From a virus: a DNA stretch of 64,000 nucleotides. The translations under genes were made by a program, and so were the position numbers. The notes beneath the pieces were generated by a model that made no database searches, had not been told where the DNA came from, and saw nothing but the letters and a program-made list of their open reading frames with translations. Location of the stretch: the IMG/VR virus record IMGVR_UViG_3300043419_002586; one strand, written 5' to 3'. Below are positions 1 through 64,000 of this stretch, piece after piece; position 1 is the stretch's first letter; every line of letters starts with the position of its first letter.

Positions 1-791
1 TTTAATTTATTTCCATTTACGTGATTGTATTTAAATTCAGGATTTATAAGTGCAGCAATCGGATCAATTTCAAACTCGTGAACAAGATTTAAATTAGCAT
101 CAATTTCAAATTTTTCTCTTTTTCTGGTAATTACTTCAACAATAAGTGGCCCAGCCGCTTGATAAATATCTCCGTGATTTCCTCTGCCTTGGATCATAGA
201 CGATCTGTAAACGTGTCCTTTGTTTATTGTCAGATCAAAATTTTCAAACATTTTTACATGACCAGAGCCGTTACAATAATTGCAAAATGCATCAAACTTT
301 TCACCACGGCCATAACAACTTCCACAAGGACCAGCATAATTTCGAACGTGCATAAAACCCAAATCTTGAACTATATAATGTTCTCCTGATCCCATACAAG
401 ACATACAAAGACTTTTATTTCCACTACCACCAACTCCTGAACAAGCTCCACAAGGCACTAAACGCTCATAATTAAGAGTTTTTACGACATTTTTGTAAAC
501 CTCTTCTAATTCAAGTTCAATAGTAACTGTTATTGGAGTATTAAGATTTTTCCTAAATGGATTTCTAGTGGTATTTCTAAATGGATTTGCAGGTGGTTCA
601 AAATGATGTTGCGGAGGAGGGGGATTTAAGATATCTTCATATGCTTGAGATATTTCTTTAAATTTTTCTTCTGATCCAGCCTCTTTATTTACATCAGGAT
701 GGTATTGCTTGGCTAATTTTCTATAGGCCTTTTTTGCATCATCTACTGAAGCATTTTGTGGCAAACCTAAAACATCATATGGATTTGGCAT
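1..791 (-). CDS. dnaJ: DnaJ (Hsp40) co-chaperone, class A-like; C-terminus runs off the window; not in the ORF track
   Basis: Manual translation from ATG at 791: [36 protein letters not shown] (J domain, HPD), then four CxxCxGxG motifs ([32 protein letters not shown]) and GRGNHG...GPLIVEV of the C-terminal domain; frame open to the edge. Confidence 0.95.
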
Positions 792-798
792 AAAGTCA

Positions 799-1473
799 TT
801 ATACTAATTTGGATAACATATTGGTAATTTTATTAGAAGGACATAAAGTATTTTCACCAACGCCAATATCAGCGTGTTGTCCAGTTACACCAATTACTGT
901 TCCTATAACAAGATTGTCAGTTCCAATTGCCATACCGCCAGATGAACCTTCAAGAATATCTGCATCTACAAAAATTACATCAGTCCAGGCAGGTAAATTT
1001 ATATCATTAATATTTTGATGAATATTTGAAACTCTACCAACAGTGGCTGTGTCGTGAAAACCCTCTGGAGAACCAATCACTGCTACAATATCACCAACTT
1101 CTATTGTATCACTGTTGGCAAACTGTAATGATGGGATATTTGATGGTATTCTTTCTGCTCTTATAGCTCCAGAGTCTATCGTGGGATCAGAAATTAAAAA
1201 TGTAGCTGGAATAAAATTTTTATTATCAAATGAAATAAGAATTTCTGTCAAAGTTTCATCTGCTGGGACAACGTGTCCAGCAGTTATGATAATATTATTG
1301 CCAATATGAAATCCACTACCTGACCAATTTTTCTTTCCAGATCTCACATAAATAGAACAAGAAGCTTGAAGTCCCAATTGTATTGTTTTTTTAATTGGAT
1401 CTTCAAGCTTTTCTGCGCTTTGGCTAGTCTTAATTAGACTATCCAAATAATTAACATCTAATTTAAAATTCAT
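799..1473 (-). CDS. Trypsin-like (HtrA/DegP-type S1C) serine protease, no PDZ domain, no signal peptide
   Basis: GSGF, ITAGHVV (His), IDSGAI (Asp), [30 protein letters not shown] (Ser). Confidence 0.9.
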
Positions 1474-1928
1474 TGTATTACTTTGTACAAAATCTCAGTT
1501 TCATCTACAGTTCCAAATCTTCTACTATCATCTGACTTTGGTAAATTATCACCGACAAGATAATAATGTTTTTTAGGAACCTTTAATTCCATCATATATA
1601 CGTCATCTACATTCTTTATTTTCAGAATTGAATGGTATGAATTATCAATTATTAGCTCATAAACACCATCTTTATTCATTATATAATAATAATATTCTTC
1701 CGGCGTATACAATATTCTTTTAACGATCAGAGTTCTATCATCACTCAAAGCAACTACAACATCACTTTTTTTGAAATTTTTAGTTTTTTTAGCTAACAAA
1801 ATCTGTCCATTTTTATAAGTTGGGAACATAGATTCACCAACAACAACGACCAATTTGTAAGGTTGTAAGTATGCTAATAAAAGTAAAATACAACCAATTA
1901 CCAAAGAAACAATTAATCTCTTTTTCAT
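1470..1928 (-). CDS. lepB: Signal peptidase I (S26) with single N-terminal membrane anchor
   Basis: Hydrophobic N-terminus, GESMFPT (Ser), IVKRI (Lys), GDNLPKSDDSRRFG box; SD GAGGTG upstream. Confidence 0.92.
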   Translation of the reverse strand: MKKRLIVSLVIGCILLLLAYLQPYKLVVVVGESMFPTYKNGQILLAKKTKNFKKSDVVVALSDDRTLIVKRILYTPEEYYYYIMNKDGVYELIIDNSYHSILKIKNVDDVYMMELKVPKKHYYLVGDNLPKSDDSRRFGTVDETEILYKVIQ

Positions 1929-1990
1929 GCTTCACCTCTTGTAATAAAAGGAGCTGAAGACATTTTTTCTTTTTAGCTTTTTGCTCGTAG

Positions 1991-2953
1991 TTAAGATTTT
2001 TTAACAGTGATAGTTGACCAATCAATATTTGCAAGTTTAGGAACACCAGGGCCCCAATTTTGTTCTTCTCCAGGTTGAACGTTTACATTTTGTAAACTTG
2101 AAATATTTCTTAATGCAGTCATCATATCTTCTTGGCAAAATTGGTAACCAAATTCTGGAAGAAGATTCTGATTTTTCAGTGCAGCTTTTATCAATGCACA
2201 AATACCAGCAACAAATGGAGCTGCTTGACTTGTACCTGACATTTTACAGTAGTTATTATTCAAGTGAGTTGAATAAATATTAGTGCCTGGAGCAACAATG
2301 TCCACTGTAAAATCCCTTGAGGTGAAAGTGGCTAAATTACCACTTTCATCCAGTGCAGCAACAGCAATAACTTCATCGTATCTTGCTGGGTAATTAACTG
2401 CGTGTGAATCGTTTCCAGCAGCTGCAACTACTATAATTCCTTTTGAAACTGCTTCTTTAATTAAGTCGTGAATAAAACTTGGTGGTTCAGATGGTGCACC
2501 CAGAGACATATTAATAATGTCCACACCTAAATCAATTGCTTTTCTCAAACCTGCAGCAATTGTGTCATAACTTCCACCACCACTATTGTCAAGAACTCTA
2601 ATGCAATATAGTTTTGCTTTAGGAGCTACACCAACAACACCAAAATCATTATCAGAGCCAGCAATAATTCCGGCTACGTGTACTTGATGACCGCTTCCTG
2701 CATCATACACACTTGCTTCACCTGTGCAATTGACTGCCTCATCGACCTTCCAAGCTTCTGCTAAATCTGCGTGTTCTGAAAAACCAGTATCAAGAACTGC
2801 TACTTTAATACCTTCACCTTGCTTAGAAACTTCCCAAACATCTTGAATGTTTGCAATAGCCATACCCCAGTTTTGAGTCTGCGATAATGCTGCAAACGGA
2901 ACCGATACAACTTTTAAGTCTTCTTCAGGAATAAATTGAATTCTATCTTGCAT
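1991..2953 (-). CDS. Subtilisin-family (S8) serine protease, intracellular type
   Basis: VAVLDTG (Asp), GHQVHVAGII (His), NMSLG, AAAGN, SGTSQAAPFVAG (Ser). Start moved to ATG 2953 because GAGGTG lies just upstream. Confidence 0.93.
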   Translation of the reverse strand: MQDRIQFIPEEDLKVVSVPFAALSQTQNWGMAIANIQDVWEVSKQGEGIKVAVLDTGFSEHADLAEAWKVDEAVNCTGEASVYDAGSGHQVHVAGIIAGSDNDFGVVGVAPKAKLYCIRVLDNSGGGSYDTIAAGLRKAIDLGVDIINMSLGAPSEPPSFIHDLIKEAVSKGIIVVAAAGNDSHAVNYPARYDEVIAVAALDESGNLATFTSRDFTVDIVAPGTNIYSTHLNNNYCKMSGTSQAAPFVAGICALIKAALKNQNLLPEFGYQFCQEDMMTALRNISSLQNVNVQPGEEQNWGPGVPKLANIDWSTITVKKS

Positions 2954-3005
2954 AATTTCACCTCGATACAATTATATTATTCAATATATATTTTTCCTTA
3001 TTCCT

Positions 3006-6000
3006 TCAGACTATGTGAAGAATTTGACTTTCTATTGGTGTTCCGTAAGTGGTTCCATCATAAGGCTTGACAATAAAAGAAATTGCCATATTTCTCAAAA
3101 CCACAGCAGAGTTTAATAAACTACCTTCTGCTATTTTATTTGACACTCCATTAGTCCATTCAAACCATTCAATGGTGGATAAATCTGAAGATCCATTAAA
3201 ATTATAATAGGCTTGAAGAACACTGTTGGCAGAAATTTTACTGTCAACTATTGTATTTGTTGACTTAATTTGAACATCGTACACATAAGGCGCAGACAAA
3301 CTTTTGACAATTATTGGTTGTGAAGTGTATGTGATTCCATAATCAAAATTATCATTAGGTTCAAGAGTAACATAAACTTGATCGTTTATGTTAAAATAAC
3401 CATTGGCAGCATTCAAATCTGCTTTTCTTTGAACCAATTTATCTCTGTAATTAGGTGTGGAATCTAATTCTTCAGTGGTTGTTCCGCCACCAGATGTTCT
3501 TGTCCTGTACCATCTTGTTCTTGGTTTATATTGCTGATTATCGGAAATATAACTGTAATCAACATACATTCTTGAAGAACTTGAAATTTGTTTTGTAGAT
3601 CCGACAGATGCATAAGAAACATCTGAATTGATTACTAAACTTTCAGCTTTCAATGATGGAATATTAGTATTCAAATAATGAGAATATACATTTGAATTTG
3701 AAACAGTATTATGAGTAAATTCAAAGTTATAAGTTGTTGATGCAGTAGAAGAATATGTCTCTACTTTTAATCCCAATCTATATGTTGAACTTTGAAGAAT
3801 GAATAAAGTAATAATATCGGTTGCAGATTTATTAGTATCAAATATAATTTTGCCATCATATCTGTCTAACTTGTATCCACCACGAACTATCTCGTTGTTG
3901 ACAAGCACTACAATCTTGCTGTCTTCAGGCCATCTTCCATTTACAGCATAATAGTTCTTGTAATCTGTAGAAACTGTACCTTCACCATAAGCTTCATACC
4001 TTGAACCAGTTCTACTAATTGAAACTTGAACAATGTTTCCTAATGGCACTTCTTGTCGGAATGTTATAGTTCCATTTACATTGTCAATAGTGTAAAGATT
4101 GGTAGCAACAAGAGAAGAATTTAAATAAACTTCAACATTGTCCGAAAGAAGCCAAGTAAATCTAGTGTTGTCATTATATACAAAGTAAGTAAAATTATTA
4201 TTTACAGACTTTACGCAGGTAAGTTTGTCATAAAATAAAGCATTTGTATATTTGTATGATCTTTGTCTTGAAGAAATTATTCCATTTTTATTTTTGATTA
4301 ATTCTTCATAATCATTCCAATTTGTACTGTTTCCTTTGCATATGCCCCAAGTCAATTTAGCTTTATCAGTGTCAGAATAGTCTGTTGAAAGAATGTATTC
4401 AAAAATATCATCTGTGGAAGTTAAAGCAGTTGTAAATAAATAGTTGACAGCTGGAGATACTTCAGTGTAATATAATTGACTTACATAAGGAGAAATTGGT
4501 AGACTGGTAGAATTATTCCATCCTTCTGTCATATTAATTTGAAAATCTAAATTTGTAATTTCTTTATTAACAATAGATGTGGCAGTTAATGTAATCCAAT
4601 CGCTGTAATTCTTCTTATCTGTGGAATATTTGTATTTGACTACGCAAGAACTATCTACACTTTGCCCTGTAGAAACTGTGTATGCTGTAGTAATTGATTT
4701 TATAAATTTAGAAGTTTCAAATTCTACAGATTTATTCCAAGAACCAGCAAATATTGTATTAGATCCACCGTGCAATAAAGCTGTAGTAATTCCAGACCAA
4801 TAAGAGCTAGAAGCATCAAAATACAATCCATCTGTATTTTGCACTAATTGTCTTATGTTTCCAGTGTTTGTTTTATCATCCACACCAAATACAACTAATT
4901 TTGTACCTTGATTGCCCCAGCTGTAATTAATATTGTCTTCAATACTCTTAATAGAAACTGATGTATTGTTATCAGCATCAGAAACAATAAATGTTAATGG
5001 AATGTATGAACTAGCCAATCTTTCCATCATATATTTTGAAACTGTAGGATTGTTTGGAATTGAATCTGCCAAGCCATTCCAATCTTGTCTTAAATATACT
5101 TCTACTTGATCTGTATTTCCAATTGATGTAGTAAATGATACTTTGCCTGTAGATGGAATTACTGTATATCCTGAACCTAAAACTGCACCATTCTTAATTA
5201 CTTCAGCATATGGATAATCTGTAGTATTCCAAGTAAATGTGTTTGTACCATCAGTTGAAAAAGTAAGTGTAGAGCCAATAGAGCTGCCGATTTTAGGAAC
5301 AAGATTTAATTGCTTATTGCTTTCATTCTTGTATCTTTCTTTTAATAAATCGAGTCTTATTAAGTTTTCATCTGACAAGTAATCCTTGTAAGTTGAAATT
5401 AAAGATGTGTCTGCTATTCCTGAAATTGCTGCTGGTTGTTGTCCTATTAAAGCATATTCAAGACAGTCATATAAATTACTATTTTCACCATCAAGTTTTA
5501 AGGAATTGATTATTGATGTTATAGCTGTTCCTGAATTTGTGAAACCATTGCCCGTTTCGTGTTTTATAGATGTGCCAAAAGTCCAAAGGTCTGCAAAAGA
5601 AAATTGAGCATAATATTGTTGATTTGTTCTAGCAAAAATATTTGTCAAAAGACTATTGTATCCATTTACAAATCCTGACGACATTTTCATAGAAGCAGAA
5701 TTATCAAATACATTAGAAATTACAAATTTTGGCTTAAGATACAAATAACCATCATCGCTAGAAATTACACCTTTGCTAACACCGCTATCCCAATTTACTT
5801 CGGTGTTATCATAATTGCCAATAGGAACAATGGTTTCTATTGGAGCATATGAATTGTCATAATGAGCTCTGAAGAAAAAGTCATAACTTGTGCTAATTCC
5901 AGTCCAACTTATAGCGTTTGAACTTGAATATCCTAATCCTGAAAATGGATTATTTGTTGATGCTTTCTTCCACTTAAATAGAGGAACAGAGCTTGCAGTT

Positions 6001-9000
6001 TCTTTTATGACAAGTGCTAATGTTGTTGATCCTGTACCTGGAATATCTAATGCACTTATGAGATTGAAACTTGTAAATCCACCAACATTAACGCTAGAAG
6101 ATGTAATAGGACTTGACGCAGCTAATTGTGTTTGTGGTTTTACATTGGCATCTACAGAATAAACATAAGCTGTTAAAGTTGTATTTGCTAAACTGTCATT
6201 GTAAGAAGAATTGGAAAGTCCATCTTGTTCCCTAATTGACAAGAATGCAGATACTTTTGATATTGTGCTTGCTGTTGATGATGTAGTGAAAGTTTGAGCT
6301 AAATATCCAACAGAGCCACTATCACTTGCAATGAATCTTATGTCATTTGAAGGCTTGGATGAGAATAAAACTGGGCTATATCCTTCACTTGTATTCTCAC
6401 CAGTTCTATACCAGCAATCACCATCATCAAGAGTATACCAAATTCCGTTATTCGTACAAGCCACCAAAACATTTTGAGTAATAGAATTAAATGTGGAGGA
6501 AAATACTTGTAGATCATAAACACAAGTTGGCAGAGTACCGATATAATCAGATCTTTCAAAAGTATTTCCTTCATCGAAAGATCTATACACTCCATTATTT
6601 GTTCCGATATAAATTTTTGATCTACCAGGAGTATTACCAACAGCAGCTTCAGTGTCAATAGCATAAGAGAAACAATGAAGTCCTCTTAAATATCTACTAT
6701 CAACAATAAAATCAGAAGAATTTACATCATCAGGGTAAGAATATTTCCAGTTTCTTACCTTTAAAATTCCATCATTTGTAAGGATAAACAATGAATTTGC
6801 ATATGTAGTTGTATTTGTTGAAGAAGGAACACTATATGCTTGGAAAGATTTGTAATACTTGCTTACACCTTCAGGATTGCCAGAAATAAACATTTTTCTG
6901 GGAACGAGAAATGATGAGAATGATGAATATTGAGTGTCATTACCCATCACAAAATAACCATCATCTCCTGCTGCGTGTAAACTTTCAAATTCTTGCACAT
7001 TACCTAAACTATTCTTGATATATGTGCCCTTGAAAATTCCATTTACATTATTAGTAGTAAGTTTCAAAAAATCAGATAAGAAATTGGTTGTTCCTAATTT
7101 GACACTTAATCCATCACTTGTTGCAAATGCTTCGAATAAAGTGCCATTCCAGAAACCAGTGAGATAAGCATTTTGTCTTGCTGATGATGTTTGCTTTATC
7201 CAAGAACTGTCATATTTCCAAAGACCATTAGAAGCGCCAGCAATTACATTAAGATTTGGATCAAGAGCAATATAATTAGCATCAAAAGCGCCATCTAATG
7301 TGCTTTCAAGTTCCCAATATTTAGTGTATTTCCAAACACCCTTCTCTGTAATAATTCTAGTTCCAGTACCATCTTTTGTGAGATTGACAATTCCCTTAAC
7401 TTGAATTGGGTCGCTTTCAAAATCATTTACAGTAGGAACAAGTTCAGTTCTATTTTTGAATGATGAATTTAAGCTATCAAATTTAGCATTACTTGAAAAA
7501 TTATCAACTAGTAATGTATTTTTCAAACCTCTTGTATCAGTCTGTGAAATTGTTGGTGCAGTGAAATCAAAAATAGTTGAATTTAATGATTTGATCTTTC
7601 TTGCTAATTCTTGAATATTAGAATTATTTTCTGATGCTAAATTGTAGGTTTGGTTGGATATAGCAAGATACAAATCATCTTCCAATCCAGATACAATCTC
7701 GTTTTTTATTCCATAAACTTCAGCGCCAACGTCGTAAGTAGTTGTGCTTGTAAGTCTTGCTACAGATAAAGTTATTTCAATAGGAAATACAGTATTGTCA
7801 ATAGATTTAACTACTGCTATTTCATATTTATTACCAGCTTTCAATTGTATTAAAGAATAATTGCTAATTCTCTGATTGATATATATTTTAGTATCAGTGT
7901 TAGAGTTTGCTTTCGCTAATAATGCAATAGGCGTTTTAGTCTTGAAAAGGGGTACATAAGTAGAAGAATGTGGCTTTGTTCCGGCATCAGATATTGTTGG
8001 AAAATCATTTACTATAGATATCTTTACATTATCGACATCGTTCTTTAATACTGACTGTGTAAAAGTGATTTTGCCTTCAGATGGACTGGAATAAAATGGA
8101 ATAGTGCTAGGTTCATTGTTTATATAAGTAAAAATTCTAGTACTGTCTGTTTGTGTGTCAGTCCAAGGGTCAGTGGTAAATGTATTAAAACTCTTTTCAT
8201 AATATAACTGATCGCCTGAGACATAGGTAGATCCCATAGCTACTAATTGATATGGATAATTTAAAGTAAAATTAGATACTTGATTATAATTTTTATCAAA
8301 TACTGAGAATTCTGTCTCATTTTCAGAAAAAGTATCGTTAGGTCTTTTCCATCGATAATTCAAAGAAACTGTGCTGGATACGTTTACATCTTGCCACAAT
8401 AATTCAGTGCTAACAAAGATGCCATTTGTTGTTCCAGCATACAACTTACCAAAATTACTGCCATCATCATAACTGTAAAGTGCATTTGTCGAACCTTGGA
8501 AGACAGGCTCCCAAAAAAGTTCAGAATAGGCTACAGATGTTCCTAATGATGATTCTTGGACTCTTGCAATGCCATTAGAATGTCCAATGAAATAATCTGT
8601 TGGAAATGTTGTTGAATTTCTTTGAACAACACAATTGATGACACTACTTGAACCAGCTCCAGAAGGTGTTGAATTTTGATATATCTTTAATCTTTGAATT
8701 TCCCATAGCACATCAGAAGTGCCAAAATCAAATGCATCTTCAATAACAAGATACCAAGTACTGTCGTTATTTACAATTCCGTTTGATACGTATACTGTTT
8801 TCCAATTAATAAATTCAGCATTTACATCAAGTTCGGTTGATCTAGTCCAACTTCCAGCAGATACAATATAAATTCCATTTTCAGCTTTATTAGTTTGATT
8901 TTTGACAAGAACAATATTACCAGCAATAACAGCAACACCATCAATAGTTTGCGTTCCAGTGAGTGCTATATCTTCTGTTGTGGCGCATAAAGCATTTGAG

Positions 9001-11588
9001 AAAGATGTTGATGTTTGTGAAAATGGAAGAGACCAATACTTACCTGTAGCATCTTCATAATATTTTGCTGTGTGAGTGATAAATGCCTGATAATCATTCC
9101 ACCAGATAAGATTATTTTTGTATGCGCCATCTTTAATCCAATAAATTCCCTTTACTGGCTCGTTAAATATTTGAGATAATTGGCTAAAATCACCAAAGTA
9201 TAAACCTTTCGTACTAGTGCCAATTGCTCCAACATACAGTGCTCTTTGAATTGTAATGTCATCAGTCTCACCAGAAACAAATATAGTTTTCTGTGTTGAT
9301 ATTTCTTCAATTCCAGAAAGATTATAAATATTTGTAATTGCTGTACCTGAAGAATTGTAGAAAGAGGAAATTTCATTCCAATTCCAGTTTTGATATGCTG
9401 TATTGTCAGGAATTATAGCATAGTAAACTTTTTCAGATGATAAACCATATTGATAAGTCTGATATGTTCCATCAGCTAATTTATCAGAAGAAATCTTAAA
9501 GCCAACTAATGTTTTTGCAATTCCACTAGTGTCTGTTGGTAATTTCAAATTTTCCCAAACATTACTTGTATTGTTATAATAAACTTTACCTAAAGAAGTG
9601 AAAGCATAAACATTCTTAAAGTAGTTTTCATTTGTTGGATAAATTATGTTATCTTGAAGCGATAAAATTTTTCCATAATCATTTTGCCAGTTAGTTGTTT
9701 GCGCTGTGTTACTACCTAAATTGAAGCTAAACAATCCTCTAGAAGATGATGTGTAAATCAAATTCAAACTAGTAATAATGTTTGCACTCTTATAGAAGTA
9801 GCTAATGTCATCGTTGTATTGAATGTAAGAATTTGTATTTTGAGGATACAGATATGACTTTCCAATTCCAGTGGTTAAAAATTTGTCTGGAGTAAAAGTC
9901 AAAGGTTGCTTATATCTATTCTCGCTGTAATGATTGATCTTTAAATTATTTATTGAAACCTTGCCTGTAGATATGCTATTGGCAGATAAATTCTTTATGT
10001 AATCATTTGTAAGATTGTTTATAATTTCAGTCTTACGTGTTTTAATTACAACAGATAAATCAAGGAAAGTATATTGATCATAATTAGGTATAGAACTTTT
10101 CAGTAATATACAGCCAGAATAAGGATTAACTGTATAGTGAACTGGATCTATCAATGTTTCTGCCAAATAAACTTCAGCAGTATCATATTGAAAATTTGTC
10201 CAAGAGAATAAGGTGTAAAGGTCAGTGGTTAGACCAGAAGCATTTGTGTATTGATAAATTGTTCCATCACTTAATTTGATATATGTGTTGAATGTAAGGG
10301 CTGTAGATAATAATTCTTGGCTACTATTTACTGCTATTAAATTTTTATCAACAGCATATGGTAAATACACCTCAAGCTTGGATGTTGATTTGATGCTTTG
10401 GTTTAGATAAATCTTATATGGGCTACTTGATTCACTTATTGTGTATTCTGAACTGGAAAGAAGAATGCCATCAAGTTTAACAATAGGTGTACCGTATGAA
10501 GAAATGGTGTCATTAAATAAGGTTCCATCAGAATTCTTCAATACAAAAATTGAAGAATTTTCATAGCTTGAAACTCCATCATTAGAAGAAGCTATCAAAA
10601 CTAAATAATTTTTAAGATCTATCTTTGCTGCAGTGTTTATTTCACCCAGATGCTTATGCTTCAAATAAGATAATTGAAGTTGTCTCTGAAATTCTCCAGC
10701 AGTTTCATTTATTTGATTTCTTCTTTCTTCGTATATAATTTCTGAAACAGTATTGAAATCAGTGTATGTAGTGTCTGCTTTGTAAATTACTGTGGCTAGA
10801 TATACAGCATTTGAATAAGTGTTATATTTTGCATCTGGAATTGATGGAAAAGATATATTGCAAATTTCATCTGATAAGGTTGATATTCCAGATTCAGCCC
10901 AAGCATAAAAAGTATTTGCTATAGTTTGTCTAAAATAACGGGGTTTTTCAGTTTTGGCAGCATATTTATCAATAATTCCATCACCTGTACTAACTTTTAT
11001 GCATTGTTTGAAAGCATCTTGGAAATAGAGGTTTGATGAGCCTAAAGTAAAGTTTGTTGATGAAACTGCGCCAAGCCAAAGTGTTTTTTCGTTAGTTGAT
11101 CCAGAACTTACAAAAACAACAAAATTATCAGAATAATCAGATGTTGTATTGAGACTTGAATGTCTTGTCCAGGTTGAAGATGAAACAGTGTAAACGCCAT
11201 TTTGTGTAGCTGTAGATTGATCTTTTACTAATACAATATCGCCAGCAACAACAGAAACTCCATCAATAGTTTGTGCGCCAGAAAGAGTGATATTTATTGT
11301 GGTAGCTGCTAAACAAGATACAGTGAAATCCAGATTTAATAGTGATAACTTTTGTCCATATTCACTTGTAGCGCTTGTATTATATCCATCTAGAAGTAAT
11401 ATTTGATCAGCTCTATTTTCTGATAATTTAGATACATCCCAGCCATTTATAACTCCAGGACCTAAAAAAGAGTATATGCCTGAAAAATTAGATTCAGCTG
11501 TAAGCATATTTTCATAGTCATAACCTGGATACCAAATATCGCCAAATTGTGAAAATAAAAACTTGTAAATTGATGTACGATTAGCCAT
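3006..11588 (-). CDS. Giant (2860 aa) multidomain virion fibre/adhesin-like protein: two TIDGV tail-fibre motifs, beta-propeller/Asp-box repeats, vWA domain, C-terminal Ig-like repeats
   Basis: ATTxxIxLxGxQTIDGVxVxAGxIVLVKxQ...NGxYxVS..WTR twice; YRSFDEGNTF and WYTLDDGDCW Asp-boxes; FDNSASM MIDAS motif; several YT(V/I)xxxxGxIxF repeats. Confidence 0.75.
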   Translation of the reverse strand: MANRTSIYKFLFSQFGDIWYPGYDYENMLTAESNFSGIYSFLGPGVINGWDVSKLSENRADQILLLDGYNTSATSEYGQKLSLLNLDFTVSCLAATTINITLSGAQTIDGVSVVAGDIVLVKDQSTATQNGVYTVSSSTWTRHSSLNTTSDYSDNFVVFVSSGSTNEKTLWLGAVSSTNFTLGSSNLYFQDAFKQCIKVSTGDGIIDKYAAKTEKPRYFRQTIANTFYAWAESGISTLSDEICNISFPSIPDAKYNTYSNAVYLATVIYKADTTYTDFNTVSEIIYEERRNQINETAGEFQRQLQLSYLKHKHLGEINTAAKIDLKNYLVLIASSNDGVSSYENSSIFVLKNSDGTLFNDTISSYGTPIVKLDGILLSSSEYTISESSSPYKIYLNQSIKSTSKLEVYLPYAVDKNLIAVNSSQELLSTALTFNTYIKLSDGTIYQYTNASGLTTDLYTLFSWTNFQYDTAEVYLAETLIDPVHYTVNPYSGCILLKSSIPNYDQYTFLDLSVVIKTRKTEIINNLTNDYIKNLSANSISTGKVSINNLKINHYSENRYKQPLTFTPDKFLTTGIGKSYLYPQNTNSYIQYNDDISYFYKSANIITSLNLIYTSSSRGLFSFNLGSNTAQTTNWQNDYGKILSLQDNIIYPTNENYFKNVYAFTSLGKVYYNNTSNVWENLKLPTDTSGIAKTLVGFKISSDKLADGTYQTYQYGLSSEKVYYAIIPDNTAYQNWNWNEISSFYNSSGTAITNIYNLSGIEEISTQKTIFVSGETDDITIQRALYVGAIGTSTKGLYFGDFSQLSQIFNEPVKGIYWIKDGAYKNNLIWWNDYQAFITHTAKYYEDATGKYWSLPFSQTSTSFSNALCATTEDIALTGTQTIDGVAVIAGNIVLVKNQTNKAENGIYIVSAGSWTRSTELDVNAEFINWKTVYVSNGIVNNDSTWYLVIEDAFDFGTSDVLWEIQRLKIYQNSTPSGAGSSSVINCVVQRNSTTFPTDYFIGHSNGIARVQESSLGTSVAYSELFWEPVFQGSTNALYSYDDGSNFGKLYAGTTNGIFVSTELLWQDVNVSSTVSLNYRWKRPNDTFSENETEFSVFDKNYNQVSNFTLNYPYQLVAMGSTYVSGDQLYYEKSFNTFTTDPWTDTQTDSTRIFTYINNEPSTIPFYSSPSEGKITFTQSVLKNDVDNVKISIVNDFPTISDAGTKPHSSTYVPLFKTKTPIALLAKANSNTDTKIYINQRISNYSLIQLKAGNKYEIAVVKSIDNTVFPIEITLSVARLTSTTTYDVGAEVYGIKNEIVSGLEDDLYLAISNQTYNLASENNSNIQELARKIKSLNSTIFDFTAPTISQTDTRGLKNTLLVDNFSSNAKFDSLNSSFKNRTELVPTVNDFESDPIQVKGIVNLTKDGTGTRIITEKGVWKYTKYWELESTLDGAFDANYIALDPNLNVIAGASNGLWKYDSSWIKQTSSARQNAYLTGFWNGTLFEAFATSDGLSVKLGTTNFLSDFLKLTTNNVNGIFKGTYIKNSLGNVQEFESLHAAGDDGYFVMGNDTQYSSFSSFLVPRKMFISGNPEGVSKYYKSFQAYSVPSSTNTTTYANSLFILTNDGILKVRNWKYSYPDDVNSSDFIVDSRYLRGLHCFSYAIDTEAAVGNTPGRSKIYIGTNNGVYRSFDEGNTFERSDYIGTLPTCVYDLQVFSSTFNSITQNVLVACTNNGIWYTLDDGDCWYRTGENTSEGYSPVLFSSKPSNDIRFIASDSGSVGYLAQTFTTSSTASTISKVSAFLSIREQDGLSNSSYNDSLANTTLTAYVYSVDANVKPQTQLAASSPITSSSVNVGGFTSFNLISALDIPGTGSTTLALVIKETASSVPLFKWKKASTNNPFSGLGYSSSNAISWTGISTSYDFFFRAHYDNSYAPIETIVPIGNYDNTEVNWDSGVSKGVISSDDGYLYLKPKFVISNVFDNSASMKMSSGFVNGYNSLLTNIFARTNQQYYAQFSFADLWTFGTSIKHETGNGFTNSGTAITSIINSLKLDGENSNLYDCLEYALIGQQPAAISGIADTSLISTYKDYLSDENLIRLDLLKERYKNESNKQLNLVPKIGSSIGSTLTFSTDGTNTFTWNTTDYPYAEVIKNGAVLGSGYTVIPSTGKVSFTTSIGNTDQVEVYLRQDWNGLADSIPNNPTVSKYMMERLASSYIPLTFIVSDADNNTSVSIKSIEDNINYSWGNQGTKLVVFGVDDKTNTGNIRQLVQNTDGLYFDASSSYWSGITTALLHGGSNTIFAGSWNKSVEFETSKFIKSITTAYTVSTGQSVDSSCVVKYKYSTDKKNYSDWITLTATSIVNKEITNLDFQINMTEGWNNSTSLPISPYVSQLYYTEVSPAVNYLFTTALTSTDDIFEYILSTDYSDTDKAKLTWGICKGNSTNWNDYEELIKNKNGIISSRQRSYKYTNALFYDKLTCVKSVNNNFTYFVYNDNTRFTWLLSDNVEVYLNSSLVATNLYTIDNVNGTITFRQEVPLGNIVQVSISRTGSRYEAYGEGTVSTDYKNYYAVNGRWPEDSKIVVLVNNEIVRGGYKLDRYDGKIIFDTNKSATDIITLFILQSSTYRLGLKVETYSSTASTTYNFEFTHNTVSNSNVYSHYLNTNIPSLKAESLVINSDVSYASVGSTKQISSSSRMYVDYSYISDNQQYKPRTRWYRTRTSGGGTTTEELDSTPNYRDKLVQRKADLNAANGYFNINDQVYVTLEPNDNFDYGITYTSQPIIVKSLSAPYVYDVQIKSTNTIVDSKISANSVLQAYYNFNGSSDLSTIEWFEWTNGVSNKIAEGSLLNSAVVLRNMAISFIVKPYDGTTYGTPIESQILHIV

Positions 11589-11594
11589 TACTAC

Positions 11595-14500
11595 CTACGG
11601 AGTTGGATTAAATTTAATGCTAGCATCTCCTATATCAAGTTGTACGGCAAAATCATACACCATAGAAGGAGTTGATCCTACGCTTGTAAGGAAAATTCCG
11701 AATCTGATTTTGCTTGATGCTTCTGGTAATTCAAAGGTTTGGTTTGGATCGATTACTGTAAAGTTTGCAAAATTGAATGTTTCATTAGTGTCATCAGATG
11801 TTGTATATCCGTACACGATGCTACCATTGTTTTTTAATTCGTTAGAAGAGAGTAAACCTCTTTTGATCATTGGAGCATCAGTGTCGTAATTAGCAGTATC
11901 AAACATTCTAGTAAAGAAATAACTTCCTGATGATGATGTGTAGGAAAGGGTCAAAGACAATAATTCTGGAGTGATATTGGGTGTTGCTGTGATGAGCTCA
12001 ACCTTGTATTGCAACCATTTTCCAGAATATGCTGAAAGATCTACAGCTAAAGATTGTGCAGTTGTTGGAGCTAAGCTATCATTGATGCTTGACAATGATT
12101 GAGCATCACCGTAAGAAGCTGCAATACATTCTGCTCTTGTATTTCCAGTCTTTACATAAATCTTTACCTGAGTTCCATTGTCTAAAGTTGTATCTGGAGT
12201 TGATGGGTATTTGTTTAAAATTAAGGCAACAATCTGTGTCCAAGTAATAAGTGTTGGTACATATATTGGCTGAACTTCATAAATACCATACTCTCTGATT
12301 TTGCGGTCAGGAGCGTAAACTGGGTAAGCTCTTGAAGGGGGAACATAAATCCCCTTCCTAGATAGCGAGTTGTCAGCATTCTTTTGAATTTGATAGATAA
12401 CGCCTGAATTATTAGTTGTAGATAAATTCTGGTTATTAGTATTAGTATTTGTCGTTGTTGTCGATCCAGTGCCAGCATTTACCTGTCCTTGTGTTGGATT
12501 GTTGGTTTGATTATTCTGAGTATTTCCGGTGACAGGATTTATTGTTGTATTTGAATTAGAAACAACAGTAGTATTTGAATACTGAATGAATGAACTTGTG
12601 TTATTTGCAGTATTAGCTACTTGAATCATTCTGTCACTAATAACTGGAAAACCACTAGTATGAGCTGGCAGGGATACACCTTGAATATTTCCAGCTTGAT
12701 CTTTAAATCTAGCATAAATGTATCTACTATTATTTTCATAAGGGGTGGTAGTAAATTCATAAACACTACCATCCATACCAGCACCATAGAATGTGTTGCC
12801 GATGGATGTCACTGATTTGATTTTGCTTGAACCGTAGAATTGTGAAGAAGGTACTGCCTCAAAAGATTCTCCAGTGTTCTTCTGCCATAAGAATTTAAAA
12901 GTAGTACCAGAGCCTACATTGTTTGTTGTCTGGAGCTTGATTTTTAAAATATCTCCTTCAAGAACATTGAATGCATTTGCTGAGTAAAGAGTTGAAAGTG
13001 TAGTGGATTGGTTATAATTTCCTATTTGCAAAGTATCGTTAACAAATAAATTATATCCAACACTGCTATCAATTCTAAATGATAAAGCACCGTCTTTTGA
13101 GGCTAAAATTGCACCTTCAAAAGTTACAGAACTATTTGTAAATCCAGTAGGTGGAATGAATGAACTACCAATAGCTCCAGTATAGTTTATTGCTGATGTT
13201 TGACCTCTGTAAGCAATAAAATTATAGCTTTCAAGATCTCCGAGATCTGTCCAAGTAATTCCAGAACCAGTGTAAGATCTCCAGGTTGAGTTTAATAAAT
13301 TTGTGTCATATGAATAAGAAACAATTTTCTTAAAACCATTTATTGACTTAAAATATCCATAAGTTCCATTGTCAGCGCTAACATAAATATAATTAGCATT
13401 TGGATCATCGTATATGCTGAAAATATGATCAGCATATGTATCATAAAGTTTAGCCCAAGAATTAGCTGTTGCATTTGTAAAAGATAACTCCCAGATTTGT
13501 CCGCCTCTAAATCCAGCTAAAACCGAATTTCTAGTAGATGATTTAGTTAAACACTCAACATTATCAAAATTTGATGATAATGTTTGCACCCATTCAGCAT
13601 TGTAGTATTTATAAATTGCTGATGCTCCACTACCGTAAGCTCCTCCAACACCAACATATAAAGTAAATTCTTTTGCCGTAAGAGCAGAAACTTGGTCATA
13701 AGATGTGAAAGTTTTTAGTTCTGTAATAGCTTTTCCATTATATTGATAAACAGAACAAGAACTAGAAGCTCCTTTTGTGGAGCCTAAAAAAAGATTATTG
13801 CCCAAGGAAGTCATAGAAATGATGGGCTTTAATAGTTTATAATTTGTGGTAGACAGTGGATCTTTTGCATTTAATATGCTCCAGAATTCACCATTGAAAG
13901 AAGTGAAGACTAAACCATAATTAGTGCCTGCATAAGCTCTTCCATTAAATACGTGGATACAAGTAATTTGATATTTTTCACCAATAAGAGATTCATTTAA
14001 TATTTCATAAATTTCTCCACTCTTATATACAAACATTTTATGATTGGCTGCTATTAATATCTTGTCATTGAATGAAGCAATAGCAGTGATTTCGGAAGCT
14101 GCATTGCCTGTCTTCTTTGACCATAAATAAGCAGCATTAGTAAGATCAATATTAGTGTATGTTGTTTCACCAGTTGAAAAATCTATAAAACCTTTAGAGT
14201 TAGCATTTGGAAAAGAAGTAGCATCTCTAAAGTCAGCAAATCTTGAAATTTGTGCTGAAACAACATCTGAAAATTGATCATAAGCAGCAAGAGTAATGTC
14301 GCCTCTTTGATCTATAGTAAAGTAATCTCCGTGATATGCAATTCTAGCAGCATAAAGAGAGATGGGAGTTGTGAAAGTGAAATTTAAATAATCAGTGGTT
14401 TCAGAATCTGCAATATTTTCAACAATATCTTCCCACTCTGAATTTTTAGTTTTCTTAACTTGTAATTTATATGTTTTTGTATTTTTTGCAGTGGCTCCAA

Positions 14501-15443
14501 CAATTAAATTAGTAACTGTTGGGTATATATTGTTTAATGAATTTAAGGCATCTTCATACACAGGATTAAACTTTTTGTATATGTAATTTGCCTGATCATT
14601 TCCAATAACTTCAAATTTAGAAAGATCAGAACTTCCACCATACACAGATACTTCTTTCAATGGTACTTCATATATATCAAGTAAATAATCTTTTGATGAT
14701 AATTCTGCAGATGCTGTATTGAATGCTGTAATTTTATAATAAGGTGAAGTATTTGCTATCCTTATCCAGGTTAAATTGTCAGAATCGTAATAAGCAAACT
14801 CTGAATCATTGTTTGTGAAATTTGCAATATCTACAGTGGCAGAACCAACAGTTGCCATTGGTAAATTATCTAATGAAATATAGATCCAATAAGTTGTGTC
14901 TATAGATAATGTCAAACCTGTATTAGAGAATGAATAGGAATCAAATGAAGTGGTTAGATCATTTATTTGGATACTTGAAAATGACCCTAAAAGTGTTGAA
15001 GGTGCATCATTTGTAGCATCGTGGGTATAAATTGAAACATTTATTCTGTCGCCAAGATTTACGATGCTTCCAGTTTTTTTAAGCTTGAGAAATATTGTTG
15101 ATATATTTTGATCTTTATCAGAAACAATTTTAAAAGCATTTATGGTTCGTGAAAATGAATAAGATGAAGTGTTATCAGTGTATTCTGTAGTTGTTGAAGA
15201 ATATCCAGTGCCTGAAAAATAATGTACTTTGATACCTGGATCAACATCATCTGCCTTTCTATTTAATATCAAAATACCTTTAGGAGGAACAGTATCATAA
15301 ATAACACTAGCGTTAGGATAAAATTCAGATTTTACAAAAATATCTGTAGTTTCATCATCAATTTCAAATCCTATTGAAGTGCCATTATTTAATGCTTCAT
15401 TCCAATATTTAGGATCGAAAAACCCGTAGTTATCATACGCCAT
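11595..15443 (-). CDS. Large virion structural protein with beta-propeller and PA14-like domain
   Basis: Blade repeats ([56 protein letters not shown]); PA14-like SVTFEGAI...[14 protein letters not shown]...IKLQ...FLWQ...VPSSQFY; T/N-rich linker. Confidence 0.7.
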
Positions 15444-16950
15444 AATTTGATATCAAGAGCGGTTCAAAATTTGCAACATAATTATTAGAACTATCTTTTA
15501 ATGCTGCAGTTCCGCCATTCCCACTGTAACCAACTTTCACGACACTATTATAATTTATTTTATTGTAAAGCGTTAATTTGACATCTGTTGAAAAAGTAAT
15601 TCCCAAACCTGTTGCTATTTTGATCGGAGTAAATTGCCCATCTATTGAAACATTGAAAGTTTGAATTCCTGTAGATGGCAACATTGGTCTAGAATTATTT
15701 TCTGTAAACTTAAGGTAAATGTCTTGCCCGTTTTTATCTATGTAACTATTTGTTATGTCCAAAGTTGGAGCAGTTGTATCTGTCAAACTATTTGTAGCTC
15801 TAATAGGCGTAGATAAACTTGCAACTTTATTAGCGTTAGAGGTTCTGTCAGTTATAAAATTGGATGCTGGTTGCGTGTAATTTATCGTAATAATGTCTTC
15901 AGGGCCAAAATAAGAAGACATTGTGATCAAGTATACTGTAGTTGCTACACCACTGAAAACTAAAGCTGATGCACCAATACTTGAAATTGTTTTAGCTACA
16001 TTTGTGTATGAAACTCCAAATCCTGATGGAGACGCTGGAGTTGTAGTTGTAGACATTCTAACATAAACAATATTTCCAGAAACACCAGTGCCAGTGTATG
16101 CTTGAGTAATCCTTGGTAAAAAAGTAGTGCTTGTAAGATTTGTTACAGCATTACCAGCAAATGAAACTGCATAAGTAAGACCAGTTCCAGTGCTATCCTT
16201 TATTTTATAAAAATCAGAAACTGGTTGATTATATGTTAATGTAATTGGGTTTGTTCCGTCATTTACACCTAATCTCGAATTAAGATCTAATACAATAACT
16301 TTTCCATTTGTAGGGCTTGATGGGTCTAAAACATATGCATTAGAAATTGCAATACCAGAATTATTTTGACTTACAGCAAAGCCACTTATATTTGTAGATG
16401 GTAAAAGGGGTGGAGTGGCCTCAGTGTAATAAACGTAAACTTTAGTTCCGTCTGTGCTTGTAGTTGAATAATTATAAACAGGAGGATTGGCTTCTTTTGT
16501 AAGATTTGTAATTCCAACGCCTGTAAATGATGCTACGAATGATTTTTGAGTATCATTATCTGATAATTTTGGAATTGTACTGCCAAATCCAGTAGAGTTG
16601 TATGAAACAAATACTGTTTGAGCAGTTATGGCTACCCCACTTCCATTATACGAAAAATCAACAATCCTATCAGAGTCTGCCAAAATCAATTGTAATGTTT
16701 TTGGAGAACTGGCATCAACAAATGTAGATGCAGGTGTAACTGTAGTTGCAATTGCTCCAAATTTTTTAGTGACGGAAAATCTTAGCTGTAATCCTGTAGC
16801 AGGCTCAAGCCCAGTGCTATCTATGTCTTCAAAGTTTAAGTAAATTCTTTTACCATCAAATGAGGTGTATGATAAATTTGTTAAACTTGTAGAGATTCCA
16901 GGACTAGCACCACTGAAAGCTATGAATGTGTTTCTTAAATCTTCGCTCAT
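15433..16950 (-). CDS. Protein of about four SwmB-like (SWM) repeats
   Basis: Four approx. 120-aa units with pattern P....(D/N)GxxIYLxFxE...LxP....FxV...VxLxL...VxVxY...LxD..N.VAxF...ITN. Confidence 0.7.
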
Positions 16951-19916
16951 TATGGTTTGATATTTCCATAGTGTCCACTCAAAAACAATTTGCCTTTATA
17001 ACTTATTGCTGTTAAAGGCCGAATGACACCGTATAAAGTATAATTCCCAGCATTATCAAATATTTTTTTTCTTTCAAAAGTAATATCTTCTAAAAACCAA
17101 CTTTCTGCATTAGAGTTATAATAAAAAATCTTACTTTGTCTATCATTTGGATTTTCAGAAATTTTGTCGCTTATAAACCCATCAGTAGCACAATATAGTG
17201 TTCCATCGTGGTAAGTGAATAACCTAACTCCACCTGTTGAAGGAAGAACAACAGATTGATTAAAATCAATCGTTTTAACATTTGTAGGTTCATAAGTTTC
17301 ACCAATAATAAAAGAAACATCCATATAGCCTACTAAAGAATCTCCTGCATTATTATCAATTTTTCCAAACTGAATGAATGGATGATCATAATCATTGGTA
17401 TTAGCGTTAGCATCTAAATATTTTGAACTATACGTGTCCAAAGAAATGAAGTTTTTCTTCTCTATAAATGGATTTTTTTGTTGACCAAGATAAATCTTTA
17501 TATCTCTATCTTCTACAATCCATCTTATTTTTGAAAGTTTATTATTTATATCAAAAACATCTTCATTTGATTGTATTTGTATCAAATCAATAACAATCTC
17601 ATTAGGTCTATCATTATTTTCTGGAAGATCTGCAAATTCAATTTGTAGTTTGCCAATAGTTCCTTTCCAAATTGGTGAAATTTTATATTGTATGTATTCA
17701 TCCGAGGTGTGCATAGCTGTATCTGCACTTATATTGAAAATTCCACCTTCATAAGCCCAATAAGCTTTTATTTTGCCAAGACATAATGTTTTTGATTTTG
17801 GTTTTGCTTTTACTCTAATTGAAATTACAGAATTAAGATCTACTTCTAAATTTAAGTTATCAATTACAATACTAGGATTTCCAGTTAAAGCAGGTGTGAT
17901 TTTTAAAACATATTTTTCATAAGGATCATTAAAAATATCATAGTTTAATTCTGTGGTTGCTGATAAATTCGAAATAAATTTACCAATAACCCAAGATTGT
18001 TCATCAGAAGAAACAACACCATTATTAATTGAATAAAATTGCCAATCAGCTATTAATCCTGTAGTTATAATATCTTTTTCAATAGAATTCATACCACTTG
18101 ATAATTTCATTTTTGTTGAATTAAATTCTATTGAATATTGTCCATACAGATCTGCTATTTTAAATCCTTGATATCCATCAAGTGAATTCGTTGGTATTTG
18201 CTCTGAACTATTCAATGTAGTTTCATTGCGTAAATCTAAAGATGTTGCAGCTTGACTAGTATTTAAATTTATAACTTTAGTTTCTAAAGTGTAGCTAGGT
18301 TTATAAACTACAAAATTTCCTGATGTTAAATAGTCAGAATAATTTAATAGATATCTATTACCTGTATTGATGTATCCAGTTTCAATGTAAAATCCCAAAA
18401 CTGTACTACCAGATACAATATATTGAGTAATATTTACTAATGATGGGGTGTTGTTTATACCATTGTAAACATACACACCATTATAAATTCCATTAATTCC
18501 AGATACAGTTTGATCTTTTAGCAAAAATAAGTCATTTATTACTAAATCGTGTCCATCAATTGATGTAAAATTATTCCAACTGGAGATAGCTTCCCAGGAT
18601 GCACACTTTACATTAATATAATCTTGACTTGGTAAATTTTCACGGAGAAGCTGTTCCCAATCAGATCCTTCAGAAATTTCATATAATCTTGAACCATAAG
18701 AAGTGGCGCCTGTTGAAGAAACTGTATTTCCCTTGATAACTAAAAATTCATTAAATTGTTGATGATTATTTTCTTTTGGAAATCTTGCGATAGCTACATT
18801 ATCATCATTTCTTGAAAGTGTATTACTATCATATGAGTAATATTGAGCTGGAGCTGGGTCATTCATAAAAATTTCATCAAAAATTATTGAAGTCCAACTT
18901 TCATCAGTTTCTGGATTTGATAACGGTATTTCAGTGTAAGACCATATTTCTGGTTTTTTATCAATGCCAGCAAGAACTTGATTTTTTCCTACTGCTAAAC
19001 ATCTAATACCAAAATCTGAAGCTTCGTAATCAGTAATATTATTTGAAATAATTGTTGAAGTTTCTAAAGATTCAGTCTCTGTTTCCTTGACTATCACTTC
19101 TTCTGTAATAAGATTTGTAGGTTCAGAAAGAGAAATAGTAAGTGTTCTTGAATATCTATGTATTTTTTTGTTTAAGCTTCCTAGGAACAATTTATTGTAA
19201 GCAGAAACCATAGAAAGAATGCCACCAGAATTTGCTGCTAATTGACCAAATGGATAAACCTGTTCCCACTGACTGCCATTATATGCAGAACTTAATTTTG
19301 CTCTAAATAATCTTGGCAATTGATCAGAAGCAACATACAAATAAGGTTCAGTTTCGTGCTCAAATTTGTGTGATATCATTGCAGAAGCTGATAAATCTAC
19401 ATTATTTTCTTGAAGAATAAATACTGGTCCACTAATGTATTCACCATTGTAGAACCAAATTTTTCCAGAAACTCCAGAGAGATAAATACCATCGTCAGAA
19501 GCAACCATAGATGTAATTGCTCTTTCTCCTTGATTAGAAAAATCAATTATCTTTTCAAATGAAACAAGATTAGCTGTATGAATTGATGCGTAATATTTTT
19601 CTAAAACTACATTTATAGTTGAAGCAGAAATTGGTGTATCAAAAATTAAGTAATTTTTGTAATCGTCAACACCATAATTTACAGAAGAATTGACTGTAAG
19701 TTCATCTTGAGAATTTACTTTGTAAATTCTACCTAGGTCTTCTGGATTGGTGCCAACAAGCTTAAATGCAGTACCAGCAGTGTATGAGGGATCCAAACTA
19801 TCTACCAAAGATATATTTGTAAATCTTTTCTTTGTAATGCCAGAAAAATATAATATTTTTTCGCTGTCGTTTGGACCTTTCCAAGAACAACTAGCTGTAA
19901 AAATTGTTGACACCAT
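16950..19916 (-). CDS. Virion structural protein: beta-propeller with inserted tail-fibre motif and CBM-like domain
   Basis: Blades [56 protein letters not shown]; SIDG...FLLKDQ...NGVY motif; NPSIVI...ISIRVK...[12 protein letters not shown]...IDLIQI beta-sandwich. Confidence 0.6.
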
Positions 19917-22900
19917 TATACTTTTGGTCTCCTAATTGCATTCCACTTAACTTCAGGTTGAGTAATATTATTTCCAAAGTCTCTAAACTTAATTTCAACT
20001 TTCTTAACTCCATCACTTTCGCCCGTAAAATCAACCTTTACATATGGTGAATAAGGAATCCACTCTGACCAAGAACCATTTCCAGTATCTAATAGTCTTC
20101 TTATTTGAAAATCCTTAATTCCAGACACCAAATCAAATCCATCAATTTTCATCCAAGATTGAGGTAAATTAGATATTAAGGTTTCTTGATTTGTTTTAGG
20201 ATCAAAGAAACTTACTGTTCCAAACGGCTCTTGTGTATCTACTAAAGCTTGAGAAGTAGCAACAAAACTCACAGGATTTGATTCAGATACATTTCCCATA
20301 AAGTCCATCAATTGAACCCATATCTTTCTTTGACCAGAATATCCAATGTTTTGATTTTGGAATGCTGTGTTTTGAGGACCCAAAGCATAATAGTTTAAGT
20401 GTCCATAAAGATACAAATAATATTTATTTTCTTCATTTACAATAAACTTATTCCACGGCAACCAAGGACTGTAATTTATAAAAGAATTATCAATCTCTTT
20501 GCCTACTCTAAATGCAAGAATTCCAGATTCATTATCTTCAGCTTGGATAGATAGTTGAACCATTCTTAAGGTAGATTCATTTGCAACTAAAATATTTGGC
20601 ACATCACCAAGATAAGTTGGCGGGTTAATATCTACTCTTGAAGGAACACTTAAAGTAGTTGGGTAACTTGAAATATTTCCGTGTGATAAAGTTCTTACTC
20701 TGTATTGAATAGAATTATTTTGTGTAGAATTTACAGCTTTTTCTTCATATCTAGTATGCAGTTTATGCCACAGATTATTGGCTCTTCTATATCCAGAAAA
20801 TTCACCATTTTGGATGTAATCAACATTGGAAAGTTCAATACCATTAGCTCTTCCAAGCGCTGAGTTAAATGGAACTGTTATTGCCACCCAAATTACATCT
20901 GATTGAGATACATTGTTAGTCCAATCTGAATCATCAAATTTTACTTGAACTAAATTGTTATTAGGGCTATTAGTAAAACCAGCTACAAATGGGTTGTATG
21001 AAACAGATTTCCACGAAGTTAATGGATTATTATAATTTGGTAAAGAGCCTAAGTTTCCAAAAAATCTTATTTTTAATTCTTGCATTGGGAAAGATTTATC
21101 ATTCCCATTCCAATGTAATTTAAACTCAAATAATTTTGGTTTTGTTGAGGAAATAAAACTTGAGATTTCACCTAATGTAATTGCCTTGAAAAAAGTAGTA
21201 CTGATAAATCTATCAACTAAATTTCCATTAAATGTTACTTCTGATTTGTACCAGTTTGTATTAGCATTTATAGTTCCACCAGTTACTCTTAAGGGTAAAT
21301 TGTAATCTGTAGTTGTTATGGCAAATCCAGATACTGATTTTACATAAACACCATTTTCAGTATTTTCTATTTGATCCTTAACTAAAATTTTACTTCCAAT
21401 TACCAAAGATGAAAGTGAAGTACCATCAATTGTTAATGAAGTAATATTAGCAATTGAAATATTTGTGCCTGTAGTTGCTAACGAAATTTGTTCTACTTCA
21501 GGCTGAACTGCAGAAAAAGTTAAATTTGAAGTTCCAAGCACTATAGGATCTGGTGTTGTTAGGTACCACTTTGTACTTGCATAAGCATAATCTATTGGAG
21601 TTCTAACCAACATACCTGAAAATACTTCTTCACTCGAGTTCATTTCTGGAACTCTTTCTAATCTCCAGGTCGTTGAAGCAGTTCCAACTCTAGTTTGATA
21701 ATAAACGCCATTTTGTGAAGTTGTTGCTTGACCTGCTACTAAAATATAATCTGAAGTAGACAACACATTATTTCCATTGAGCACCAATGTACCAGCAGTT
21801 CCAGCTGTCAATCTATTTGATGAATATGTTGGAGAGTTTGGTAAAGCAGTAAAACTATATTGTTGGACTTCAAGAGTCAATTTTGGAAGTGTATTAGCTG
21901 TTTCGTATTGATAATCAATTAAATCAGTTAGTCCACTTAATAATTTTTGTCCAAGATAATGTTTTGCGTTTGTAAATCCTTCGTCAGAAAGAAGTGTAGT
22001 TTTGATTGTACTATCATTATCAAATTGTTCTTTGTAAACATTTGGAACACCAGACCATTTCAAATCTTGAAAATATGTTGAACCATCATTGTTGTAAGAA
22101 CTTTTTCTTACTCCAAAGCCTACAAAGTACCCTAATCCTGAAGTGTTAGAATTTACAGGTAAAAGCATATCAGTAACACCGATCAGATTGATTCCGCTGC
22201 TAGTAATTTCTTTAACCAGTAAATATGTTCCAGTAGATGTTCTGTTTTTATACCTGCCAGTATATGAGTTTGGCAATTGATCTGTCAATTCAAATAAAAA
22301 TTTTGTGATTTCCGTTTTTGGTTGATATGATCTTAAGACTTGTCTTCTTAATTTATTATCTTCAGTTCTATAAGATACTGATATTTCATTTTTCTCTCCA
22401 CTAAACTTAACTAAAATAGTTGGGGCATTAAGTGGAGCGTCAGTGTATGCAAAGCCATCATCACATCTTACTCCAAAAGGTCTGTCCCAATTCACAGTAA
22501 GATTGTTTTTAGTATGAGACCTGAATGATGATACTGAACTAAAAGCAACATAAACATCATCAGAACCGTGCTTGAAAGCTAATTCAAATCTACATTTATT
22601 ACTCAATGATGGTTTATATAATTGTAGTTCGTAATGTAAAGGAACAGTATAGGCATTTAAATTATCAAGTTTATCTACCTCATACAATAAAGATGTAATA
22701 TTTGTATTGAAAGATAAATCATTAGGTGCGTCTGTAAGAACAATAAAATCTTCATTAACTGAATCACTCCATCCGTATTCAATTTCTGTCACAGGAGCAT
22801 TCATAATTGACAAATCATCGTTCGTACAATCACCGATATCTATGGATAATTTAGATTTACCTTGAGCTAAAAATAATTCTTCTACTACTAATCCACCAGA

Positions 22901-24271
22901 AAAAGAAGTGCCTGTAGCTTGTGAAATTTGATATCCAAATGCACTTCCTACTGACGAAGTGCCAAAAGATGATAGGATAGAATTACCAAGCAAATAACTC
23001 TTTTTTGATGCAATAGATTGATCTAAATAAGGTGTGTAGTAAGCTTCTACCATACATAAATTTGTAGTACCCATAGATGAGTAATACATTTCCATTACAC
23101 CACCTGATTTTAACAAAGGTAAAACGCTATGCGGTAGTGTTGTAGTTTGCTTTATGACACTGTCTGTTCCATTTATTCTTGTGTATAGATATGCTATAGG
23201 ATTATCATTATTTGGAATATCTACTCTACATACAATCTCATTACCATTGGCACTTGTATCAGGAGCAGCATAAAGTTTCATAAAAGCTTGGGAAGTAACA
23301 GCTACTCCAGAAGTTGTAAATGAAAATCCAGCTTGAGTATAGAAATCAGATTTGTTTGTTGATGGCACTAATTTTGACTTACTATAGAAAAATGCGCCTT
23401 TTCCATAACTCGCACTTGTAAGACCAATATTTGCACCTAAAGAAATTGAAGATGAAGAATAATTTCCATCAAAAAATCTGTAAGTGTTTAACGTTGTTGA
23501 TGCTATAGATGCTGAAGGAATAAGAGTTCTTTTGATATTATTGTGAGCAGAGTAAGCATCATATGTACCACCAGTATTAGAAATTTCGTATATACTTGCT
23601 ACATATCTACCAACGCCTGATGATTCTGTTTGTGCGGAAACTTGATTTCCACTTACAAATGAGAGTAATGTATTTTTACCAACATATCCAGATTTTGCGC
23701 TCGGTATCTCTGGGAAATCTGGATTTACAGGTATTTGACCCTCCCATCTAATTTGATCAAAAATACCATAGCCCATTGGATACTCAATATCTGTTCCATT
23801 AGGACCCTCAAGAATAGCTTTCATATAAACAGTTGAAAGTCCACCTGAAGCACTTAATGGCCAATTGTAAACCTTAAATAATCCTGTTCCTCCAGATGTT
23901 GGAGCCGCCATAGTTCCTTGAGATAAAGTAGGATCAAAGAAATATAAAGGATTCAGAGTATATTCGTAATCGAAATCTGGGTCAAAAACATATGAACTTG
24001 AAGGCCAGTTTGTAATTGCTATTGTGGAAGTTGAATCAAATTCTGGATCATTAGAAAGATAAAGAGTCTTAATTCTTCTTAAATAAGTAATTTCACGAGT
24101 GCCACTATCTCTTACTTCAAAACTAAATGTAAGAGTATTTTGGTTACTATCAAGAGTTGGATCTTTCGAATATGAATTACTAGAATAAGGTTGCCCCAGA
24201 TTTATGAATTCACTTTGAAGGTATCCACTTGTAAGATTGTTGGGTAATATTATTGAAACGTTATATGGCAC
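19916..24271 (-). CDS. Large virion fibre-like protein with two tail-fibre motifs and C-terminal Ig-like repeats (GTG start)
   Basis: ILVAGQATTSQNGVY...WRLER and TIDG...KILVKDQIENTENGVY; two AxDxxSGI...WxxW...GxKKxxxxxxDxxGN-type repeats; GGTGG upstream of GTG. Confidence 0.65.
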   Translation of the reverse strand: MPYNVSIILPNNLTSGYLQSEFINLGQPYSSNSYSKDPTLDSNQNTLTFSFEVRDSGTREITYLRRIKTLYLSNDPEFDSTSTIAITNWPSSSYVFDPDFDYEYTLNPLYFFDPTLSQGTMAAPTSGGTGLFKVYNWPLSASGGLSTVYMKAILEGPNGTDIEYPMGYGIFDQIRWEGQIPVNPDFPEIPSAKSGYVGKNTLLSFVSGNQVSAQTESSGVGRYVASIYEISNTGGTYDAYSAHNNIKRTLIPSASIASTTLNTYRFFDGNYSSSSISLGANIGLTSASYGKGAFFYSKSKLVPSTNKSDFYTQAGFSFTTSGVAVTSQAFMKLYAAPDTSANGNEIVCRVDIPNNDNPIAYLYTRINGTDSVIKQTTTLPHSVLPLLKSGGVMEMYYSSMGTTNLCMVEAYYTPYLDQSIASKKSYLLGNSILSSFGTSSVGSAFGYQISQATGTSFSGGLVVEELFLAQGKSKLSIDIGDCTNDDLSIMNAPVTEIEYGWSDSVNEDFIVLTDAPNDLSFNTNITSLLYEVDKLDNLNAYTVPLHYELQLYKPSLSNKCRFELAFKHGSDDVYVAFSSVSSFRSHTKNNLTVNWDRPFGVRCDDGFAYTDAPLNAPTILVKFSGEKNEISVSYRTEDNKLRRQVLRSYQPKTEITKFLFELTDQLPNSYTGRYKNRTSTGTYLLVKEITSSGINLIGVTDMLLPVNSNTSGLGYFVGFGVRKSSYNNDGSTYFQDLKWSGVPNVYKEQFDNDSTIKTTLLSDEGFTNAKHYLGQKLLSGLTDLIDYQYETANTLPKLTLEVQQYSFTALPNSPTYSSNRLTAGTAGTLVLNGNNVLSTSDYILVAGQATTSQNGVYYQTRVGTASTTWRLERVPEMNSSEEVFSGMLVRTPIDYAYASTKWYLTTPDPIVLGTSNLTFSAVQPEVEQISLATTGTNISIANITSLTIDGTSLSSLVIGSKILVKDQIENTENGVYVKSVSGFAITTTDYNLPLRVTGGTINANTNWYKSEVTFNGNLVDRFISTTFFKAITLGEISSFISSTKPKLFEFKLHWNGNDKSFPMQELKIRFFGNLGSLPNYNNPLTSWKSVSYNPFVAGFTNSPNNNLVQVKFDDSDWTNNVSQSDVIWVAITVPFNSALGRANGIELSNVDYIQNGEFSGYRRANNLWHKLHTRYEEKAVNSTQNNSIQYRVRTLSHGNISSYPTTLSVPSRVDINPPTYLGDVPNILVANESTLRMVQLSIQAEDNESGILAFRVGKEIDNSFINYSPWLPWNKFIVNEENKYYLYLYGHLNYYALGPQNTAFQNQNIGYSGQRKIWVQLMDFMGNVSESNPVSFVATSQALVDTQEPFGTVSFFDPKTNQETLISNLPQSWMKIDGFDLVSGIKDFQIRRLLDTGNGSWSEWIPYSPYVKVDFTGESDGVKKVEIKFRDFGNNITQPEVKWNAIRRPKV

Positions 24272-24292
24272 TTGTAACCACCGCTAAACAGG

Positions 24293-24308
24293 GAATATTA
24301 AAATATTC
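24293..24308. promoter_or_regulatory. Short inverted repeat GAATATT-AA-AATATTC in intergenic gap
   Basis: Perfect 7-bp arms seen in the 57-bp gap upstream of the 1451-aa gene; function inferred only. Confidence 0.3.
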
Positions 24309-24328
24309 TTTGCCAGCCGATGTAGCCC

Positions 24329-25294
24329 CTATGAAAGTTGAAAATCAAACTGGAAAGGTATTGATTTTTGTACAGTTAATGGGCAATGAACATCAAAATA
24401 CATAAATCCATCTACATAATCTATATTGTTATATCTGCCTTGTTTATAAAATGTAAATGAAGCAGAATACATTGAAATATCATTAGTTGTATCAGACGAA
24501 ACGAAATACATTCCAACATACACTGGTGCTTTAACAGTGTCCAAACCATTCGGAAGATAAACCTTAAGTTGTAAGTTTGGTGAAAGTTCTCCAGCAACTA
24601 AAGTATTTTCAATAATAGTGTTGCAAATTATCTTAAAATAAATCGTTTTGGAAATTGGACCATTTCCATTATTGTAATATTCAATGTCATCAGTTGAGGA
24701 ATTTGCATCGATCAATGCTGGAACAGTTGAAATAACTGGATTTCCTTGCCTTACTGGTCTTGGAATAGATAATGAAGAATCATCATAACTTCCGATTGAA
24801 AATTCAGGCATTTTGCAAGTTTCATCTATTACAAATGGATTAGTTGCATTGAAGGCTTTGAAATTTTGAGTACTGAAATTTTTTGTAAAAAAATTAATTT
24901 CAGAAATTTTTAAACTATTATCAGGTTTGTCTAAAACAATCAATAAAGTGTCATTAGATTCAAAGCTATATTTTGTATTATTAAAATCGATAACATAATC
25001 TTTATCGCCTCTTGAAAAAATTATATAATTCGAATCAATTTCTACAATAGAATCAAACTTGAATTTGATAGAAACAAATTGAACGTAGGAAATTATTTTT
25101 TCAAAATTTATTTCAAAATAGTCTTGTGATACACTTAAGTTTGCAACAGTTTGTTTTTTCAACTGCAATCTTATATTGCTGTCATTTTTATTTATGAGAA
25201 AATTTCTATCGTAAGACGTAAATTCAAATGATAAAATATTTTCATCATCAATAACATTTACTATTGGTTTATCGTTTTCTATTTGAAGATTCAT
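24329..25294 (-). CDS. Hypothetical protein (321 aa), probably structural
   Basis: Long ORF co-oriented within the block; no recognised motif. Confidence 0.6.
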   Translation of the reverse strand: MNLQIENDKPIVNVIDDENILSFEFTSYDRNFLINKNDSNIRLQLKKQTVANLSVSQDYFEINFEKIISYVQFVSIKFKFDSIVEIDSNYIIFSRGDKDYVIDFNNTKYSFESNDTLLIVLDKPDNSLKISEINFFTKNFSTQNFKAFNATNPFVIDETCKMPEFSIGSYDDSSLSIPRPVRQGNPVISTVPALIDANSSTDDIEYYNNGNGPISKTIYFKIICNTIIENTLVAGELSPNLQLKVYLPNGLDTVKAPVYVGMYFVSSDTTNDISMYSASFTFYKQGRYNNIDYVDGFMYFDVHCPLTVQKSIPFQFDFQLS

Positions 25295-25298
25295 AAAT

Positions 25299-28200
25299 TT
25301 ACTCGGAAACTAAAATATTGTCATTTGAGATAATACGCATCCCTTTAGGGTGAAAGAGTTCGTTATTATCTCCCCAGGTTGATAATATTGCTCCAGAATT
25401 ATTAACTAAATGTAATCTTGAATTTGCACCAAAATTAATTACATCATCAGTTAATACATAAAAGTTAGAATTATCTGTTGCTGGTCCTGGAAGAGCTTTA
25501 ACTACATCATTATTAAATGTCAATTTTGTTTCGATATATCCATTAGAGACATTGTAAACTTGTAATTTACCAGTGTCATTTGAATCAAAAGCTGGACTAC
25601 CTAAAAGTACATTGCCATTTTCTAGCAAATAAGCAGAACCTAATTTATTGTCGTAGTATTTAACTATGTCTGAAGTAATCGCCCATTTTAAATCTAAAGT
25701 TAAATTATTAGAATAGCAAAGCACAGAATTTGAATGAGGTTGTGAAATTACAATCAAAGATCTTACTTCGTCATATTGAACTGACAATGGGTTGTAAATA
25801 TTTGCGAAATATATAGGTCCTTGCAATAAATCTAAAATTACATCATCAGTTTGGGAATTTGGTCCATACATAGTTGTTGTTGAAACTACTCCATCACCAT
25901 TATAATCAGTGATAGAATTTACAACAGATTGAGTTGTAGGAAGTCCTGTTGTCACAGAAGATGTACCTGTTATAGAAGTGCTTATGCCAGCCACAAATTG
26001 TTGAGTTCTATTAATTGAAGATACATTGGATGATGGTATTGTTGCTGAAAGGGCGTTATTTGTATTTAAGGAAAATCCAGAGTTAGTAAAACAACCTTTG
26101 TCTAATCTTACTTTTTTAGTAAGAGAATTTTTTATTGCTGTATTTAATGCTAACCCTTCAACTGTGTCTTTGATGGTAAAAACATATGTTGCAGAAGAAT
26201 CAAAAATTGGATCTAAATAGTCTCCAGATAATCTTGTATCATCGCCCCTTACTGATATGTTGTCGTATGTAACATAAATTTTAGATAAATCTACAAAAGA
26301 TATATTTTGTGAAAAAGCAATAAATATTTTTCTTGTGTCAGGATTAAAAGAAGCAGATAAAGCGACAAAATCTCTAGAAGTTAATTTAAGTCTTATATTT
26401 CCTTGGATAATTTTTGTAAACACTCCATCTATATCTGTCATAATAATTCTATCATTTTTACTATCACAAATGATATTTCCACCAGTTGATAAAGCTTGAT
26501 AGTCAGTAGGAGTATCTAATCCGTAGTTTGTTGATTTTAAAAATATTTGATTAGGAGTGAGATAATTTCTCAAAGTTCCATTATCTATACCGTCTTCGAT
26601 TGTATTTTCTAAAACATTATTTGCTGCGGATATTAAGTTGTTGTTTCTTAAGTAAACCCAATTGCCAACATTTGAAGTATCATAAATCTTAAGATAGTTT
26701 GTATCATCTGGATTTGTAATTCCATATCCAGCATTTTTATTGTAATAAACATCACTAACCCAGCCAAATTTTTGATTTGAGGTGTTAGTGAAATTTCTAT
26801 CATAAGTTCTTGTTGTTGCGCTTCCTACAGTAGAATAATTGATTCTTAAATTATTTACGACAGGTGCAGAACTTTGAAATTCGTTTGCATAAAGAGAAAA
26901 CAAAACATCAAAATATCTACCAGTGCTTGAACTTGTATTTGGAGAAGCAATAATTATATCAGTTTCAGAAAGAGTTTTAAAATTATAAAACAAATCTGAA
27001 CTTACATCAGATCTACTTTGAATAGTGTATTTTGTTCCAGAAGGTACATCAATATCATACTGTATTTGATTAAACTGTGTGTTTAAATCTCCAGAATCAA
27101 ATCTTAATAAGAAATTAGCATTTTTGTATTTATATGCATCATTCCAGACAAATACAGCAGAAGTTTGATCGATAGAATTACGTCTAGCAAGAACTAAATT
27201 GTCGTTATTTCCTGAAGAATTTATTTGAGAGTCTGTGGGAGTGATAAGTTCAAACTTTGTCTGCTTTTCAGCATTCCAGCCTTGATCTGTAGAGAAGTAG
27301 AAACCAAAACCTAATACAGAAGATTTTAAACTAACATCACCAAAATCTGATAAGTTTACAGAAGAATAAGTTGCAGAAGAACCAATAAATCCATAAGTTG
27401 TGTCGTCAAATATTTTTACATTAGTGGCTGGTGAGATATAAATTGTAGAAGATCCAGTACCAGTGTTTGGAGCAAAATCAATTTTTTGATCATATTGTAA
27501 ACCTGGATCTGTATTTCCATTTCCTACAACCAAAAACATATAGATTTTTCCTAAAGCTGCACCTGTTTCTCCAAGTCCAGCAGAGAATCCAAATCCAACC
27601 TTTGAATCAAAATCTAAAGAAATTGGCTGATTGAAAAGTGTATAGGCATATAAACTAGTATCAACTTTAACTTTATTAGAAGCATATGTTGTAGTAAATA
27701 CCAAACCTGTGTCCCAAGAACCAGTTGTGTCAAAAATACTTGATACTGGTTGTGATAAAGTTAAGTAATTTAAAGGGGTGTCTATTGTAAAACTTCCCGT
27801 TGTAGCTGATCCTGAAATACTTATATTGCTAAAAAAATTATTGATAGTAGACCCTAAAGAAGATGCTACAGTTTTGGCTTGTAAGAAATCATTTTGAACT
27901 ACAAAAGATTTATCTCCAACAAAACTGCTTGATGTAACAGACCCACTTATTCCTGAGCCTGATGTATTTGGAGAAGAGTCATAGATTGTTGCTAAAGTGT
28001 ATTGACTTGGTACTGATGATGTTTCTTTAAAATTAGCAGAATTTCCAGTTGAAGAGTTTGCAGAAGTGTTGGGATAAATACCTGGAACATAAGTCAAGGT
28101 ATTTATCTGAGTTGAGTCAATAAAAGTAAATCCAACACCACCAGATTTTTTCAACGCAATTAACATTTGTAATCTGTTTGCTATTGATAAGTCTGACATT

Positions 28201-28964
28201 TTATCATTAGCATCATTATTAACAACAGCTAGTAAAGCAGTTTCTAATTGGTCGTGATTTAGATTCCCTTTATTCTCTAATGTATTGTGGCTTATTGAAG
28301 GTAATCTAGACGAATCAAGTACACCTGATGTTATTTTAGAAGCATTTATAAAACCAATATTTTCGCCTGTTATTTGGTTCTTAACTTCGGATGATAAATC
28401 TATAGGTGAAGGATTACCTGTCCCACCAATATGTTTGTGATTTTTTATAAGATATGAAAGAGATGAGAATAAAGTTATATCTTGTCTATTAGTTTCAAAA
28501 AGATTTATTAAGTTACTAGCTACATCAATTTCTAGATAACCCAAAGAAATATAATTTACAGGATCGTTAATTTGTGTAAGAGATGCAATAAAATCAACAT
28601 CCCCTGTGACAGCTGTATTTGAATTTTCGTATGCATAAACATAAACTTTAGATATTCCAACAGTGCTTGGAATTGTTGGTAGAGATACATCTTTGGAAGC
28701 TATTGTATTTCCAGCTTTATAAGATACAAATCCTTTACCTGAAGAAATTGAAATTTTTGTTAGTTTGAATTCGTTTGAGTAAGTTTGAATACGCCAAGAT
28801 GGAGTTGATGGATTTTCTTCAATAATACCATTCTTGAAAATTTGATACAGATTGTACATTTGATTTTCAATAGCTTTAAAACGAAGCTCATCTAAATCAA
28901 TGTTTTCTGAAAGATCTTGGTTTGGTTCAATATATCCAAACCCATAAATTGGTGTATTTCCCAT
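25299..28964 (-). CDS. Large virion fibre-like protein with N-terminal anchor paralogous to the 2860-aa protein and C-terminal NHL-like propeller
   Basis: MGNTPIYGFGY... resembles MANRTSIYKFLF...; NHKHIGG..IDL motif; NASKITSGVLDSSRLP fibre motif; IICDSKNDRII and WGDNNELFHPKGM NHL-like blades. Confidence 0.65.
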   Translation of the reverse strand: MGNTPIYGFGYIEPNQDLSENIDLDELRFKAIENQMYNLYQIFKNGIIEENPSTPSWRIQTYSNEFKLTKISISSGKGFVSYKAGNTIASKDVSLPTIPSTVGISKVYVYAYENSNTAVTGDVDFIASLTQINDPVNYISLGYLEIDVASNLINLFETNRQDITLFSSLSYLIKNHKHIGGTGNPSPIDLSSEVKNQITGENIGFINASKITSGVLDSSRLPSISHNTLENKGNLNHDQLETALLAVVNNDANDKMSDLSIANRLQMLIALKKSGGVGFTFIDSTQINTLTYVPGIYPNTSANSSTGNSANFKETSSVPSQYTLATIYDSSPNTSGSGISGSVTSSSFVGDKSFVVQNDFLQAKTVASSLGSTINNFFSNISISGSATTGSFTIDTPLNYLTLSQPVSSIFDTTGSWDTGLVFTTTYASNKVKVDTSLYAYTLFNQPISLDFDSKVGFGFSAGLGETGAALGKIYMFLVVGNGNTDPGLQYDQKIDFAPNTGTGSSTIYISPATNVKIFDDTTYGFIGSSATYSSVNLSDFGDVSLKSSVLGFGFYFSTDQGWNAEKQTKFELITPTDSQINSSGNNDNLVLARRNSIDQTSAVFVWNDAYKYKNANFLLRFDSGDLNTQFNQIQYDIDVPSGTKYTIQSRSDVSSDLFYNFKTLSETDIIIASPNTSSSTGRYFDVLFSLYANEFQSSAPVVNNLRINYSTVGSATTRTYDRNFTNTSNQKFGWVSDVYYNKNAGYGITNPDDTNYLKIYDTSNVGNWVYLRNNNLISAANNVLENTIEDGIDNGTLRNYLTPNQIFLKSTNYGLDTPTDYQALSTGGNIICDSKNDRIIMTDIDGVFTKIIQGNIRLKLTSRDFVALSASFNPDTRKIFIAFSQNISFVDLSKIYVTYDNISVRGDDTRLSGDYLDPIFDSSATYVFTIKDTVEGLALNTAIKNSLTKKVRLDKGCFTNSGFSLNTNNALSATIPSSNVSSINRTQQFVAGISTSITGTSSVTTGLPTTQSVVNSITDYNGDGVVSTTTMYGPNSQTDDVILDLLQGPIYFANIYNPLSVQYDEVRSLIVISQPHSNSVLCYSNNLTLDLKWAITSDIVKYYDNKLGSAYLLENGNVLLGSPAFDSNDTGKLQVYNVSNGYIETKLTFNNDVVKALPGPATDNSNFYVLTDDVINFGANSRLHLVNNSGAILSTWGDNNELFHPKGMRIISNDNILVSE

Positions 28965-29191
28965 TACTTAGTTTCTTGTGGTTTATATTCAGAAGTTACT
29001 TTTTCTACGCCCCAGTTTGCATAACCCCAGCGTAAAACATCTTGCTCTTCTATTATATTATTTTTATTGACATTAATAACTTGTAAAGCTTGAGTTACAT
29101 TTGACCTTAAAGTCAAACCGCTTTGCATATTAATTGTATTTTGCCTAATTTGATCATTTATTACAAAAGACAAAGATTGAAATAATGGCAT
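28964..29191 (-). CDS. Small hypothetical protein (75 aa)
   Basis: Fills the gap exactly, abutting and overlapping its neighbours; RWGYANWG motif. Confidence 0.65.
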   Translation of the reverse strand: MPLFQSLSFVINDQIRQNTINMQSGLTLRSNVTQALQVINVNKNNIIEEQDVLRWGYANWGVEKVTSEYKPQETK

Positions 29192-32074
29192 TTACATTCC
29201 TCCTAAAGAAATTGGCATATTTGTTCCTCTAACTTGAGCAGTAATCAAGTTGTTAGCTTTATCATAGCTATAATCAACAGATTGATAAACATATTTATCT
29301 GTTGAATTAACTGTCTGTCCTTGAAACACATTGATCATAAACTTGCCGTGAAAATTTAAGGGTTTGGCAACATAACAATTAAAAGAAATTGAACTAATAG
29401 GAGTTTTTGAAACTAATTCAATACTATCTGTAATTCTTTTTAAAACTTGTTGATCAGGAATTTCGTTTCTTTGCATTGACCACATAATGTATTTTTTGAA
29501 TCCGACATATGGTGGTTGTGAAGCATTGAAAGGAGCGTTTTGTAAATATCCTAATAAATCTACCTGAGATTGTATTGGTAAATTAGCGATAGAAACGGAG
29601 CCAGGAGAATATCTTTCGTCAGCCAAGAATCCAGTCATTGCTACACCAAATACTCTCACTCCTGATGCTAAGTTTTTAGTATCAGTGTTTATCTGATATT
29701 CATCTACTAAGAGACCGTGTATGTCATTTTGAAAATTTGCAAGATAATTTGTTGTGTTAGATGCGTTACTATTAAAAATATAAGCAGTACCAGCAGAAGA
29801 TAATCCAGTAAATTTTAAATCATTATCAACAAAATTATTTCTGCATTCAAGCTTGAATCCATATCTTTCAGCCCATCTAAAAGTAGGTAAAGAATAAGGA
29901 TTATTTAATCTTTCAAGTAATTTTCCTAGTTTTTCATATATTCTATCTAAAGGATTGAGCTTTATTAAATCCTGGTTGTTTACAGAGTTACTATTCAATC
30001 TTAGGTCTATTCCATAAATTGAACCGCCATTTGCTAAATCGGCATTATTACGAGAATAAAAAGACCAAAATCCTGTGCAAGCCATAACTGAGTCAATAGC
30101 AAGGTCATGTCGCATACCAGCGATCATCATATTTTTATCAAAATACAAATTTTCTAAAACAAATGATGCAATATCTGTACATTCGATTGTAAATGTACTA
30201 TCATTGCCTTTTCTTGAATATCTTGTGTTTGTAATAAAACCTTGAAAATATGGATACAAACTACCTTGAACATATCCAGCATCTATAGAAACTACAAGTA
30301 AGTTATTTTCAATTGCATTTATAAATTTTTGACCATCTAATGAATCAATATTCTTAAGTGTTATTGATGCAGTTTTTTTAATTTTTGATAAATTAGATAA
30401 TTCTGCTACACAATTTACACTCCAAGTTTCCACCCAAGAAGTGATATCTCCAACATCATAAAAAAGTTGACTTAATTGGGGGTTGACAAATTTATAATCA
30501 GTTGCATTTGAGCTTCCACTACCTAAGTCTGGGAATACAGTTGCTAGTACTCCAGGATGCGGAATTTCTACCTGTAAAAATGCTGGACCTTCTATTGTGC
30601 AATTGTATAAAAGCTTAAATAAAAGAGTTTGTCTATCAGGGTCAGCACTTGATGAAGATGGCGATGTGTATTCAGTAATATTTGCAAATTGAGGACCAGA
30701 TAATCTTAAGTCAGCAAAATATGAAATATTCTTATCTTTTGGATTGTCATCATTATAGCCAGTAGTTTGTGGCGATTGATTAATTCTATAAGATGACTTC
30801 TCAAATGAATCTTTAACAACTCGTAAAAATGAAACTATGTCAGGAATTTTTTTCTTAGAATACTTAAATTCTGCTGTTAAATAGTTTTTTGTCTTTAGTC
30901 TTGGCTGATTGTTATTAAAATTATTAAATATAATTGCTGAATATCTAAACTTAAGATTTGTATTTGATAATGATATTTCTACAAAAGTTTCTGGTGGGCA
31001 AAAAACCTCTCTACCACTAAAATTAATTACAGTGTTCCATCTAGTGATATCGGGACTAAAACCAATCAATAAATTTGGACCTACAAAATGAACATAGATA
31101 TCATAAGAGCCCATATTTGTCTTATCAAATACAGGTGCTATCAAATCTGTCTGAGTTATGTATGCTTTGCTATAAGGATCATATATTTTTAAGACTGGCT
31201 TGCTATCAATCTTAAATTCTATAAAAAAATCATTGATAAAATTATTATTTGCAACTTGTGGTTTTACTGCAATTTTTATAGCTGATGAAGTTTGTTGCAT
31301 ATTACTTACAGAAAAATTTATGTGAAAACCATTATTACCATTACTGCCTCTTGCTAAAATTGGCTCTGAGGTCCCATCTGGATTAAAAATAAAAGCATCA
31401 TTTTGATACACAGCATCATAAGAGGTTGGAAATATTCTTCTTATAGTAGTATTAGTTTTTTCTGATGTAACTTCAACTTGAGACCCACTAGAAGGATCTT
31501 TCACAGTTCTAAGTGTCCCAGTGTTTGCTCCTGAAATAGCTGGACCAATGTACTTATAAGCGTTAGTTGTACCGTCAATTATATGCCAAATATTGTAGGT
31601 AGTTAATACATTTCCAGCATTTACAAATGGGATTCTTGGAACGTGTTGAGATAAATCTGTAAAACTTTCAGATTGAGAACTTACAGATCCTTGCGTAGGG
31701 CTATCTACAAAAACTGGACTGTATCCAGTTGATGGACCTTTTAATCTATTCAATACTGGATCTACTTCACCTGGAACAATTGCACCAAAAGCAAATGTAC
31801 AAGATGATGCACTTATTGATGTGTTGATTTCTGGAATTCTTGCATTTTGTAAAGAAGATAAAACTTTTAATCTAGTGCTATATTTTGATTCAGTATTTCC
31901 ATTTGAATAAGTGTACGAGGGTTCAAAATCATAATTTAAAACGTTTAAATTGTCTTGAGACTTTGTAGCTGTAGAAGCCGAATATTCTCCAGAAAAAAAT
32001 CCACTTTCGGGAGCATTCATAATACTCAAAGTTACTTTTGTTTTTAACTGTCTTGGATCTGGGGAAAGGTTCAT
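29192..32074 (-). CDS. Baseplate hub / tail-tip-like protein
   Basis: C-terminal half has hub-like pattern ASITLKN...VSIDAGY...YFQGFIT...FTIECTD..., followed by ASGVRVFG and terminal VYQSVDYSY strands; position between fibre genes. Confidence 0.5.
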   Translation of the reverse strand: MNLSPDPRQLKTKVTLSIMNAPESGFFSGEYSASTATKSQDNLNVLNYDFEPSYTYSNGNTESKYSTRLKVLSSLQNARIPEINTSISASSCTFAFGAIVPGEVDPVLNRLKGPSTGYSPVFVDSPTQGSVSSQSESFTDLSQHVPRIPFVNAGNVLTTYNIWHIIDGTTNAYKYIGPAISGANTGTLRTVKDPSSGSQVEVTSEKTNTTIRRIFPTSYDAVYQNDAFIFNPDGTSEPILARGSNGNNGFHINFSVSNMQQTSSAIKIAVKPQVANNNFINDFFIEFKIDSKPVLKIYDPYSKAYITQTDLIAPVFDKTNMGSYDIYVHFVGPNLLIGFSPDITRWNTVINFSGREVFCPPETFVEISLSNTNLKFRYSAIIFNNFNNNQPRLKTKNYLTAEFKYSKKKIPDIVSFLRVVKDSFEKSSYRINQSPQTTGYNDDNPKDKNISYFADLRLSGPQFANITEYTSPSSSSADPDRQTLLFKLLYNCTIEGPAFLQVEIPHPGVLATVFPDLGSGSSNATDYKFVNPQLSQLFYDVGDITSWVETWSVNCVAELSNLSKIKKTASITLKNIDSLDGQKFINAIENNLLVVSIDAGYVQGSLYPYFQGFITNTRYSRKGNDSTFTIECTDIASFVLENLYFDKNMMIAGMRHDLAIDSVMACTGFWSFYSRNNADLANGGSIYGIDLRLNSNSVNNQDLIKLNPLDRIYEKLGKLLERLNNPYSLPTFRWAERYGFKLECRNNFVDNDLKFTGLSSAGTAYIFNSNASNTTNYLANFQNDIHGLLVDEYQINTDTKNLASGVRVFGVAMTGFLADERYSPGSVSIANLPIQSQVDLLGYLQNAPFNASQPPYVGFKKYIMWSMQRNEIPDQQVLKRITDSIELVSKTPISSISFNCYVAKPLNFHGKFMINVFQGQTVNSTDKYVYQSVDYSYDKANNLITAQVRGTNMPISLGGM

Positions 32075-32109
32075 ATTAATATTATAAAAAATAAAAAGGG
32101 TTTATACCT

Positions 32110-35100
32110 TTACCCAGCAACTTGATTGATTGGATAAGCAGTTGGATATTGGGGGTCTATAGAATATCCACCTGGTTTAGTAATTGTAAATGAATATGAT
32201 GAAGGCTTAACATTAGAAGCTAAAATTATTGAATGATTTCCACCAGCAGCAATGTCTGATATTCCGGTCACACTCATATTAGGAAGAACAACACCATCAG
32301 GAATACCATCTCTTAGATTTATTGAAATAGAACTTGAAATTGACTGGGCATAACCAAGTTGTCCATAATCATTCAAACCATATGGATAAAAAAGATTTTC
32401 CGATAAAGCCAAGAATCCAAATTTACCTGTAGAAACTTTTAAGAATTTTTCATTTGGATTTAAGTCTGATGCTAATCCTGCACTAAAATCATACTGAGGC
32501 ACTTCACTTGACGAAAAATTATAAAGGTATATTGCATGATCATAAAATAGGTCTTGAGAAGCTGTTATCACCACTAATCTGTTTTCGTAAGTTGAAATAT
32601 CATAGGCATATCCCCAACCCCTCAATGTAGATAATCCAGTAAACCAAACTATTTGATTGTCAATATCGTATGAAAGTCCAGATACGAAACCAGAAAAATT
32701 GTTAAATCCTACTTCTAATCTAAACGGGTTAAGATAATTTGTGCTTCCAAGTTGTAAATCTGGATTAGGATCAATATTAATTGGAAAGAATCCAGTGTCA
32801 ACGATTCCAGTTTTATTCGTGTATCTATGACTACCTGCTACCCAAACTTGCTTATTATCTGTGAAAGCAAGAATATAAGAATTACAAGATACATCCAACA
32901 AACCATTATTTGATGTGTAACTTGCCCCACTAAAAGTATTCGCTCTTTCTAATATAGGTTGAAAATTAAATATATTTGTTCTTGGTAATGCTTGTCCAAA
33001 AATTCCATTAATATTAGAACCACAAACCAACAAGACTCTTTTGCTAATTGTTATATCTTCTGCAATTATAGCTGAACAATAGTCTCCAGCAGATACCTTT
33101 AAAACTTTATATTTTGACGCAAGAGGTACTAACGTTAGTGAATTTTGCTGAGTTATATTTGATGGAAATCCAAGTTGTCCATTACTGTTTGAACCACTTG
33201 CATAAAGTTTTCCATCTGCATCAACTACAAAAGTATGATAAAGACCACTTTCTATAATAGTATATTGTTTTGTGTCATCAACTAATTCAAAGCCATATCT
33301 GTTTGACGTATTTGTTCCACTTGCTATTGCCCCATATAATGCTTGTCCAGATGAAAATAATTTGTTAACTAAAGGATTTAAAGCAGCGGAAACTTTCACA
33401 TCAACAGAATATCTATTTCCTAAATTTGAACTAGGCGATGATGCTAACTTTTGTGTATCAAAAACAATTAAGCTTACTGTAAATATTCCTTCTGTATTGA
33501 ATTGATTTACAAAAGTAGAATTGTATCCTGACTTTACACCATCAATTGACCATTCATATGTAATATTTGATCCATCTTCAGAGTCATAAGAATTAGTACC
33601 ATCAAAAGTATAACTGTCTCCAACTTTTAATTCGATGTACCCCGTAACAGATGGTTCGTTTCCAAGTATTGCAATTGGGTTTTGATTAATTGGTGGTGGT
33701 GCAGGATCTTGAAACACAAATATTGTTTTATTTACTGGATCAGACTCTAAGCCTAAATTATCAAAAACACTCAAGGTTATTGTATGATTACCTACACTAT
33801 CAAACGATGTTTCAAATGTTGAGGTGTTAGAATTTTGATCAATTCCGTCCTTGAGCCATTTATAACCACTTATAAATTGATTTAAGTCAGGGTCATAACT
33901 TCCAGAAGCAGTAAAAACTATTGAAGTATTTATTCTCAAAGAAACTATACTAGATGGCAAAGTATCTAAAAGTGCCACAGGTTTACTGTTTTTAACAATG
34001 TAGTCAAGGTATGCAGTATTTGTTGCAGCTAAATTATCTGTAACCTTAAGAGCAACTTTGTAAGTGCCTGGATTTGAATAAGTGGTAGCTGCAATTATTT
34101 GATCTGAAGTATTACCATTACCAAAATCCCAAGCATATACAAGTGGGCCGTTTATATTGTCAGGATCGTAACTTCCTGCAGCTGAAAATGTAACTGAAAT
34201 TGGAGCAAAACTTGTATTAGATGGAGGATTGGCTGATATAACTGCAACTGGTGGCTCATTTGGTGTATTTACCTTGACACCAATATTTGCTAAATCACTA
34301 AAAGCACCATCATCATCTTGAACTCTAAGTGTTACAGAGTATGGAACAAATCTTGCTGTGTCAAAAGTATAAGTAAAAGATTTGGTTTTGAAAGGAGTGC
34401 CAAGCAATCCATTTATATACCATTCATAGTTTACTACTGTTCCATCAAGATCATAAGAATTTGAATCGAATGTGACTGTGAATGGTGCAATACCAGTGAT
34501 TACATTATTTATAGGTGAACTACTTGTTGATATTACAGCAAATGGTTTTCTGTTATTTATTCTTACGATTTGAGATGTTGTATTGAATAACCCCAAATTA
34601 TCATAAACAGTAAGAGATACGGTGTAATCCTTATTGCCCTTGTTATATGATTTAATTGGATTTTTTTGTAATGGATCAGTTGTTGTAAAACTTGTTCCGT
34701 CACCATAATCCCAAGACCATCTTATCAAAGCATTTTCTGGATCACTAGAATTGTCTATAAAAGCAATAGAATCAAAGGTATTGGCATTTATTGGATTATA
34801 TGAAAAACTTGCGACAGGAGGTTGGTTATTTATTGTTATAGTCTGAACTGATCTTGCAGTTTCTAAACTAACACCATTTCGATTATCTGTAACTATTAGT
34901 TTTGAAGTAAAATTTCCTACAGATTTGTAAACGTGAGAAAAAGATGCAGGATTTACAAATTGTGTAGAAGATCCATCTCCAAAATCTATTTGATATAAAA
35001 TAATAGAACCATCTGGATCTCTTGAGTCTGATACGTTAAAAATAAATGTATCATTTATCACACCAAAATTTTTATCCACTGTAAGAATTGCAAGTGGAAG

Positions 35101-38100
35101 TATATTGTCAGGAGGAGTTACAATCACTGTAACGTTTGCAGTGTCAGTAGATCCAAAATCATCAGTTACTGTAAGGGACACTACATACGTACCTTCTGTA
35201 GTGAAATTGATTGTTGCATTAGGTGTTGATGAAACAACGGAACCAGCAACACTCCAATTATAAGAAACAATAATTCCATCTTCGTCTGTAGAAGTGTCAC
35301 CATTAAGTATTAAACTACCTGGCGCTTTAACAGTCAAAGTTGTATAGGTTATTCTAGCTATTGGGCTTCTGTTAGTGACATTTATTATCAAATTAGCTAT
35401 AGAAGTGTCTCCTATATTATCAGTTACAGTTAATTGAGCTTGATATGTTCCTGGTCTAGAATATGTATGAGATTCAGTTGTTCTTCCTTGAGATATAATT
35501 GTTCCATCGCCAAAATTCCAAGCATACTTTGTAATAATTCCATCAGAATCATAAGAAGTATTTCCAAAGAAATTTATTTGATTTTTGGACAGTACTGAAT
35601 TTGGAAAAGCTGAAAATATTGCAACTGGAGGATTGTTCTTAATTACGATATCTAAGAAATATGTGTTTGACAAGTTACCATCATCAGTAACAGTTAATTT
35701 GACTGGATATGTTCCTGATCTTGTGAAAGTATGAGCAACAGTTTTTTGATATGTTTGCGAATTGTAAAAAATAGTATTGCCAGTTTCGAATTCCCACAAC
35801 CAACTTACTATTTTTCCATCAGAGTCCGTAGATTCATCTGTAAATATAATTGAAGCTGGAGCTGAAATATTATTTGCATTTACAGTAAATAATGCTATTG
35901 GAGGCTGATTAGCTGGTGGTGGTTCAACAACAAACTGAATAGATGATGTTGTAGTTTTTTTATCTGTTCCATCAGGTAAACCATCATCAGTTACTGTAAG
36001 AGAAACTGTATATGTCCCTGGAAATAAGTAAGTATTTGTTGGATTCTTTAAGTTTGAATCTGTTGTCGTAAATGTATTACCATCACCAAAATTCCAATTC
36101 CACTGAGTGATAAAACCATCAGGGTCAGAAGATGTTTCTGTAAATTTACCAATAAGAGGTTTGAAATTTGTTTGTGTACCTGTAATATTAGAAATTATTG
36201 GTGAAATATTTACTAATGGTACTACAACAACATTTTTAGTTATTGAACTAGATTTACCAGAATTGTCAGTAACAGTAAGTGTAACTTGATATGTGCCAGA
36301 TGATAAATAAGTATGAGATGGATTCTGAACAGTATTAGTAGAATTATCACCAAAATTCCAAATCCAGGAAGATATTACTCCATCTGTGTCTGATGATGTA
36401 TCTGTAAAATCAATAATTAATTTTCTATTTTGTTGTGAAAATAAAAAATTTGCTATTGGTGGATTGTTTCCTGGTGGGTCAACTGTGACTCTTATTGAAG
36501 CTGATGCTTTTAAACCTCCAGAGTCAGTCACAGTAAGAACTACTAAATATGTACCAGGAAATGCATAAATATGTTCTGGATTTTGAACTTCAGCTGTTTG
36601 ATTATCTCCAAAATTCCAGTTCCAAGCAACTATTGGCCCTTCGTCGTCACTGGAACTATCAGTAAACTGAACTTTTAATGTTGGTGAAAATGATGTTTGC
36701 GCCCACTTAAAATTTGGTGATGGCGGATTATTGACTGTCCCATTTACATTTATAACAGGACCAAAAAATTTGCTTGATAAACGAGCTAAATTATCCTTTA
36801 CAAAAAGGGTTGGAGTAAATGAGCCTGCTCTTCTGTAATCGTGAGTAAATGACGAATTATCAAACTTTATAGCAGTTTCACCATCGCCAAAGTCCCATTC
36901 ATATGTCTGTATAAAAGATCCATCATTTGCTGGGTTAGATTGATCTGTAAATGATACAGTTAGTATTACGTCTCCAGAAGTTGGCGTTGCAGAAAATTTA
37001 GCTTGTGGTGAAAGATTATTTACTGGCGCTGGATTTACAGTTATTACAATTGTTGCTGGTACACTACTTATTCCATTTGCATTTGTAGCAATCAAAGTTA
37101 CCTTAAAATCAATTGGACTTGTTGTATTGTTAACAAAAGTATGCGTTGGATTTTCTTCAGTAGATTGAGTTTCATCTCCAAAATTCCAGGCATATGTAAT
37201 AGTACTTCCTCCTGGATCATAAGAATTAGTAGATAAAAAGCTCACAAATAATGCTGATTGTCCATTAGTTGGATTAGCTTGAATATCAGCAATAGGAGTT
37301 GTGTCTTTTATATTAGATCCAGAATCATTTACACATTCTATATCAAACTTTCTAGTGCCTAATATTTTTGAATAAGGATGAAATAATACTGCTTCTATAT
37401 TACATTTACCAGTGTCAAAAGCAACAAATACTTTTCCATCATAATCTTGTTTTTTACAAGTAATCAAAGCTGGTCTTTGTCTGGGAACCTCAGCATTTAA
37501 TTCACTATTAGAATCAAAATACTTAACAATATTTCTTCTATTACTTAATTCTGAAACTAAAGCTTCATCTAATTTACCTTTTATTAAGTGCAATTTATCT
37601 GATCTTTTTTGTCCCAAATTGCTTGATGAAAGAGCGTATTCAAAATAATATATTCCTCCATTACACCAAAAAACTGATCTGTGTAACCCTAACTTTTCAT
37701 CGTAATCAGAAGTCAAGCCATAAATATTATATTGATCAGAAAGAGTGTTTCCAGTAAGTTCATCTAAATCAAAAAGTGTATTTTTATTCTGTGCTTCATA
37801 ATTTGAAATAATCTTGAAATTAATTTTTCTTGGTGACGAATTCAAAGAATAAGCAACAATATAATCTCTTGAGGAAATTTGAGCTACTGTAGGAAATGAT
37901 GAATATGCTGTACCAGATGAAGTAATTGGTTCTATCAGTCTAAAATCAGAAATGTAAGTAGGAGCAATACCATCAATAAAAATTGTTTTATCAGTTATAG
38001 GTGCATTTATATTTGTAGTACTTAATTGAATTGATCTAAAAACAATTGCTCCAGGATCAGCGTATCCAACATTAAATAATTGAGGAGCCTGATCAGAAAC

Positions 38101-41100
38101 CACATAAGAATTGTATTTTGTTCCCTTGAAAGCTTTCGATAAAGTAGAAAAATTTGCATCTATCTTGGATTGTCCATCGATAAATGGATGCCAAGAAAAT
38201 TTATTTCTCATATCTGTATTTGCTGCGATAAGAGATTCGTAATCGTGAGAACTTCTTGCTTTAGTATTTGAATTTCGTTCTGTAAGTAAAAATGTATTTA
38301 CTTTTGTTCTTTGATTAAGTTGTGTTTCAGAACTTAACAAAAATGGAAATTCACCCTTGATAGTTACTCCACTTCCTGTTGTAGAATTATAACCTACCGG
38401 GTATTTTTCATATTGTTGTGTGAAAAATGAATCAGTGGAAATGATTACTGTTTGATTTTCTTCACCAGGTTTTGTTGAAGGTACAGTGTAAGCAATTACT
38501 ATAGATTTTTCAAACCCTGATTCACAAGCTGAAAGATTTGTAGCAATATTTTGTTTTCCACCTTTGTAAGCTGCTCTTTCTCTTTTAGCTTGTGAAAAGT
38601 TTCGAGTAGAACTTCTAAAGTCTGACGGAATTTCAAAATTTTTAGACTTTTCCAATTCAATGTAATGATCAACTTTATTTTTTGCATAAACAGATCCAGT
38701 TTCGAAATATCCCTTATTATCGGATTCTGATGAACCTTTATTTTCTCTTGTAGATGCTTCAATCAAGTTTGCTTTTCTTAAGTTGTCTGGTGTACTTTTT
38801 TGAGGTGGCAAGATAAGCCCGTATCCAGGTCCTCTTGCAATCAAACCACCTCTCAAATGCAATGTGGACTCTTGAACTGTTCCATCTTGATTTCTTAATG
38901 AACTGTTTCCAAATAAGTCTGGTTTTCCTGGTGGAAAATTTCCATTTATTCTGTGAAATATAGTTTGTGCTAGAATTGTTTGTAATTCATTAAAAGAAAC
39001 ATTAATTGCATTAATATAAGATGTGCCTGATCCACTATTTTTACCACTTGGAACGGCTAAAATTCCATTCCCATACACCCAAGTTGCGTATCCAGAATCT
39101 GAGTTTAAATAGTCTGGATCTAATTTGTTTCCATAAATTCTATTACCAGTGATTGGATCTACAGGATAACTCTTATCAATTTTTTTTGCTTTCCAACCAG
39201 GATGTCTAATAATATTTGCTTGAGAATTGTTAGGATCTAACCATCTTGGATTAACATATGAATCAACTTTAGAAATTTCATCACATAATCCAGAAATAGA
39301 TTTAGGAAATAAAGTCCAAGTGTTGATGTTAGGCGTGATGGTGTTTTGCCAACTTATATCACCCTCTTCTTCATCTCTGCCGTCAGTGTTTTGTTGCCAA
39401 AATCTTCTAGTGTAATAAAAATTTTCTGAAACACTTGAATTATCAAATTTAGTTTTTTCTTGAAAAGTAGTGTTATTGCCAGATGTAATAAAATTACTAA
39501 GTGAATTATTACGAATTAATTTTACTTGTCCAAGTTCCAATTGTTCATTGTCAAGTTCAATTTTTGTGATTCTTGATATGCCATAGTAGGGACCATTTAA
39601 TGTTTCATCCTCTGGAGCATCATCAATAGCATTCACTTCAGGACCAGTAGGAGCATTTGTTATCAAGCTTGTGTTCAATAAACTATCTGCTGAGAAAGTT
39701 TTTTCTACTAATCTTACTGGTTTAACTGTAATTAATGGTGAATTAGCAGATAAAATGAAATTTTTATTATTTACAAATCTTGGTATGCCATCATAATCAG
39801 GTAGGCTATTTTTATCCAATTTAGCATATTCCAAGCTTGCTCTGTAAAAATTTTGATAATTTTCTATTTTATTAAACTTAACAACTATGCTAGTAAACTT
39901 ATCATCTGTAGCTCCATCCAAAAATTTCAACTTGATTGTAGATCCCATTGAAAATTTACTATTAGCATTAAAATCAGAAGGAATTTGTATAGTGAAATAA
40001 GCTTTGCCAGTGTTGGCTATATCATTAACATAATCAATAATTTTATATGATTTTATTAAATTTTTGGCTTTATCTTCAACTTCAATACCGTTATAAGGAT
40101 TTATTTGATTATTTTCATATGATGGTATCGGATTTATATATATAACTCCAGAACCATCCGCAAAATCAAATGTTGTTTTAGAAACTACTTCCGAGATATC
40201 TGGCAAACCTGGATCAAAATCATAAACTTCAAATTCATCAGGATAAGTTCCATCGTTACTACGATTTAATAATTCATCAATTGTTTTGCCATTTGTAAGG
40301 TCATTATTTACTATATAAATAAATAATTCTTTACGAGATATATCTTGAATCTCGCCATTCCAAGGTTTTGCTAACTTTATTCTGCCATTATTAACTCTTG
40401 GTTTGCCAAATATTATATTTGTACCAATTCCTGTTTTTGGAAATGCACTTGTATTTACCTCAAAATAATCTACTGCATTATCTTTAGAATCAGTAATATA
40501 AATAATACCAGAACTTTTTATTTTTTGTTTTATTTCATCTGTAATCCAATTAGATGATTCATTATCTTTGTTTGGTTTTGTAATGAAAAAATTATCTTTT
40601 GGAGAATTTTCTTTTGCTAGGTAACCAAAAGGATTTGCGGATTTTGGTTTTGATGTTGTGTAAGTGTTGAGTCTTGGATATGGAGAATCTTGATTGTCAA
40701 CAAAATCTATTTTATTAGATGGATTACACAAATCAATTCTTAATGTTTTGAACGATGATGAATCTGTTGATATGTTGAAAGTTTTTATAGATTCATTAGT
40801 AGAATTAGATTGCAATGTTGGACCTTTTGCAGTTTCAGTAATTGACAAATTACCACTTTGCAGCTGTCCTAATGATTTTAATTGAATTTCTAGGTATCTA
40901 TAACCAGAAAGATTTTGATCTCCATAATAATGTGGTTCGTTTGCGTTTCCATTATAAAATCTTTTATTTCCAGTGCCTTCAATGATGAATTCTTTATCTT
41001 GAATCAAAGACATAGAATTAAATTTCCAACCTCTTAAGGGTAATGGCACTGACCCTGGAAAATCATATTTATCTAATGTTAATTCTCTATTGGTTTCATT

Positions 41101-42495
41101 TATATCATAACAGCCATTTGTTGATCTTACAAACTTTGCAGGAAAATCATAGTTCTTAGGAGGGCTTTCTAAATCATCTAATGGTTCTTTGGATTTTATT
41201 GTGTCAACCAAACCAAAAATCCATTTTTGTTGATTATTAAAGTCCAATGATTTTGAAGTAGCAGACAATCCATCAGCTTCTCTAACTTCAATAAATCCGT
41301 AATAATTTCTATAAGTTTGCTCAATTAAGCCAACATTACCAGAGTTTGTTGATACAGTTGCATAAGTTGGTAATGCAACTGCTCTTTTTGAATTTCTAAA
41401 TATCTTTTTATTCTTACCATCAGAGTTAAATCCAATAACATAAGCTGTCAAGGGGTCTGTGTGTACGCTGTTCCAATCTAAAATTTTTGATTCAAATGTG
41501 ACTTTTCTAGGAGCATCAGACTTTAAGGATATTCTGGCTGTACACTTTGGATCATCAGTTCTAGTGGCACCAGGAAAAGGTTGCAAATAATAATTTTGAG
41601 TGTCAGCCTGAGCGTGATCTTTTCTAACAAAGTCTGGATCACCAGCATCAACAGGGACGTTGCTAGAAATACTTACATATCCTGAATTAGAACTAGTTGT
41701 AGTCCAAGCGTTAATGAACTTCTCATCTTCAATTTCAATATCAAGTTGTGAAGGTGCAGGAATTTCAAAACTCTTACTAAATGTTGTTACTTGCCCTTTT
41801 GGATTTGTAAATTTTAACTTCAAACCAACATATGATTTTGATTTAGGATCTATAGCTTCGTACCAATTTAAACTAGTATACTTTGGCCATTGTCTAACAG
41901 TATCTTTTGTAAGTTCTTTGTTTTTCCAATATTCATCTTCATTATCTGGACAAACAGGAGAGCCTATAAAATAATTTTCAGATGGATAATATTCATCAAT
42001 ATCAACAAATTCATTTGTTCCTAATCCGACAAAAAATTCACCCTCTATTGAACCTGATAATGTTTTATCTGGCTTTACATTTGGATCATAAGGTTCAGTA
42101 TAAAGGATTATTGTTTCAGAATACTCCTTGTAAACAATATCATTTGCTATTAATGAACCAGGAGATTGAATGAAAAAAGTCACTGGTATCTTGAGAACAT
42201 ATCTTCCACCATCTATAAAATTGCCAAAATTATACAAACCCCCTTGGTCAGGCCAAGGATGGTTTTCAGGTTTTGCTTCAGGACCTGTAGATGTTGAAGG
42301 TTTTTCACCAACATACAAAGAGCAAGAAACACTTTTGAGCTTAAAAACTGGGTAAGCGCCTGCACTAACACTTTGACGAACTCCAGTGCCTCTACTTGAT
42401 ATTAAATCGCCAGAAACTATATTTACCTGGTAATCAAACTTGAACTTACCTGTGTATTGCAAGTTACTAGATCTATCAATTTTATAGGTGGCCAT
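32110..42495 (-). CDS. Giant (3461 aa) protein: approx. 1730-aa unknown N-terminal region, 14 tandem PKD domains, C-terminal RCC1-like propeller
   Basis: Repeated PxAxF...SxDxDGxIxxxxW(N/D)FGD...HTY..PGTYxVxLTVTD; C-terminal ESGLYHT, GSNSNGQLG, VSAGDYCS, GLNDYGQLG, IAAGGNHS. Confidence 0.88.
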   Translation of the reverse strand: MATYKIDRSSNLQYTGKFKFDYQVNIVSGDLISSRGTGVRQSVSAGAYPVFKLKSVSCSLYVGEKPSTSTGPEAKPENHPWPDQGGLYNFGNFIDGGRYVLKIPVTFFIQSPGSLIANDIVYKEYSETIILYTEPYDPNVKPDKTLSGSIEGEFFVGLGTNEFVDIDEYYPSENYFIGSPVCPDNEDEYWKNKELTKDTVRQWPKYTSLNWYEAIDPKSKSYVGLKLKFTNPKGQVTTFSKSFEIPAPSQLDIEIEDEKFINAWTTTSSNSGYVSISSNVPVDAGDPDFVRKDHAQADTQNYYLQPFPGATRTDDPKCTARISLKSDAPRKVTFESKILDWNSVHTDPLTAYVIGFNSDGKNKKIFRNSKRAVALPTYATVSTNSGNVGLIEQTYRNYYGFIEVREADGLSATSKSLDFNNQQKWIFGLVDTIKSKEPLDDLESPPKNYDFPAKFVRSTNGCYDINETNRELTLDKYDFPGSVPLPLRGWKFNSMSLIQDKEFIIEGTGNKRFYNGNANEPHYYGDQNLSGYRYLEIQLKSLGQLQSGNLSITETAKGPTLQSNSTNESIKTFNISTDSSSFKTLRIDLCNPSNKIDFVDNQDSPYPRLNTYTTSKPKSANPFGYLAKENSPKDNFFITKPNKDNESSNWITDEIKQKIKSSGIIYITDSKDNAVDYFEVNTSAFPKTGIGTNIIFGKPRVNNGRIKLAKPWNGEIQDISRKELFIYIVNNDLTNGKTIDELLNRSNDGTYPDEFEVYDFDPGLPDISEVVSKTTFDFADGSGVIYINPIPSYENNQINPYNGIEVEDKAKNLIKSYKIIDYVNDIANTGKAYFTIQIPSDFNANSKFSMGSTIKLKFLDGATDDKFTSIVVKFNKIENYQNFYRASLEYAKLDKNSLPDYDGIPRFVNNKNFILSANSPLITVKPVRLVEKTFSADSLLNTSLITNAPTGPEVNAIDDAPEDETLNGPYYGISRITKIELDNEQLELGQVKLIRNNSLSNFITSGNNTTFQEKTKFDNSSVSENFYYTRRFWQQNTDGRDEEEGDISWQNTITPNINTWTLFPKSISGLCDEISKVDSYVNPRWLDPNNSQANIIRHPGWKAKKIDKSYPVDPITGNRIYGNKLDPDYLNSDSGYATWVYGNGILAVPSGKNSGSGTSYINAINVSFNELQTILAQTIFHRINGNFPPGKPDLFGNSSLRNQDGTVQESTLHLRGGLIARGPGYGLILPPQKSTPDNLRKANLIEASTRENKGSSESDNKGYFETGSVYAKNKVDHYIELEKSKNFEIPSDFRSSTRNFSQAKRERAAYKGGKQNIATNLSACESGFEKSIVIAYTVPSTKPGEENQTVIISTDSFFTQQYEKYPVGYNSTTGSGVTIKGEFPFLLSSETQLNQRTKVNTFLLTERNSNTKARSSHDYESLIAANTDMRNKFSWHPFIDGQSKIDANFSTLSKAFKGTKYNSYVVSDQAPQLFNVGYADPGAIVFRSIQLSTTNINAPITDKTIFIDGIAPTYISDFRLIEPITSSGTAYSSFPTVAQISSRDYIVAYSLNSSPRKINFKIISNYEAQNKNTLFDLDELTGNTLSDQYNIYGLTSDYDEKLGLHRSVFWCNGGIYYFEYALSSSNLGQKRSDKLHLIKGKLDEALVSELSNRRNIVKYFDSNSELNAEVPRQRPALITCKKQDYDGKVFVAFDTGKCNIEAVLFHPYSKILGTRKFDIECVNDSGSNIKDTTPIADIQANPTNGQSALFVSFLSTNSYDPGGSTITYAWNFGDETQSTEENPTHTFVNNTTSPIDFKVTLIATNANGISSVPATIVITVNPAPVNNLSPQAKFSATPTSGDVILTVSFTDQSNPANDGSFIQTYEWDFGDGETAIKFDNSSFTHDYRRAGSFTPTLFVKDNLARLSSKFFGPVINVNGTVNNPPSPNFKWAQTSFSPTLKVQFTDSSSDDEGPIVAWNWNFGDNQTAEVQNPEHIYAFPGTYLVVLTVTDSGGLKASASIRVTVDPPGNNPPIANFLFSQQNRKLIIDFTDTSSDTDGVISSWIWNFGDNSTNTVQNPSHTYLSSGTYQVTLTVTDNSGKSSSITKNVVVVPLVNISPIISNITGTQTNFKPLIGKFTETSSDPDGFITQWNWNFGDGNTFTTTDSNLKNPTNTYLFPGTYTVSLTVTDDGLPDGTDKKTTTSSIQFVVEPPPANQPPIALFTVNANNISAPASIIFTDESTDSDGKIVSWLWEFETGNTIFYNSQTYQKTVAHTFTRSGTYPVKLTVTDDGNLSNTYFLDIVIKNNPPVAIFSAFPNSVLSKNQINFFGNTSYDSDGIITKYAWNFGDGTIISQGRTTESHTYSRPGTYQAQLTVTDNIGDTSIANLIINVTNRSPIARITYTTLTVKAPGSLILNGDTSTDEDGIIVSYNWSVAGSVVSSTPNATINFTTEGTYVVSLTVTDDFGSTDTANVTVIVTPPDNILPLAILTVDKNFGVINDTFIFNVSDSRDPDGSIILYQIDFGDGSSTQFVNPASFSHVYKSVGNFTSKLIVTDNRNGVSLETARSVQTITINNQPPVASFSYNPINANTFDSIAFIDNSSDPENALIRWSWDYGDGTSFTTTDPLQKNPIKSYNKGNKDYTVSLTVYDNLGLFNTTSQIVRINNRKPFAVISTSSSPINNVITGIAPFTVTFDSNSYDLDGTVVNYEWYINGLLGTPFKTKSFTYTFDTARFVPYSVTLRVQDDDGAFSDLANIGVKVNTPNEPPVAVISANPPSNTSFAPISVTFSAAGSYDPDNINGPLVYAWDFGNGNTSDQIIAATTYSNPGTYKVALKVTDNLAATNTAYLDYIVKNSKPVALLDTLPSSIVSLRINTSIVFTASGSYDPDLNQFISGYKWLKDGIDQNSNTSTFETSFDSVGNHTITLSVFDNLGLESDPVNKTIFVFQDPAPPPINQNPIAILGNEPSVTGYIELKVGDSYTFDGTNSYDSEDGSNITYEWSIDGVKSGYNSTFVNQFNTEGIFTVSLIVFDTQKLASSPSSNLGNRYSVDVKVSAALNPLVNKLFSSGQALYGAIASGTNTSNRYGFELVDDTKQYTIIESGLYHTFVVDADGKLYASGSNSNGQLGFPSNITQQNSLTLVPLASKYKVLKVSAGDYCSAIIAEDITISKRVLLVCGSNINGIFGQALPRTNIFNFQPILERANTFSGASYTSNNGLLDVSCNSYILAFTDNKQVWVAGSHRYTNKTGIVDTGFFPINIDPNPDLQLGSTNYLNPFRLEVGFNNFSGFVSGLSYDIDNQIVWFTGLSTLRGWGYAYDISTYENRLVVITASQDLFYDHAIYLYNFSSSEVPQYDFSAGLASDLNPNEKFLKVSTGKFGFLALSENLFYPYGLNDYGQLGYAQSISSSISINLRDGIPDGVVLPNMSVTGISDIAAGGNHSIILASNVKPSSYSFTITKPGGYSIDPQYPTAYPINQVAG
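33390..37300 (-). repeat. Array of 14 diverged PKD domain repeats (approx. 90 aa each)
   Basis: Counted by eye from PxA starts and WxFGD-type motifs in the translation; boundaries approximate. Confidence 0.85.
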
Positions 42496-42496
42496 T

Positions 42497-45400
42497 TTAA
42501 CTTCTTAAGAATCTTTCTAACATAGTTTGTACAGTCTGCTGGGTTTCCTTACGCAGCTCTTTGATTCGTTCTTCTGTCTTCATTTCTATGTTGAAAATTT
42601 CTTGGATTATTTCTTTTTTGATAGTGTTAAATTCGTTTTTAGTGATTACATTGCACACTAAATTATTTGTTACATTTTCAATTTTCTTGACAAGCAACTC
42701 TTCTACTTTGTTTTCTACTATTTTTTCTGTCTTTTTCTGCTCTTCTTTCTCTTGATGATAATTATTTGTGGTAAAAGTTTGACGATTATCTACTTTGTAA
42801 TAATTGTCTTTCTTTTCTCTGAAAACATCAATTTTAATCTGAGATGTATTGTTTACAATTCTGTTTTGTACTTGCTCGATCTTCTGTATCTTTTGAGAAA
42901 CTTTTCTTTCATTGGTAGTTTTTTGAACATTTAAAACATCCAGCAATTGAAAGAAATTATTCACCTTCCTGTCTTTGCTTGTCTTTGTTACTTTTTGATC
43001 ATTATAGAAATTCATCATATCAAAGAAGTTTTGCTCAACTTTGTATGAATTTCCCTGAACTTTAATTGCTTCGTTATTTATCCTGTCTAAACGCTTCGAT
43101 ATACGTGCAAATTCTCTCTCATTTCGCTTTTCTTGCCTAACTTGTTGTGTCAAGTTTAGTTCAGTAAATAAATTAGAAATATTCTTTTTATTACTTTCAA
43201 AACTATAACGATTTAAGATAGTAGTATTCTTTTCAGTCTCAAGCAAATTAAGATTCTGAATAAATTCTTGTAATTGAACTTTTTGTGTTTTATTTGTTAT
43301 TTGAACAGTTGAATTATTTATCTCATTATTTGTAATATTGATATCTTGTAAGGTTTCTCTTATCTTTTGTCTTTGAGAAATATTGCTTATTTTGCTTTCA
43401 AATCTATTGAAAGATTGAATATAATTCTTGCTCAAATTTATGGCAGTGATAAAGTCTTTTTGATCAATCTTACTTGTGCGATTTACAATATTATTTTCTT
43501 GAATTACATTGTTTACATAATTCAAATTTTTTACTATTTGATCAACATTTCTAACTTGCGCAATCTTATTAATTTGCTGAATACTAGTCTTGAATTCCTG
43601 ATAGTTTTGGGAAATCAAATTCAAATCTTTAGTAATTTGATTGATATTGTTAGTATTAGAAATTTTAGAAATATTCTGAGCAGTTTCTTGAGTAACATTT
43701 ACATTTTCCAAAACTTCAACATTTTTTACAACATTTGAAATCCTATTATAAATCTTTCTTTCTTGAGTGATTTTAGATAAATTTACAATGTTAAGTAACT
43801 CTTTATTTTCAACGTTAGAGATCTTTTGAACAACTTCTGAAATTTGATTTATTCTAGACAGCTTGATGTTGGATATATCATTTTTACTTGTAAGATTAAT
43901 TATCTTGTTTAATTGACTAATTTTTTCTTCAGTAATATTTTCAACTTTGCTTATTTGCTTGACAGTGTTAATTTGTTCTTGAGTTAAATTATTTATTTTA
44001 CTAATTTTGTTTAACTTTTCAATATTTTCAGAAATCAAACTTAAATTTGATACTTTTAAATTTTCAACATTTGAAACATTTATATTTTTCGAAACATTAA
44101 TAAGATTTTTTAAGTTTTGTATTTCTGTTTTAAACTCTGCAGTACTGAAACTACTTTGTAAATTACTTATTTCATCAATATTTTCTGTAATTTGATTTAC
44201 ATTATTATATCTTGCGAGTCTAGTTATTTTTCTTACAATATTTTCAGTTTTTTTAATATCCTGTGAAACATTTATGTTCTTAAGTAAATTAATTTTTTCT
44301 GTAATATTTTCTGTGTTGAAATTTGACAGTTTCTCAACAACAAAACCTACATTTGATTGATTTACAAATTGATTAAAATTATCTACATTTTTCTGATTAA
44401 TACGAATTGTAGATATTTTTGGATTTATAGAAGTTGTATTTAAATTTTCAATTACATTTGAAATATTCTTATAACTTTGAGCAATTCTGGTGAAAGATTT
44501 TGATTCTGATAAATTTACAAAAGATTTATATTCTTCAACATTTATAGATGATAATTTATTAACAATCTGATTCTCAGTGTTATTATAATCTACTACGTTT
44601 TTAGAAAGACTTACAAGTTTTTTAATGTTTTCAACTGTAGAGCTTGATACCTTAGTAATTTCTAAATTATTATTTTTTGAAAAATTCAAAACATCTACTA
44701 AATTTTTAATATTAGAAGTGTTGATATTACTTTGACGCAAAACAGTATAGATACCATTCAATTGTTCTTCATTTGTTACTAAAGATAATAATGCTCTAAC
44801 TGTTTGATTATTTGATATATTGCTTATTTTATTAATTATTATGTTAGAATATTCATCAATGTATTCAGTGTTATTGAGAACATTCTTTATTTCTTTAACA
44901 ACAAAATTGCTTGTTTTCTCTTGGATATGCACCATTCTGTGATGTACAAAAGAAATATTTTGTTGAGCTAAATTTAGATCATTCTTTATTTTAGAAATTT
45001 TATTTTCAACATATTGATTGCTATTTTTTATTGTCTTCAAAACAGCATATTGAAATTCATAATCATTGGCAGTGTATTCATAATTAACATTCTTAGTTAA
45101 ATTGATAATATTTTTATAATGATTATTTTTATGAGTAATACTATGCCTGTGAATGTTTTGATATGTATTCTTTAAGTTAACCTCAGTTTGTTTTATCTGT
45201 TGAACTGTTTCATTGAAGAAATTTAAATTTTGGATAAATTCTCTATACCTATTTTCTATATGTCTATGAAAATTGTATGTAGTAGATAAGTTCTTGAGAT
45301 TTGTCTCATAAACAGTTTTTTCAGAGTGATTGAGAATTTTGTTAAATTCAATACTTAAATTTTTACTATGCTGATTAATAATTTTGTAAAATTGATTTTC

Positions 45401-46411
45401 AACATTTGGAGCAATATTTAAGTCTTTTAAAAATGACTTATATAGATTGTCAAAATCTATTTTAGTAGCTTCAGAAAATTTATTTACATTAGTAACAAGC
45501 TCATTTACTGTCTTGTTATTATTGCTGATAAAATTGATATCAGTATTTTTAGTAGTATTTAAATTATTTACAACTCTGGATGATCTAACTTGTAAATCAA
45601 TTTTATTATTATTTTGTAAATTAATTTGATTTATATTTGTTACTGAATTGTTGTTAATTGAACGAGTATTGTTAGAAATATTATTAGACAAAGATATATC
45701 TTGAAGATATGCATTTATCTCGTCTTTTTTTACATTGCCTGGTCTTACTTCAAATTTTTTTTTTACTCTTACTTCGCTTGGATTTAGTCCTAACTTTTTA
45801 ATAGCCTCATTTACAAGAGTTTCATTTTCATTTATAGACTCTGTAGTTTCAGTGTCTTCAAAAAATTGATTAAATCCCCCAGGGCTTACACTTGCAGAAA
45901 GCATTTCCATAAATCTAGGATACAATTGAAAAAATCCATTCATAACCTTTTCATCTACAGACTCAAATTGTTCAATATCTAGTTTCTTAATTAAGTCATC
46001 AGATTTTAGGGATTTCAGATTTTGAAGTGCTTTCATAAATTCAATCTGGTCTGAATTTAAACCCAATGAGCCATAATCTATAACTTTTTCTTTGTGCTCT
46101 TTTATTTTAGTTGGATATAATATTTCAGGATTAATATTGACTTTATTTAATTCTAAATTTTCTGAATAATTAGAATGGAATGGATTAATCCTGTAGAGTT
46201 TTCTAGGAAGAATTTTTCCAGAAACATCAGGAATTTTATAATCATTTGGATCTTCAGTTGTGCCAGCAGTATGCAACTCTTTCTTAATATTATAAGAAAT
46301 TGCTTTAGTTGAAGGAATATATTGAAAATAACAATTTAATTCAGCAGACGTTATAAAAGCATCTGACTGAATTGAAATTTTATCATAATCGATAAAATCA
46401 ATATCTGACAT
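42497..46411 (-). CDS. 1304-aa Asn/Ile/Lys/Gln/Ser-rich low-complexity, probably helical protein; tape-measure-like position
   Basis: After approx. residue 235 almost devoid of Gly, Pro and Trp, with imperfect KISNVEN/NINVSQ-type repeats; lies upstream of tail-tip genes. Confidence 0.55.
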   Translation of the reverse strand: MSDIDFIDYDKISIQSDAFITSAELNCYFQYIPSTKAISYNIKKELHTAGTTEDPNDYKIPDVSGKILPRKLYRINPFHSNYSENLELNKVNINPEILYPTKIKEHKEKVIDYGSLGLNSDQIEFMKALQNLKSLKSDDLIKKLDIEQFESVDEKVMNGFFQLYPRFMEMLSASVSPGGFNQFFEDTETTESINENETLVNEAIKKLGLNPSEVRVKKKFEVRPGNVKKDEINAYLQDISLSNNISNNTRSINNNSVTNINQINLQNNNKIDLQVRSSRVVNNLNTTKNTDINFISNNNKTVNELVTNVNKFSEATKIDFDNLYKSFLKDLNIAPNVENQFYKIINQHSKNLSIEFNKILNHSEKTVYETNLKNLSTTYNFHRHIENRYREFIQNLNFFNETVQQIKQTEVNLKNTYQNIHRHSITHKNNHYKNIINLTKNVNYEYTANDYEFQYAVLKTIKNSNQYVENKISKIKNDLNLAQQNISFVHHRMVHIQEKTSNFVVKEIKNVLNNTEYIDEYSNIIINKISNISNNQTVRALLSLVTNEEQLNGIYTVLRQSNINTSNIKNLVDVLNFSKNNNLEITKVSSSTVENIKKLVSLSKNVVDYNNTENQIVNKLSSINVEEYKSFVNLSESKSFTRIAQSYKNISNVIENLNTTSINPKISTIRINQKNVDNFNQFVNQSNVGFVVEKLSNFNTENITEKINLLKNINVSQDIKKTENIVRKITRLARYNNVNQITENIDEISNLQSSFSTAEFKTEIQNLKNLINVSKNINVSNVENLKVSNLSLISENIEKLNKISKINNLTQEQINTVKQISKVENITEEKISQLNKIINLTSKNDISNIKLSRINQISEVVQKISNVENKELLNIVNLSKITQERKIYNRISNVVKNVEVLENVNVTQETAQNISKISNTNNINQITKDLNLISQNYQEFKTSIQQINKIAQVRNVDQIVKNLNYVNNVIQENNIVNRTSKIDQKDFITAINLSKNYIQSFNRFESKISNISQRQKIRETLQDINITNNEINNSTVQITNKTQKVQLQEFIQNLNLLETEKNTTILNRYSFESNKKNISNLFTELNLTQQVRQEKRNEREFARISKRLDRINNEAIKVQGNSYKVEQNFFDMMNFYNDQKVTKTSKDRKVNNFFQLLDVLNVQKTTNERKVSQKIQKIEQVQNRIVNNTSQIKIDVFREKKDNYYKVDNRQTFTTNNYHQEKEEQKKTEKIVENKVEELLVKKIENVTNNLVCNVITKNEFNTIKKEIIQEIFNIEMKTEERIKELRKETQQTVQTMLERFLRS

Positions 46412-46430
46412 ATCTTAATTGTAAAGAATA

Positions 46431-47075
46431 TTATATTTTCTTAAATTTTGGTTTTGAAGATTGAGCTTGAGCTTCAGTAGATAACTCGTTCCTATGTTTT
46501 TCAGGATGTGTCATCAACTTACCATAATTTGGACTTCCTGGAGTGTCATCATAAAGTTCGTTAAAATAATCTTCAACAGGTCCTAATACTTCATCTTCAG
46601 AAGGTCTATCTGCAATCTTGACAAACTTTGCGTTACTATGTGATATATTCAATTGACTCATTTCTCCTGACAATAATGTGACAATATAATTATCAATTTC
46701 AGCTAAAGTTTGTTCTCTTTCTTGAATTTGTCTTTCAAGAGCTGCAATATCTCTCTTAAGTCCTTCTTGAGCATCATCACTTGAAATATCGACATTTTTA
46801 CCACCAATATTTTGAAATAGTGATGTGTCATACATTTGACCAACATTTTTCTTTTCTTTGATATCAAAAACTTGTTGCTTTAGTTTTTTAAGAAATTGAT
46901 CTAAAGTGAATTTCTTATTATCAAACTTAACATTGGTTGATATTTGTTGATCAAATTTATACTTTTTTTCAATATTAGAAATTTCTTGCTCAATTTTGGA
47001 CAAATTATTGTCAAAATCCGCTTTTGTTAACTTGGGAATATAATCGTTTACCTGTGCTTCAACTATCTTAAACAT
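46431..47075 (-). CDS. Hypothetical coiled-coil protein (214 aa)
   Basis: LKRDIAALERQIQEREQTLAEID heptads; TAATG overlap with upstream gene. Confidence 0.65.
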   Translation of the reverse strand: MFKIVEAQVNDYIPKLTKADFDNNLSKIEQEISNIEKKYKFDQQISTNVKFDNKKFTLDQFLKKLKQQVFDIKEKKNVGQMYDTSLFQNIGGKNVDISSDDAQEGLKRDIAALERQIQEREQTLAEIDNYIVTLLSGEMSQLNISHSNAKFVKIADRPSEDEVLGPVEDYFNELYDDTPGSPNYGKLMTHPEKHRNELSTEAQAQSSKPKFKKI

Positions 47076-49891
47076 TATTTTTCTCCAAGGCTATCATTTT
47101 CTTGATTTGTATTGAACTTTGAATCTTCAGGAACATTAAATGGAGATTCATTAGGTTCAGATTGATCAGGACTTTGAGGTAATTTTGTTACACCAGTATC
47201 ATTAGGTAACTTAACCAAAGGCGCAATTTTGTCAGGATTTTTCAACAATTCCATTTTTTCGTAATATTCTTTACGTAATTTTTCTAATGATTGTTGCTCT
47301 TCATTTCTAATTCTACTGACTTGAGGCAGAATTCCATTTGGAGAAGCTATAATATTAGCCATAGGAATTCCTAATTTCTTCATTGTATCTAATTGCTTTT
47401 CAAGAGGCTTGAGTTTTTGAAGTAAAATTCTTTTTCTCATCATATGACCAGCAATGTTTTTCATACTCGACCATTGAGATTTTTTTTGTTGAATTTCAAT
47501 TAAGTCTTTTTGAAATTCAGCTAACTCACCCATAGCTTGAGTTTTTTGAACTTCATTAAAGTTTTTCATATTATTATTTATAGCATTTCTGAAAATATTT
47601 AAGACAGCCTTAAATTGAGTCTCTAATCTAGTAGTAAAATCTAAAAAGTCCTTAAGCTTTGTTTGAAAGTCTTGAGGCAAATCACCAACTGTATTGACCT
47701 GATTTCCTCCACCCACTTGCACTGCTTGTGTTTCAGCAGCTTGTAAGTTTCTTTCCTTAGTAGATAATTGCTCCATCAAATAAGTTTTTTGAACTCTAAA
47801 TTTTCCTAGAGCCATAGCATCTTGATCTGCTACACCTAAAGAAATCATTGTTTCTTGGAAATTTGCTGCTCTTTGCTTACCTTGTGCAGTCATATTTCCT
47901 GCGTTATCAAAATATTGAGCGCTTTGAGGAGCATTTCCTCCTACAAGATTTAACTGCATAAATAATTCGATAACATTATTTTTAAAACCCAACAAAAGTG
48001 ATGTAACACCTGTTACAATTACTGACCAATCGCTTGGATTTCTTAACAAACCTGCTATAGCATCTTTTGCAAAAATGGCTCCTAAAATAAAAGTTCCAAC
48101 ACTTGCTATTATGCCAATAGAATTGATGATGTAGCCTTTTGTTTTGTCATTGCCAGGATAAGTAGTACCTTGTTGAGGTATTCTTTGTGCAACTTTTTGA
48201 AAATTGACATTTGATTTTACAGTAGGTTTCTGAGAGCTTTGACCAGAATTTGGTGCAACTAAATTAGCTCCCATAAAAGCACCTAAAGCACCAGCTGCAG
48301 CACCTGGACCTAAAATAGCAGCCCCAATAGGTGAATTAATAATGTTTGATACTTGTGAGCTACCACCAGTACCACTATCATTTCTTAATGCTTGAAATAA
48401 ATTATTGAATTCTTGAGAAATTGATTCAAGGCTAAAGTTTTTAGTACCTAAAGAATTTATCAATTTTCTTATCAAGTTTTTTATAGCATCATAAATTGCA
48501 ATAATTTTAGGAATGTAAGTGCTGTTCCACAATCTTTCTATGTCTGCACCTAAAGATTTTATTCCTTGCTTGATTTTTTCAACAACAGTATTTGCTCCAT
48601 TTGAAACTGCATCAAATATTTGTTCTAAAGATAGTTTAGCATCATTCTTTTGTTGTTGAGTGGCAACTGGTGCAGTTTGAGCATAAATATGTCTTGTAAT
48701 TTCTGGACTTGCCAACTTAAGGTATTTAGATTCAATATTAGAAAATTGCTGTCTTCTAGTTGGAATAGCAGTAAAAGTCTCATCCCTTTGTTGTTGTTCT
48801 TCAAATTGGGAATAGTTTGCCGTTTCAGGCGAAGTGTCACCCAAAAATATACTTGAAGCTTGATTTAATAATATTTTAGATGCATTAAGATCATAAAACA
48901 TATCACGTAAAGCTCTATACATAGGCTGAGTAATTAAGAATTCAAAAGATTGGCCCAAAAACTTGATCATTTTAACAAGTTGTTGATTCATTTCTTCTGT
49001 TTTCATCATATCGTAAATAGCTTTTTGCATATTTACTTTTTGTTGTTGAATACGTAAAGCATCTCTACTTGCTTGATATCTTCTTCTTATTTCTTCAGAT
49101 TGTTCAGGCAAATTAGACTGTGATAATTCAACAAGATTATTGAAACTTAGTTGTGATTCAGGATCTTTTGATAAATATCCTAAACCAACTTTTGGTTGAT
49201 TTCCAGCAATAGCATCTTTGAGAACTGAAAAAATATCAACAGATGGATTTAATTTTTGATAATCACAAGCTAAATCAATAATATTTTTAGCTCTTGCGTA
49301 TTGAAATTTTTGTCCATAGTATTCAATGAAAAAGTTTATTAAGTCAGAAACGTTAGTAAAACAAGATCTTGATTTCTGAATTAAGTATTCAAGCAAACCG
49401 ATAACTTCTGTGAAAGGAATCAATTTTTCCAATCTATCAAAAGTTTCTCCAATTTGTTGTTCTGACATAAATGGTTTTAGTCTAGAAATAATTTGATCTT
49501 TAGATTCTAAGAAAGGAGCATAAGCTTCTGCAGGTTGTCCAACTTGTTCTGCTCCTCCCAACAAAGTACTTTGAATTCTGTCAACAGGACTTGCACTGCC
49601 ACTAGAACTATTAGATTTATTTCCTAAAACATTCATTTTCTTGATAAAGTCTTTAACATTATCTGAATTACTTAGGATATTTTTTGCATCAGGAGAATCT
49701 AATAATTTACTTTTGTCTCTTTCTGTAGTCAACTTACTTAATGCTTCAACAAGTTCGTCAACATTATTTAAAGTTGCCGATGTAACTACCTTTTTTTCTA
49801 AGATAATATTACTTGATACGAAATTAACAATTGAGCTTTCGTCATCATTAGGAACTGAAGCAATTAAACTATCATTGAATACAAATTTCAT
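47075..49891 (-). CDS. 938-aa helical protein with central hydrophobic/glycine-rich segments; candidate ejection or tape-measure-type protein
   Basis: IGAAILGPGAAAGALGAFMGANLVA, IINSIGIIASVGTFILGAIFA, WSVIVTGVTSLLLGF flanked by coiled-coil regions. Confidence 0.5.
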   Translation of the reverse strand: MKFVFNDSLIASVPNDDESSIVNFVSSNIILEKKVVTSATLNNVDELVEALSKLTTERDKSKLLDSPDAKNILSNSDNVKDFIKKMNVLGNKSNSSSGSASPVDRIQSTLLGGAEQVGQPAEAYAPFLESKDQIISRLKPFMSEQQIGETFDRLEKLIPFTEVIGLLEYLIQKSRSCFTNVSDLINFFIEYYGQKFQYARAKNIIDLACDYQKLNPSVDIFSVLKDAIAGNQPKVGLGYLSKDPESQLSFNNLVELSQSNLPEQSEEIRRRYQASRDALRIQQQKVNMQKAIYDMMKTEEMNQQLVKMIKFLGQSFEFLITQPMYRALRDMFYDLNASKILLNQASSIFLGDTSPETANYSQFEEQQQRDETFTAIPTRRQQFSNIESKYLKLASPEITRHIYAQTAPVATQQQKNDAKLSLEQIFDAVSNGANTVVEKIKQGIKSLGADIERLWNSTYIPKIIAIYDAIKNLIRKLINSLGTKNFSLESISQEFNNLFQALRNDSGTGGSSQVSNIINSPIGAAILGPGAAAGALGAFMGANLVAPNSGQSSQKPTVKSNVNFQKVAQRIPQQGTTYPGNDKTKGYIINSIGIIASVGTFILGAIFAKDAIAGLLRNPSDWSVIVTGVTSLLLGFKNNVIELFMQLNLVGGNAPQSAQYFDNAGNMTAQGKQRAANFQETMISLGVADQDAMALGKFRVQKTYLMEQLSTKERNLQAAETQAVQVGGGNQVNTVGDLPQDFQTKLKDFLDFTTRLETQFKAVLNIFRNAINNNMKNFNEVQKTQAMGELAEFQKDLIEIQQKKSQWSSMKNIAGHMMRKRILLQKLKPLEKQLDTMKKLGIPMANIIASPNGILPQVSRIRNEEQQSLEKLRKEYYEKMELLKNPDKIAPLVKLPNDTGVTKLPQSPDQSEPNESPFNVPEDSKFNTNQENDSLGEK

Positions 49892-49896
49892 AAGAT

Positions 49897-50073
49897 TTAT
49901 TCTGCTTTTGTAATTTTAAATGTTGATGTTGAACAGTGAGGACATTTACCTTGAAGAGCGTGTCTACTACTTTTCATAACAATTTTCTTAGGAGCGGAAA
50001 CCATAACCATAGTTCTGCACTTAACACAATACATATGATGGGTTGTTCCAGCGTCTGTAATTTCTGAACTCAT
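49897..50073 (-). CDS. 58-aa zinc-ribbon protein, DUF5679-like; not in the ORF track
   Basis: Manual translation MSSEITDAGTTHHMYCVKCRTMVMVSAPKKIVMKSSRHALQGKCPHCSTSTFKITKAE; two CxxC pairs; SD AAAGGAG upstream. Confidence 0.85.
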   Translation of the reverse strand: MSSEITDAGTTHHMYCVKCRTMVMVSAPKKIVMKSSRHALQGKCPHCSTSTFKITKAE

Positions 50074-50151
50074 TTTTTGAGTACTCCTTTAATAAGATTT
50101 CAAAAGATATTGTACAATTACCTTTATATCTCTTACCTTAAATAATAAAAT
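50074..50151. promoter_or_regulatory. Divergent promoter region between the two gene blocks
   Basis: 78-bp gap at the only coding-strand switch; contains palindrome ATTGTACAAT (50109-50118). Confidence 0.6.
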
Positions 50152-50496
50152 ATGCCTAGATACGAATACTTATGTGAATGCTCAATTGAACCTAAAACAT
50201 TCACAATATCTCTTTCTTTTAGTGAATACCAACCTGTAATTCCTTGCCCTTGTGGAAATGGCCAAGCGAAAAGAGTTTTCAACAGTTTTAATGTTCAAGA
50301 TGGCTTGACTGCTAAAGAAAAACAATTTGGAACCACTTTAAAACGTAAACAAATGACAGAATTTGTGAAAGATCAAAAAAATGTCAGAAAAAACTCTTAC
50401 GATCCAAATTCAAGAGAGTCTAAATCAAATGAGTATTGGACCGGAAAAGAAGGCTTGGACGGTATAACATCTTTACCTGTAAATAAAAAGGATTAA
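50152..50496 (+). CDS. FmdB-family zinc-ribbon protein
   Basis: MPRYEYLCEC...CPCGNGQAKRVF matches the MPxYEYxC..C...CPxCG...KR signature. Confidence 0.8.
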   Translation: MPRYEYLCECSIEPKTFTISLSFSEYQPVIPCPCGNGQAKRVFNSFNVQDGLTAKEKQFGTTLKRKQMTEFVKDQKNVRKNSYDPNSRESKSNEYWTGKEGLDGITSLPVNKKD

Positions 50497-50499
50497 AAT

Positions 50500-51282
50500 A
50501 TGAATGAAAGTGTAAATCAAGAGCCAGAATCATTTATCGTACAAAATGTAACTCTTGGCCCACATTATGTTAGTGATATCAGATTGAACTTTGGGCCTCT
50601 TCAAGCAATTGACCTTACTTGGGAAGATCCAAAGGTAGTAAAAGCTTCCAAGGACTTGAGAAATTCACTAAGATTAGGATTGCTTAGAAAGATTTCTCCT
50701 GAGCAATTTGATTCAATTGAAGAGAAGGCAGCAATTAAGGGCAAAAAAGAATTACTCAAGCAGCAAAGCAATAACAATCTCAGAACCGTTGATATTGACG
50801 GAAAATCAATTGAGGCTGAAAGTATTGATGCAGAAAAAGCTTACAAGAGTAAAAATGATGTGACAACTGCTGGATATGCAAATGATTCACTCTCTTATGC
50901 AATGGCTTTAGATATTGCACAAACTCAAGCAGAATTACAAGGTGATGATCTTTCAGTAGAGCAATTTGCAGAAAAGGTACAGAAAAACCCAGGCATTATT
51001 AATCAACTCTTAGCTCAACAGAAAAATCTAGATGCAAATAGTTCTGTCTCAGGAGTAGAAACAAGAGGTAGAGCTTTTGTTGCAGAGCCTCCTTCAGATG
51101 CAATTAGAGGTTCTAGTGTAAGAGAAGTTGAGATGACAAATTATAATCGAGATCGAAGAGTTGCTGGAGCCGATTTTGACTATAACGACAATGGCGATGA
51201 TGGATACGATTCTATTGCTGATGCTATTGATTTAGAAGCAGATATGGGCGAGGGAGAAGAGGGCTCAATTAGAAGAGTTTAG
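50500..51282 (+). CDS. Hypothetical protein (260 aa), acidic C-terminus
   Basis: Long ORF with AAGGA SD, followed by a terminator; no recognised family. Confidence 0.7.
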   Translation: MNESVNQEPESFIVQNVTLGPHYVSDIRLNFGPLQAIDLTWEDPKVVKASKDLRNSLRLGLLRKISPEQFDSIEEKAAIKGKKELLKQQSNNNLRTVDIDGKSIEAESIDAEKAYKSKNDVTTAGYANDSLSYAMALDIAQTQAELQGDDLSVEQFAEKVQKNPGIINQLLAQQKNLDANSSVSGVETRGRAFVAEPPSDAIRGSSVREVEMTNYNRDRRVAGADFDYNDNGDDGYDSIADAIDLEADMGEGEEGSIRRV

Positions 51283-51300
51283 AAAGTTTAATCTAGACTG

Positions 51301-51337
51301 AATAAAGGCTATCCAGTCGGATGGCCTTTATTTTTTT
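51301..51337 (+). terminator. Intrinsic terminator
   Basis: AATAAAGGCTATCC-AGTC-GGATGGCCTTTATT hairpin (one G-U pair) running into a T tract, just after the stop at 51282. Confidence 0.8.
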
Positions 51338-51347
51338 GGGAGAAAAT

Positions 51348-52457
51348 ATGGCAAACGATTTTTCAGCTCAATCTTTTAACAACAGCACCTTAGTTTATTA
51401 TAATACCCAACCATCATATCCAGGAATCTTTATAGAATGGGAAAGATCTGGAGCACAAAATGTTGCCTTTTACAAAATTCAAAAAAGCACTAATTTTGAA
51501 GGCACTTACACCACAATAGCTACTGTTACATTTCCAACAAATGAAGGTGTTGATACAAATGGCTCACCTTCAGACTATTACAGAATTCAAGAAGTAGATT
51601 CAAACGGAAATGTGCTTAATACTTCGTCTCCAATGCTAGGAGATGAATTACTCGTAAAAAGTAGTTTAAGGTATGAATTAGAGCATCTTTTGAACATTCC
51701 TATTTATGATGAAGAAGTAATTTTTAGAAGAAATAGAAGTGTAGGGTCAGTTGCTTTCCCTTTTTGGAATTCTGTACCAAAACCTGAAGTAAGAATTTCA
51801 GGTCCATCGAATCAAGGCGATAGAGATCCATTAATTCAATTATCAGAGACAACACCAATTTACTCAACAATCAACACCACTTATGATCCAATTATCAAAA
51901 ACAGGGATGGGTATGAATCACAGTATACAAATGGAAACAACTATCCAAATGGACTAATGGTGAAATATGATTTTATGGGAAATATTTATTTCATAGATTC
52001 AAATGGAAATCCAGTAGAAATTCACAGTTACGATAATGTGTTAGTATCATATAGCATTAAGATGATTACTAACGATCATATGAACAGTAGTTTGTATATG
52101 GCACTTCAAGCAATAAATTCTCAACCCGGAGCTAGTAAGTTTCAAACAGTAGCATCAGCTCCTTATTTCTATGACCCTGCATTAGTATTTGGAGCAGCTT
52201 ATTATATCCTAAGAAGTTTACTTACAAGTTTGACTAACAGACAAAGAAGATTACTTATTGAAGATCCTGATGCAAGAATTACTGATGACATTAGACAATC
52301 AGCAACAATGTACAAAGAAGAATTTGAAAAATTGTTAGAAAAATTACCAATTGCTACTTATCCTGGAATAAGATCAGTTGTTGTACCAGAATTTAATATG
52401 CCTGGAGGAAGAAGTAGATTTTTCAGATATATCTGGAATATTGGTACTGGAGGGTAA
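51348..52457 (+). CDS. Neck / head-tail adaptor-like protein with N-terminal fibronectin-III-like domain
   Basis: IEWERS..VAFYKIQKS...DYYRIQEVD (FN3-like); C-terminal helical LYMALQAINSQP...ALVFGAAYYILRSL...YKEEFEKL typical of adaptor folds. Start moved to ATG 51348 (GGGAG SD; 51321 lies inside the terminator). Confidence 0.5.
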   Translation: MANDFSAQSFNNSTLVYYNTQPSYPGIFIEWERSGAQNVAFYKIQKSTNFEGTYTTIATVTFPTNEGVDTNGSPSDYYRIQEVDSNGNVLNTSSPMLGDELLVKSSLRYELEHLLNIPIYDEEVIFRRNRSVGSVAFPFWNSVPKPEVRISGPSNQGDRDPLIQLSETTPIYSTINTTYDPIIKNRDGYESQYTNGNNYPNGLMVKYDFMGNIYFIDSNGNPVEIHSYDNVLVSYSIKMITNDHMNSSLYMALQAINSQPGASKFQTVASAPYFYDPALVFGAAYYILRSLLTSLTNRQRRLLIEDPDARITDDIRQSATMYKEEFEKLLEKLPIATYPGIRSVVVPEFNMPGGRSRFFRYIWNIGTGG

Positions 52458-52611
52458 ATTGTTCAGTTGCTTAATGTAGCAACAATTTACTTAAAAATTT
52501 AAAATTTAAAAATTTCTTTTAAAGATTAATGTTAATATACATTTTAATATTAAATATTAATTCCCATTATTAATGGGTGTAAAAAAAGAGAAAACTAAAA
52601 GGATACTAAAA

Positions 52612-53028
52612 ATGAACAAAGTGATTAAGGTATTGGACGATATAAAAACGAGAGTAGCTCAAGTGAATCCTGAGTTAAGCAACAAAATCAATAATGCTGT
52701 TTACGATATGGGAGACGCTAATCTGATGGAAACTGAAGATTCATCAATTGATTTAGGAAATAATCCTAAAATCGAATCATATGCAAGACCAAGACCAAAT
52801 GTAAGTGTTGTGAGTGATGATGGGACAGTTCATAGCTTTGCAGTTGAAATCAAAGCTATGAACAATGGTCCAATTCCAGACACGCAGTTAATGAGCAAAA
52901 TTTTACAAGCAGTTGAAAATCATTCAGATAGTGCAAAAGAATATTCCGCTGGTGATGCTCCAGAGTCAAATTCTTTTGAAGTTGTAAGCTTTAAATACGA
53001 AAGAAGAGATGACAAAAAGAAACAATAA
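52612..53028 (+). CDS. Hypothetical protein (approx. 138 aa)
   Basis: ORF track 52573..53028; ATG 52612 preferred because of AAGGA upstream. Confidence 0.65.
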   Translation: MNKVIKVLDDIKTRVAQVNPELSNKINNAVYDMGDANLMETEDSSIDLGNNPKIESYARPRPNVSVVSDDGTVHSFAVEIKAMNNGPIPDTQLMSKILQAVENHSDSAKEYSAGDAPESNSFEVVSFKYERRDDKKKQ

Positions 53029-53044
53029 ACTGTAAAATCAGTTT

Positions 53045-53584
53045 ATGGACGACGATCAGATCAATGCTTTAAGACACTCTTTCACTAATCCTCATCGTGA
53101 AGATCTCCCCAAGCCAAAAATGAATAAATTTGGGCATACAGTGCTTGGGGACGAGATGGAAATGACAGATCGTGAAATTGACCTTAAAATCAATGAATTT
53201 GGGGATGTTAGTGCTGAACCAAAGCAAAGTCTTTTTGATAGCCCAGAATTTCAAAAATGGGCAGAAAAACAACCCATTTTGAAGCCAACTGAACCTGAAG
53301 TGAAAGAAGAAATAGAGCATCAAGCAGCAATTACCCCTAATTCAGTCAATATTGCAGACTTAATTTCTGAGCTTGACGAAATGGATGGTACTACAGAGCG
53401 TAAGCAAGTAGAAAAGCATCAAATGAAAAGATGTGCAAATGAAAAGTGCTTATATGCTTTGCCAATTGATGCTAAATTTTGTTTAAAGTGTGGAACGGCT
53501 CAACTAGCAAAATTCTGTACTGAATGTGGTTTTCAGTTCCTAGGTATGGAAAAGTTTTGCCCTGATTGTGGAAATAAAAGATAG
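53045..53584 (+). CDS. Protein with C-terminal double zinc ribbon
   Basis: CANEKC, AKFCLKCG, KFCTECG, KFCPDCG. Confidence 0.85.
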   Translation: MDDDQINALRHSFTNPHREDLPKPKMNKFGHTVLGDEMEMTDREIDLKINEFGDVSAEPKQSLFDSPEFQKWAEKQPILKPTEPEVKEEIEHQAAITPNSVNIADLISELDEMDGTTERKQVEKHQMKRCANEKCLYALPIDAKFCLKCGTAQLAKFCTECGFQFLGMEKFCPDCGNKR

Positions 53585-53618
53585 GTAAAAAAGCTGGATA
53601 CCTAGTATTTTCTTTATT

Positions 53619-54299
53619 ATGGAACGTTCTTGGTACTATATAGCAAAAGAATGCACAGCTTTGAGAAAAAATGTCTTAAGGGTTGATTTATGTGTATTTA
53701 TTGATAACGAAGAAGCATTTTCTAACGAAGACTACTTAAATTCTACTATCAAATCAATTCTTACATCAGCTATAATTAATGGGCTAGATATTGTAGGAAT
53801 TTTATCTCCTAATACACCTTCTGTAGGCTTAAGAGCAAAAAAAATGGCTCAAGAACAACAAATGGACATTGTTGTTGCTTCTGGTCAAACATATATTTGC
53901 TCCGGTAAAGAAGAAATATATATTTATAATTTACTTAAACCAGTGCCAAGAAATCTTTCAATCGATAAAGCTTGTGGTTACGTTCACGACAATAATGGAT
54001 TTGTATTAGCCACAAATGTAAATTCAAAATTAGCTCCAGTATTAAATCGTTTACAAGGAAGTAAATTTGCACCTGATGCAGTTGAAATTTTTAATGCAAA
54101 ATCAGGTGGATATAGAGATGTTGACATTGATTTTCCTAGATTTGTAAATTCAGGGGCAACTTCAGCAAATGATCTTGATAACTCAAATGTTTTTACCTTG
54201 ATACAAAGAAAAACTGCACAAGAAATGGGATTGATACAAGGTGATGAGGGTGTTGATTACACACCAAAATATTTAAGACCTAACACAGGAGTCGTATAA
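53619..54299 (+). CDS. PHP-fold protein, metal ligands apparently lost
   Basis: RVDLCVF, AIINGLDIVGILSPN, VVASGQ, VHDNNGFVLATN, DAVEIFNA, NSGA align in order with PHP motifs DLHxH, GLDxIAITDHN, PGxE, IHxxGGxxxxAHP, DAIEVxN, GSDAH. Confidence 0.7.
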   Translation: MERSWYYIAKECTALRKNVLRVDLCVFIDNEEAFSNEDYLNSTIKSILTSAIINGLDIVGILSPNTPSVGLRAKKMAQEQQMDIVVASGQTYICSGKEEIYIYNLLKPVPRNLSIDKACGYVHDNNGFVLATNVNSKLAPVLNRLQGSKFAPDAVEIFNAKSGGYRDVDIDFPRFVNSGATSANDLDNSNVFTLIQRKTAQEMGLIQGDEGVDYTPKYLRPNTGVV

Positions 54300-54793
54300 T
54301 GCCACGTTCTTACTGCACAACAAATGATGTAAAGCAATATCTGCCACCTAATGTCGTAACAGAAGGTGATAATCCAATTCCAAATTTTAGAAACCCTACA
54401 CCTGAATCAGCATCAAATATAAACTTGGATTTCTTCATACAGCAAGCATCTGCAGAAATTGATGCTAATCTTGCCACAATGTATGATGTACCTTTGAAGC
54501 AAGTAAATATGGGCGGAGATGTTTCATATCCTCATCCAATTCCTGTAATATGCGCTATTCTTGCAGCTCAAATGTATTATATGCAAGCACTTCAAGGAGC
54601 TGACCCACAATATTCGGATGCACAAAAAGTAAGATTTGACTTTGCTCAAAATGAAATTGTTAGAATTCAAAATGGTGAAATTAGATTGTTTGGACAAAGA
54701 AATACTCGTGGGGACAGATTTGTAAGAGCTACTTTAAGAGGGGTTGTAAGTAATCCTACAGAGGGCAAACGTTCAAAAGGCCAAAGTCAATAG
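54299..54793 (+). CDS. Mu gp36-like (DUF1320) head-tail adaptor protein
   Basis: YCTxxDV...IQQASAEIDANLATMYDVPL...P..I..ICAILAA...RFDFAQNEIVRIQNGEIRL matches the family pattern. Confidence 0.8.
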   Translation: MPRSYCTTNDVKQYLPPNVVTEGDNPIPNFRNPTPESASNINLDFFIQQASAEIDANLATMYDVPLKQVNMGGDVSYPHPIPVICAILAAQMYYMQALQGADPQYSDAQKVRFDFAQNEIVRIQNGEIRLFGQRNTRGDRFVRATLRGVVSNPTEGKRSKGQSQ

Positions 54794-54802
54794 GTGAAAT
54801 AA

Positions 54803-55579
54803 ATGCTTGAACGAGTTTATGATACCTTAAGAGGCATTTTGTTCTACGAATTACCAAAGAATACCAAAGGTGAAGCTGTAATTTTTGATAGACCTGTATC
54901 AGGATTTTACATAGGAGAAGCAGCTGTAAGACCAAATGCAATTTCTATAATTTTCAAGGGTGCAAGTTCTCCCTTAAAAGACATTTCATTTGGATTACAA
55001 GAATTTGAACACAACGTCAATATAGAAGTCAATGTTGGCGCAGATAATATTGAAACTACTGAAAGAGTTACCCAAGAAGCTACAAGAATAATTTTATCTA
55101 TCTTAAGAAAACATAGAAGAATTTGGGTTGTTGATATTTGTCCTATTTGTGAAAAGTTTACATTATCTCCAGCTCATTTTACTGTAGATCACAGCAATAT
55201 CTTAAGTTCGTATGCAACAACAGTGACAAACGAATTCAATAATCTTTGGTCAGAAACCCATCCTGCAAATTTAGCAGCTCCAGCTTTACCTGATTCTGGT
55301 AAAGCTGCAGAAGCATTCATCAGAATGTATAACGATGTTGGAGCTGGAACTACAGTTGCAAATTTACCAACCAAAGCCAGAAACAACATTCTTAGAATGC
55401 AAGCTGACAATGTAGAGCCTGTAAGAATGCTTTATGATGTTTTATGCAATGATAATAAATCATCTGATGATGCTACAGGAAAGCAACTTTTTAGAAGTGG
55501 CACTATTACTATAACAGCTAAAGAATTAGTTAGACAAATTTACTTTGGTCCAGATAACGTTCCAACTACAGCATATTAA
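54803..55579 (+). CDS. Tail terminator / tail completion-like protein with internal insertion
   Basis: N-terminal helix (VYDTLRGIL), FYIG, P.AISI, strand EHNVNIEVNV, helix EATRIILSILRKH and final strand FRSGTITITAK; directly follows the adaptor gene. Confidence 0.5.
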   Translation: MLERVYDTLRGILFYELPKNTKGEAVIFDRPVSGFYIGEAAVRPNAISIIFKGASSPLKDISFGLQEFEHNVNIEVNVGADNIETTERVTQEATRIILSILRKHRRIWVVDICPICEKFTLSPAHFTVDHSNILSSYATTVTNEFNNLWSETHPANLAAPALPDSGKAAEAFIRMYNDVGAGTTVANLPTKARNNILRMQADNVEPVRMLYDVLCNDNKSSDDATGKQLFRSGTITITAKELVRQIYFGPDNVPTTAY

Positions 55580-55581
55580 AA

Positions 55582-58500
55582 ATGAGTCTCGTATCTAAAA
55601 AAGGCCTTGAATTTATCATAAATCAAGTCGGAAAAGCAAAATTTGCTTTTAAAGATTTGGTTGGTGATTTGTCCCTGAAACACGGATATTTTTTAGATTA
55701 TGAAAGAATAGTTGTAAAGTTTAGAGGATCAACAATTTTTCACGATTATGATTTAGCTGGAAAAACACCTCAAGGTCTAGTACTAAAACCTTATCAAACA
55801 TTTGACACTACAGAAAACATTTCTTTTGGATTTCAAGGTGGTAAATATATTGTTGATCAAAAAATTTCTAGTTTCGCAAACACTGGTGGCTGGACTCCTC
55901 AATATTATAATCCGCCAACAACAGAAGGATGGGGAGTTTGGGATTACAATGCTTGGCAATATTTTATTCCACCATACAATGCTGCTGGAAATGCAAATAC
56001 AGCTTACATAATTTACAATATAAATTCTGAACCTGGAGATGGATATGACAGAACAAACTATGATTACCCTGTCAGATGGGATGGTAGTCTTTATAGAAGA
56101 GTAAATTTATTTAATTCTTCTAGATGGATTTCTGTCAAAAACACAGGCACAGTTTCTAACAATGAAGCGCATATTATAATTCCAAAGTCTTATTTTGAAG
56201 GCGCACAATTTATAAATCCATACACAAATACACCAAAAGATTTAGGAATAGCTTCACATATATATCTTAAGACTCAAGGAATAGGATCAACCTTTTCTTT
56301 AGGTGGAAGTATGGCAGGATTAGCTCTAACTTATCTTGCCTTCAATGTTCTTGAAGTATCTTCTACTGGATCAACTACAGAAAGAATTAAAGATCATTAT
56401 TTATTCAAGGTAAAGACACCACCATCTTGGACTGCAAATTATTGGTATCATTTAGCATTTTATTGGGATACTCACGATACGAATTTTCTTCTTACTTATC
56501 CAACATACACAAGTGGAACTGCCTTAACTTTTGATTCTAATAACTTAACATCTACTTGGAATATTTACCCAAGAAAAACTTATTTACAAAAAGATATTCA
56601 AAATTACATAGCATTTGATAAAACAGGTGTAAATGATACAAATGTTTATCTTTTTTCAAGAAATAAAACAAATCAAAAATATTATGATGGCGATTATATA
56701 ACAACTACAGAGCCATTCAGATATCTGTATCCAGAAACATTTAGTGCATATGGTGATACAAATTCCTTAGCAAACTATGTTTCATTAAGTTCATTCGAAT
56801 ATTTACCTGTTATATTAGCAACTAAAAACATTATATCTGGTAATCAATATGAAAATGGAGATATAGACTTTTTCTTGTTTTTTGGAAAAGCTATGCCTCA
56901 AGAATCTGTACCTGTAGATTGGGAAGATTTTAAGAATTATCCAACAATTGAAAATGATTATGACATTGTTGCTAAAATGATTCTTTCATATCCATCTTTT
57001 AAAACTTCAGGAACGATTAAAACAAAATCAAATACAACTTACAACTTAAATAATGCTTCAATAATATATATAAAAAGAGATGCTGATAATTTTGCAGTTC
57101 CTCCTATAGGCGATAGTGATTTAATTAACGAAACTTTGCAAGATGTAATCTCTATGACCACATTCTCTAGAAGTGATGAATATAAAAACATTTACGATAA
57201 ACTAGGTGCAGATTTAGTTGCTCCATTTTCAAATTTTAAATCTTATGGAACAAGCAGCTATGTAGATATTAAAAATAATAGTTTCAAAAAAACAAAACTA
57301 CTACATAATTTATTAAAATACCCAATTGCTCCAGCCTTAAAATCAAATTTCCAAACAACTAAAGGAAGTGGAAAAATTTCAATAGCCTCTGGAAATAATA
57401 TAGTAATTGGCAATGCTTCTAAATTTACAAAAGAAATTACTGAAGGTGATTTTCTTTATAGTACAGATGGCAAAATTCTATATGGACAAGTTCTTTCAAT
57501 TGTTACTGACACATACTTGATCCTCGAAGAAAATTACAAATCTTCTGTTGACAGTCAGACATATGGAATCAAGAATAATCCATTAGAAACAGAGCCAATT
57601 AACATAGAAGTTGAAGAATCTGGCGCAAACGCAATGATTTCTTGGCTCTCATCTCCTCCTACTAAAATTATCTTTAAGTACGATGAGAATGGAATGAATT
57701 TATATGATATTAATTTTGAAAGCGATACAGAATTTGAATTTTATCAAGAAATTTCAAATGTACCAGATTTATTAGATCAAGAAACTACTGGAATAAAATT
57801 GACTAAAGATTATTCTTTCTCAATAGTATTTCAAAATACTAAGAGTGATAAATTTATAAAGAATATAAAATTAAATTCTTCTAAGTTTTTTATTTCTGAT
57901 GATGAATATCTTAATAGACAAAAGAAAAAATTATCAACATCCGGGTATTTCAAGCAAGGATCACAAACAGAAAGATCAAATAATGCTCCCGGAACCTTCA
58001 ACTCAATAGAAGAATATCGGCTGTATGGTAATGCTGCAATAATTCCTAATATGCAAATGGGTGAAAGCAGAGTAATATCAACTAAACAAGTACAACCTGT
58101 AGACTCCACAAAGCAAACCAAAACAGATTTTATTGCTAACTTAAAATCTTCTAATCCAAATATTACTGAAGCTCAAATTCAAGATAATATTAGTGATTAT
58201 GAATTAACAAAATCTTTTTACAATCCAGATTCAAATAAATTTACAAATTCATTTTCTTCTATTAAGGAAATGGGGATGAGCGTTTCAAATTATGCATATA
58301 ATAGAAATACTCATTGGATTTCAAATTATGAAGAAATAATTGGTGGAGATAAAAATAGAAGAATTCACACAGCACAAAATATTTTGGATTTAAGATCTGA
58401 TTCTTTCATTATTTCTATTGCTGGATATTCAACATCAGATGCATCAATTAATAGTCTTGAAAATTTAAACAAACAACAAATATCAATATTTGAAGCTACT

Positions 58501-60285
58501 AATATCAATCAAACTGTTAAGGGCAGCTATAAGAGTGTAAATTACAACAGATTTGCTTTTAAAATTACACCAAACGAATATCAAGATATCAAATCATTAA
58601 AAATAAGATTACAAAGTTTAGCAATTTGTAATAATCCTGATGCTTATATCCAAGTAAGTATTTGGGATAATTATAATAGTCTTCCTAATGCCAAACTTAT
58701 CACGGGCTCTAAAGTTTTCTATACATCTATAAAGAATTATCTTGATGATGTTTATTTTTATGTAAATTATTCATTTACTAAAGATAGAACATATTGGATT
58801 GTATTTGAATCTAATACAAACCCGCCAAATTATGATGAAAAAACTTCTGGATTAGTAAGCGTAAGTGGAACAGCAGTAAGTGGACTTTATAATCCTGTCA
58901 ATAATACATATTCTAACTTTAATAAATATCAAAAGTATGCTTCTATAGGTTTCGGAAGTACTTTATCAAACAATATTTCTACTTGGTATGAAATTGCATC
59001 TATTGGCTCTTCATCTTATATGACTTTGGCTGGAAGTGCTGGTACAAGTGAAAATCAAAATTATGTTATAAAGTATGACCTTAGATTACAAATTCAAGAA
59101 TCTCTTTCTCCAACAGCACTTAATTTAGCATTTTATGATGGATATTCTTGGACATCATCTACAGGGACACCATACGTGATGTTTTTCGGATTAGACGATG
59201 AAATTTATGCTGGATTTAATAGGGATTTCAAAGATTCATCTCTTATAATGCCATCACCGAATAAATCAAGAGAAAATGATACTGATTATTTTGTTGATGA
59301 ATTTTGGACCTTAAATAATCAAAATTTATTTACGCCTTCACAACTTTATATTTATCCAAGATCATTTCTGTCAAGAGTTGTCTCAATTGGAGCAACTGGA
59401 AGCTCTGGAACAAATTTACTTTATATGCCAGTTGAAAATTTTGATCCATCAGTTATGGTAGGTATAGCTGTCACATCAAATGTTTTAACAAGCGGAACTG
59501 CAATTACTAACTTGATTTATGATTCTGATATTGATTCATATAAAATTTATTTAAATAATAATTTATCAGGTACAGCTAATACTTATTACTTTGGAGATAA
59601 TTTGAATAGATTTATCAAAAGATCAAATGATATTCATTTATATCTCAAATACAATGTTGATAATCAATTGCAAACCAAATATGTAAAATTAGACAAATCA
59701 CCAACTTGGATTACTAATTGGTATAAGAAATCTTCTTGGAATTATCTTGAATTAGATAAAAATGAAATGAGCGACTTAACTTCAGCAAATTATAATTTAA
59801 ATTTTTATAATTTTACTGGATTAGGTCAAACAAATTATTTTAGTGGTTATTCTTTGGGAGATTTTACTGCATTATCTTCTATAGGTGCAACATTTGATTT
59901 CAGAGTGACTACAAACGGTGGTGTAAAACTATATATAAATAATCAAGAAAATCCTTATATAAGCGATTGGAATAATTCTTCAACAAATTCATATATAGCA
60001 TCATACGTTGCCACAGGAGCTTCACAACCAATATCTTTAGAATTACAGTTTAATAATTATCAAAACTTACATAGCTTAAAATTAGAATGGAGAAAAACTG
60101 GCGAATCATCTTGGCAAGAAGTTAATAATTCTTTCTATCAAGATTTATCAGTGAGCCCTATATTAATTGATAGTAGTAAAATTGAAAATTTGACTTATTT
60201 AGTTGTAGGCAAAACTTTAGAAGAAATCAATGATCAATATTATGGTTTTCCAATTACTGACAAGATTGTGATTAGGAACAAATAA
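55582..60285 (+). CDS. Large (1567 aa) virion structural protein with tail-fibre motif and C-terminal PA14-like domain
   Basis: GSGKISIASGNNIVIGNASKFTKEITEGDFLY fibre motif; AFKITP...YWIV domain; FDFRVTTNGGVKLYIN...ISLELQF...LKLEW PA14-like. Confidence 0.6.
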   Translation: MSLVSKKGLEFIINQVGKAKFAFKDLVGDLSLKHGYFLDYERIVVKFRGSTIFHDYDLAGKTPQGLVLKPYQTFDTTENISFGFQGGKYIVDQKISSFANTGGWTPQYYNPPTTEGWGVWDYNAWQYFIPPYNAAGNANTAYIIYNINSEPGDGYDRTNYDYPVRWDGSLYRRVNLFNSSRWISVKNTGTVSNNEAHIIIPKSYFEGAQFINPYTNTPKDLGIASHIYLKTQGIGSTFSLGGSMAGLALTYLAFNVLEVSSTGSTTERIKDHYLFKVKTPPSWTANYWYHLAFYWDTHDTNFLLTYPTYTSGTALTFDSNNLTSTWNIYPRKTYLQKDIQNYIAFDKTGVNDTNVYLFSRNKTNQKYYDGDYITTTEPFRYLYPETFSAYGDTNSLANYVSLSSFEYLPVILATKNIISGNQYENGDIDFFLFFGKAMPQESVPVDWEDFKNYPTIENDYDIVAKMILSYPSFKTSGTIKTKSNTTYNLNNASIIYIKRDADNFAVPPIGDSDLINETLQDVISMTTFSRSDEYKNIYDKLGADLVAPFSNFKSYGTSSYVDIKNNSFKKTKLLHNLLKYPIAPALKSNFQTTKGSGKISIASGNNIVIGNASKFTKEITEGDFLYSTDGKILYGQVLSIVTDTYLILEENYKSSVDSQTYGIKNNPLETEPINIEVEESGANAMISWLSSPPTKIIFKYDENGMNLYDINFESDTEFEFYQEISNVPDLLDQETTGIKLTKDYSFSIVFQNTKSDKFIKNIKLNSSKFFISDDEYLNRQKKKLSTSGYFKQGSQTERSNNAPGTFNSIEEYRLYGNAAIIPNMQMGESRVISTKQVQPVDSTKQTKTDFIANLKSSNPNITEAQIQDNISDYELTKSFYNPDSNKFTNSFSSIKEMGMSVSNYAYNRNTHWISNYEEIIGGDKNRRIHTAQNILDLRSDSFIISIAGYSTSDASINSLENLNKQQISIFEATNINQTVKGSYKSVNYNRFAFKITPNEYQDIKSLKIRLQSLAICNNPDAYIQVSIWDNYNSLPNAKLITGSKVFYTSIKNYLDDVYFYVNYSFTKDRTYWIVFESNTNPPNYDEKTSGLVSVSGTAVSGLYNPVNNTYSNFNKYQKYASIGFGSTLSNNISTWYEIASIGSSSYMTLAGSAGTSENQNYVIKYDLRLQIQESLSPTALNLAFYDGYSWTSSTGTPYVMFFGLDDEIYAGFNRDFKDSSLIMPSPNKSRENDTDYFVDEFWTLNNQNLFTPSQLYIYPRSFLSRVVSIGATGSSGTNLLYMPVENFDPSVMVGIAVTSNVLTSGTAITNLIYDSDIDSYKIYLNNNLSGTANTYYFGDNLNRFIKRSNDIHLYLKYNVDNQLQTKYVKLDKSPTWITNWYKKSSWNYLELDKNEMSDLTSANYNLNFYNFTGLGQTNYFSGYSLGDFTALSSIGATFDFRVTTNGGVKLYINNQENPYISDWNNSSTNSYIASYVATGASQPISLELQFNNYQNLHSLKLEWRKTGESSWQEVNNSFYQDLSVSPILIDSSKIENLTYLVVGKTLEEINDQYYGFPITDKIVIRNK

Positions 60286-61139
60286 TGGCAATGAATTATG
60301 CTTCGGCAATCACAATGAATAATTTAGTACTTGCTCTTGATCAAACATTCAGAACAGTTGATATGGCATTAGCTTCTCAAGAATATGCACTTTCTTACAA
60401 TACAGTTGAAAGAAATTTGCAACTTCTTTACGGTCTATCAGCAATCAAATCACAAAACTACAATATGGCACTAGATGTCTTAAGTTTTGGTAAAGGGCTT
60501 GTAAAAACAGCTTTATTGTCTAATAATATCGAACTCCCTGCTGGTAATGAGCAAGGATACACAATTCAACAAATATTAGGCAATATTGATACAATTTCGG
60601 ATGGTTATATCTTTGGAAAAATATTCTTAACTTCCGACACAATAGATGGGCAAGAATTAATTTTTTCGTTAGCTAGACCATCAAGTGACCCAAATGGAAG
60701 TCCGCTGATAATTAATAAAGACATTGATATCAACACTGCAGAAGAAATTATCAAAACATCACAAGAATTGTCTTTTGTAACTGATAAAACATATGATTTA
60801 GAATTATATAAATTTATTGCAGATGTTTCGTATTACGATCAAACTATTAAGAATTCAAGAGTATTTTTTAAGCTTATCGATGAAAGATTACCAAGAGGTT
60901 ATTTTGGATACACAGAAGAGAACATTTCAAAGATAGTAGTTTCATCTATCATAAGAAATTATGCGTTAATTTCAGAACAATATAATACGCAGAAAAATTT
61001 AACCAAAAGTATAATTTCAAATTGGGTTGGTAGTTCTTCTTGGGAACCTGATTTTGCAACATATTGGCAAAATTCAAGTCAATCATTACCAGCTAGACTT
61101 TTATCTTACCTATCATTAGAGTTGGGTGTAAATATATAA
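60285..61139 (+). CDS. Hypothetical protein (284 aa)
   Basis: TAATG-coupled ORF within structural block; no recognised motif. Confidence 0.65.
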   Translation: MAMNYASAITMNNLVLALDQTFRTVDMALASQEYALSYNTVERNLQLLYGLSAIKSQNYNMALDVLSFGKGLVKTALLSNNIELPAGNEQGYTIQQILGNIDTISDGYIFGKIFLTSDTIDGQELIFSLARPSSDPNGSPLIINKDIDINTAEEIIKTSQELSFVTDKTYDLELYKFIADVSYYDQTIKNSRVFFKLIDERLPRGYFGYTEENISKIVVSSIIRNYALISEQYNTQKNLTKSIISNWVGSSSWEPDFATYWQNSSQSLPARLLSYLSLELGVNI

Positions 61140-61141
61140 AA

Positions 61142-63592
61142 ATGGCAATATCATCAAAAGTAGAAGAGATCGTTCTTGAATTAACAAAAACAGTTGGTAA
61201 TATTTATGATGCCTTGAATTATGGGATCGGTGATATTGATAAACCTGGATCTTCTATATTTGAAATCAATAATTTACTATCAATGGCAAATACAGGATTC
61301 CCATATTTTGGAATTTTGGAAACTGCTCCATTAGGTTGCGATACAACTTATGATATTACTTATGATCCTTATTATGTAACTGTGAGAAGTGGTCAATTAG
61401 CTTACAATGGATCTGTTATAAATTTACAACCACAGAAGATTCCATTAAAAAAAGAATGGTCAAAAAATTACTCAGTGGGTGGATTTGGTTCTAGTTATAA
61501 ATATGGAGTAACTTTGGGCTTACCTATTACAGAAGCGCAAAAAGCAACTCAAACTTGGGCAACTACTGTAAGTGACACTTGTTTGGCAGGGACATCTATT
61601 TTATTAGTCAAAGATGCATCTATAGCAGTAAATCTAGGATTTCCAATTCAAGCATTTGTAGGTAATTATTTGATCACTTTTTCAAATGTCACAGATGATT
61701 TGACAGGCTTGATTGTAGATCCTTCATACTACAATGGATCTTCTTTTGGAACATTACCAGCAACATACTATTTGGATAATCCAGTAAGTTTTTTGTTTCA
61801 ACCAAGAGTAAAATACATTACAGGTTTTCCAGTTTTAGAAACTTCTGAAAATGTAAATACTTTTGATTATTTTCCACCATTACCTCAAAGTTGGATTCCA
61901 ATCAGTAAGGTTATGGTCAAAAATCCTGAAAATCCAGTTGTTGTAGACTCAGGTACTGGTCTTACTAGAACTGTAATTGATATGCCTACAGATATATCAA
62001 CATATCAAATTTTGGGCGATACTACTGATAAAAATTTAATTATTCAAAGTTGCAATGAAGCTAATAGTTCCTTGACAGCCTATAAATCAAATGATTATGT
62101 CAGGAATACAGTTTCAGCAGTGTATCGATACTTAAGTACAGTGTCTTCTAACTCTGGTCTTACGAACAGAGAATTGTTAGCTTCTCAACCATTTAGGAAA
62201 ACAGAGTTCTATTCTAAGGGTACATCTTTTAGCGGTCTTGAAAGATTTGAATTACCTTATAATTTTTCTAAAGCATATTTCGAAACAATTGGCTCTGATG
62301 TTCAACACACATTTGCAGTTTTTAGAGGTGATTTAATAACATATAATGCTGCAATTGGAAGTGACAATACTGCTTCTGCAACTGGATTTACAAATGTGGT
62401 AATTCCTTGTTCGAATTATATTTCATCACTTTCTTCTGGTACTCAAATTTATGGTGTGACAATTGTTTATAATATTTCAACTGACGAATATGTTGAAAGC
62501 ATTCCAGTTTACAGTAATTTGATTTCTTCTAATTTTACTTCTAGCAATTATCTTGTTGAATTAAATTGGACAGGTGCTGGAATTACAAATCCGCTTTTTT
62601 ATCACGTTTACAAAAAGCCTCAATTATGCAGCGACTTAATAGAAAGAAAGCTTACAAATATAAATGAAATTCAACATCCTTCATTTAATTCTATGACAAG
62701 TATTGAAGATAATTCTGATTTGTCTTTGAATAATGGATTGACAGCATTCAAGATTACTCCAAATGAAGATTGTTTCATAGGAGGAGTTTCATTAAAATTA
62801 AAATACACAGCTGGCGGACAAATGACAGGATCAGGCTCTACAGGTCTTTCAATTTCAATTTATTCTGCCACAGGTTCTACTCCTACGCCTAATGGTATGA
62901 TTACAAGTTCATCTCTTATAAGAAATTCTGATATTCAACAAGGAACTAATGAATATACAATCAAATTTAGTTCAGGAGCTAACTTAAATCAAGGTTCTAC
63001 ATATTGGCTAGTCATCAATAAACCCTCAGATTTTACAACTGGTTTAGGTTCAACGGCTTTATATACCAGAATAATTACAGGAGGATCAGGTCAAGGTTTA
63101 ACTTCTGTAAACAATGGATCATCTTGGACTGGAACTGGTGGAACTGCGTATTATAAATTTAGAGGATATCTTGATGACGGAAACATATCTGGTGAAGTAT
63201 TAAGACGTGGAGTTAAGCTTACTAATAGAATAGCACTGCAGCCAAGTAAAATTTCTGTTTATGTACCTTATGTAGAAGATTTGACATCATCAAATGTTGT
63301 TTTCAATGGATCAACAACAGGAATTGCAACAACTGATGATCAAACAATCAAGAATGATCTTATCGTTACTGTAATTGCTAAAAATGGTGAAAATGGTGAA
63401 CCTACAACGTTAACTACTACAGTTCCAAAAGGTACACCAAGAAATCAAAGATTTGCTCTTGGAAATGATTTACAAGTGTTTGATAGAGTGATAGATGCTT
63501 ATATTACTCCAGGAACAGACTTGACAAGAATAAACAATGGTCCAATTTTATGGGATATTTATGATCTTATAACTATTGAAACTACACCATAG
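61142..63592 (+). CDS. Virion structural protein (816 aa)
   Basis: VTVRSGQLAYNG baseplate/fibre-type N-terminal motif; shares AFKITP...YWLV domain with neighbours. Confidence 0.6.
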   Translation: MAISSKVEEIVLELTKTVGNIYDALNYGIGDIDKPGSSIFEINNLLSMANTGFPYFGILETAPLGCDTTYDITYDPYYVTVRSGQLAYNGSVINLQPQKIPLKKEWSKNYSVGGFGSSYKYGVTLGLPITEAQKATQTWATTVSDTCLAGTSILLVKDASIAVNLGFPIQAFVGNYLITFSNVTDDLTGLIVDPSYYNGSSFGTLPATYYLDNPVSFLFQPRVKYITGFPVLETSENVNTFDYFPPLPQSWIPISKVMVKNPENPVVVDSGTGLTRTVIDMPTDISTYQILGDTTDKNLIIQSCNEANSSLTAYKSNDYVRNTVSAVYRYLSTVSSNSGLTNRELLASQPFRKTEFYSKGTSFSGLERFELPYNFSKAYFETIGSDVQHTFAVFRGDLITYNAAIGSDNTASATGFTNVVIPCSNYISSLSSGTQIYGVTIVYNISTDEYVESIPVYSNLISSNFTSSNYLVELNWTGAGITNPLFYHVYKKPQLCSDLIERKLTNINEIQHPSFNSMTSIEDNSDLSLNNGLTAFKITPNEDCFIGGVSLKLKYTAGGQMTGSGSTGLSISIYSATGSTPTPNGMITSSSLIRNSDIQQGTNEYTIKFSSGANLNQGSTYWLVINKPSDFTTGLGSTALYTRIITGGSGQGLTSVNNGSSWTGTGGTAYYKFRGYLDDGNISGEVLRRGVKLTNRIALQPSKISVYVPYVEDLTSSNVVFNGSTTGIATTDDQTIKNDLIVTVIAKNGENGEPTTLTTTVPKGTPRNQRFALGNDLQVFDRVIDAYITPGTDLTRINNGPILWDIYDLITIETTP

Positions 63593-63600
63593 GTTTTTAT

Positions 63601-64000
63601 ATGAGAAAAGATATTAATGCAAGTTCTTCTCCAGCAGATATGAATGCTCTTGCTTTTGATCAAACCGTTATAGCTCCAAGCATAGGAAGTTCAGAAGCTT
63701 TTCCAAGTCAATATCTATATAAAGAAGCTTACAATAATTTCAGCTCTCATTTGTACGCTCCAGCATTTGAAACTGGATATTATGATATTTTTGCACTATC
63801 AAGAGAATATTCTGAAGATCCAGATTTTAATTTATCATTCAATAATATAAATACAAATTATCTGTTTTCTATAGATAATTTTAATATTCAAGGCGCTCAA
63901 GAATCTGATGCTGGACAAAGATACGCTGGAGAGGGATCAAATCCCAATACCTTTCAATTAGGTCCAAAAGAATACAATGTCAGCTTTACTTATCCATTCA
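63601..64000 (+). CDS. Partial ORF running off the window, possibly tail-tube-like
   Basis: MRKDINASSSPADMNALAFDQ...SIDNFNIQGAQES...GEGSNPNTFQLGPKEYNVSFTYPF open to the end; AGG upstream. Tube-like call is weak. Confidence 0.55.
   Translation, partial: MRKDINASSSPADMNALAFDQTVIAPSIGSSEAFPSQYLYKEAYNNFSSHLYAPAFETGYYDIFALSREYSEDPDFNLSFNNINTNYLFSIDNFNIQGAQESDAGQRYAGEGSNPNTFQLGPKEYNVSFTYPF

Follow-up and report, generated by a model that had tools for sequence, protein, structure and literature searches.

A very large phage has to fold and assemble many proteins of 1000-3500 residues inside a dying cell. DnaK/DnaJ pairs occur in Lak and other huge phages, and for freshwater jumbo phages both the action of phage J-proteins on host DnaK and DnaJ-dependent defence sensing have been discussed (PMC12619734). 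The S8 “protease” genes of phrog_3677 come from large Bacillus and Moorella phages, and one of these, the Bacillus phage Kirov, has an independent neighbourhood of J-domain, S8 and ClpP genes. The cellular intracellular subtilisins (ISPs) carry a pro-peptide whose LIPY/F motif, [LVI]-[IFLV]-P-[YFH], lies across the active site (PMC6220982). Type I signal peptidases are essentially absent, or almost unknown, among isolated phages.

The locus described here belongs to an uncultured, very large freshwater phage (IMG/VR record IMGVR_UViG_3300043419_002586), of which a stretch of 64,000 nucleotides, called the window below, was analysed. At the distal end of a block of about 50 kb of co-oriented giant virion genes, four consecutive minus-strand genes, for three unrelated serine peptidases (S8, S26 and S1) and a DnaJ, follow a 2860-aa virion-type gene (3006..11588, minus strand). 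This giant neighbour, which lies outside the cassette, carries PHROG tail-fibre, head-decoration and virion-structural domains (E 3e-48 to 6e-27). The four open reading frames (1991-2971, 1470-1928, 799-1473 and 3-791) match Peptidase_S8, Peptidase_S26, Trypsin_2 and DnaJ + DnaJ_CXXCXGXG + DnaJ_C in Pfam, and every cassette enzyme belongs to a known family. A sequence-only reading had described the four families as co-oriented and back to back behind the giant gene, with catalytic residues intact. The Pfam matches and reading-frame positions confirm the arrangement, and the residues were confirmed by alignment to solved structures and, for DnaJ, by its HPD and CxxCxGxG motifs. The same reading took DnaJ for the closing gene, which it is not: two more genes on its strand, orf72 (L002:2902-3120) and orf147 (L002:2465-2908, with an N-terminal transmembrane anchor), come after it, off the window, and only then a terminator. 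The unit is therefore one of six genes, not four. The giant gene and S8 are separated by 52 nt and S8 and S26 by 62 nt, S26 and S1 overlap by 4 nt, and 7 nt lie between S1 and DnaJ; from S26 through orf147, stops and starts overlap or nearly abut. The reading we prefer, with about even confidence, is that the cassette is a phage proteostasis kit, probably made together with the late virion proteins and with its parts in different compartments.

Putative transcription signals would tie the cassette to the block in front of it. The spacer between the giant gene and S8 contains no hairpin or terminator, and it holds a promoter-like bipartite motif, AGG-N19-TGAAT (2979..3005, minus strand), followed by a TATAAT box and then the ribosome-binding site of S8. 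The general form of the motif, AGG-N17-20-[AT]GAA[TC], is loosely defined; it occurs 5-45 nt before starts seven times in this record, against 0.8 expected, the highest count when compared with 49 permuted control motifs. Upstream of S8 it is present in 7 of 11 lineages and absent in the other four; G000 and G001 both have it ahead of the head-protease gene and of a fibre-type gene of 1451 aa as well. A AATAATATAAT box before S8 was considered as a promoter motif and rejected, as it is not recurrent, and a scan for consensus sigma-70 promoters and terminators stayed at chance level. At the other end, an intrinsic terminator with a 14-bp stem (about L002:2414-2447) follows orf147. Its hairpin and T-run are kept in 10 of 10 lineages, and no other strong terminator lies between genes of that strand over a length of 53 kb.

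The first cassette gene encodes an S8 subtilase of 320 aa (1991..2953, minus strand; PF00082, E 2e-58; phrog_3677, E 6e-76). Its likely start, the ATG at 2953 preceded by a GAGGTGA ribosome-binding site, agrees with the end coordinate that the earlier reading gave the cassette. Aligned with Savinase, the protein has the Asp (VAVLDTG), His (GHQVHVAG) and Ser (GTSQA) of the family in order, as well as the oxyanion-hole Asn (AAAGND), all four being invariant in 7-9 diverged homologues. ISP structures (2x8j, 7xr8 and 6f9m) are among its structural-sequence matches. As in an ISP, PF00082 is the sole Pfam domain and there is no I9 prodomain; inspection of the sequence found no transmembrane segment, signal peptide or hydrophobic segment. 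The match to mature Savinase begins at residue 26, which leaves a short N-terminal extension in place of a prodomain. This extension has a conserved QFIPEEDL motif, of which Q-F-I-P-E (residues 6-10) matches the published LIPY/F pattern in part, deviating at positions 1 and 4 (PMC6220982). An AlphaFold2 model from a 9-sequence alignment (mean pLDDT 54; about 27 for residues 1-43) is too poor to give the pose of the N-terminus. Taken together, the primary structure predicts an intracellular-subtilisin-like, cytoplasmic enzyme with a short pro-peptide.

The second endopeptidase is an HtrA/DegP-type S1 protease domain of 224 aa (799..1473, minus strand; PF13365, E 5e-17), whose ATG overlaps the S26 stop (ATGA). 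In an alignment with DegP (2zle), the His (TAGHV), Asp (DPTIDSG) and Ser (GSSGG) of the chymotrypsin fold are in place, and these motifs are retained in seven lineages. Its assignment as a trypsin-like S1C enzyme holds for the HtrA-type protease domain but not for the rest of an HtrA protein: Pfam shows no PDZ domain, the protein ending with the protease domain, and neither a hydrophobic N-terminal segment nor a signal peptide was seen. Without PDZ, signal peptide or anchor, the S1 protein would be cytoplasmic and would do without the PDZ-mediated activation of HtrA proteins. For the same reason, the suggestion that the cassette remodels host envelope proteins fails for S8 and S1, which have no export signal, and could hold only for S26.

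The DnaJ gene begins at 791 on the minus strand and runs off the window, so that positions 1..791 hold the first 263 of its 327 codons; it extends 192 nt further (full gene L002:3117-4100). The protein has a J domain (PF00226, E 6e-19) with YHPDVNK or FHPDVNK in 7 of 7 lineages, four CxxCxGxG repeats, the fourth deviating in two lineages, and a C-terminal substrate domain (PF01556, E 9e-13), as in class A J-proteins; the zinc finger (PF00684) scores 31.7 bits, just below the cut-off of 32.7. The Gly/Phe region of class A is not there, residues 57-85 being a short linker that is rich in Pro and Phe and has no run of Gly, and no export signal was found. In three relatives (G001, G002 and G003) an Hsp70/DnaK of 564-568 aa is encoded directly past orf126, about 3 kb beyond the cassette, which makes a folding role for DnaJ plausible. 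GroEL is encoded away from the cassette in G001 and G009, and a search for GrpE in five relatives, among them two that are 88-89% complete, found none.

Two cytoplasmic proteases and a J-protein could also serve to take over the host. Here the proteases would degrade host proteins, whether defence factors or protein in bulk whose amino acids are recycled, and DnaJ would redirect host or phage Hsp70, as the J-protein of phage RB43 (Rbn) does with DnaK and sigma-32. S8 and S1 are indeed cytoplasmic endopeptidases of broad families, bulk turnover of protein has been linked to ISPs (PMC6220982), phage J-proteins acting upon DnaK of the host and defence sensing through DnaJ have been discussed for freshwater jumbo phages (PMC12619734), and S8 genes of Bacillus phages lie in early or metabolic regions. 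However, the place of the cassette at the end of the virion run and the motif that it has in common with structural genes point to late expression, a phage with its own Hsp70 and GroEL is equipped for folding its own proteins, and no host target is known. We consider this explanation unlikely.

The remaining peptidase is a type I signal peptidase (S26) of 152 aa (1470..1928, minus strand; PF10502, E 3e-17). Alignment with SpsB (4wvh, 4me8) identifies the Ser (GESMFPT), the Lys (VKRI) and box E (GDN..SDDSRRFG); as expected of S26A, the Ser33/Lys70 dyad and box E (GDN..S.DSRRFG) do not vary among 12 diverged homologues. After MKKR, residues ~5-23 form a hydrophobic segment that is kept in homologues and provides an N-terminal anchor, and the positive-inside rule would place the catalytic domain outside the cytoplasmic membrane. 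Candidate substrates come from a 358-kb relative, in which a crude heuristic picked out three or four proteins whose signal peptides are of the AFA/SFA kind.

The ribosome-binding site of S26 would be masked by a predicted hairpin (1930..1959, minus strand), in which it pairs with an upstream CUUCAGCUC-type sequence. Minimum-free-energy folding yields this hairpin in 7 of 7 diverged lineages, with 85.8% of cells paired compared to 47-58% when the partners are slid, and with four pairs changed on both sides. Such conservation suggests a putative regulatory role. One could go further and regard the six genes as a regulated late export-and-folding line whose S26-to-orf147 string is gated by the hairpin, which would serve either as an RNA thermometer or as a switch tied to translation of S8. 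DnaJ and the GrpE-less phage Hsp70 would then keep pre-proteins or giant virion proteins competent, while the phage signal peptidase matures exported proteins. This elaboration is highly improbable as a whole; if true, the phage would possess its own stress-style control over the translation of a chaperone-protease operon.

The surroundings of S26 and DnaJ raise the possibility that the genes are unrelated neighbours. In another huge-phage lineage (L054 and L055), the same S26 subfamily lies two genes from a GH108 lysozyme, without S8, S1 or DnaJ, and each of the families is found separately in other phages. Also, dnaJ and hsp70 have a UvsW-like helicase between them and gyrA nearby. Because of this flanking helicase, DnaJ and Hsp70 could be assigned to DNA replication, in the manner of the lambda-like loading or remodelling of a helicase; S26 and orf147, with its N-terminal transmembrane segment, would serve export or lysis, and S8 and S1 would be accessory genes independent of the rest. 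However, the helicase and the Hsp70 unit have promoter-like boxes of their own and are cut off from dnaJ by the terminator that lies between them, and S26 through orf147 are tightly coupled in translation. No GH108-type lysozyme is present in the cassette-bearing lineage. Searches of Pfam and PHROGs gave no match for orf72, orf147 or orf126, and thus no holin family for orf147; an exhaustive HMMER search collected a family of 57 representatives around orf147, and a PHROG scan of 24 of its members returned no holin or other function. That the genes are neighbours without a functional relation is rather improbable.

The arrangement is not a product of chance. A neighbourhood search in metagenomic contigs recovered it in more than 20 viral contigs of IMG/VR, down to 32-36% amino-acid identity, in the order giant gene, S8, S26, S1, DnaJ, orf72 and orf147, then the helicase, then orf126, Hsp70, a MerC-like and a BFN-like gene. 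In the most diverged contigs, identity is 32% for DnaJ, 36% for S26, 33% for the giant protein and 63% for the helicase. The earlier reading had made its case depend on linkage in related phages, and the genes are linked in the same order in all detectable relatives, with an orthologue of the giant gene preceding S8 in every one. The catalytic motifs are all intact, seven diverged lineages preserve them, and every gene has a dN/dS of 0.04-0.13, a mark of purifying selection. Recent transfer of the block from a single bacterial locus was rejected, given within-lineage identities of 32-36% and about 30-37% to the closest cellular S26 found. That the contigs contain host DNA, as the IMG/VR “provirus” call and host-like secreted proteins might suggest, was also rejected: GC is uniform at 0.29-0.39, and the full collinearity of G000 and G001, with wrap-around of the 358-kb contig, counts against it. 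Contigs of the lineage reach this length of 358 kb (89% complete by CheckV), and a DNA-level search of isolated phages found no relative. As to the host phylum, a DUF1559/N-methyl protein in the relative gives a hint of the Planctomycetota-Verrucomicrobiota group.

The fixed place behind a giant gene invites a more specific idea, in which the cassette is a dedicated maturation line for the virion. DnaJ and Hsp70 would fold the fibre- or adhesin-like proteins of 1000-3500 aa, and S8 and/or S1 would cut them at specific sites, for example, to remove assembly pro-pieces. The cassette does lie 52 nt behind the 2860-aa gene with no terminator between, is covered by the single terminator of the block, has a promoter-like motif in common with a fibre gene, and keeps its position also where identity of the giant protein has dropped to 33%. 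However, the whole genome is collinear with the 358-kb relative over the shared length, and this accounts for the position equally well; with relatives collinear throughout, conserved adjacency is weak and non-specific evidence for functional coupling. The analysis identified no conserved cleavage motif or pro-piece, the ISP-like S8 genes that Bacillus phages carry do not adjoin virion genes, and S26, which elsewhere sits beside a lysozyme, cannot act on cytoplasmic proteins that lack a signal. The canonical portal, head-maturation-protease and capsid module, with a protease domain of phrog_18299 (PHROGs), is 80 kb away. A separate head-maturation protease beside portal and capsid means that none of the three cassette peptidases is the prohead protease; as S8, S26 and S1 enzymes, they are neither assemblin-like nor ClpP-like. 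A dedicated maturation line is, on balance, quite unlikely.

The proposal of a folding and proteolysis module for very large virion proteins thus stands in part. Intact genes under purifying selection, a fixed order behind the giant gene without a terminator in between, the strong terminator of the block just past the cassette, the common promoter-like motif and the Hsp70 3 kb on in relatives all agree with it. On the other side, there is no sign that the giant proteins are substrates of the peptidases, collinearity is unspecific, the head-maturation protease is elsewhere, the S26 subfamily occurs alone beside a GH108 lysozyme, and ISP-like S8 genes of Bacillus phages lie among nucleotide-metabolism genes rather than virion genes. 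The cassette has the look of a general kit for protein care rather than of an established finishing line for giant proteins.

The proteostasis kit that we favour would not be one machine, since its components work in separate compartments. DnaJ would hand unfolded clients to the phage’s own Hsp70, encoded 3 kb downstream, and the pair would aid the folding of the many very large multidomain proteins of the phage. S8 and S1 would remain in the cytoplasm, where their targets for degradation or trimming would be host proteins and proteins that are misfolded or aborted. S26, anchored in the membrane with its Ser-Lys site outside, would remove signal peptides from exported proteins, its candidate clients being the phage’s own AFA/SFA proteins, as found in the 358-kb relative. 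The timing of expression, the substrates and the cooperation between the parts are what we infer. As S26 occurs alone elsewhere, and Lak-type DnaJ/DnaK without the peptidases, the set is not an obligate unit. Even so, a widespread freshwater lineage has its own Hsp70, DnaJ, GroEL, two cytoplasmic serine endopeptidases and a signal peptidase, with GrpE not found, and this suggests a partial replacement of host proteostasis and export processing. The cassette genes are small, intact and easily expressed, so these ideas can be tested without an isolate.

Compared with known systems, each part has features in common and points of difference. The S8 protein shares with ISPs (MEROPS S8A) and phage S8 proteins the catalytic triad, the oxyanion Asn, the absence of a signal peptide and I9 prodomain, and an N-terminal extension of ~25 residues with a conserved hydrophobic-Ile-Pro motif in the same position, and it is 37-40% identical to its phage homologues (phrog_3677; Kirov, PJN02, SP-15, Goe8 and MTATph1). 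It differs in that its motif reads F-I-P-E, in a C-terminal extension of ~60 aa, and in lying behind virion genes beside S26, S1 and DnaJ, whereas the S8 genes of Bacillus phages lie among nucleotide-metabolism genes. The S1 protein has the His-Asp-Ser domain of the HtrA family (MEROPS S1C), with DegP, DegQ and HtrA2 as best matches, but lacks their PDZ, signal peptide or membrane anchor and has an N-terminal extension of ~45 aa. Like the small Gram-positive enzymes SpsB and SipS, S26 has a single N-terminal anchor, SM.PT and KR boxes and a GDN..S.DSR box; unlike them, it is phage-encoded and only 152 aa long, and it forms a phage-specific subfamily whose nearest cellular relatives found (Chthonomonadales) are ~30-37% identical. 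As with the Hsp70 systems of “moraphages” (PMC12619734), of Lak and of other huge phages, here a full-length zinc-finger DnaJ and an Hsp70 are encoded by a large aquatic phage. Strong Shine-Dalgarno sites and the lack of a match to Peptidase_S77 (T4 gp21-type) suggest a lineage other than the moraphages, the latter sign being weak, as that search gave zero matches anywhere, controls included. The lineage is old, with DnaJ identity falling to 32%, and not a recent host transfer. In Lak and LR756502 no such peptidases lie near DnaJ/DnaK, whereas the DnaJ of this lineage keeps a fixed place in a string of translationally coupled genes that includes three serine peptidases.

The cassette, on the minus strand at the low end of the window, encodes a subtilase (S8, 1991-2953), a signal peptidase (S26, 1470-1928), an S1 protease (799-1473), and DnaJ (1-791), and its four open reading frames (ORFs) begin 52 nt beyond the stop codon of a gene for a 2860-aa protein. 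The sequence-only reading described co-oriented genes with intact catalytic residues, and Pfam and alignments to solved structures agree. Pfam finds Peptidase_S8 (E 2e-58), Peptidase_S26 (E 3e-17), and Trypsin_2 in the S1 gene (E 5e-17), plus the J, zinc-finger, and C-terminal domains of DnaJ, all on the minus strand. The catalytic Asp, His, Asn, and Ser of S8 were located against Savinase, the Ser-Lys dyad and box E of S26 against SpsB, and the His, Asp, and Ser of S1 against DegP. For S8, the most probable start codon is the ATG at 2953, preceded by GAGGTGA. The DnaJ gene continues 192 nt past the window edge to a full length of 327 aa, with HPD, four CxxCxGxG repeats, and a short Pro/Phe linker at the expected position of the G/F region. 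The S1 protein is a protease domain alone, without PDZ. No hydrophobic N-terminal segment is present in the S8, S1, or DnaJ sequences; S26 has one after MKKR. The structure matches of S8 include the intracellular subtilisins 2x8j, 7xr8, and 6f9m, and its N-terminus extends only about 25 residues ahead of the mature subtilisin core. Its conserved QFIPEEDL motif occupies the same place as the inhibitory LIPY/F motif of those enzymes, with departures from the published pattern at positions 1 and 4. The functional motifs are all kept across seven lineages, and dN/dS is 0.04-0.13 for all genes.

The window spans bases 3310-67309 of an IMG/VR virus record of 122 kb, and a CheckV completeness of 34% makes that record a fragment of a phage of about 360 kb. 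The record's “provirus” label is without support in composition. Relatives were gathered by searches seeded with S8, the helicase, and the S26 alignment, and the four genes are linked in every lineage member (more than 20 IMG/VR contigs). The whole order giant gene–S8–S26–S1–DnaJ–orf72–orf147–helicase–orf126 is kept in all of them, and it is unchanged even in the deepest relatives, where identity to the window proteins is 32% for DnaJ, 36% for S26, 33% for the giant protein, and 63% for the helicase. In one lineage, a free-standing LAGLIDADG homing-endonuclease gene (L053:11159-11956) sits between S1 and dnaJ, leaving both undisturbed; the same lineage has an RNase HII gene (L053:18595-19218) between hsp70 and the MerC-like gene. 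Contigs that extend beyond orf126 carry genes for Hsp70 (about 565 aa), a MerC-like membrane protein, and a BFN-like protein. Since the source record ends within orf126 and a 94%-identical relative has Hsp70 just beyond, its own Hsp70 should lie just past the record end. GrpE was not found in five relatives, two of them 88-89% complete, and GroEL is present in two relatives.

The source record is collinear with a 358-kb relative (G001) throughout their shared length, so the adjacency of the cassette genes shows age and retention rather than specific coupling; that they are plain unrelated neighbours is possible. The G001 contig is circularly permuted relative to the source record, with the match running from 310 kb to the contig end and resuming at its start, and is therefore probably a near-complete genome. 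Loci of G001 (L072:14976-16589, L072:3372-3947, L069:2190-3086, L069:1765-2073, L072:2816-3337, and L073:17196-17852) encode GroEL, an ECF-type sigma factor, a DUF1559 protein carrying a motif for prepilin N-methylation, and a number of small proteins bearing AFA/SFA signal peptides; GrpE was not found there. The DUF1559 protein points to a possible host in the Planctomycetota-Verrucomicrobiota group.

The cassette had been said to close a 50-kb block, which is right in substance, except that the last genes are orf72 and orf147 rather than dnaJ. Of these two same-strand genes, orf72 encodes an acidic protein and overlaps the dnaJ stop with its start, and orf147 encodes a protein with an N-terminal transmembrane segment; a UvsW-like helicase gene follows them. 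Between orf147 and the helicase, a hairpin with a T-run occurs in 10 of 10 lineages, constant in presence and variable in sequence among the deep ones. Its 14-bp stem (-18 kcal/mol) is the only strong intergenic terminator found in a minus-strand scan that ran from window ~49,900, where the divergent region lies, to the start of the contig, and all gaps in the 50-kb run are at most 62 nt, counting one small conserved ORF. A TGnTATA(A/C)T box follows the hairpin and stands 6-8 nt ahead of the ATG of the helicase gene. Boxes of the form (G)GTATAAT or TATACT lie just as close to the ATG of several genes that lack a Shine-Dalgarno site (L002:2390-2464, off the window, and upstream of genes at window 29192-32074, genome 79488-80804, and, for portal, genome 90775-93135), suggesting that the helicase, the portal, and one giant gene are translated from mRNAs that are leaderless or nearly so. 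Strong GAGGTG sites precede the cassette genes instead. Between the helicase and orf126 lies a conserved 23-aa ORF (MKIFEQIEEMMNQ..., L002:523-594, plus strand) with an AAGGAGG site and its own hairpin; it is opposite in strand to every neighbour and kept in relatives, its sequence diverged.

The spacer between the giant gene and S8 contains no hairpin; in 7 of 11 lineages it holds a bipartite element, AGG-N18-19-(A/T)GAAT. The form AGG-N17-20-[AT]GAA[TC] occurs 5-45 nt upstream of starts seven times in the source record against 0.8 expected (window 2979-3005; genome 27614-27639, 90689-90714, and 100779-100804, among others), the top count among 49 permuted control motifs, and 11 times against 3.3 in the 358-kb relative. 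In both it also precedes a 1451-aa fibre-type gene and the head-protease gene. The motif is a candidate phage promoter class, and its placement is suggestive, though not proof, of co-expression of the cassette with structural genes. The genes from S26 through orf147 overlap or nearly abut, and in all seven diverged lineages folded a hairpin in the S8-S26 spacer (window 1930-1959, minus strand) sequesters the S26 ribosome-binding site. Pairing holds for 85.8% of alignment cells, compared to 47-58% when the partners are slid as a control, and both sides have changed at four of the pairs. This hairpin may thus gate translation of the five genes from S26 to orf147. An upstream AAGAGC just after the S8 stop can pair with its GCUCUU segment, which points to a switch that responds to S8 translation or to temperature.

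The cassette had been proposed as a folding and proteolysis module for very large virion proteins or for host envelope remodelling, and this stands in part: the linkage is well conserved, while the collinearity means that no specific coupling is shown. The PHROG tail-fibre, head-decoration, and virion-structural domains of the giant neighbour make “virion gene” a reasonable but unproven description. About 80 kb from the cassette lie the portal gene, the capsid gene, and a gene whose 1383-aa product has a head-maturation-protease domain at its N-terminus; this separate protease rules out S8, S26, and S1 as the prohead protease. The evidence best supports reading the cassette as a proteostasis kit owned by the phage, with its components at work in different places. 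In the cytoplasm, DnaJ would work with the phage-encoded Hsp70 and the S8 and S1 endopeptidases would also be active; S26 would act at the membrane. At least three proteins of the 358-kb relative have AFA or SFA signal-peptide sites by a heuristic call and could be S26 substrates. A dedicated maturation line for the giant proteins and a host-degrading or counter-defence role are possible as well, and the evidence does not firmly discriminate among the kit, the maturation line, such a role, and unrelated neighbours.

Recent transfer of the block from a single bacterial locus is unlikely, since the closest cellular S26 found (Chthonomonadales) is only about 30-37% identical. Two closer “bacterial” matches are short phage fragments binned into metagenome-assembled genomes. 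L083 (CAUYTX010000197.1) and L088 (JAIOYD010000055.1), short contigs in a Gammaproteobacteria and a Rickettsiaceae bin, are pieces of these phage lineages. L083 has an S8 piece on the strand opposite S26, a rearrangement or misassembly. Isolated phages almost never carry S26 or the bare S1 domain, and the few matches look like host contamination of multi-contig records.

A full-text literature search for phage-encoded signal peptidase and subtilisin with Hsp70 returned no phage paper besides one on freshwater “moraphages,” in which DnaK/DnaJ are described (PMC12619734). A jumbo-phage review mentions none of “signal peptidase,” “subtilisin,” and “HtrA”; it reports sporadic DnaJ, predicted to recruit host Hsp70 (PMC7824862). 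In another huge-phage lineage, a GH108 lysozyme is followed two genes on by a member of this same unusual S26 subfamily (150 aa), the string being lysozyme, 198-aa protein, S26, and 414-aa protein (L054:8742-11702, L055:8652-11696, and L088); S8, S1, and DnaJ were not found in the record. In Bacillus phages, S8 genes like those of intracellular subtilisins lie among RNR, dUTPase, RNA-ligase, and ClpP genes, and in phage Kirov a J-domain protein is two genes away from one. DnaJ and DnaK also occur in Lak and other huge phages, with no such peptidases nearby. In these genomes the S8, S26, and DnaJ families thus also travel separately. The cassette genes are akin to known phage auxiliary chaperone and protease genes.

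Follow-up and report, generated by a model that had tools for sequence, protein, structure and literature searches.

Organization of the gene block

The window analysed here is a 64,000-nucleotide stretch of viral DNA (IMG/VR record IMGVR_UViG_3300043419_002586). Positions 3006-42495 (39 kb) hold ten consecutive genes, all on the minus strand, as are all features given with coordinates below. The open reading frames encode proteins of 2860, 1282, 505, 988, 1451, 321, 1221, 960 and 3461 residues, with an additional 75-residue frame; together they amount to 13,124 residues. Seven of the ten are at least 960 residues long (range 960-3461), and neighbouring genes overlap or are separated by gaps of 1-57 nt. 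The block takes up about 11% of a genome of approximately 360 kb. An earlier reading made from the sequence only had described a ten-gene run with seven proteins near or above 1000 residues, and the positions of the reading frames match it exactly, the conserved 75-residue frame being the tenth gene.

Our conclusion is that the block is probably a tail-tip, baseplate-periphery and fibre module, concerned with host adsorption. It is unusually large, yet a familiar kind of machine. This reading is adopted because virion-type genes are grouped around a true baseplate hub. The elaborate adsorption apparatus built in the cytoplasm that the sequence-only reading proposed thus remains the best interpretation, in view of the phage context, the synteny, the fold of the hub and a shared N-terminal module of fibre type whose C-terminal partners are swapped; that the apparatus is branched is not supported by this analysis, and glycan-rich or S-layered hosts are a conjecture.

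Pfam domains were counted as confirmed only above their gathering cut-off. From the modules originally listed, PKD, RCC1, PA14 and SWM pass this threshold, and the Ig-like, NHL and hub assignments are sustained by other evidence. The remaining three fared less well: vWA is sub-threshold, the CBM-like module is a weak fold lead, and the Asp-box has no Pfam BNR hit. Relaxing the Pfam E-values brought nothing further for g2860, g988, g1451, g960, g321, p490, p128, p413 or p195. None of the large block proteins that were tested is matched over its full length in 50,697 phage records, cultured or deposited, which makes the block uncharted as a set of attachment proteins. A description of this block was not found in the literature searched.

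Phage context and relatives

The record is a phage fragment: the major head protein, portal and large terminase are all on the same contig, and a head-tail adaptor resembling Mu gp36 is found 12 kb away. With gp27 of phage G (Donellivirus) the capsid protein shares 48% identity, and by capsid, portal and prohead protease this Bacillus/Lysinibacillus phage is the closest cultured relative. CheckV places the completeness of the contig at 34%. A relative, G003, is 358 kb long and 89% complete, and the ends of its contig join within one gene. Both G003 and a second relative, G002, carry the whole block in unchanged gene order at 50-95% identity. The source is best explained as a jumbo phage, uncultured and with roughly 360 kb of DNA, whose head genes are akin to the ones in Bacillus phage G. 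The lineage appears to be widespread in metagenomes, the neighbouring structural protein p816 having 201 cluster-level relatives in the JGI, ENA, NCBI and Logan assemblies.

Across the three genomes compared, conservation of the giant proteins is even and rather high, and hypervariable tips are absent, which weighs against the adsorption reading. Modular change at tips and insertions, which speaks for it, is seen in the form of g3461 orthologues that lack RCC1, a vWA insertion that is absent from G002, and a fusion of g505 and g1282 in G003.

The hub protein

The protein g960 (29192..32074) was examined using AlphaFold2, Foldseek, VIA and PHROG, and has the fold of a gp27, Mu gp44 or VgrG-base baseplate hub, which consists of two tube-like β-barrel domains and the domains connecting them. 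The model has a pLDDT of 81.6 and a pTM of 0.78, and Foldseek pairs it at E 2e-13 with hubs of phages and of contractile injection systems. In VIA the best match is 9g8s_q (Z 20.9, rmsd 2.9, 301/311 residues), followed by Mu gp44 (1wru, Z 18.2), the 80alpha hub (Z 17.1), T4 gp27 (1k28_D, Z 16.2) and T5 pb3 (7zqp, Z 11.7); there is also a match to the baseplate hub family phrog_196 (E 6e-8). The hub-like gene reported from the sequence is thereby borne out, the predicted fold giving Z values of 16-21 against solved phage, contractile-injection-system and T6SS hubs. On this modelled fold, g960 is confirmed as a gp27/Mu gp44-type baseplate hub, with a lectin-like jelly roll predicted to split the fold.

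The jelly roll (GH16/concanavalin-like, residues ~84-384, 30923..31825) was identified by VIA, with Z 10.9 to 6t2o and 10.8 to 5dze. A catalytic GH16 was considered and rejected, the ExDxE motif being absent on a motif search. The hub fold runs from about residue 5 to 958, where the chain ends without a C-terminal spike extension, and no spike gene (gp5, gpV or PAAR) was identified.

The hubs of T4, Mu and P2 (gp27, gp44, gpD) and the VgrG bases share the fold over ~300-330 aligned residues, with Z 16-21. Unlike them, g960 is interrupted by the jelly roll of ~300 residues; unlike gp5 and VgrG, its chain has no β-helix spike; and unlike the situation in T4, Mu and P2, homologues of gp25, gp6 and gp7 were not detected beside it. 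A possible likeness of another kind is offered by the decorated or 'evolved' Dit and Tal proteins of siphophages (the J-1 Dit CBM2, 5ly8; T5 pb3, 7zqp), in which carbohydrate-binding-type β-sandwiches are inserted into tail-tip proteins. T5 pb3 is similar in size to g960.

Between g960 and g1221 lies the conserved 75-residue protein g75 (28964..29191), the stop of which overlaps the start of g1221. It occupies the same position in the relatives (99% identity in G002, 47% in G003).

Tail type

Divergent sheaths of jumbo phages are often missed by sequence models. Models for the sheath (PF04984, PF17482), gp25 (PF04965) and Baseplate_J/gpJ (PF04865) have no match either in this contig or in the 89%-complete G003, whereas the same sheath models do recover the sheath of phage G, which served as a positive control. 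These Pfam negatives for sheath, gp25 and gpJ count against the preferred reading, as regards the link of the block to a tail, and they do not demonstrate the undescribed tail architecture that had been suggested. A look-up of sheath, tube and capsid had been proposed along with that suggestion: the capsid was found, the sheath was not, and the tube evidence is sub-threshold or feature-based only. The protein p816 was tried as a sheath and rejected, there being no Pfam or PHROG hit and no similarity to the sheath of phage G, and an atlas search returned only its own cluster.

These results bear on an alternative in which the 360-kb phage has a non-contractile, T5-like tail, a kind undescribed for such genomes, with the block forming a giant tail tip. 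We regard this as unlikely. The empty sheath, gp25 and Baseplate_J models speak for it, given that the phage G sheath was detected, as does the hub without a spike extension. Language-model features liken p413 to Phage_tube_2 and to clusters of the T5 p140 type (score 0.97), and PF18906 and phrog_290 match a 320-residue G003 reading frame that is weakly similar to p490. However, this tube evidence is sub-threshold or derived from features only, and tube-fold proteins are present in both tail types; the tendency of divergent jumbo sheaths to evade sequence models counts on the same side. The head genes moreover have their relatives among myoviruses, such as phage G and the cluster C mycobacteriophages, and the top matches of g960 are contractile systems, though the non-contractile 80alpha is nearly equal to them. 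In its fullest form, in which a phage-G-type head is joined to a sheath-less tail with a new kind of tip, made of a split lectin-bearing hub, giant PKD/propeller arms and two fibres on one type of anchor, the proposal is similarly doubtful. If true, it would make this by far the largest known genome with a non-contractile tail.

Single-sequence PDB searches with g938, g960 and g1221 gave no matches, and shallow-profile PDB searches with g1221, p413 and p490 gave nothing useful.

Fibre-like proteins and stalks

We return to the preferred reading, a tail-tip, baseplate-periphery and fibre module. The protein g1221 (25299..28964) is fibre-like, as judged from its family profile, invariant columns and a PDB match. 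It has a conserved N-terminal module of ~300 residues with invariant H176, H178, H226 and H237. Its relatives form 213 clusters at the 50% level, and the N-terminal 300 residues are common to proteins of 380-1684 residues with unrelated C-termini. In g1221 the C-terminus (about residues 780-1221) is an NHL-type propeller: the family profile matches NHL propellers in the PDB (Pizza, TRIM71, Brat, PknD) at E 6e-18 to 3e-7, and Pfam NHL is found in 3/39 relatives and not in g1221 itself. The protein has no match in the 50,697 phage records.

The second fibre-like protein is g2860 (3006..11588), identified by the g1221-family profile, PHROGs and the PDB entry 9nx3. Its N-terminus (residues 1-327, 10608-11588) and the anchor module of g1221 are paralogues, the profile matching g2860 at residues 1-177 (E 3e-8) and 197-327 (E 5e-7). 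The two proteins thus display a constant N-terminal module with variable C-termini, which at the level of sequence is the usual layout for fibres or receptor-binding proteins. Further along, g2860 contains a vWA-like domain with an insertion of ~120 residues (4812-5738). VWA_2 scores 13.2 bits here against a cut-off of 27, at 5451-5711, where vWA was predicted; of the MIDAS motif the region has a DxSxS-type DNSAS and, later, SDAD, and PF00092 has no hit. The insertion (residues ~2056-2176) is the one missing in G002. The protein may also contain a degenerate propeller. Three loose matches to the Asp-box motif SxDxGxTW, which would be expected once per blade, lie at residues 1039, 1670 and 1719.

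The largest protein is g3461 (32110..42495), analysed by Pfam, a repeat map and AlphaFold2. Pfam PKD_4 and the repeat map place a PKD array at residues ~1705-3025 (33421..37383). PKD (PF18911/PF00801) scores 533.9 bits over 12 units (E 3e-164), and the array has space for about 15 units, 12 being those scored by Pfam. It is followed by an RCC1-like β-propeller at the C-terminal tip (residues ~3040-3460, 32116..33378; PF00415, PF25390, PF13540), for which PF00415 gives 46 bits against a cut-off of 21.7, and PF25390 gives 77 bits, under its cut-off of 150. There are 65 orthologues, and the RCC1-less forms among them are of ~2900 residues.

The N-terminal region of g3461 is modelled with less certainty. 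AlphaFold2 predicts residues 1-1200 to be all-β (pLDDT 69.6), and residues 1 to ~1000 form a chain of β-sandwich/jelly-roll domains. The fold leads are LamG/CBM-like and weak, at Z 5-7.8 (CBM-like 5-6.5), which is within noise, and the match to the Dit CBM2 of Lactobacillus phage J-1 (5ly8) is weak too (Z 4.8). As a Dit or tube initiator, this N-terminus has no credible Foldseek hit, and the best Z across VIA, 7.8, is within noise. It is also the least conserved part of the protein, which is odd for an anchor and speaks against the preferred reading.

Two further proteins are encoded next to each other. By Pfam and internal repeats, g505 (15433..16950) consists almost entirely of SwmB-type SWM repeats (PF13753, 32.9 bits against a cut-off of 27), the internal repeats extending along the whole protein. 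In g1282 (11595..15443) Pfam finds a PA14 domain at residues 760-863 (12855-13166; PF07691, 26.9 bits against a cut-off of 24), and at 95% and 71% identity no other block protein is as well conserved. Their homologues in G003 form a single reading frame of 1791 residues.

These architectures suggest how the module might work. The constant N-termini of g1221 and g2860 would dock, and their variable distal domains, the NHL propeller in the one and the Ig-like and vWA-like domains in the other, would bind. The distal parts are modules of binding type in the other proteins too: g3461 has a PKD stalk with an RCC1 propeller at its tip, and g505 with g1282 joins an SWM-repeat stalk to a PA14 domain. 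The proteins would fold in the cytoplasm and then assemble round the hub at the tail end, where many low-affinity sugar- or surface-binding domains could capture the cell envelope through avidity, and this capture would orient the hub for DNA delivery.

The shared Ig-like domain and position on the virion

One phage Ig-like domain recurs in three proteins: twice in g2860 (11019-11375 and 8697-9074; PHROGs, 9nx3), twice in g1451 (19916..24271; residues ~816-1013, 21233-21826) and once in g988 (16950..19916; residues ~407-528, 18333-18698), the latter two by PHROGs and the repeat map. Next to g1451 is the conserved protein g321 (24329..25294). Among PHROGs the domain hits families annotated 'tail fiber' and 'head decoration', with E values down to 3e-48, and in the PDB it matches the capsid decoration protein 9nx3 at E 4e-11. 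Cultured phages carry it as well, on head-decoration proteins and on fibre proteins of the gpH type, and its presence on capsid decoration proteins counts against a tail-tip module.

Some of the giant proteins might accordingly decorate the capsid, neck or tail shaft as fibres instead of the tail tip, which we consider quite improbable. Besides the matches of the Ig-like domain to capsid decoration proteins, a further protein of 1567 residues adjoins the head-tail adaptor genes, and both capsid fibres and hairy tails have been described in jumbo phages (PMC13282480). Against this, the unbroken gene string includes the hub gene, and the N-terminal module of g2860 is shared with g1221, which trails the hub by g75 only.

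Signal peptides and export

Phage structural proteins are expected to lack signal peptides. We applied a crude test, the Kyte-Doolittle window: in every block protein the top 19-residue hydrophobic window within the first 60 residues averages less than 1.0. The observation that none of the proteins has a signal peptide therefore holds on this test, in that no N-terminus is signal-like; as a peculiarity it is uninformative, being normal for virion proteins. Pfam finds no secretion-tail domains in the block proteins either. A cellular contig with a dedicated secretion system had been named as the outcome that would overturn the reading, and the contig proves to be phage. That the proteins are surface adhesins, cellular or made by the phage, which leave the cell through a dedicated secretion system, or are ejected into the host, is very improbable: exported adhesins have domains of these types and the IMG/VR record is labelled 'provirus', but signal-like N-termini and secretion-tail domains are absent, both the contig and the 358-kb relative are phage along their whole length, the hub sits in the block, and β-rich lectin-type modules are ill-suited to ejected proteins.

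Comparison with known phages

Phage fibres are well known to carry modules of adhesin type (Ig-like, PKD, CBM, propellers), and the display of Ig-like, PKD and FN3 domains on fibres, baseplates and capsids is a general phenomenon. Compared with these known cases, the same promiscuous domain is found here in three proteins, and the scale is greater, with at least 12 PKD units in one chain and 13,124 residues over the ten genes.

Hyperbranched tail fibres are reported for the Klebsiella jumbo phage phiKp24 (Ouyang et al., 2022, PMC9700779, cited in PMC13282480). To the extent of that citation, the likeness is that of a jumbo phage with a long gene run for many different tail-end fibre proteins; phiKp24 has many depolymerase-type fibres and a contractile tail, whereas the present block has few, giant proteins of PKD, Ig-like, propeller and lectin type. 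No depolymerase domain was detected in the block, and no sequence similarity to phiKp24 was found.

The tail module of phage G (gp178-gp189) contains giant tail proteins too. Its sheath, hub-region and gpJ/gpI-like proteins have no detectable similarity to p816, g960 or g1221; g1221 was compared with gp188/gp189, and g960 with gp185, and both pairings were rejected for lack of similarity. A phmmer search of all contig reading frames against two phage G regions matched only head genes and the clamp loader. Because the tail proteins show no detectable similarity, the tail modules are not recognisably shared with phage G. Nor was the lineage equated with the moraphages, in which T4-type gp19, gp25, gp6 and sheath VOGs are present (PMC12619734), these VOGs not being detectable here.

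The block alone overturns no current idea. It does invite study of the ways in which very large phages locate a host, it offers new modules for binding sugars and surfaces, and it poses a question for cryo-EM, namely whether the tail is contractile.

It is worth adding that the same gene string continues upstream, beyond the block, with g938, g214 and g1304 (42497..49891). The first has a single hydrophobic segment (residues ~587-616) and is the fastest-evolving gene, the second is a charged protein, and the third is rich in N, I and K (GC 23%). These three may be tape measure, chaperone or ejection proteins.

Gene content of the contig

The window covers bases 3310-67309 of a single 122,087-bp IMG/VR virus record with 32% GC. 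From its gene content the contig is a phage: alongside a portal, a large terminase and a Mu gp36-like head-tail adaptor, it has genes for a prohead-protease-like domain and a major head protein (phrog_2522, E 3e-67). The latter shares 48% identity with gp27 of Bacillus phage G, and the portal and protease likewise match phage G. The search for a capsid that the sequence-only reading had proposed was thus positive. The genes for the portal and for the terminase, which is unusually long at 1070 aa, lie at L003:3776-6136 (-) and L003:13806-17018 (-) in local coordinates. The C-terminal stretch of the portal matches HNH and homing-endonuclease PHROGs; together with the long terminase this hints at inserted mobile elements.

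CheckV estimates the present record to be 34% complete, while a relative genome, G003, has 358,269 bp and is 89% complete. The G003 homologue of g1304 (proteins are named by their length in amino acids) is split over the contig ends (81-2009 and 356237-357976), implying a closed or circularly permuted genome. On this basis, the 'provirus' label that IMG/VR gives the present record seems to be an artefact of classification.

On the minus strand, a single gene string runs without a break from window position 49891 to 3006. Its part at 3006-42495 encodes g3461, g960, g1221, g321, g1451, g988, g505, g1282, g2860 and the small g75, a total of 13,124 aa, with seven of the ten proteins at least 960 aa long. 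The ORF map thus bears out the initial description of ten consecutive genes, seven of them giant. Spacers within the block are at most 57 nt, and several start codons overlap the preceding stop. The proteins had also been described as lacking signal peptides, and a simple hydrophobicity test agrees: no block protein has a signal-peptide-like N-terminus, the best 19-residue Kyte-Doolittle mean in the first 60 residues being below 1.0. No secretion-tail domain was found among them with Pfam.

Conservation and spread

The order of the block genes and of the divergent plus-strand structural genes is kept in two relatives, with amino-acid identities of 75-95% in G002 and 50-71% in G003. Identity is even along the giant proteins, except at the N-terminus of g3461, where the first ~100-400 residues show 28-56%. 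Block orthologues appear to be widespread in metagenome assemblies, with 92 clusters for the hub g960, 65 for g3461 and 201 for the structural protein p816. Among 50,697 phage records, g1221 and p816 had no match, and g2860 matched solely through its ~100-aa Ig-like domains.

The baseplate hub

The hub protein g960 (window 29192-32074, -) was modelled with AlphaFold from an alignment of 34 orthologues (27-88% identity), giving a mean pLDDT of 81.6 and a pTM of 0.78. Foldseek and VIA-align place the model among baseplate hubs, the best match being the phiCD508 needle (9g8s_q, Z 20.9, 301/311 residues, rmsd 2.9). This is followed by the bases of PVC, AFP, diffocin and VgrG (various PDB chains, Z 16-20), Mu gp44 (1wru, Z 18.2), 80alpha (6v8i_AE, Z 17.1), T4 gp27 (1k28_D, Z 16.2) and T5 pb3 (7zqp_b, Z 11.7). 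The modelled fold firmly identifies g960 as a baseplate hub, in agreement with the hub-like gene first noted from sequence. Among predicted viral structures, those closest to the model come from uncultured phages and are of uncharacterised proteins.

The alignment extends from residue ~5 to 958, but only ~300-330 residues align, so that the fold is split. The stretch at residues ~84-384 is a jelly roll resembling GH16 glycanases (Z 10.9). A motif search of this jelly roll did not find the catalytic ExDxE, and the insertion is therefore probably a binding module rather than an enzyme. A spike extension is absent from g960.

Between the hub gene and g1221 lies g75 (window 28964-29191, -), a conserved ORF (99% identity in G002, 47% in G003) whose stop codon overlaps the start of g1221; a role as a small accessory of the hub or spike is possible.

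Domains and layout of the fibre-like proteins

Most of the domains listed in the sequence-only reading are confirmed. Above curated cut-offs, Pfam scores PA14 in g1282, SWM_repeat in g505, and in g3461 both an RCC1 repeat and 12 PKD units; the PKD array of g3461 occupies residues ~1705-3025, and SWM repeats fill the whole of g505. A promiscuous phage Ig-like domain is present in three proteins, with two copies each in g2860 and g1451 and one in g988; it matches the 'tail fiber' and 'head decoration' families of PHROG as well as a solved capsid decoration protein (9nx3, E 4e-11). An NHL propeller in g1221 is supported by a family profile of 39 diverse members, which matches NHL propellers in the PDB (E 6e-18), and by Pfam NHL in three g1221 relatives. 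The remaining entries did not stand as firmly. The vWA domain of g2860 stays a lead, with a VWA_2 score of 13.2 bits at exactly the spot originally given and with DxSxS and SDAD motifs. The CBM-like folds reach a Z of just 5-6.5, and the three Asp-box motifs are loose. The G002 orthologue of g2860 lacks residues ~2056-2176 (window ~5060-5420), an insertion/deletion polymorphism; this ~120-aa stretch is the putative insertion within the vWA-like domain.

An exhaustive search with g1221 gave 213 clusters (50% level), in most of which just the first ~300 residues match, within proteins of 380-1684 aa. This N-terminal module has 11 invariant columns, including H176, H178, H226 and H237. An HxH pair binds metal in gp12 and gp37, trimeric fibre proteins of T4, and this serves as an analogy only for the g1221 module. 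The family profile also hits twice in the N-terminal part of g2860, in residues 1-177 (E 3e-8) and in residues 197-327 (E 5e-7), the first stretch largely containing an Ig-like domain at residues 72-190. By this profile match, the two giant proteins share a docking-type module and differ distally.

There are other signs of modular evolution. A subgroup of seven g3461 orthologues of ~2880-2960 aa (P0226, P0227, P0263-P0265, P0273, P0274) lacks RCC1, pointing to a tip that can be exchanged or lost. Residues 1-1200 of g3461, modelled with AlphaFold from 25 orthologues (pLDDT 69.6, good to ~950), form a chain of β-sandwiches. Fold search with this N-terminus gave no convincing solved relative and no Dit- or tube-like domain.

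The genes for g505 and g1282 overlap by 11 nt (window 15433-15443), the g1282 start codon lying within the end of g505. In G003 a single 1791-aa ORF (L018:1206-6581, -) takes the place of the two, which here and in G002 are separate but translationally coupled; this argues that they function as one unit. The junction differs from that of G003 by 1 nt in frame; the split would be a fission or fusion, and less likely a frameshift site.

Tail type

Neither the present contig nor G003 matches the Pfam models for sheath, gp25 or Baseplate_J, and the same sheath models do detect gp178, the sheath of phage G, whose tail module has been described (PMC12484599). The protein p816 was compared with gp178 and shows no similarity to it. 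Thus, of the sheath and tube also proposed for checking, the former was not found by Pfam and the latter has yielded leads only. By language-model (atlas) features p413 resembles Phage_tube_2 and T5 p140 clusters, and p490 is weakly similar to a 320-aa G003 ORF matched by PF18906 (E 2e-5) and phrog_290. These two proteins (L005:2911-6595, +; contig 66910-70594) may be tail-tube-fold paralogues. The G003 ORF (305622-306584) is a third tube-like one, 10 kb past the g2860 homologue and off the present contig. Tube folds are found in both tail types. If these genes do form a tail module, we lean towards a contractile tail, with a non-contractile one an appreciable minority possibility; both estimates are conditional on that reading and are on a different scale from other confidences here.

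Proposed mechanism

The domain identities, hub fold, synteny and shared module are observed features of the block; for its assembly order, stoichiometry and ligands we infer the following scheme. The hub would close the tail end, displaying three lectin-like insertions. Proteins g1221 and g2860 would attach by the N-terminal module that they share, and distally they would present an NHL propeller and an Ig/vWA-like array, respectively. A long PKD stalk with a propeller at its tip would come from g3461, and an SWM stalk and PA14 lectin from g505-g1282. Firm, oriented attachment ahead of DNA delivery would then arise from the sum of numerous weak interactions with surface proteins or envelope glycans.

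PMC13282480 describes jumbo-phage fibre networks (hyperbranched fibres of phiKp24, tail hairs of Erwinia phage Y3, capsid fibres of PTm1/PTm5) and unusually long proteins in such phages. The block is like these networks in kind, but differs in its different and very large parts, its split hub and its lack of detectable contractile-tail hallmarks. An elaborate adsorption apparatus, as first suggested, is the most likely reading, and an undescribed tail architecture a less likely one.

Other genes and motifs of the string

By far the fastest-evolving gene is the upstream g938 (window 47075-49891, -), with 48% identity in G002, where its neighbours have 85-95%, and 25% in G003. The protein carries a single strongly hydrophobic segment (residues ~587-616) and is a candidate tape measure or ejection protein. 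Directly upstream is a zinc-ribbon-like 58-aa ORF, with two CxxC pairs (window ~49895-50074, -), within the 260-nt 'intergenic' region common to the divergent plus-strand genes. An AGG-N20-GAAT motif directly precedes both g1451 (window 24330, -) and the protease gene (window 3005, -) and may mark internal promoters.
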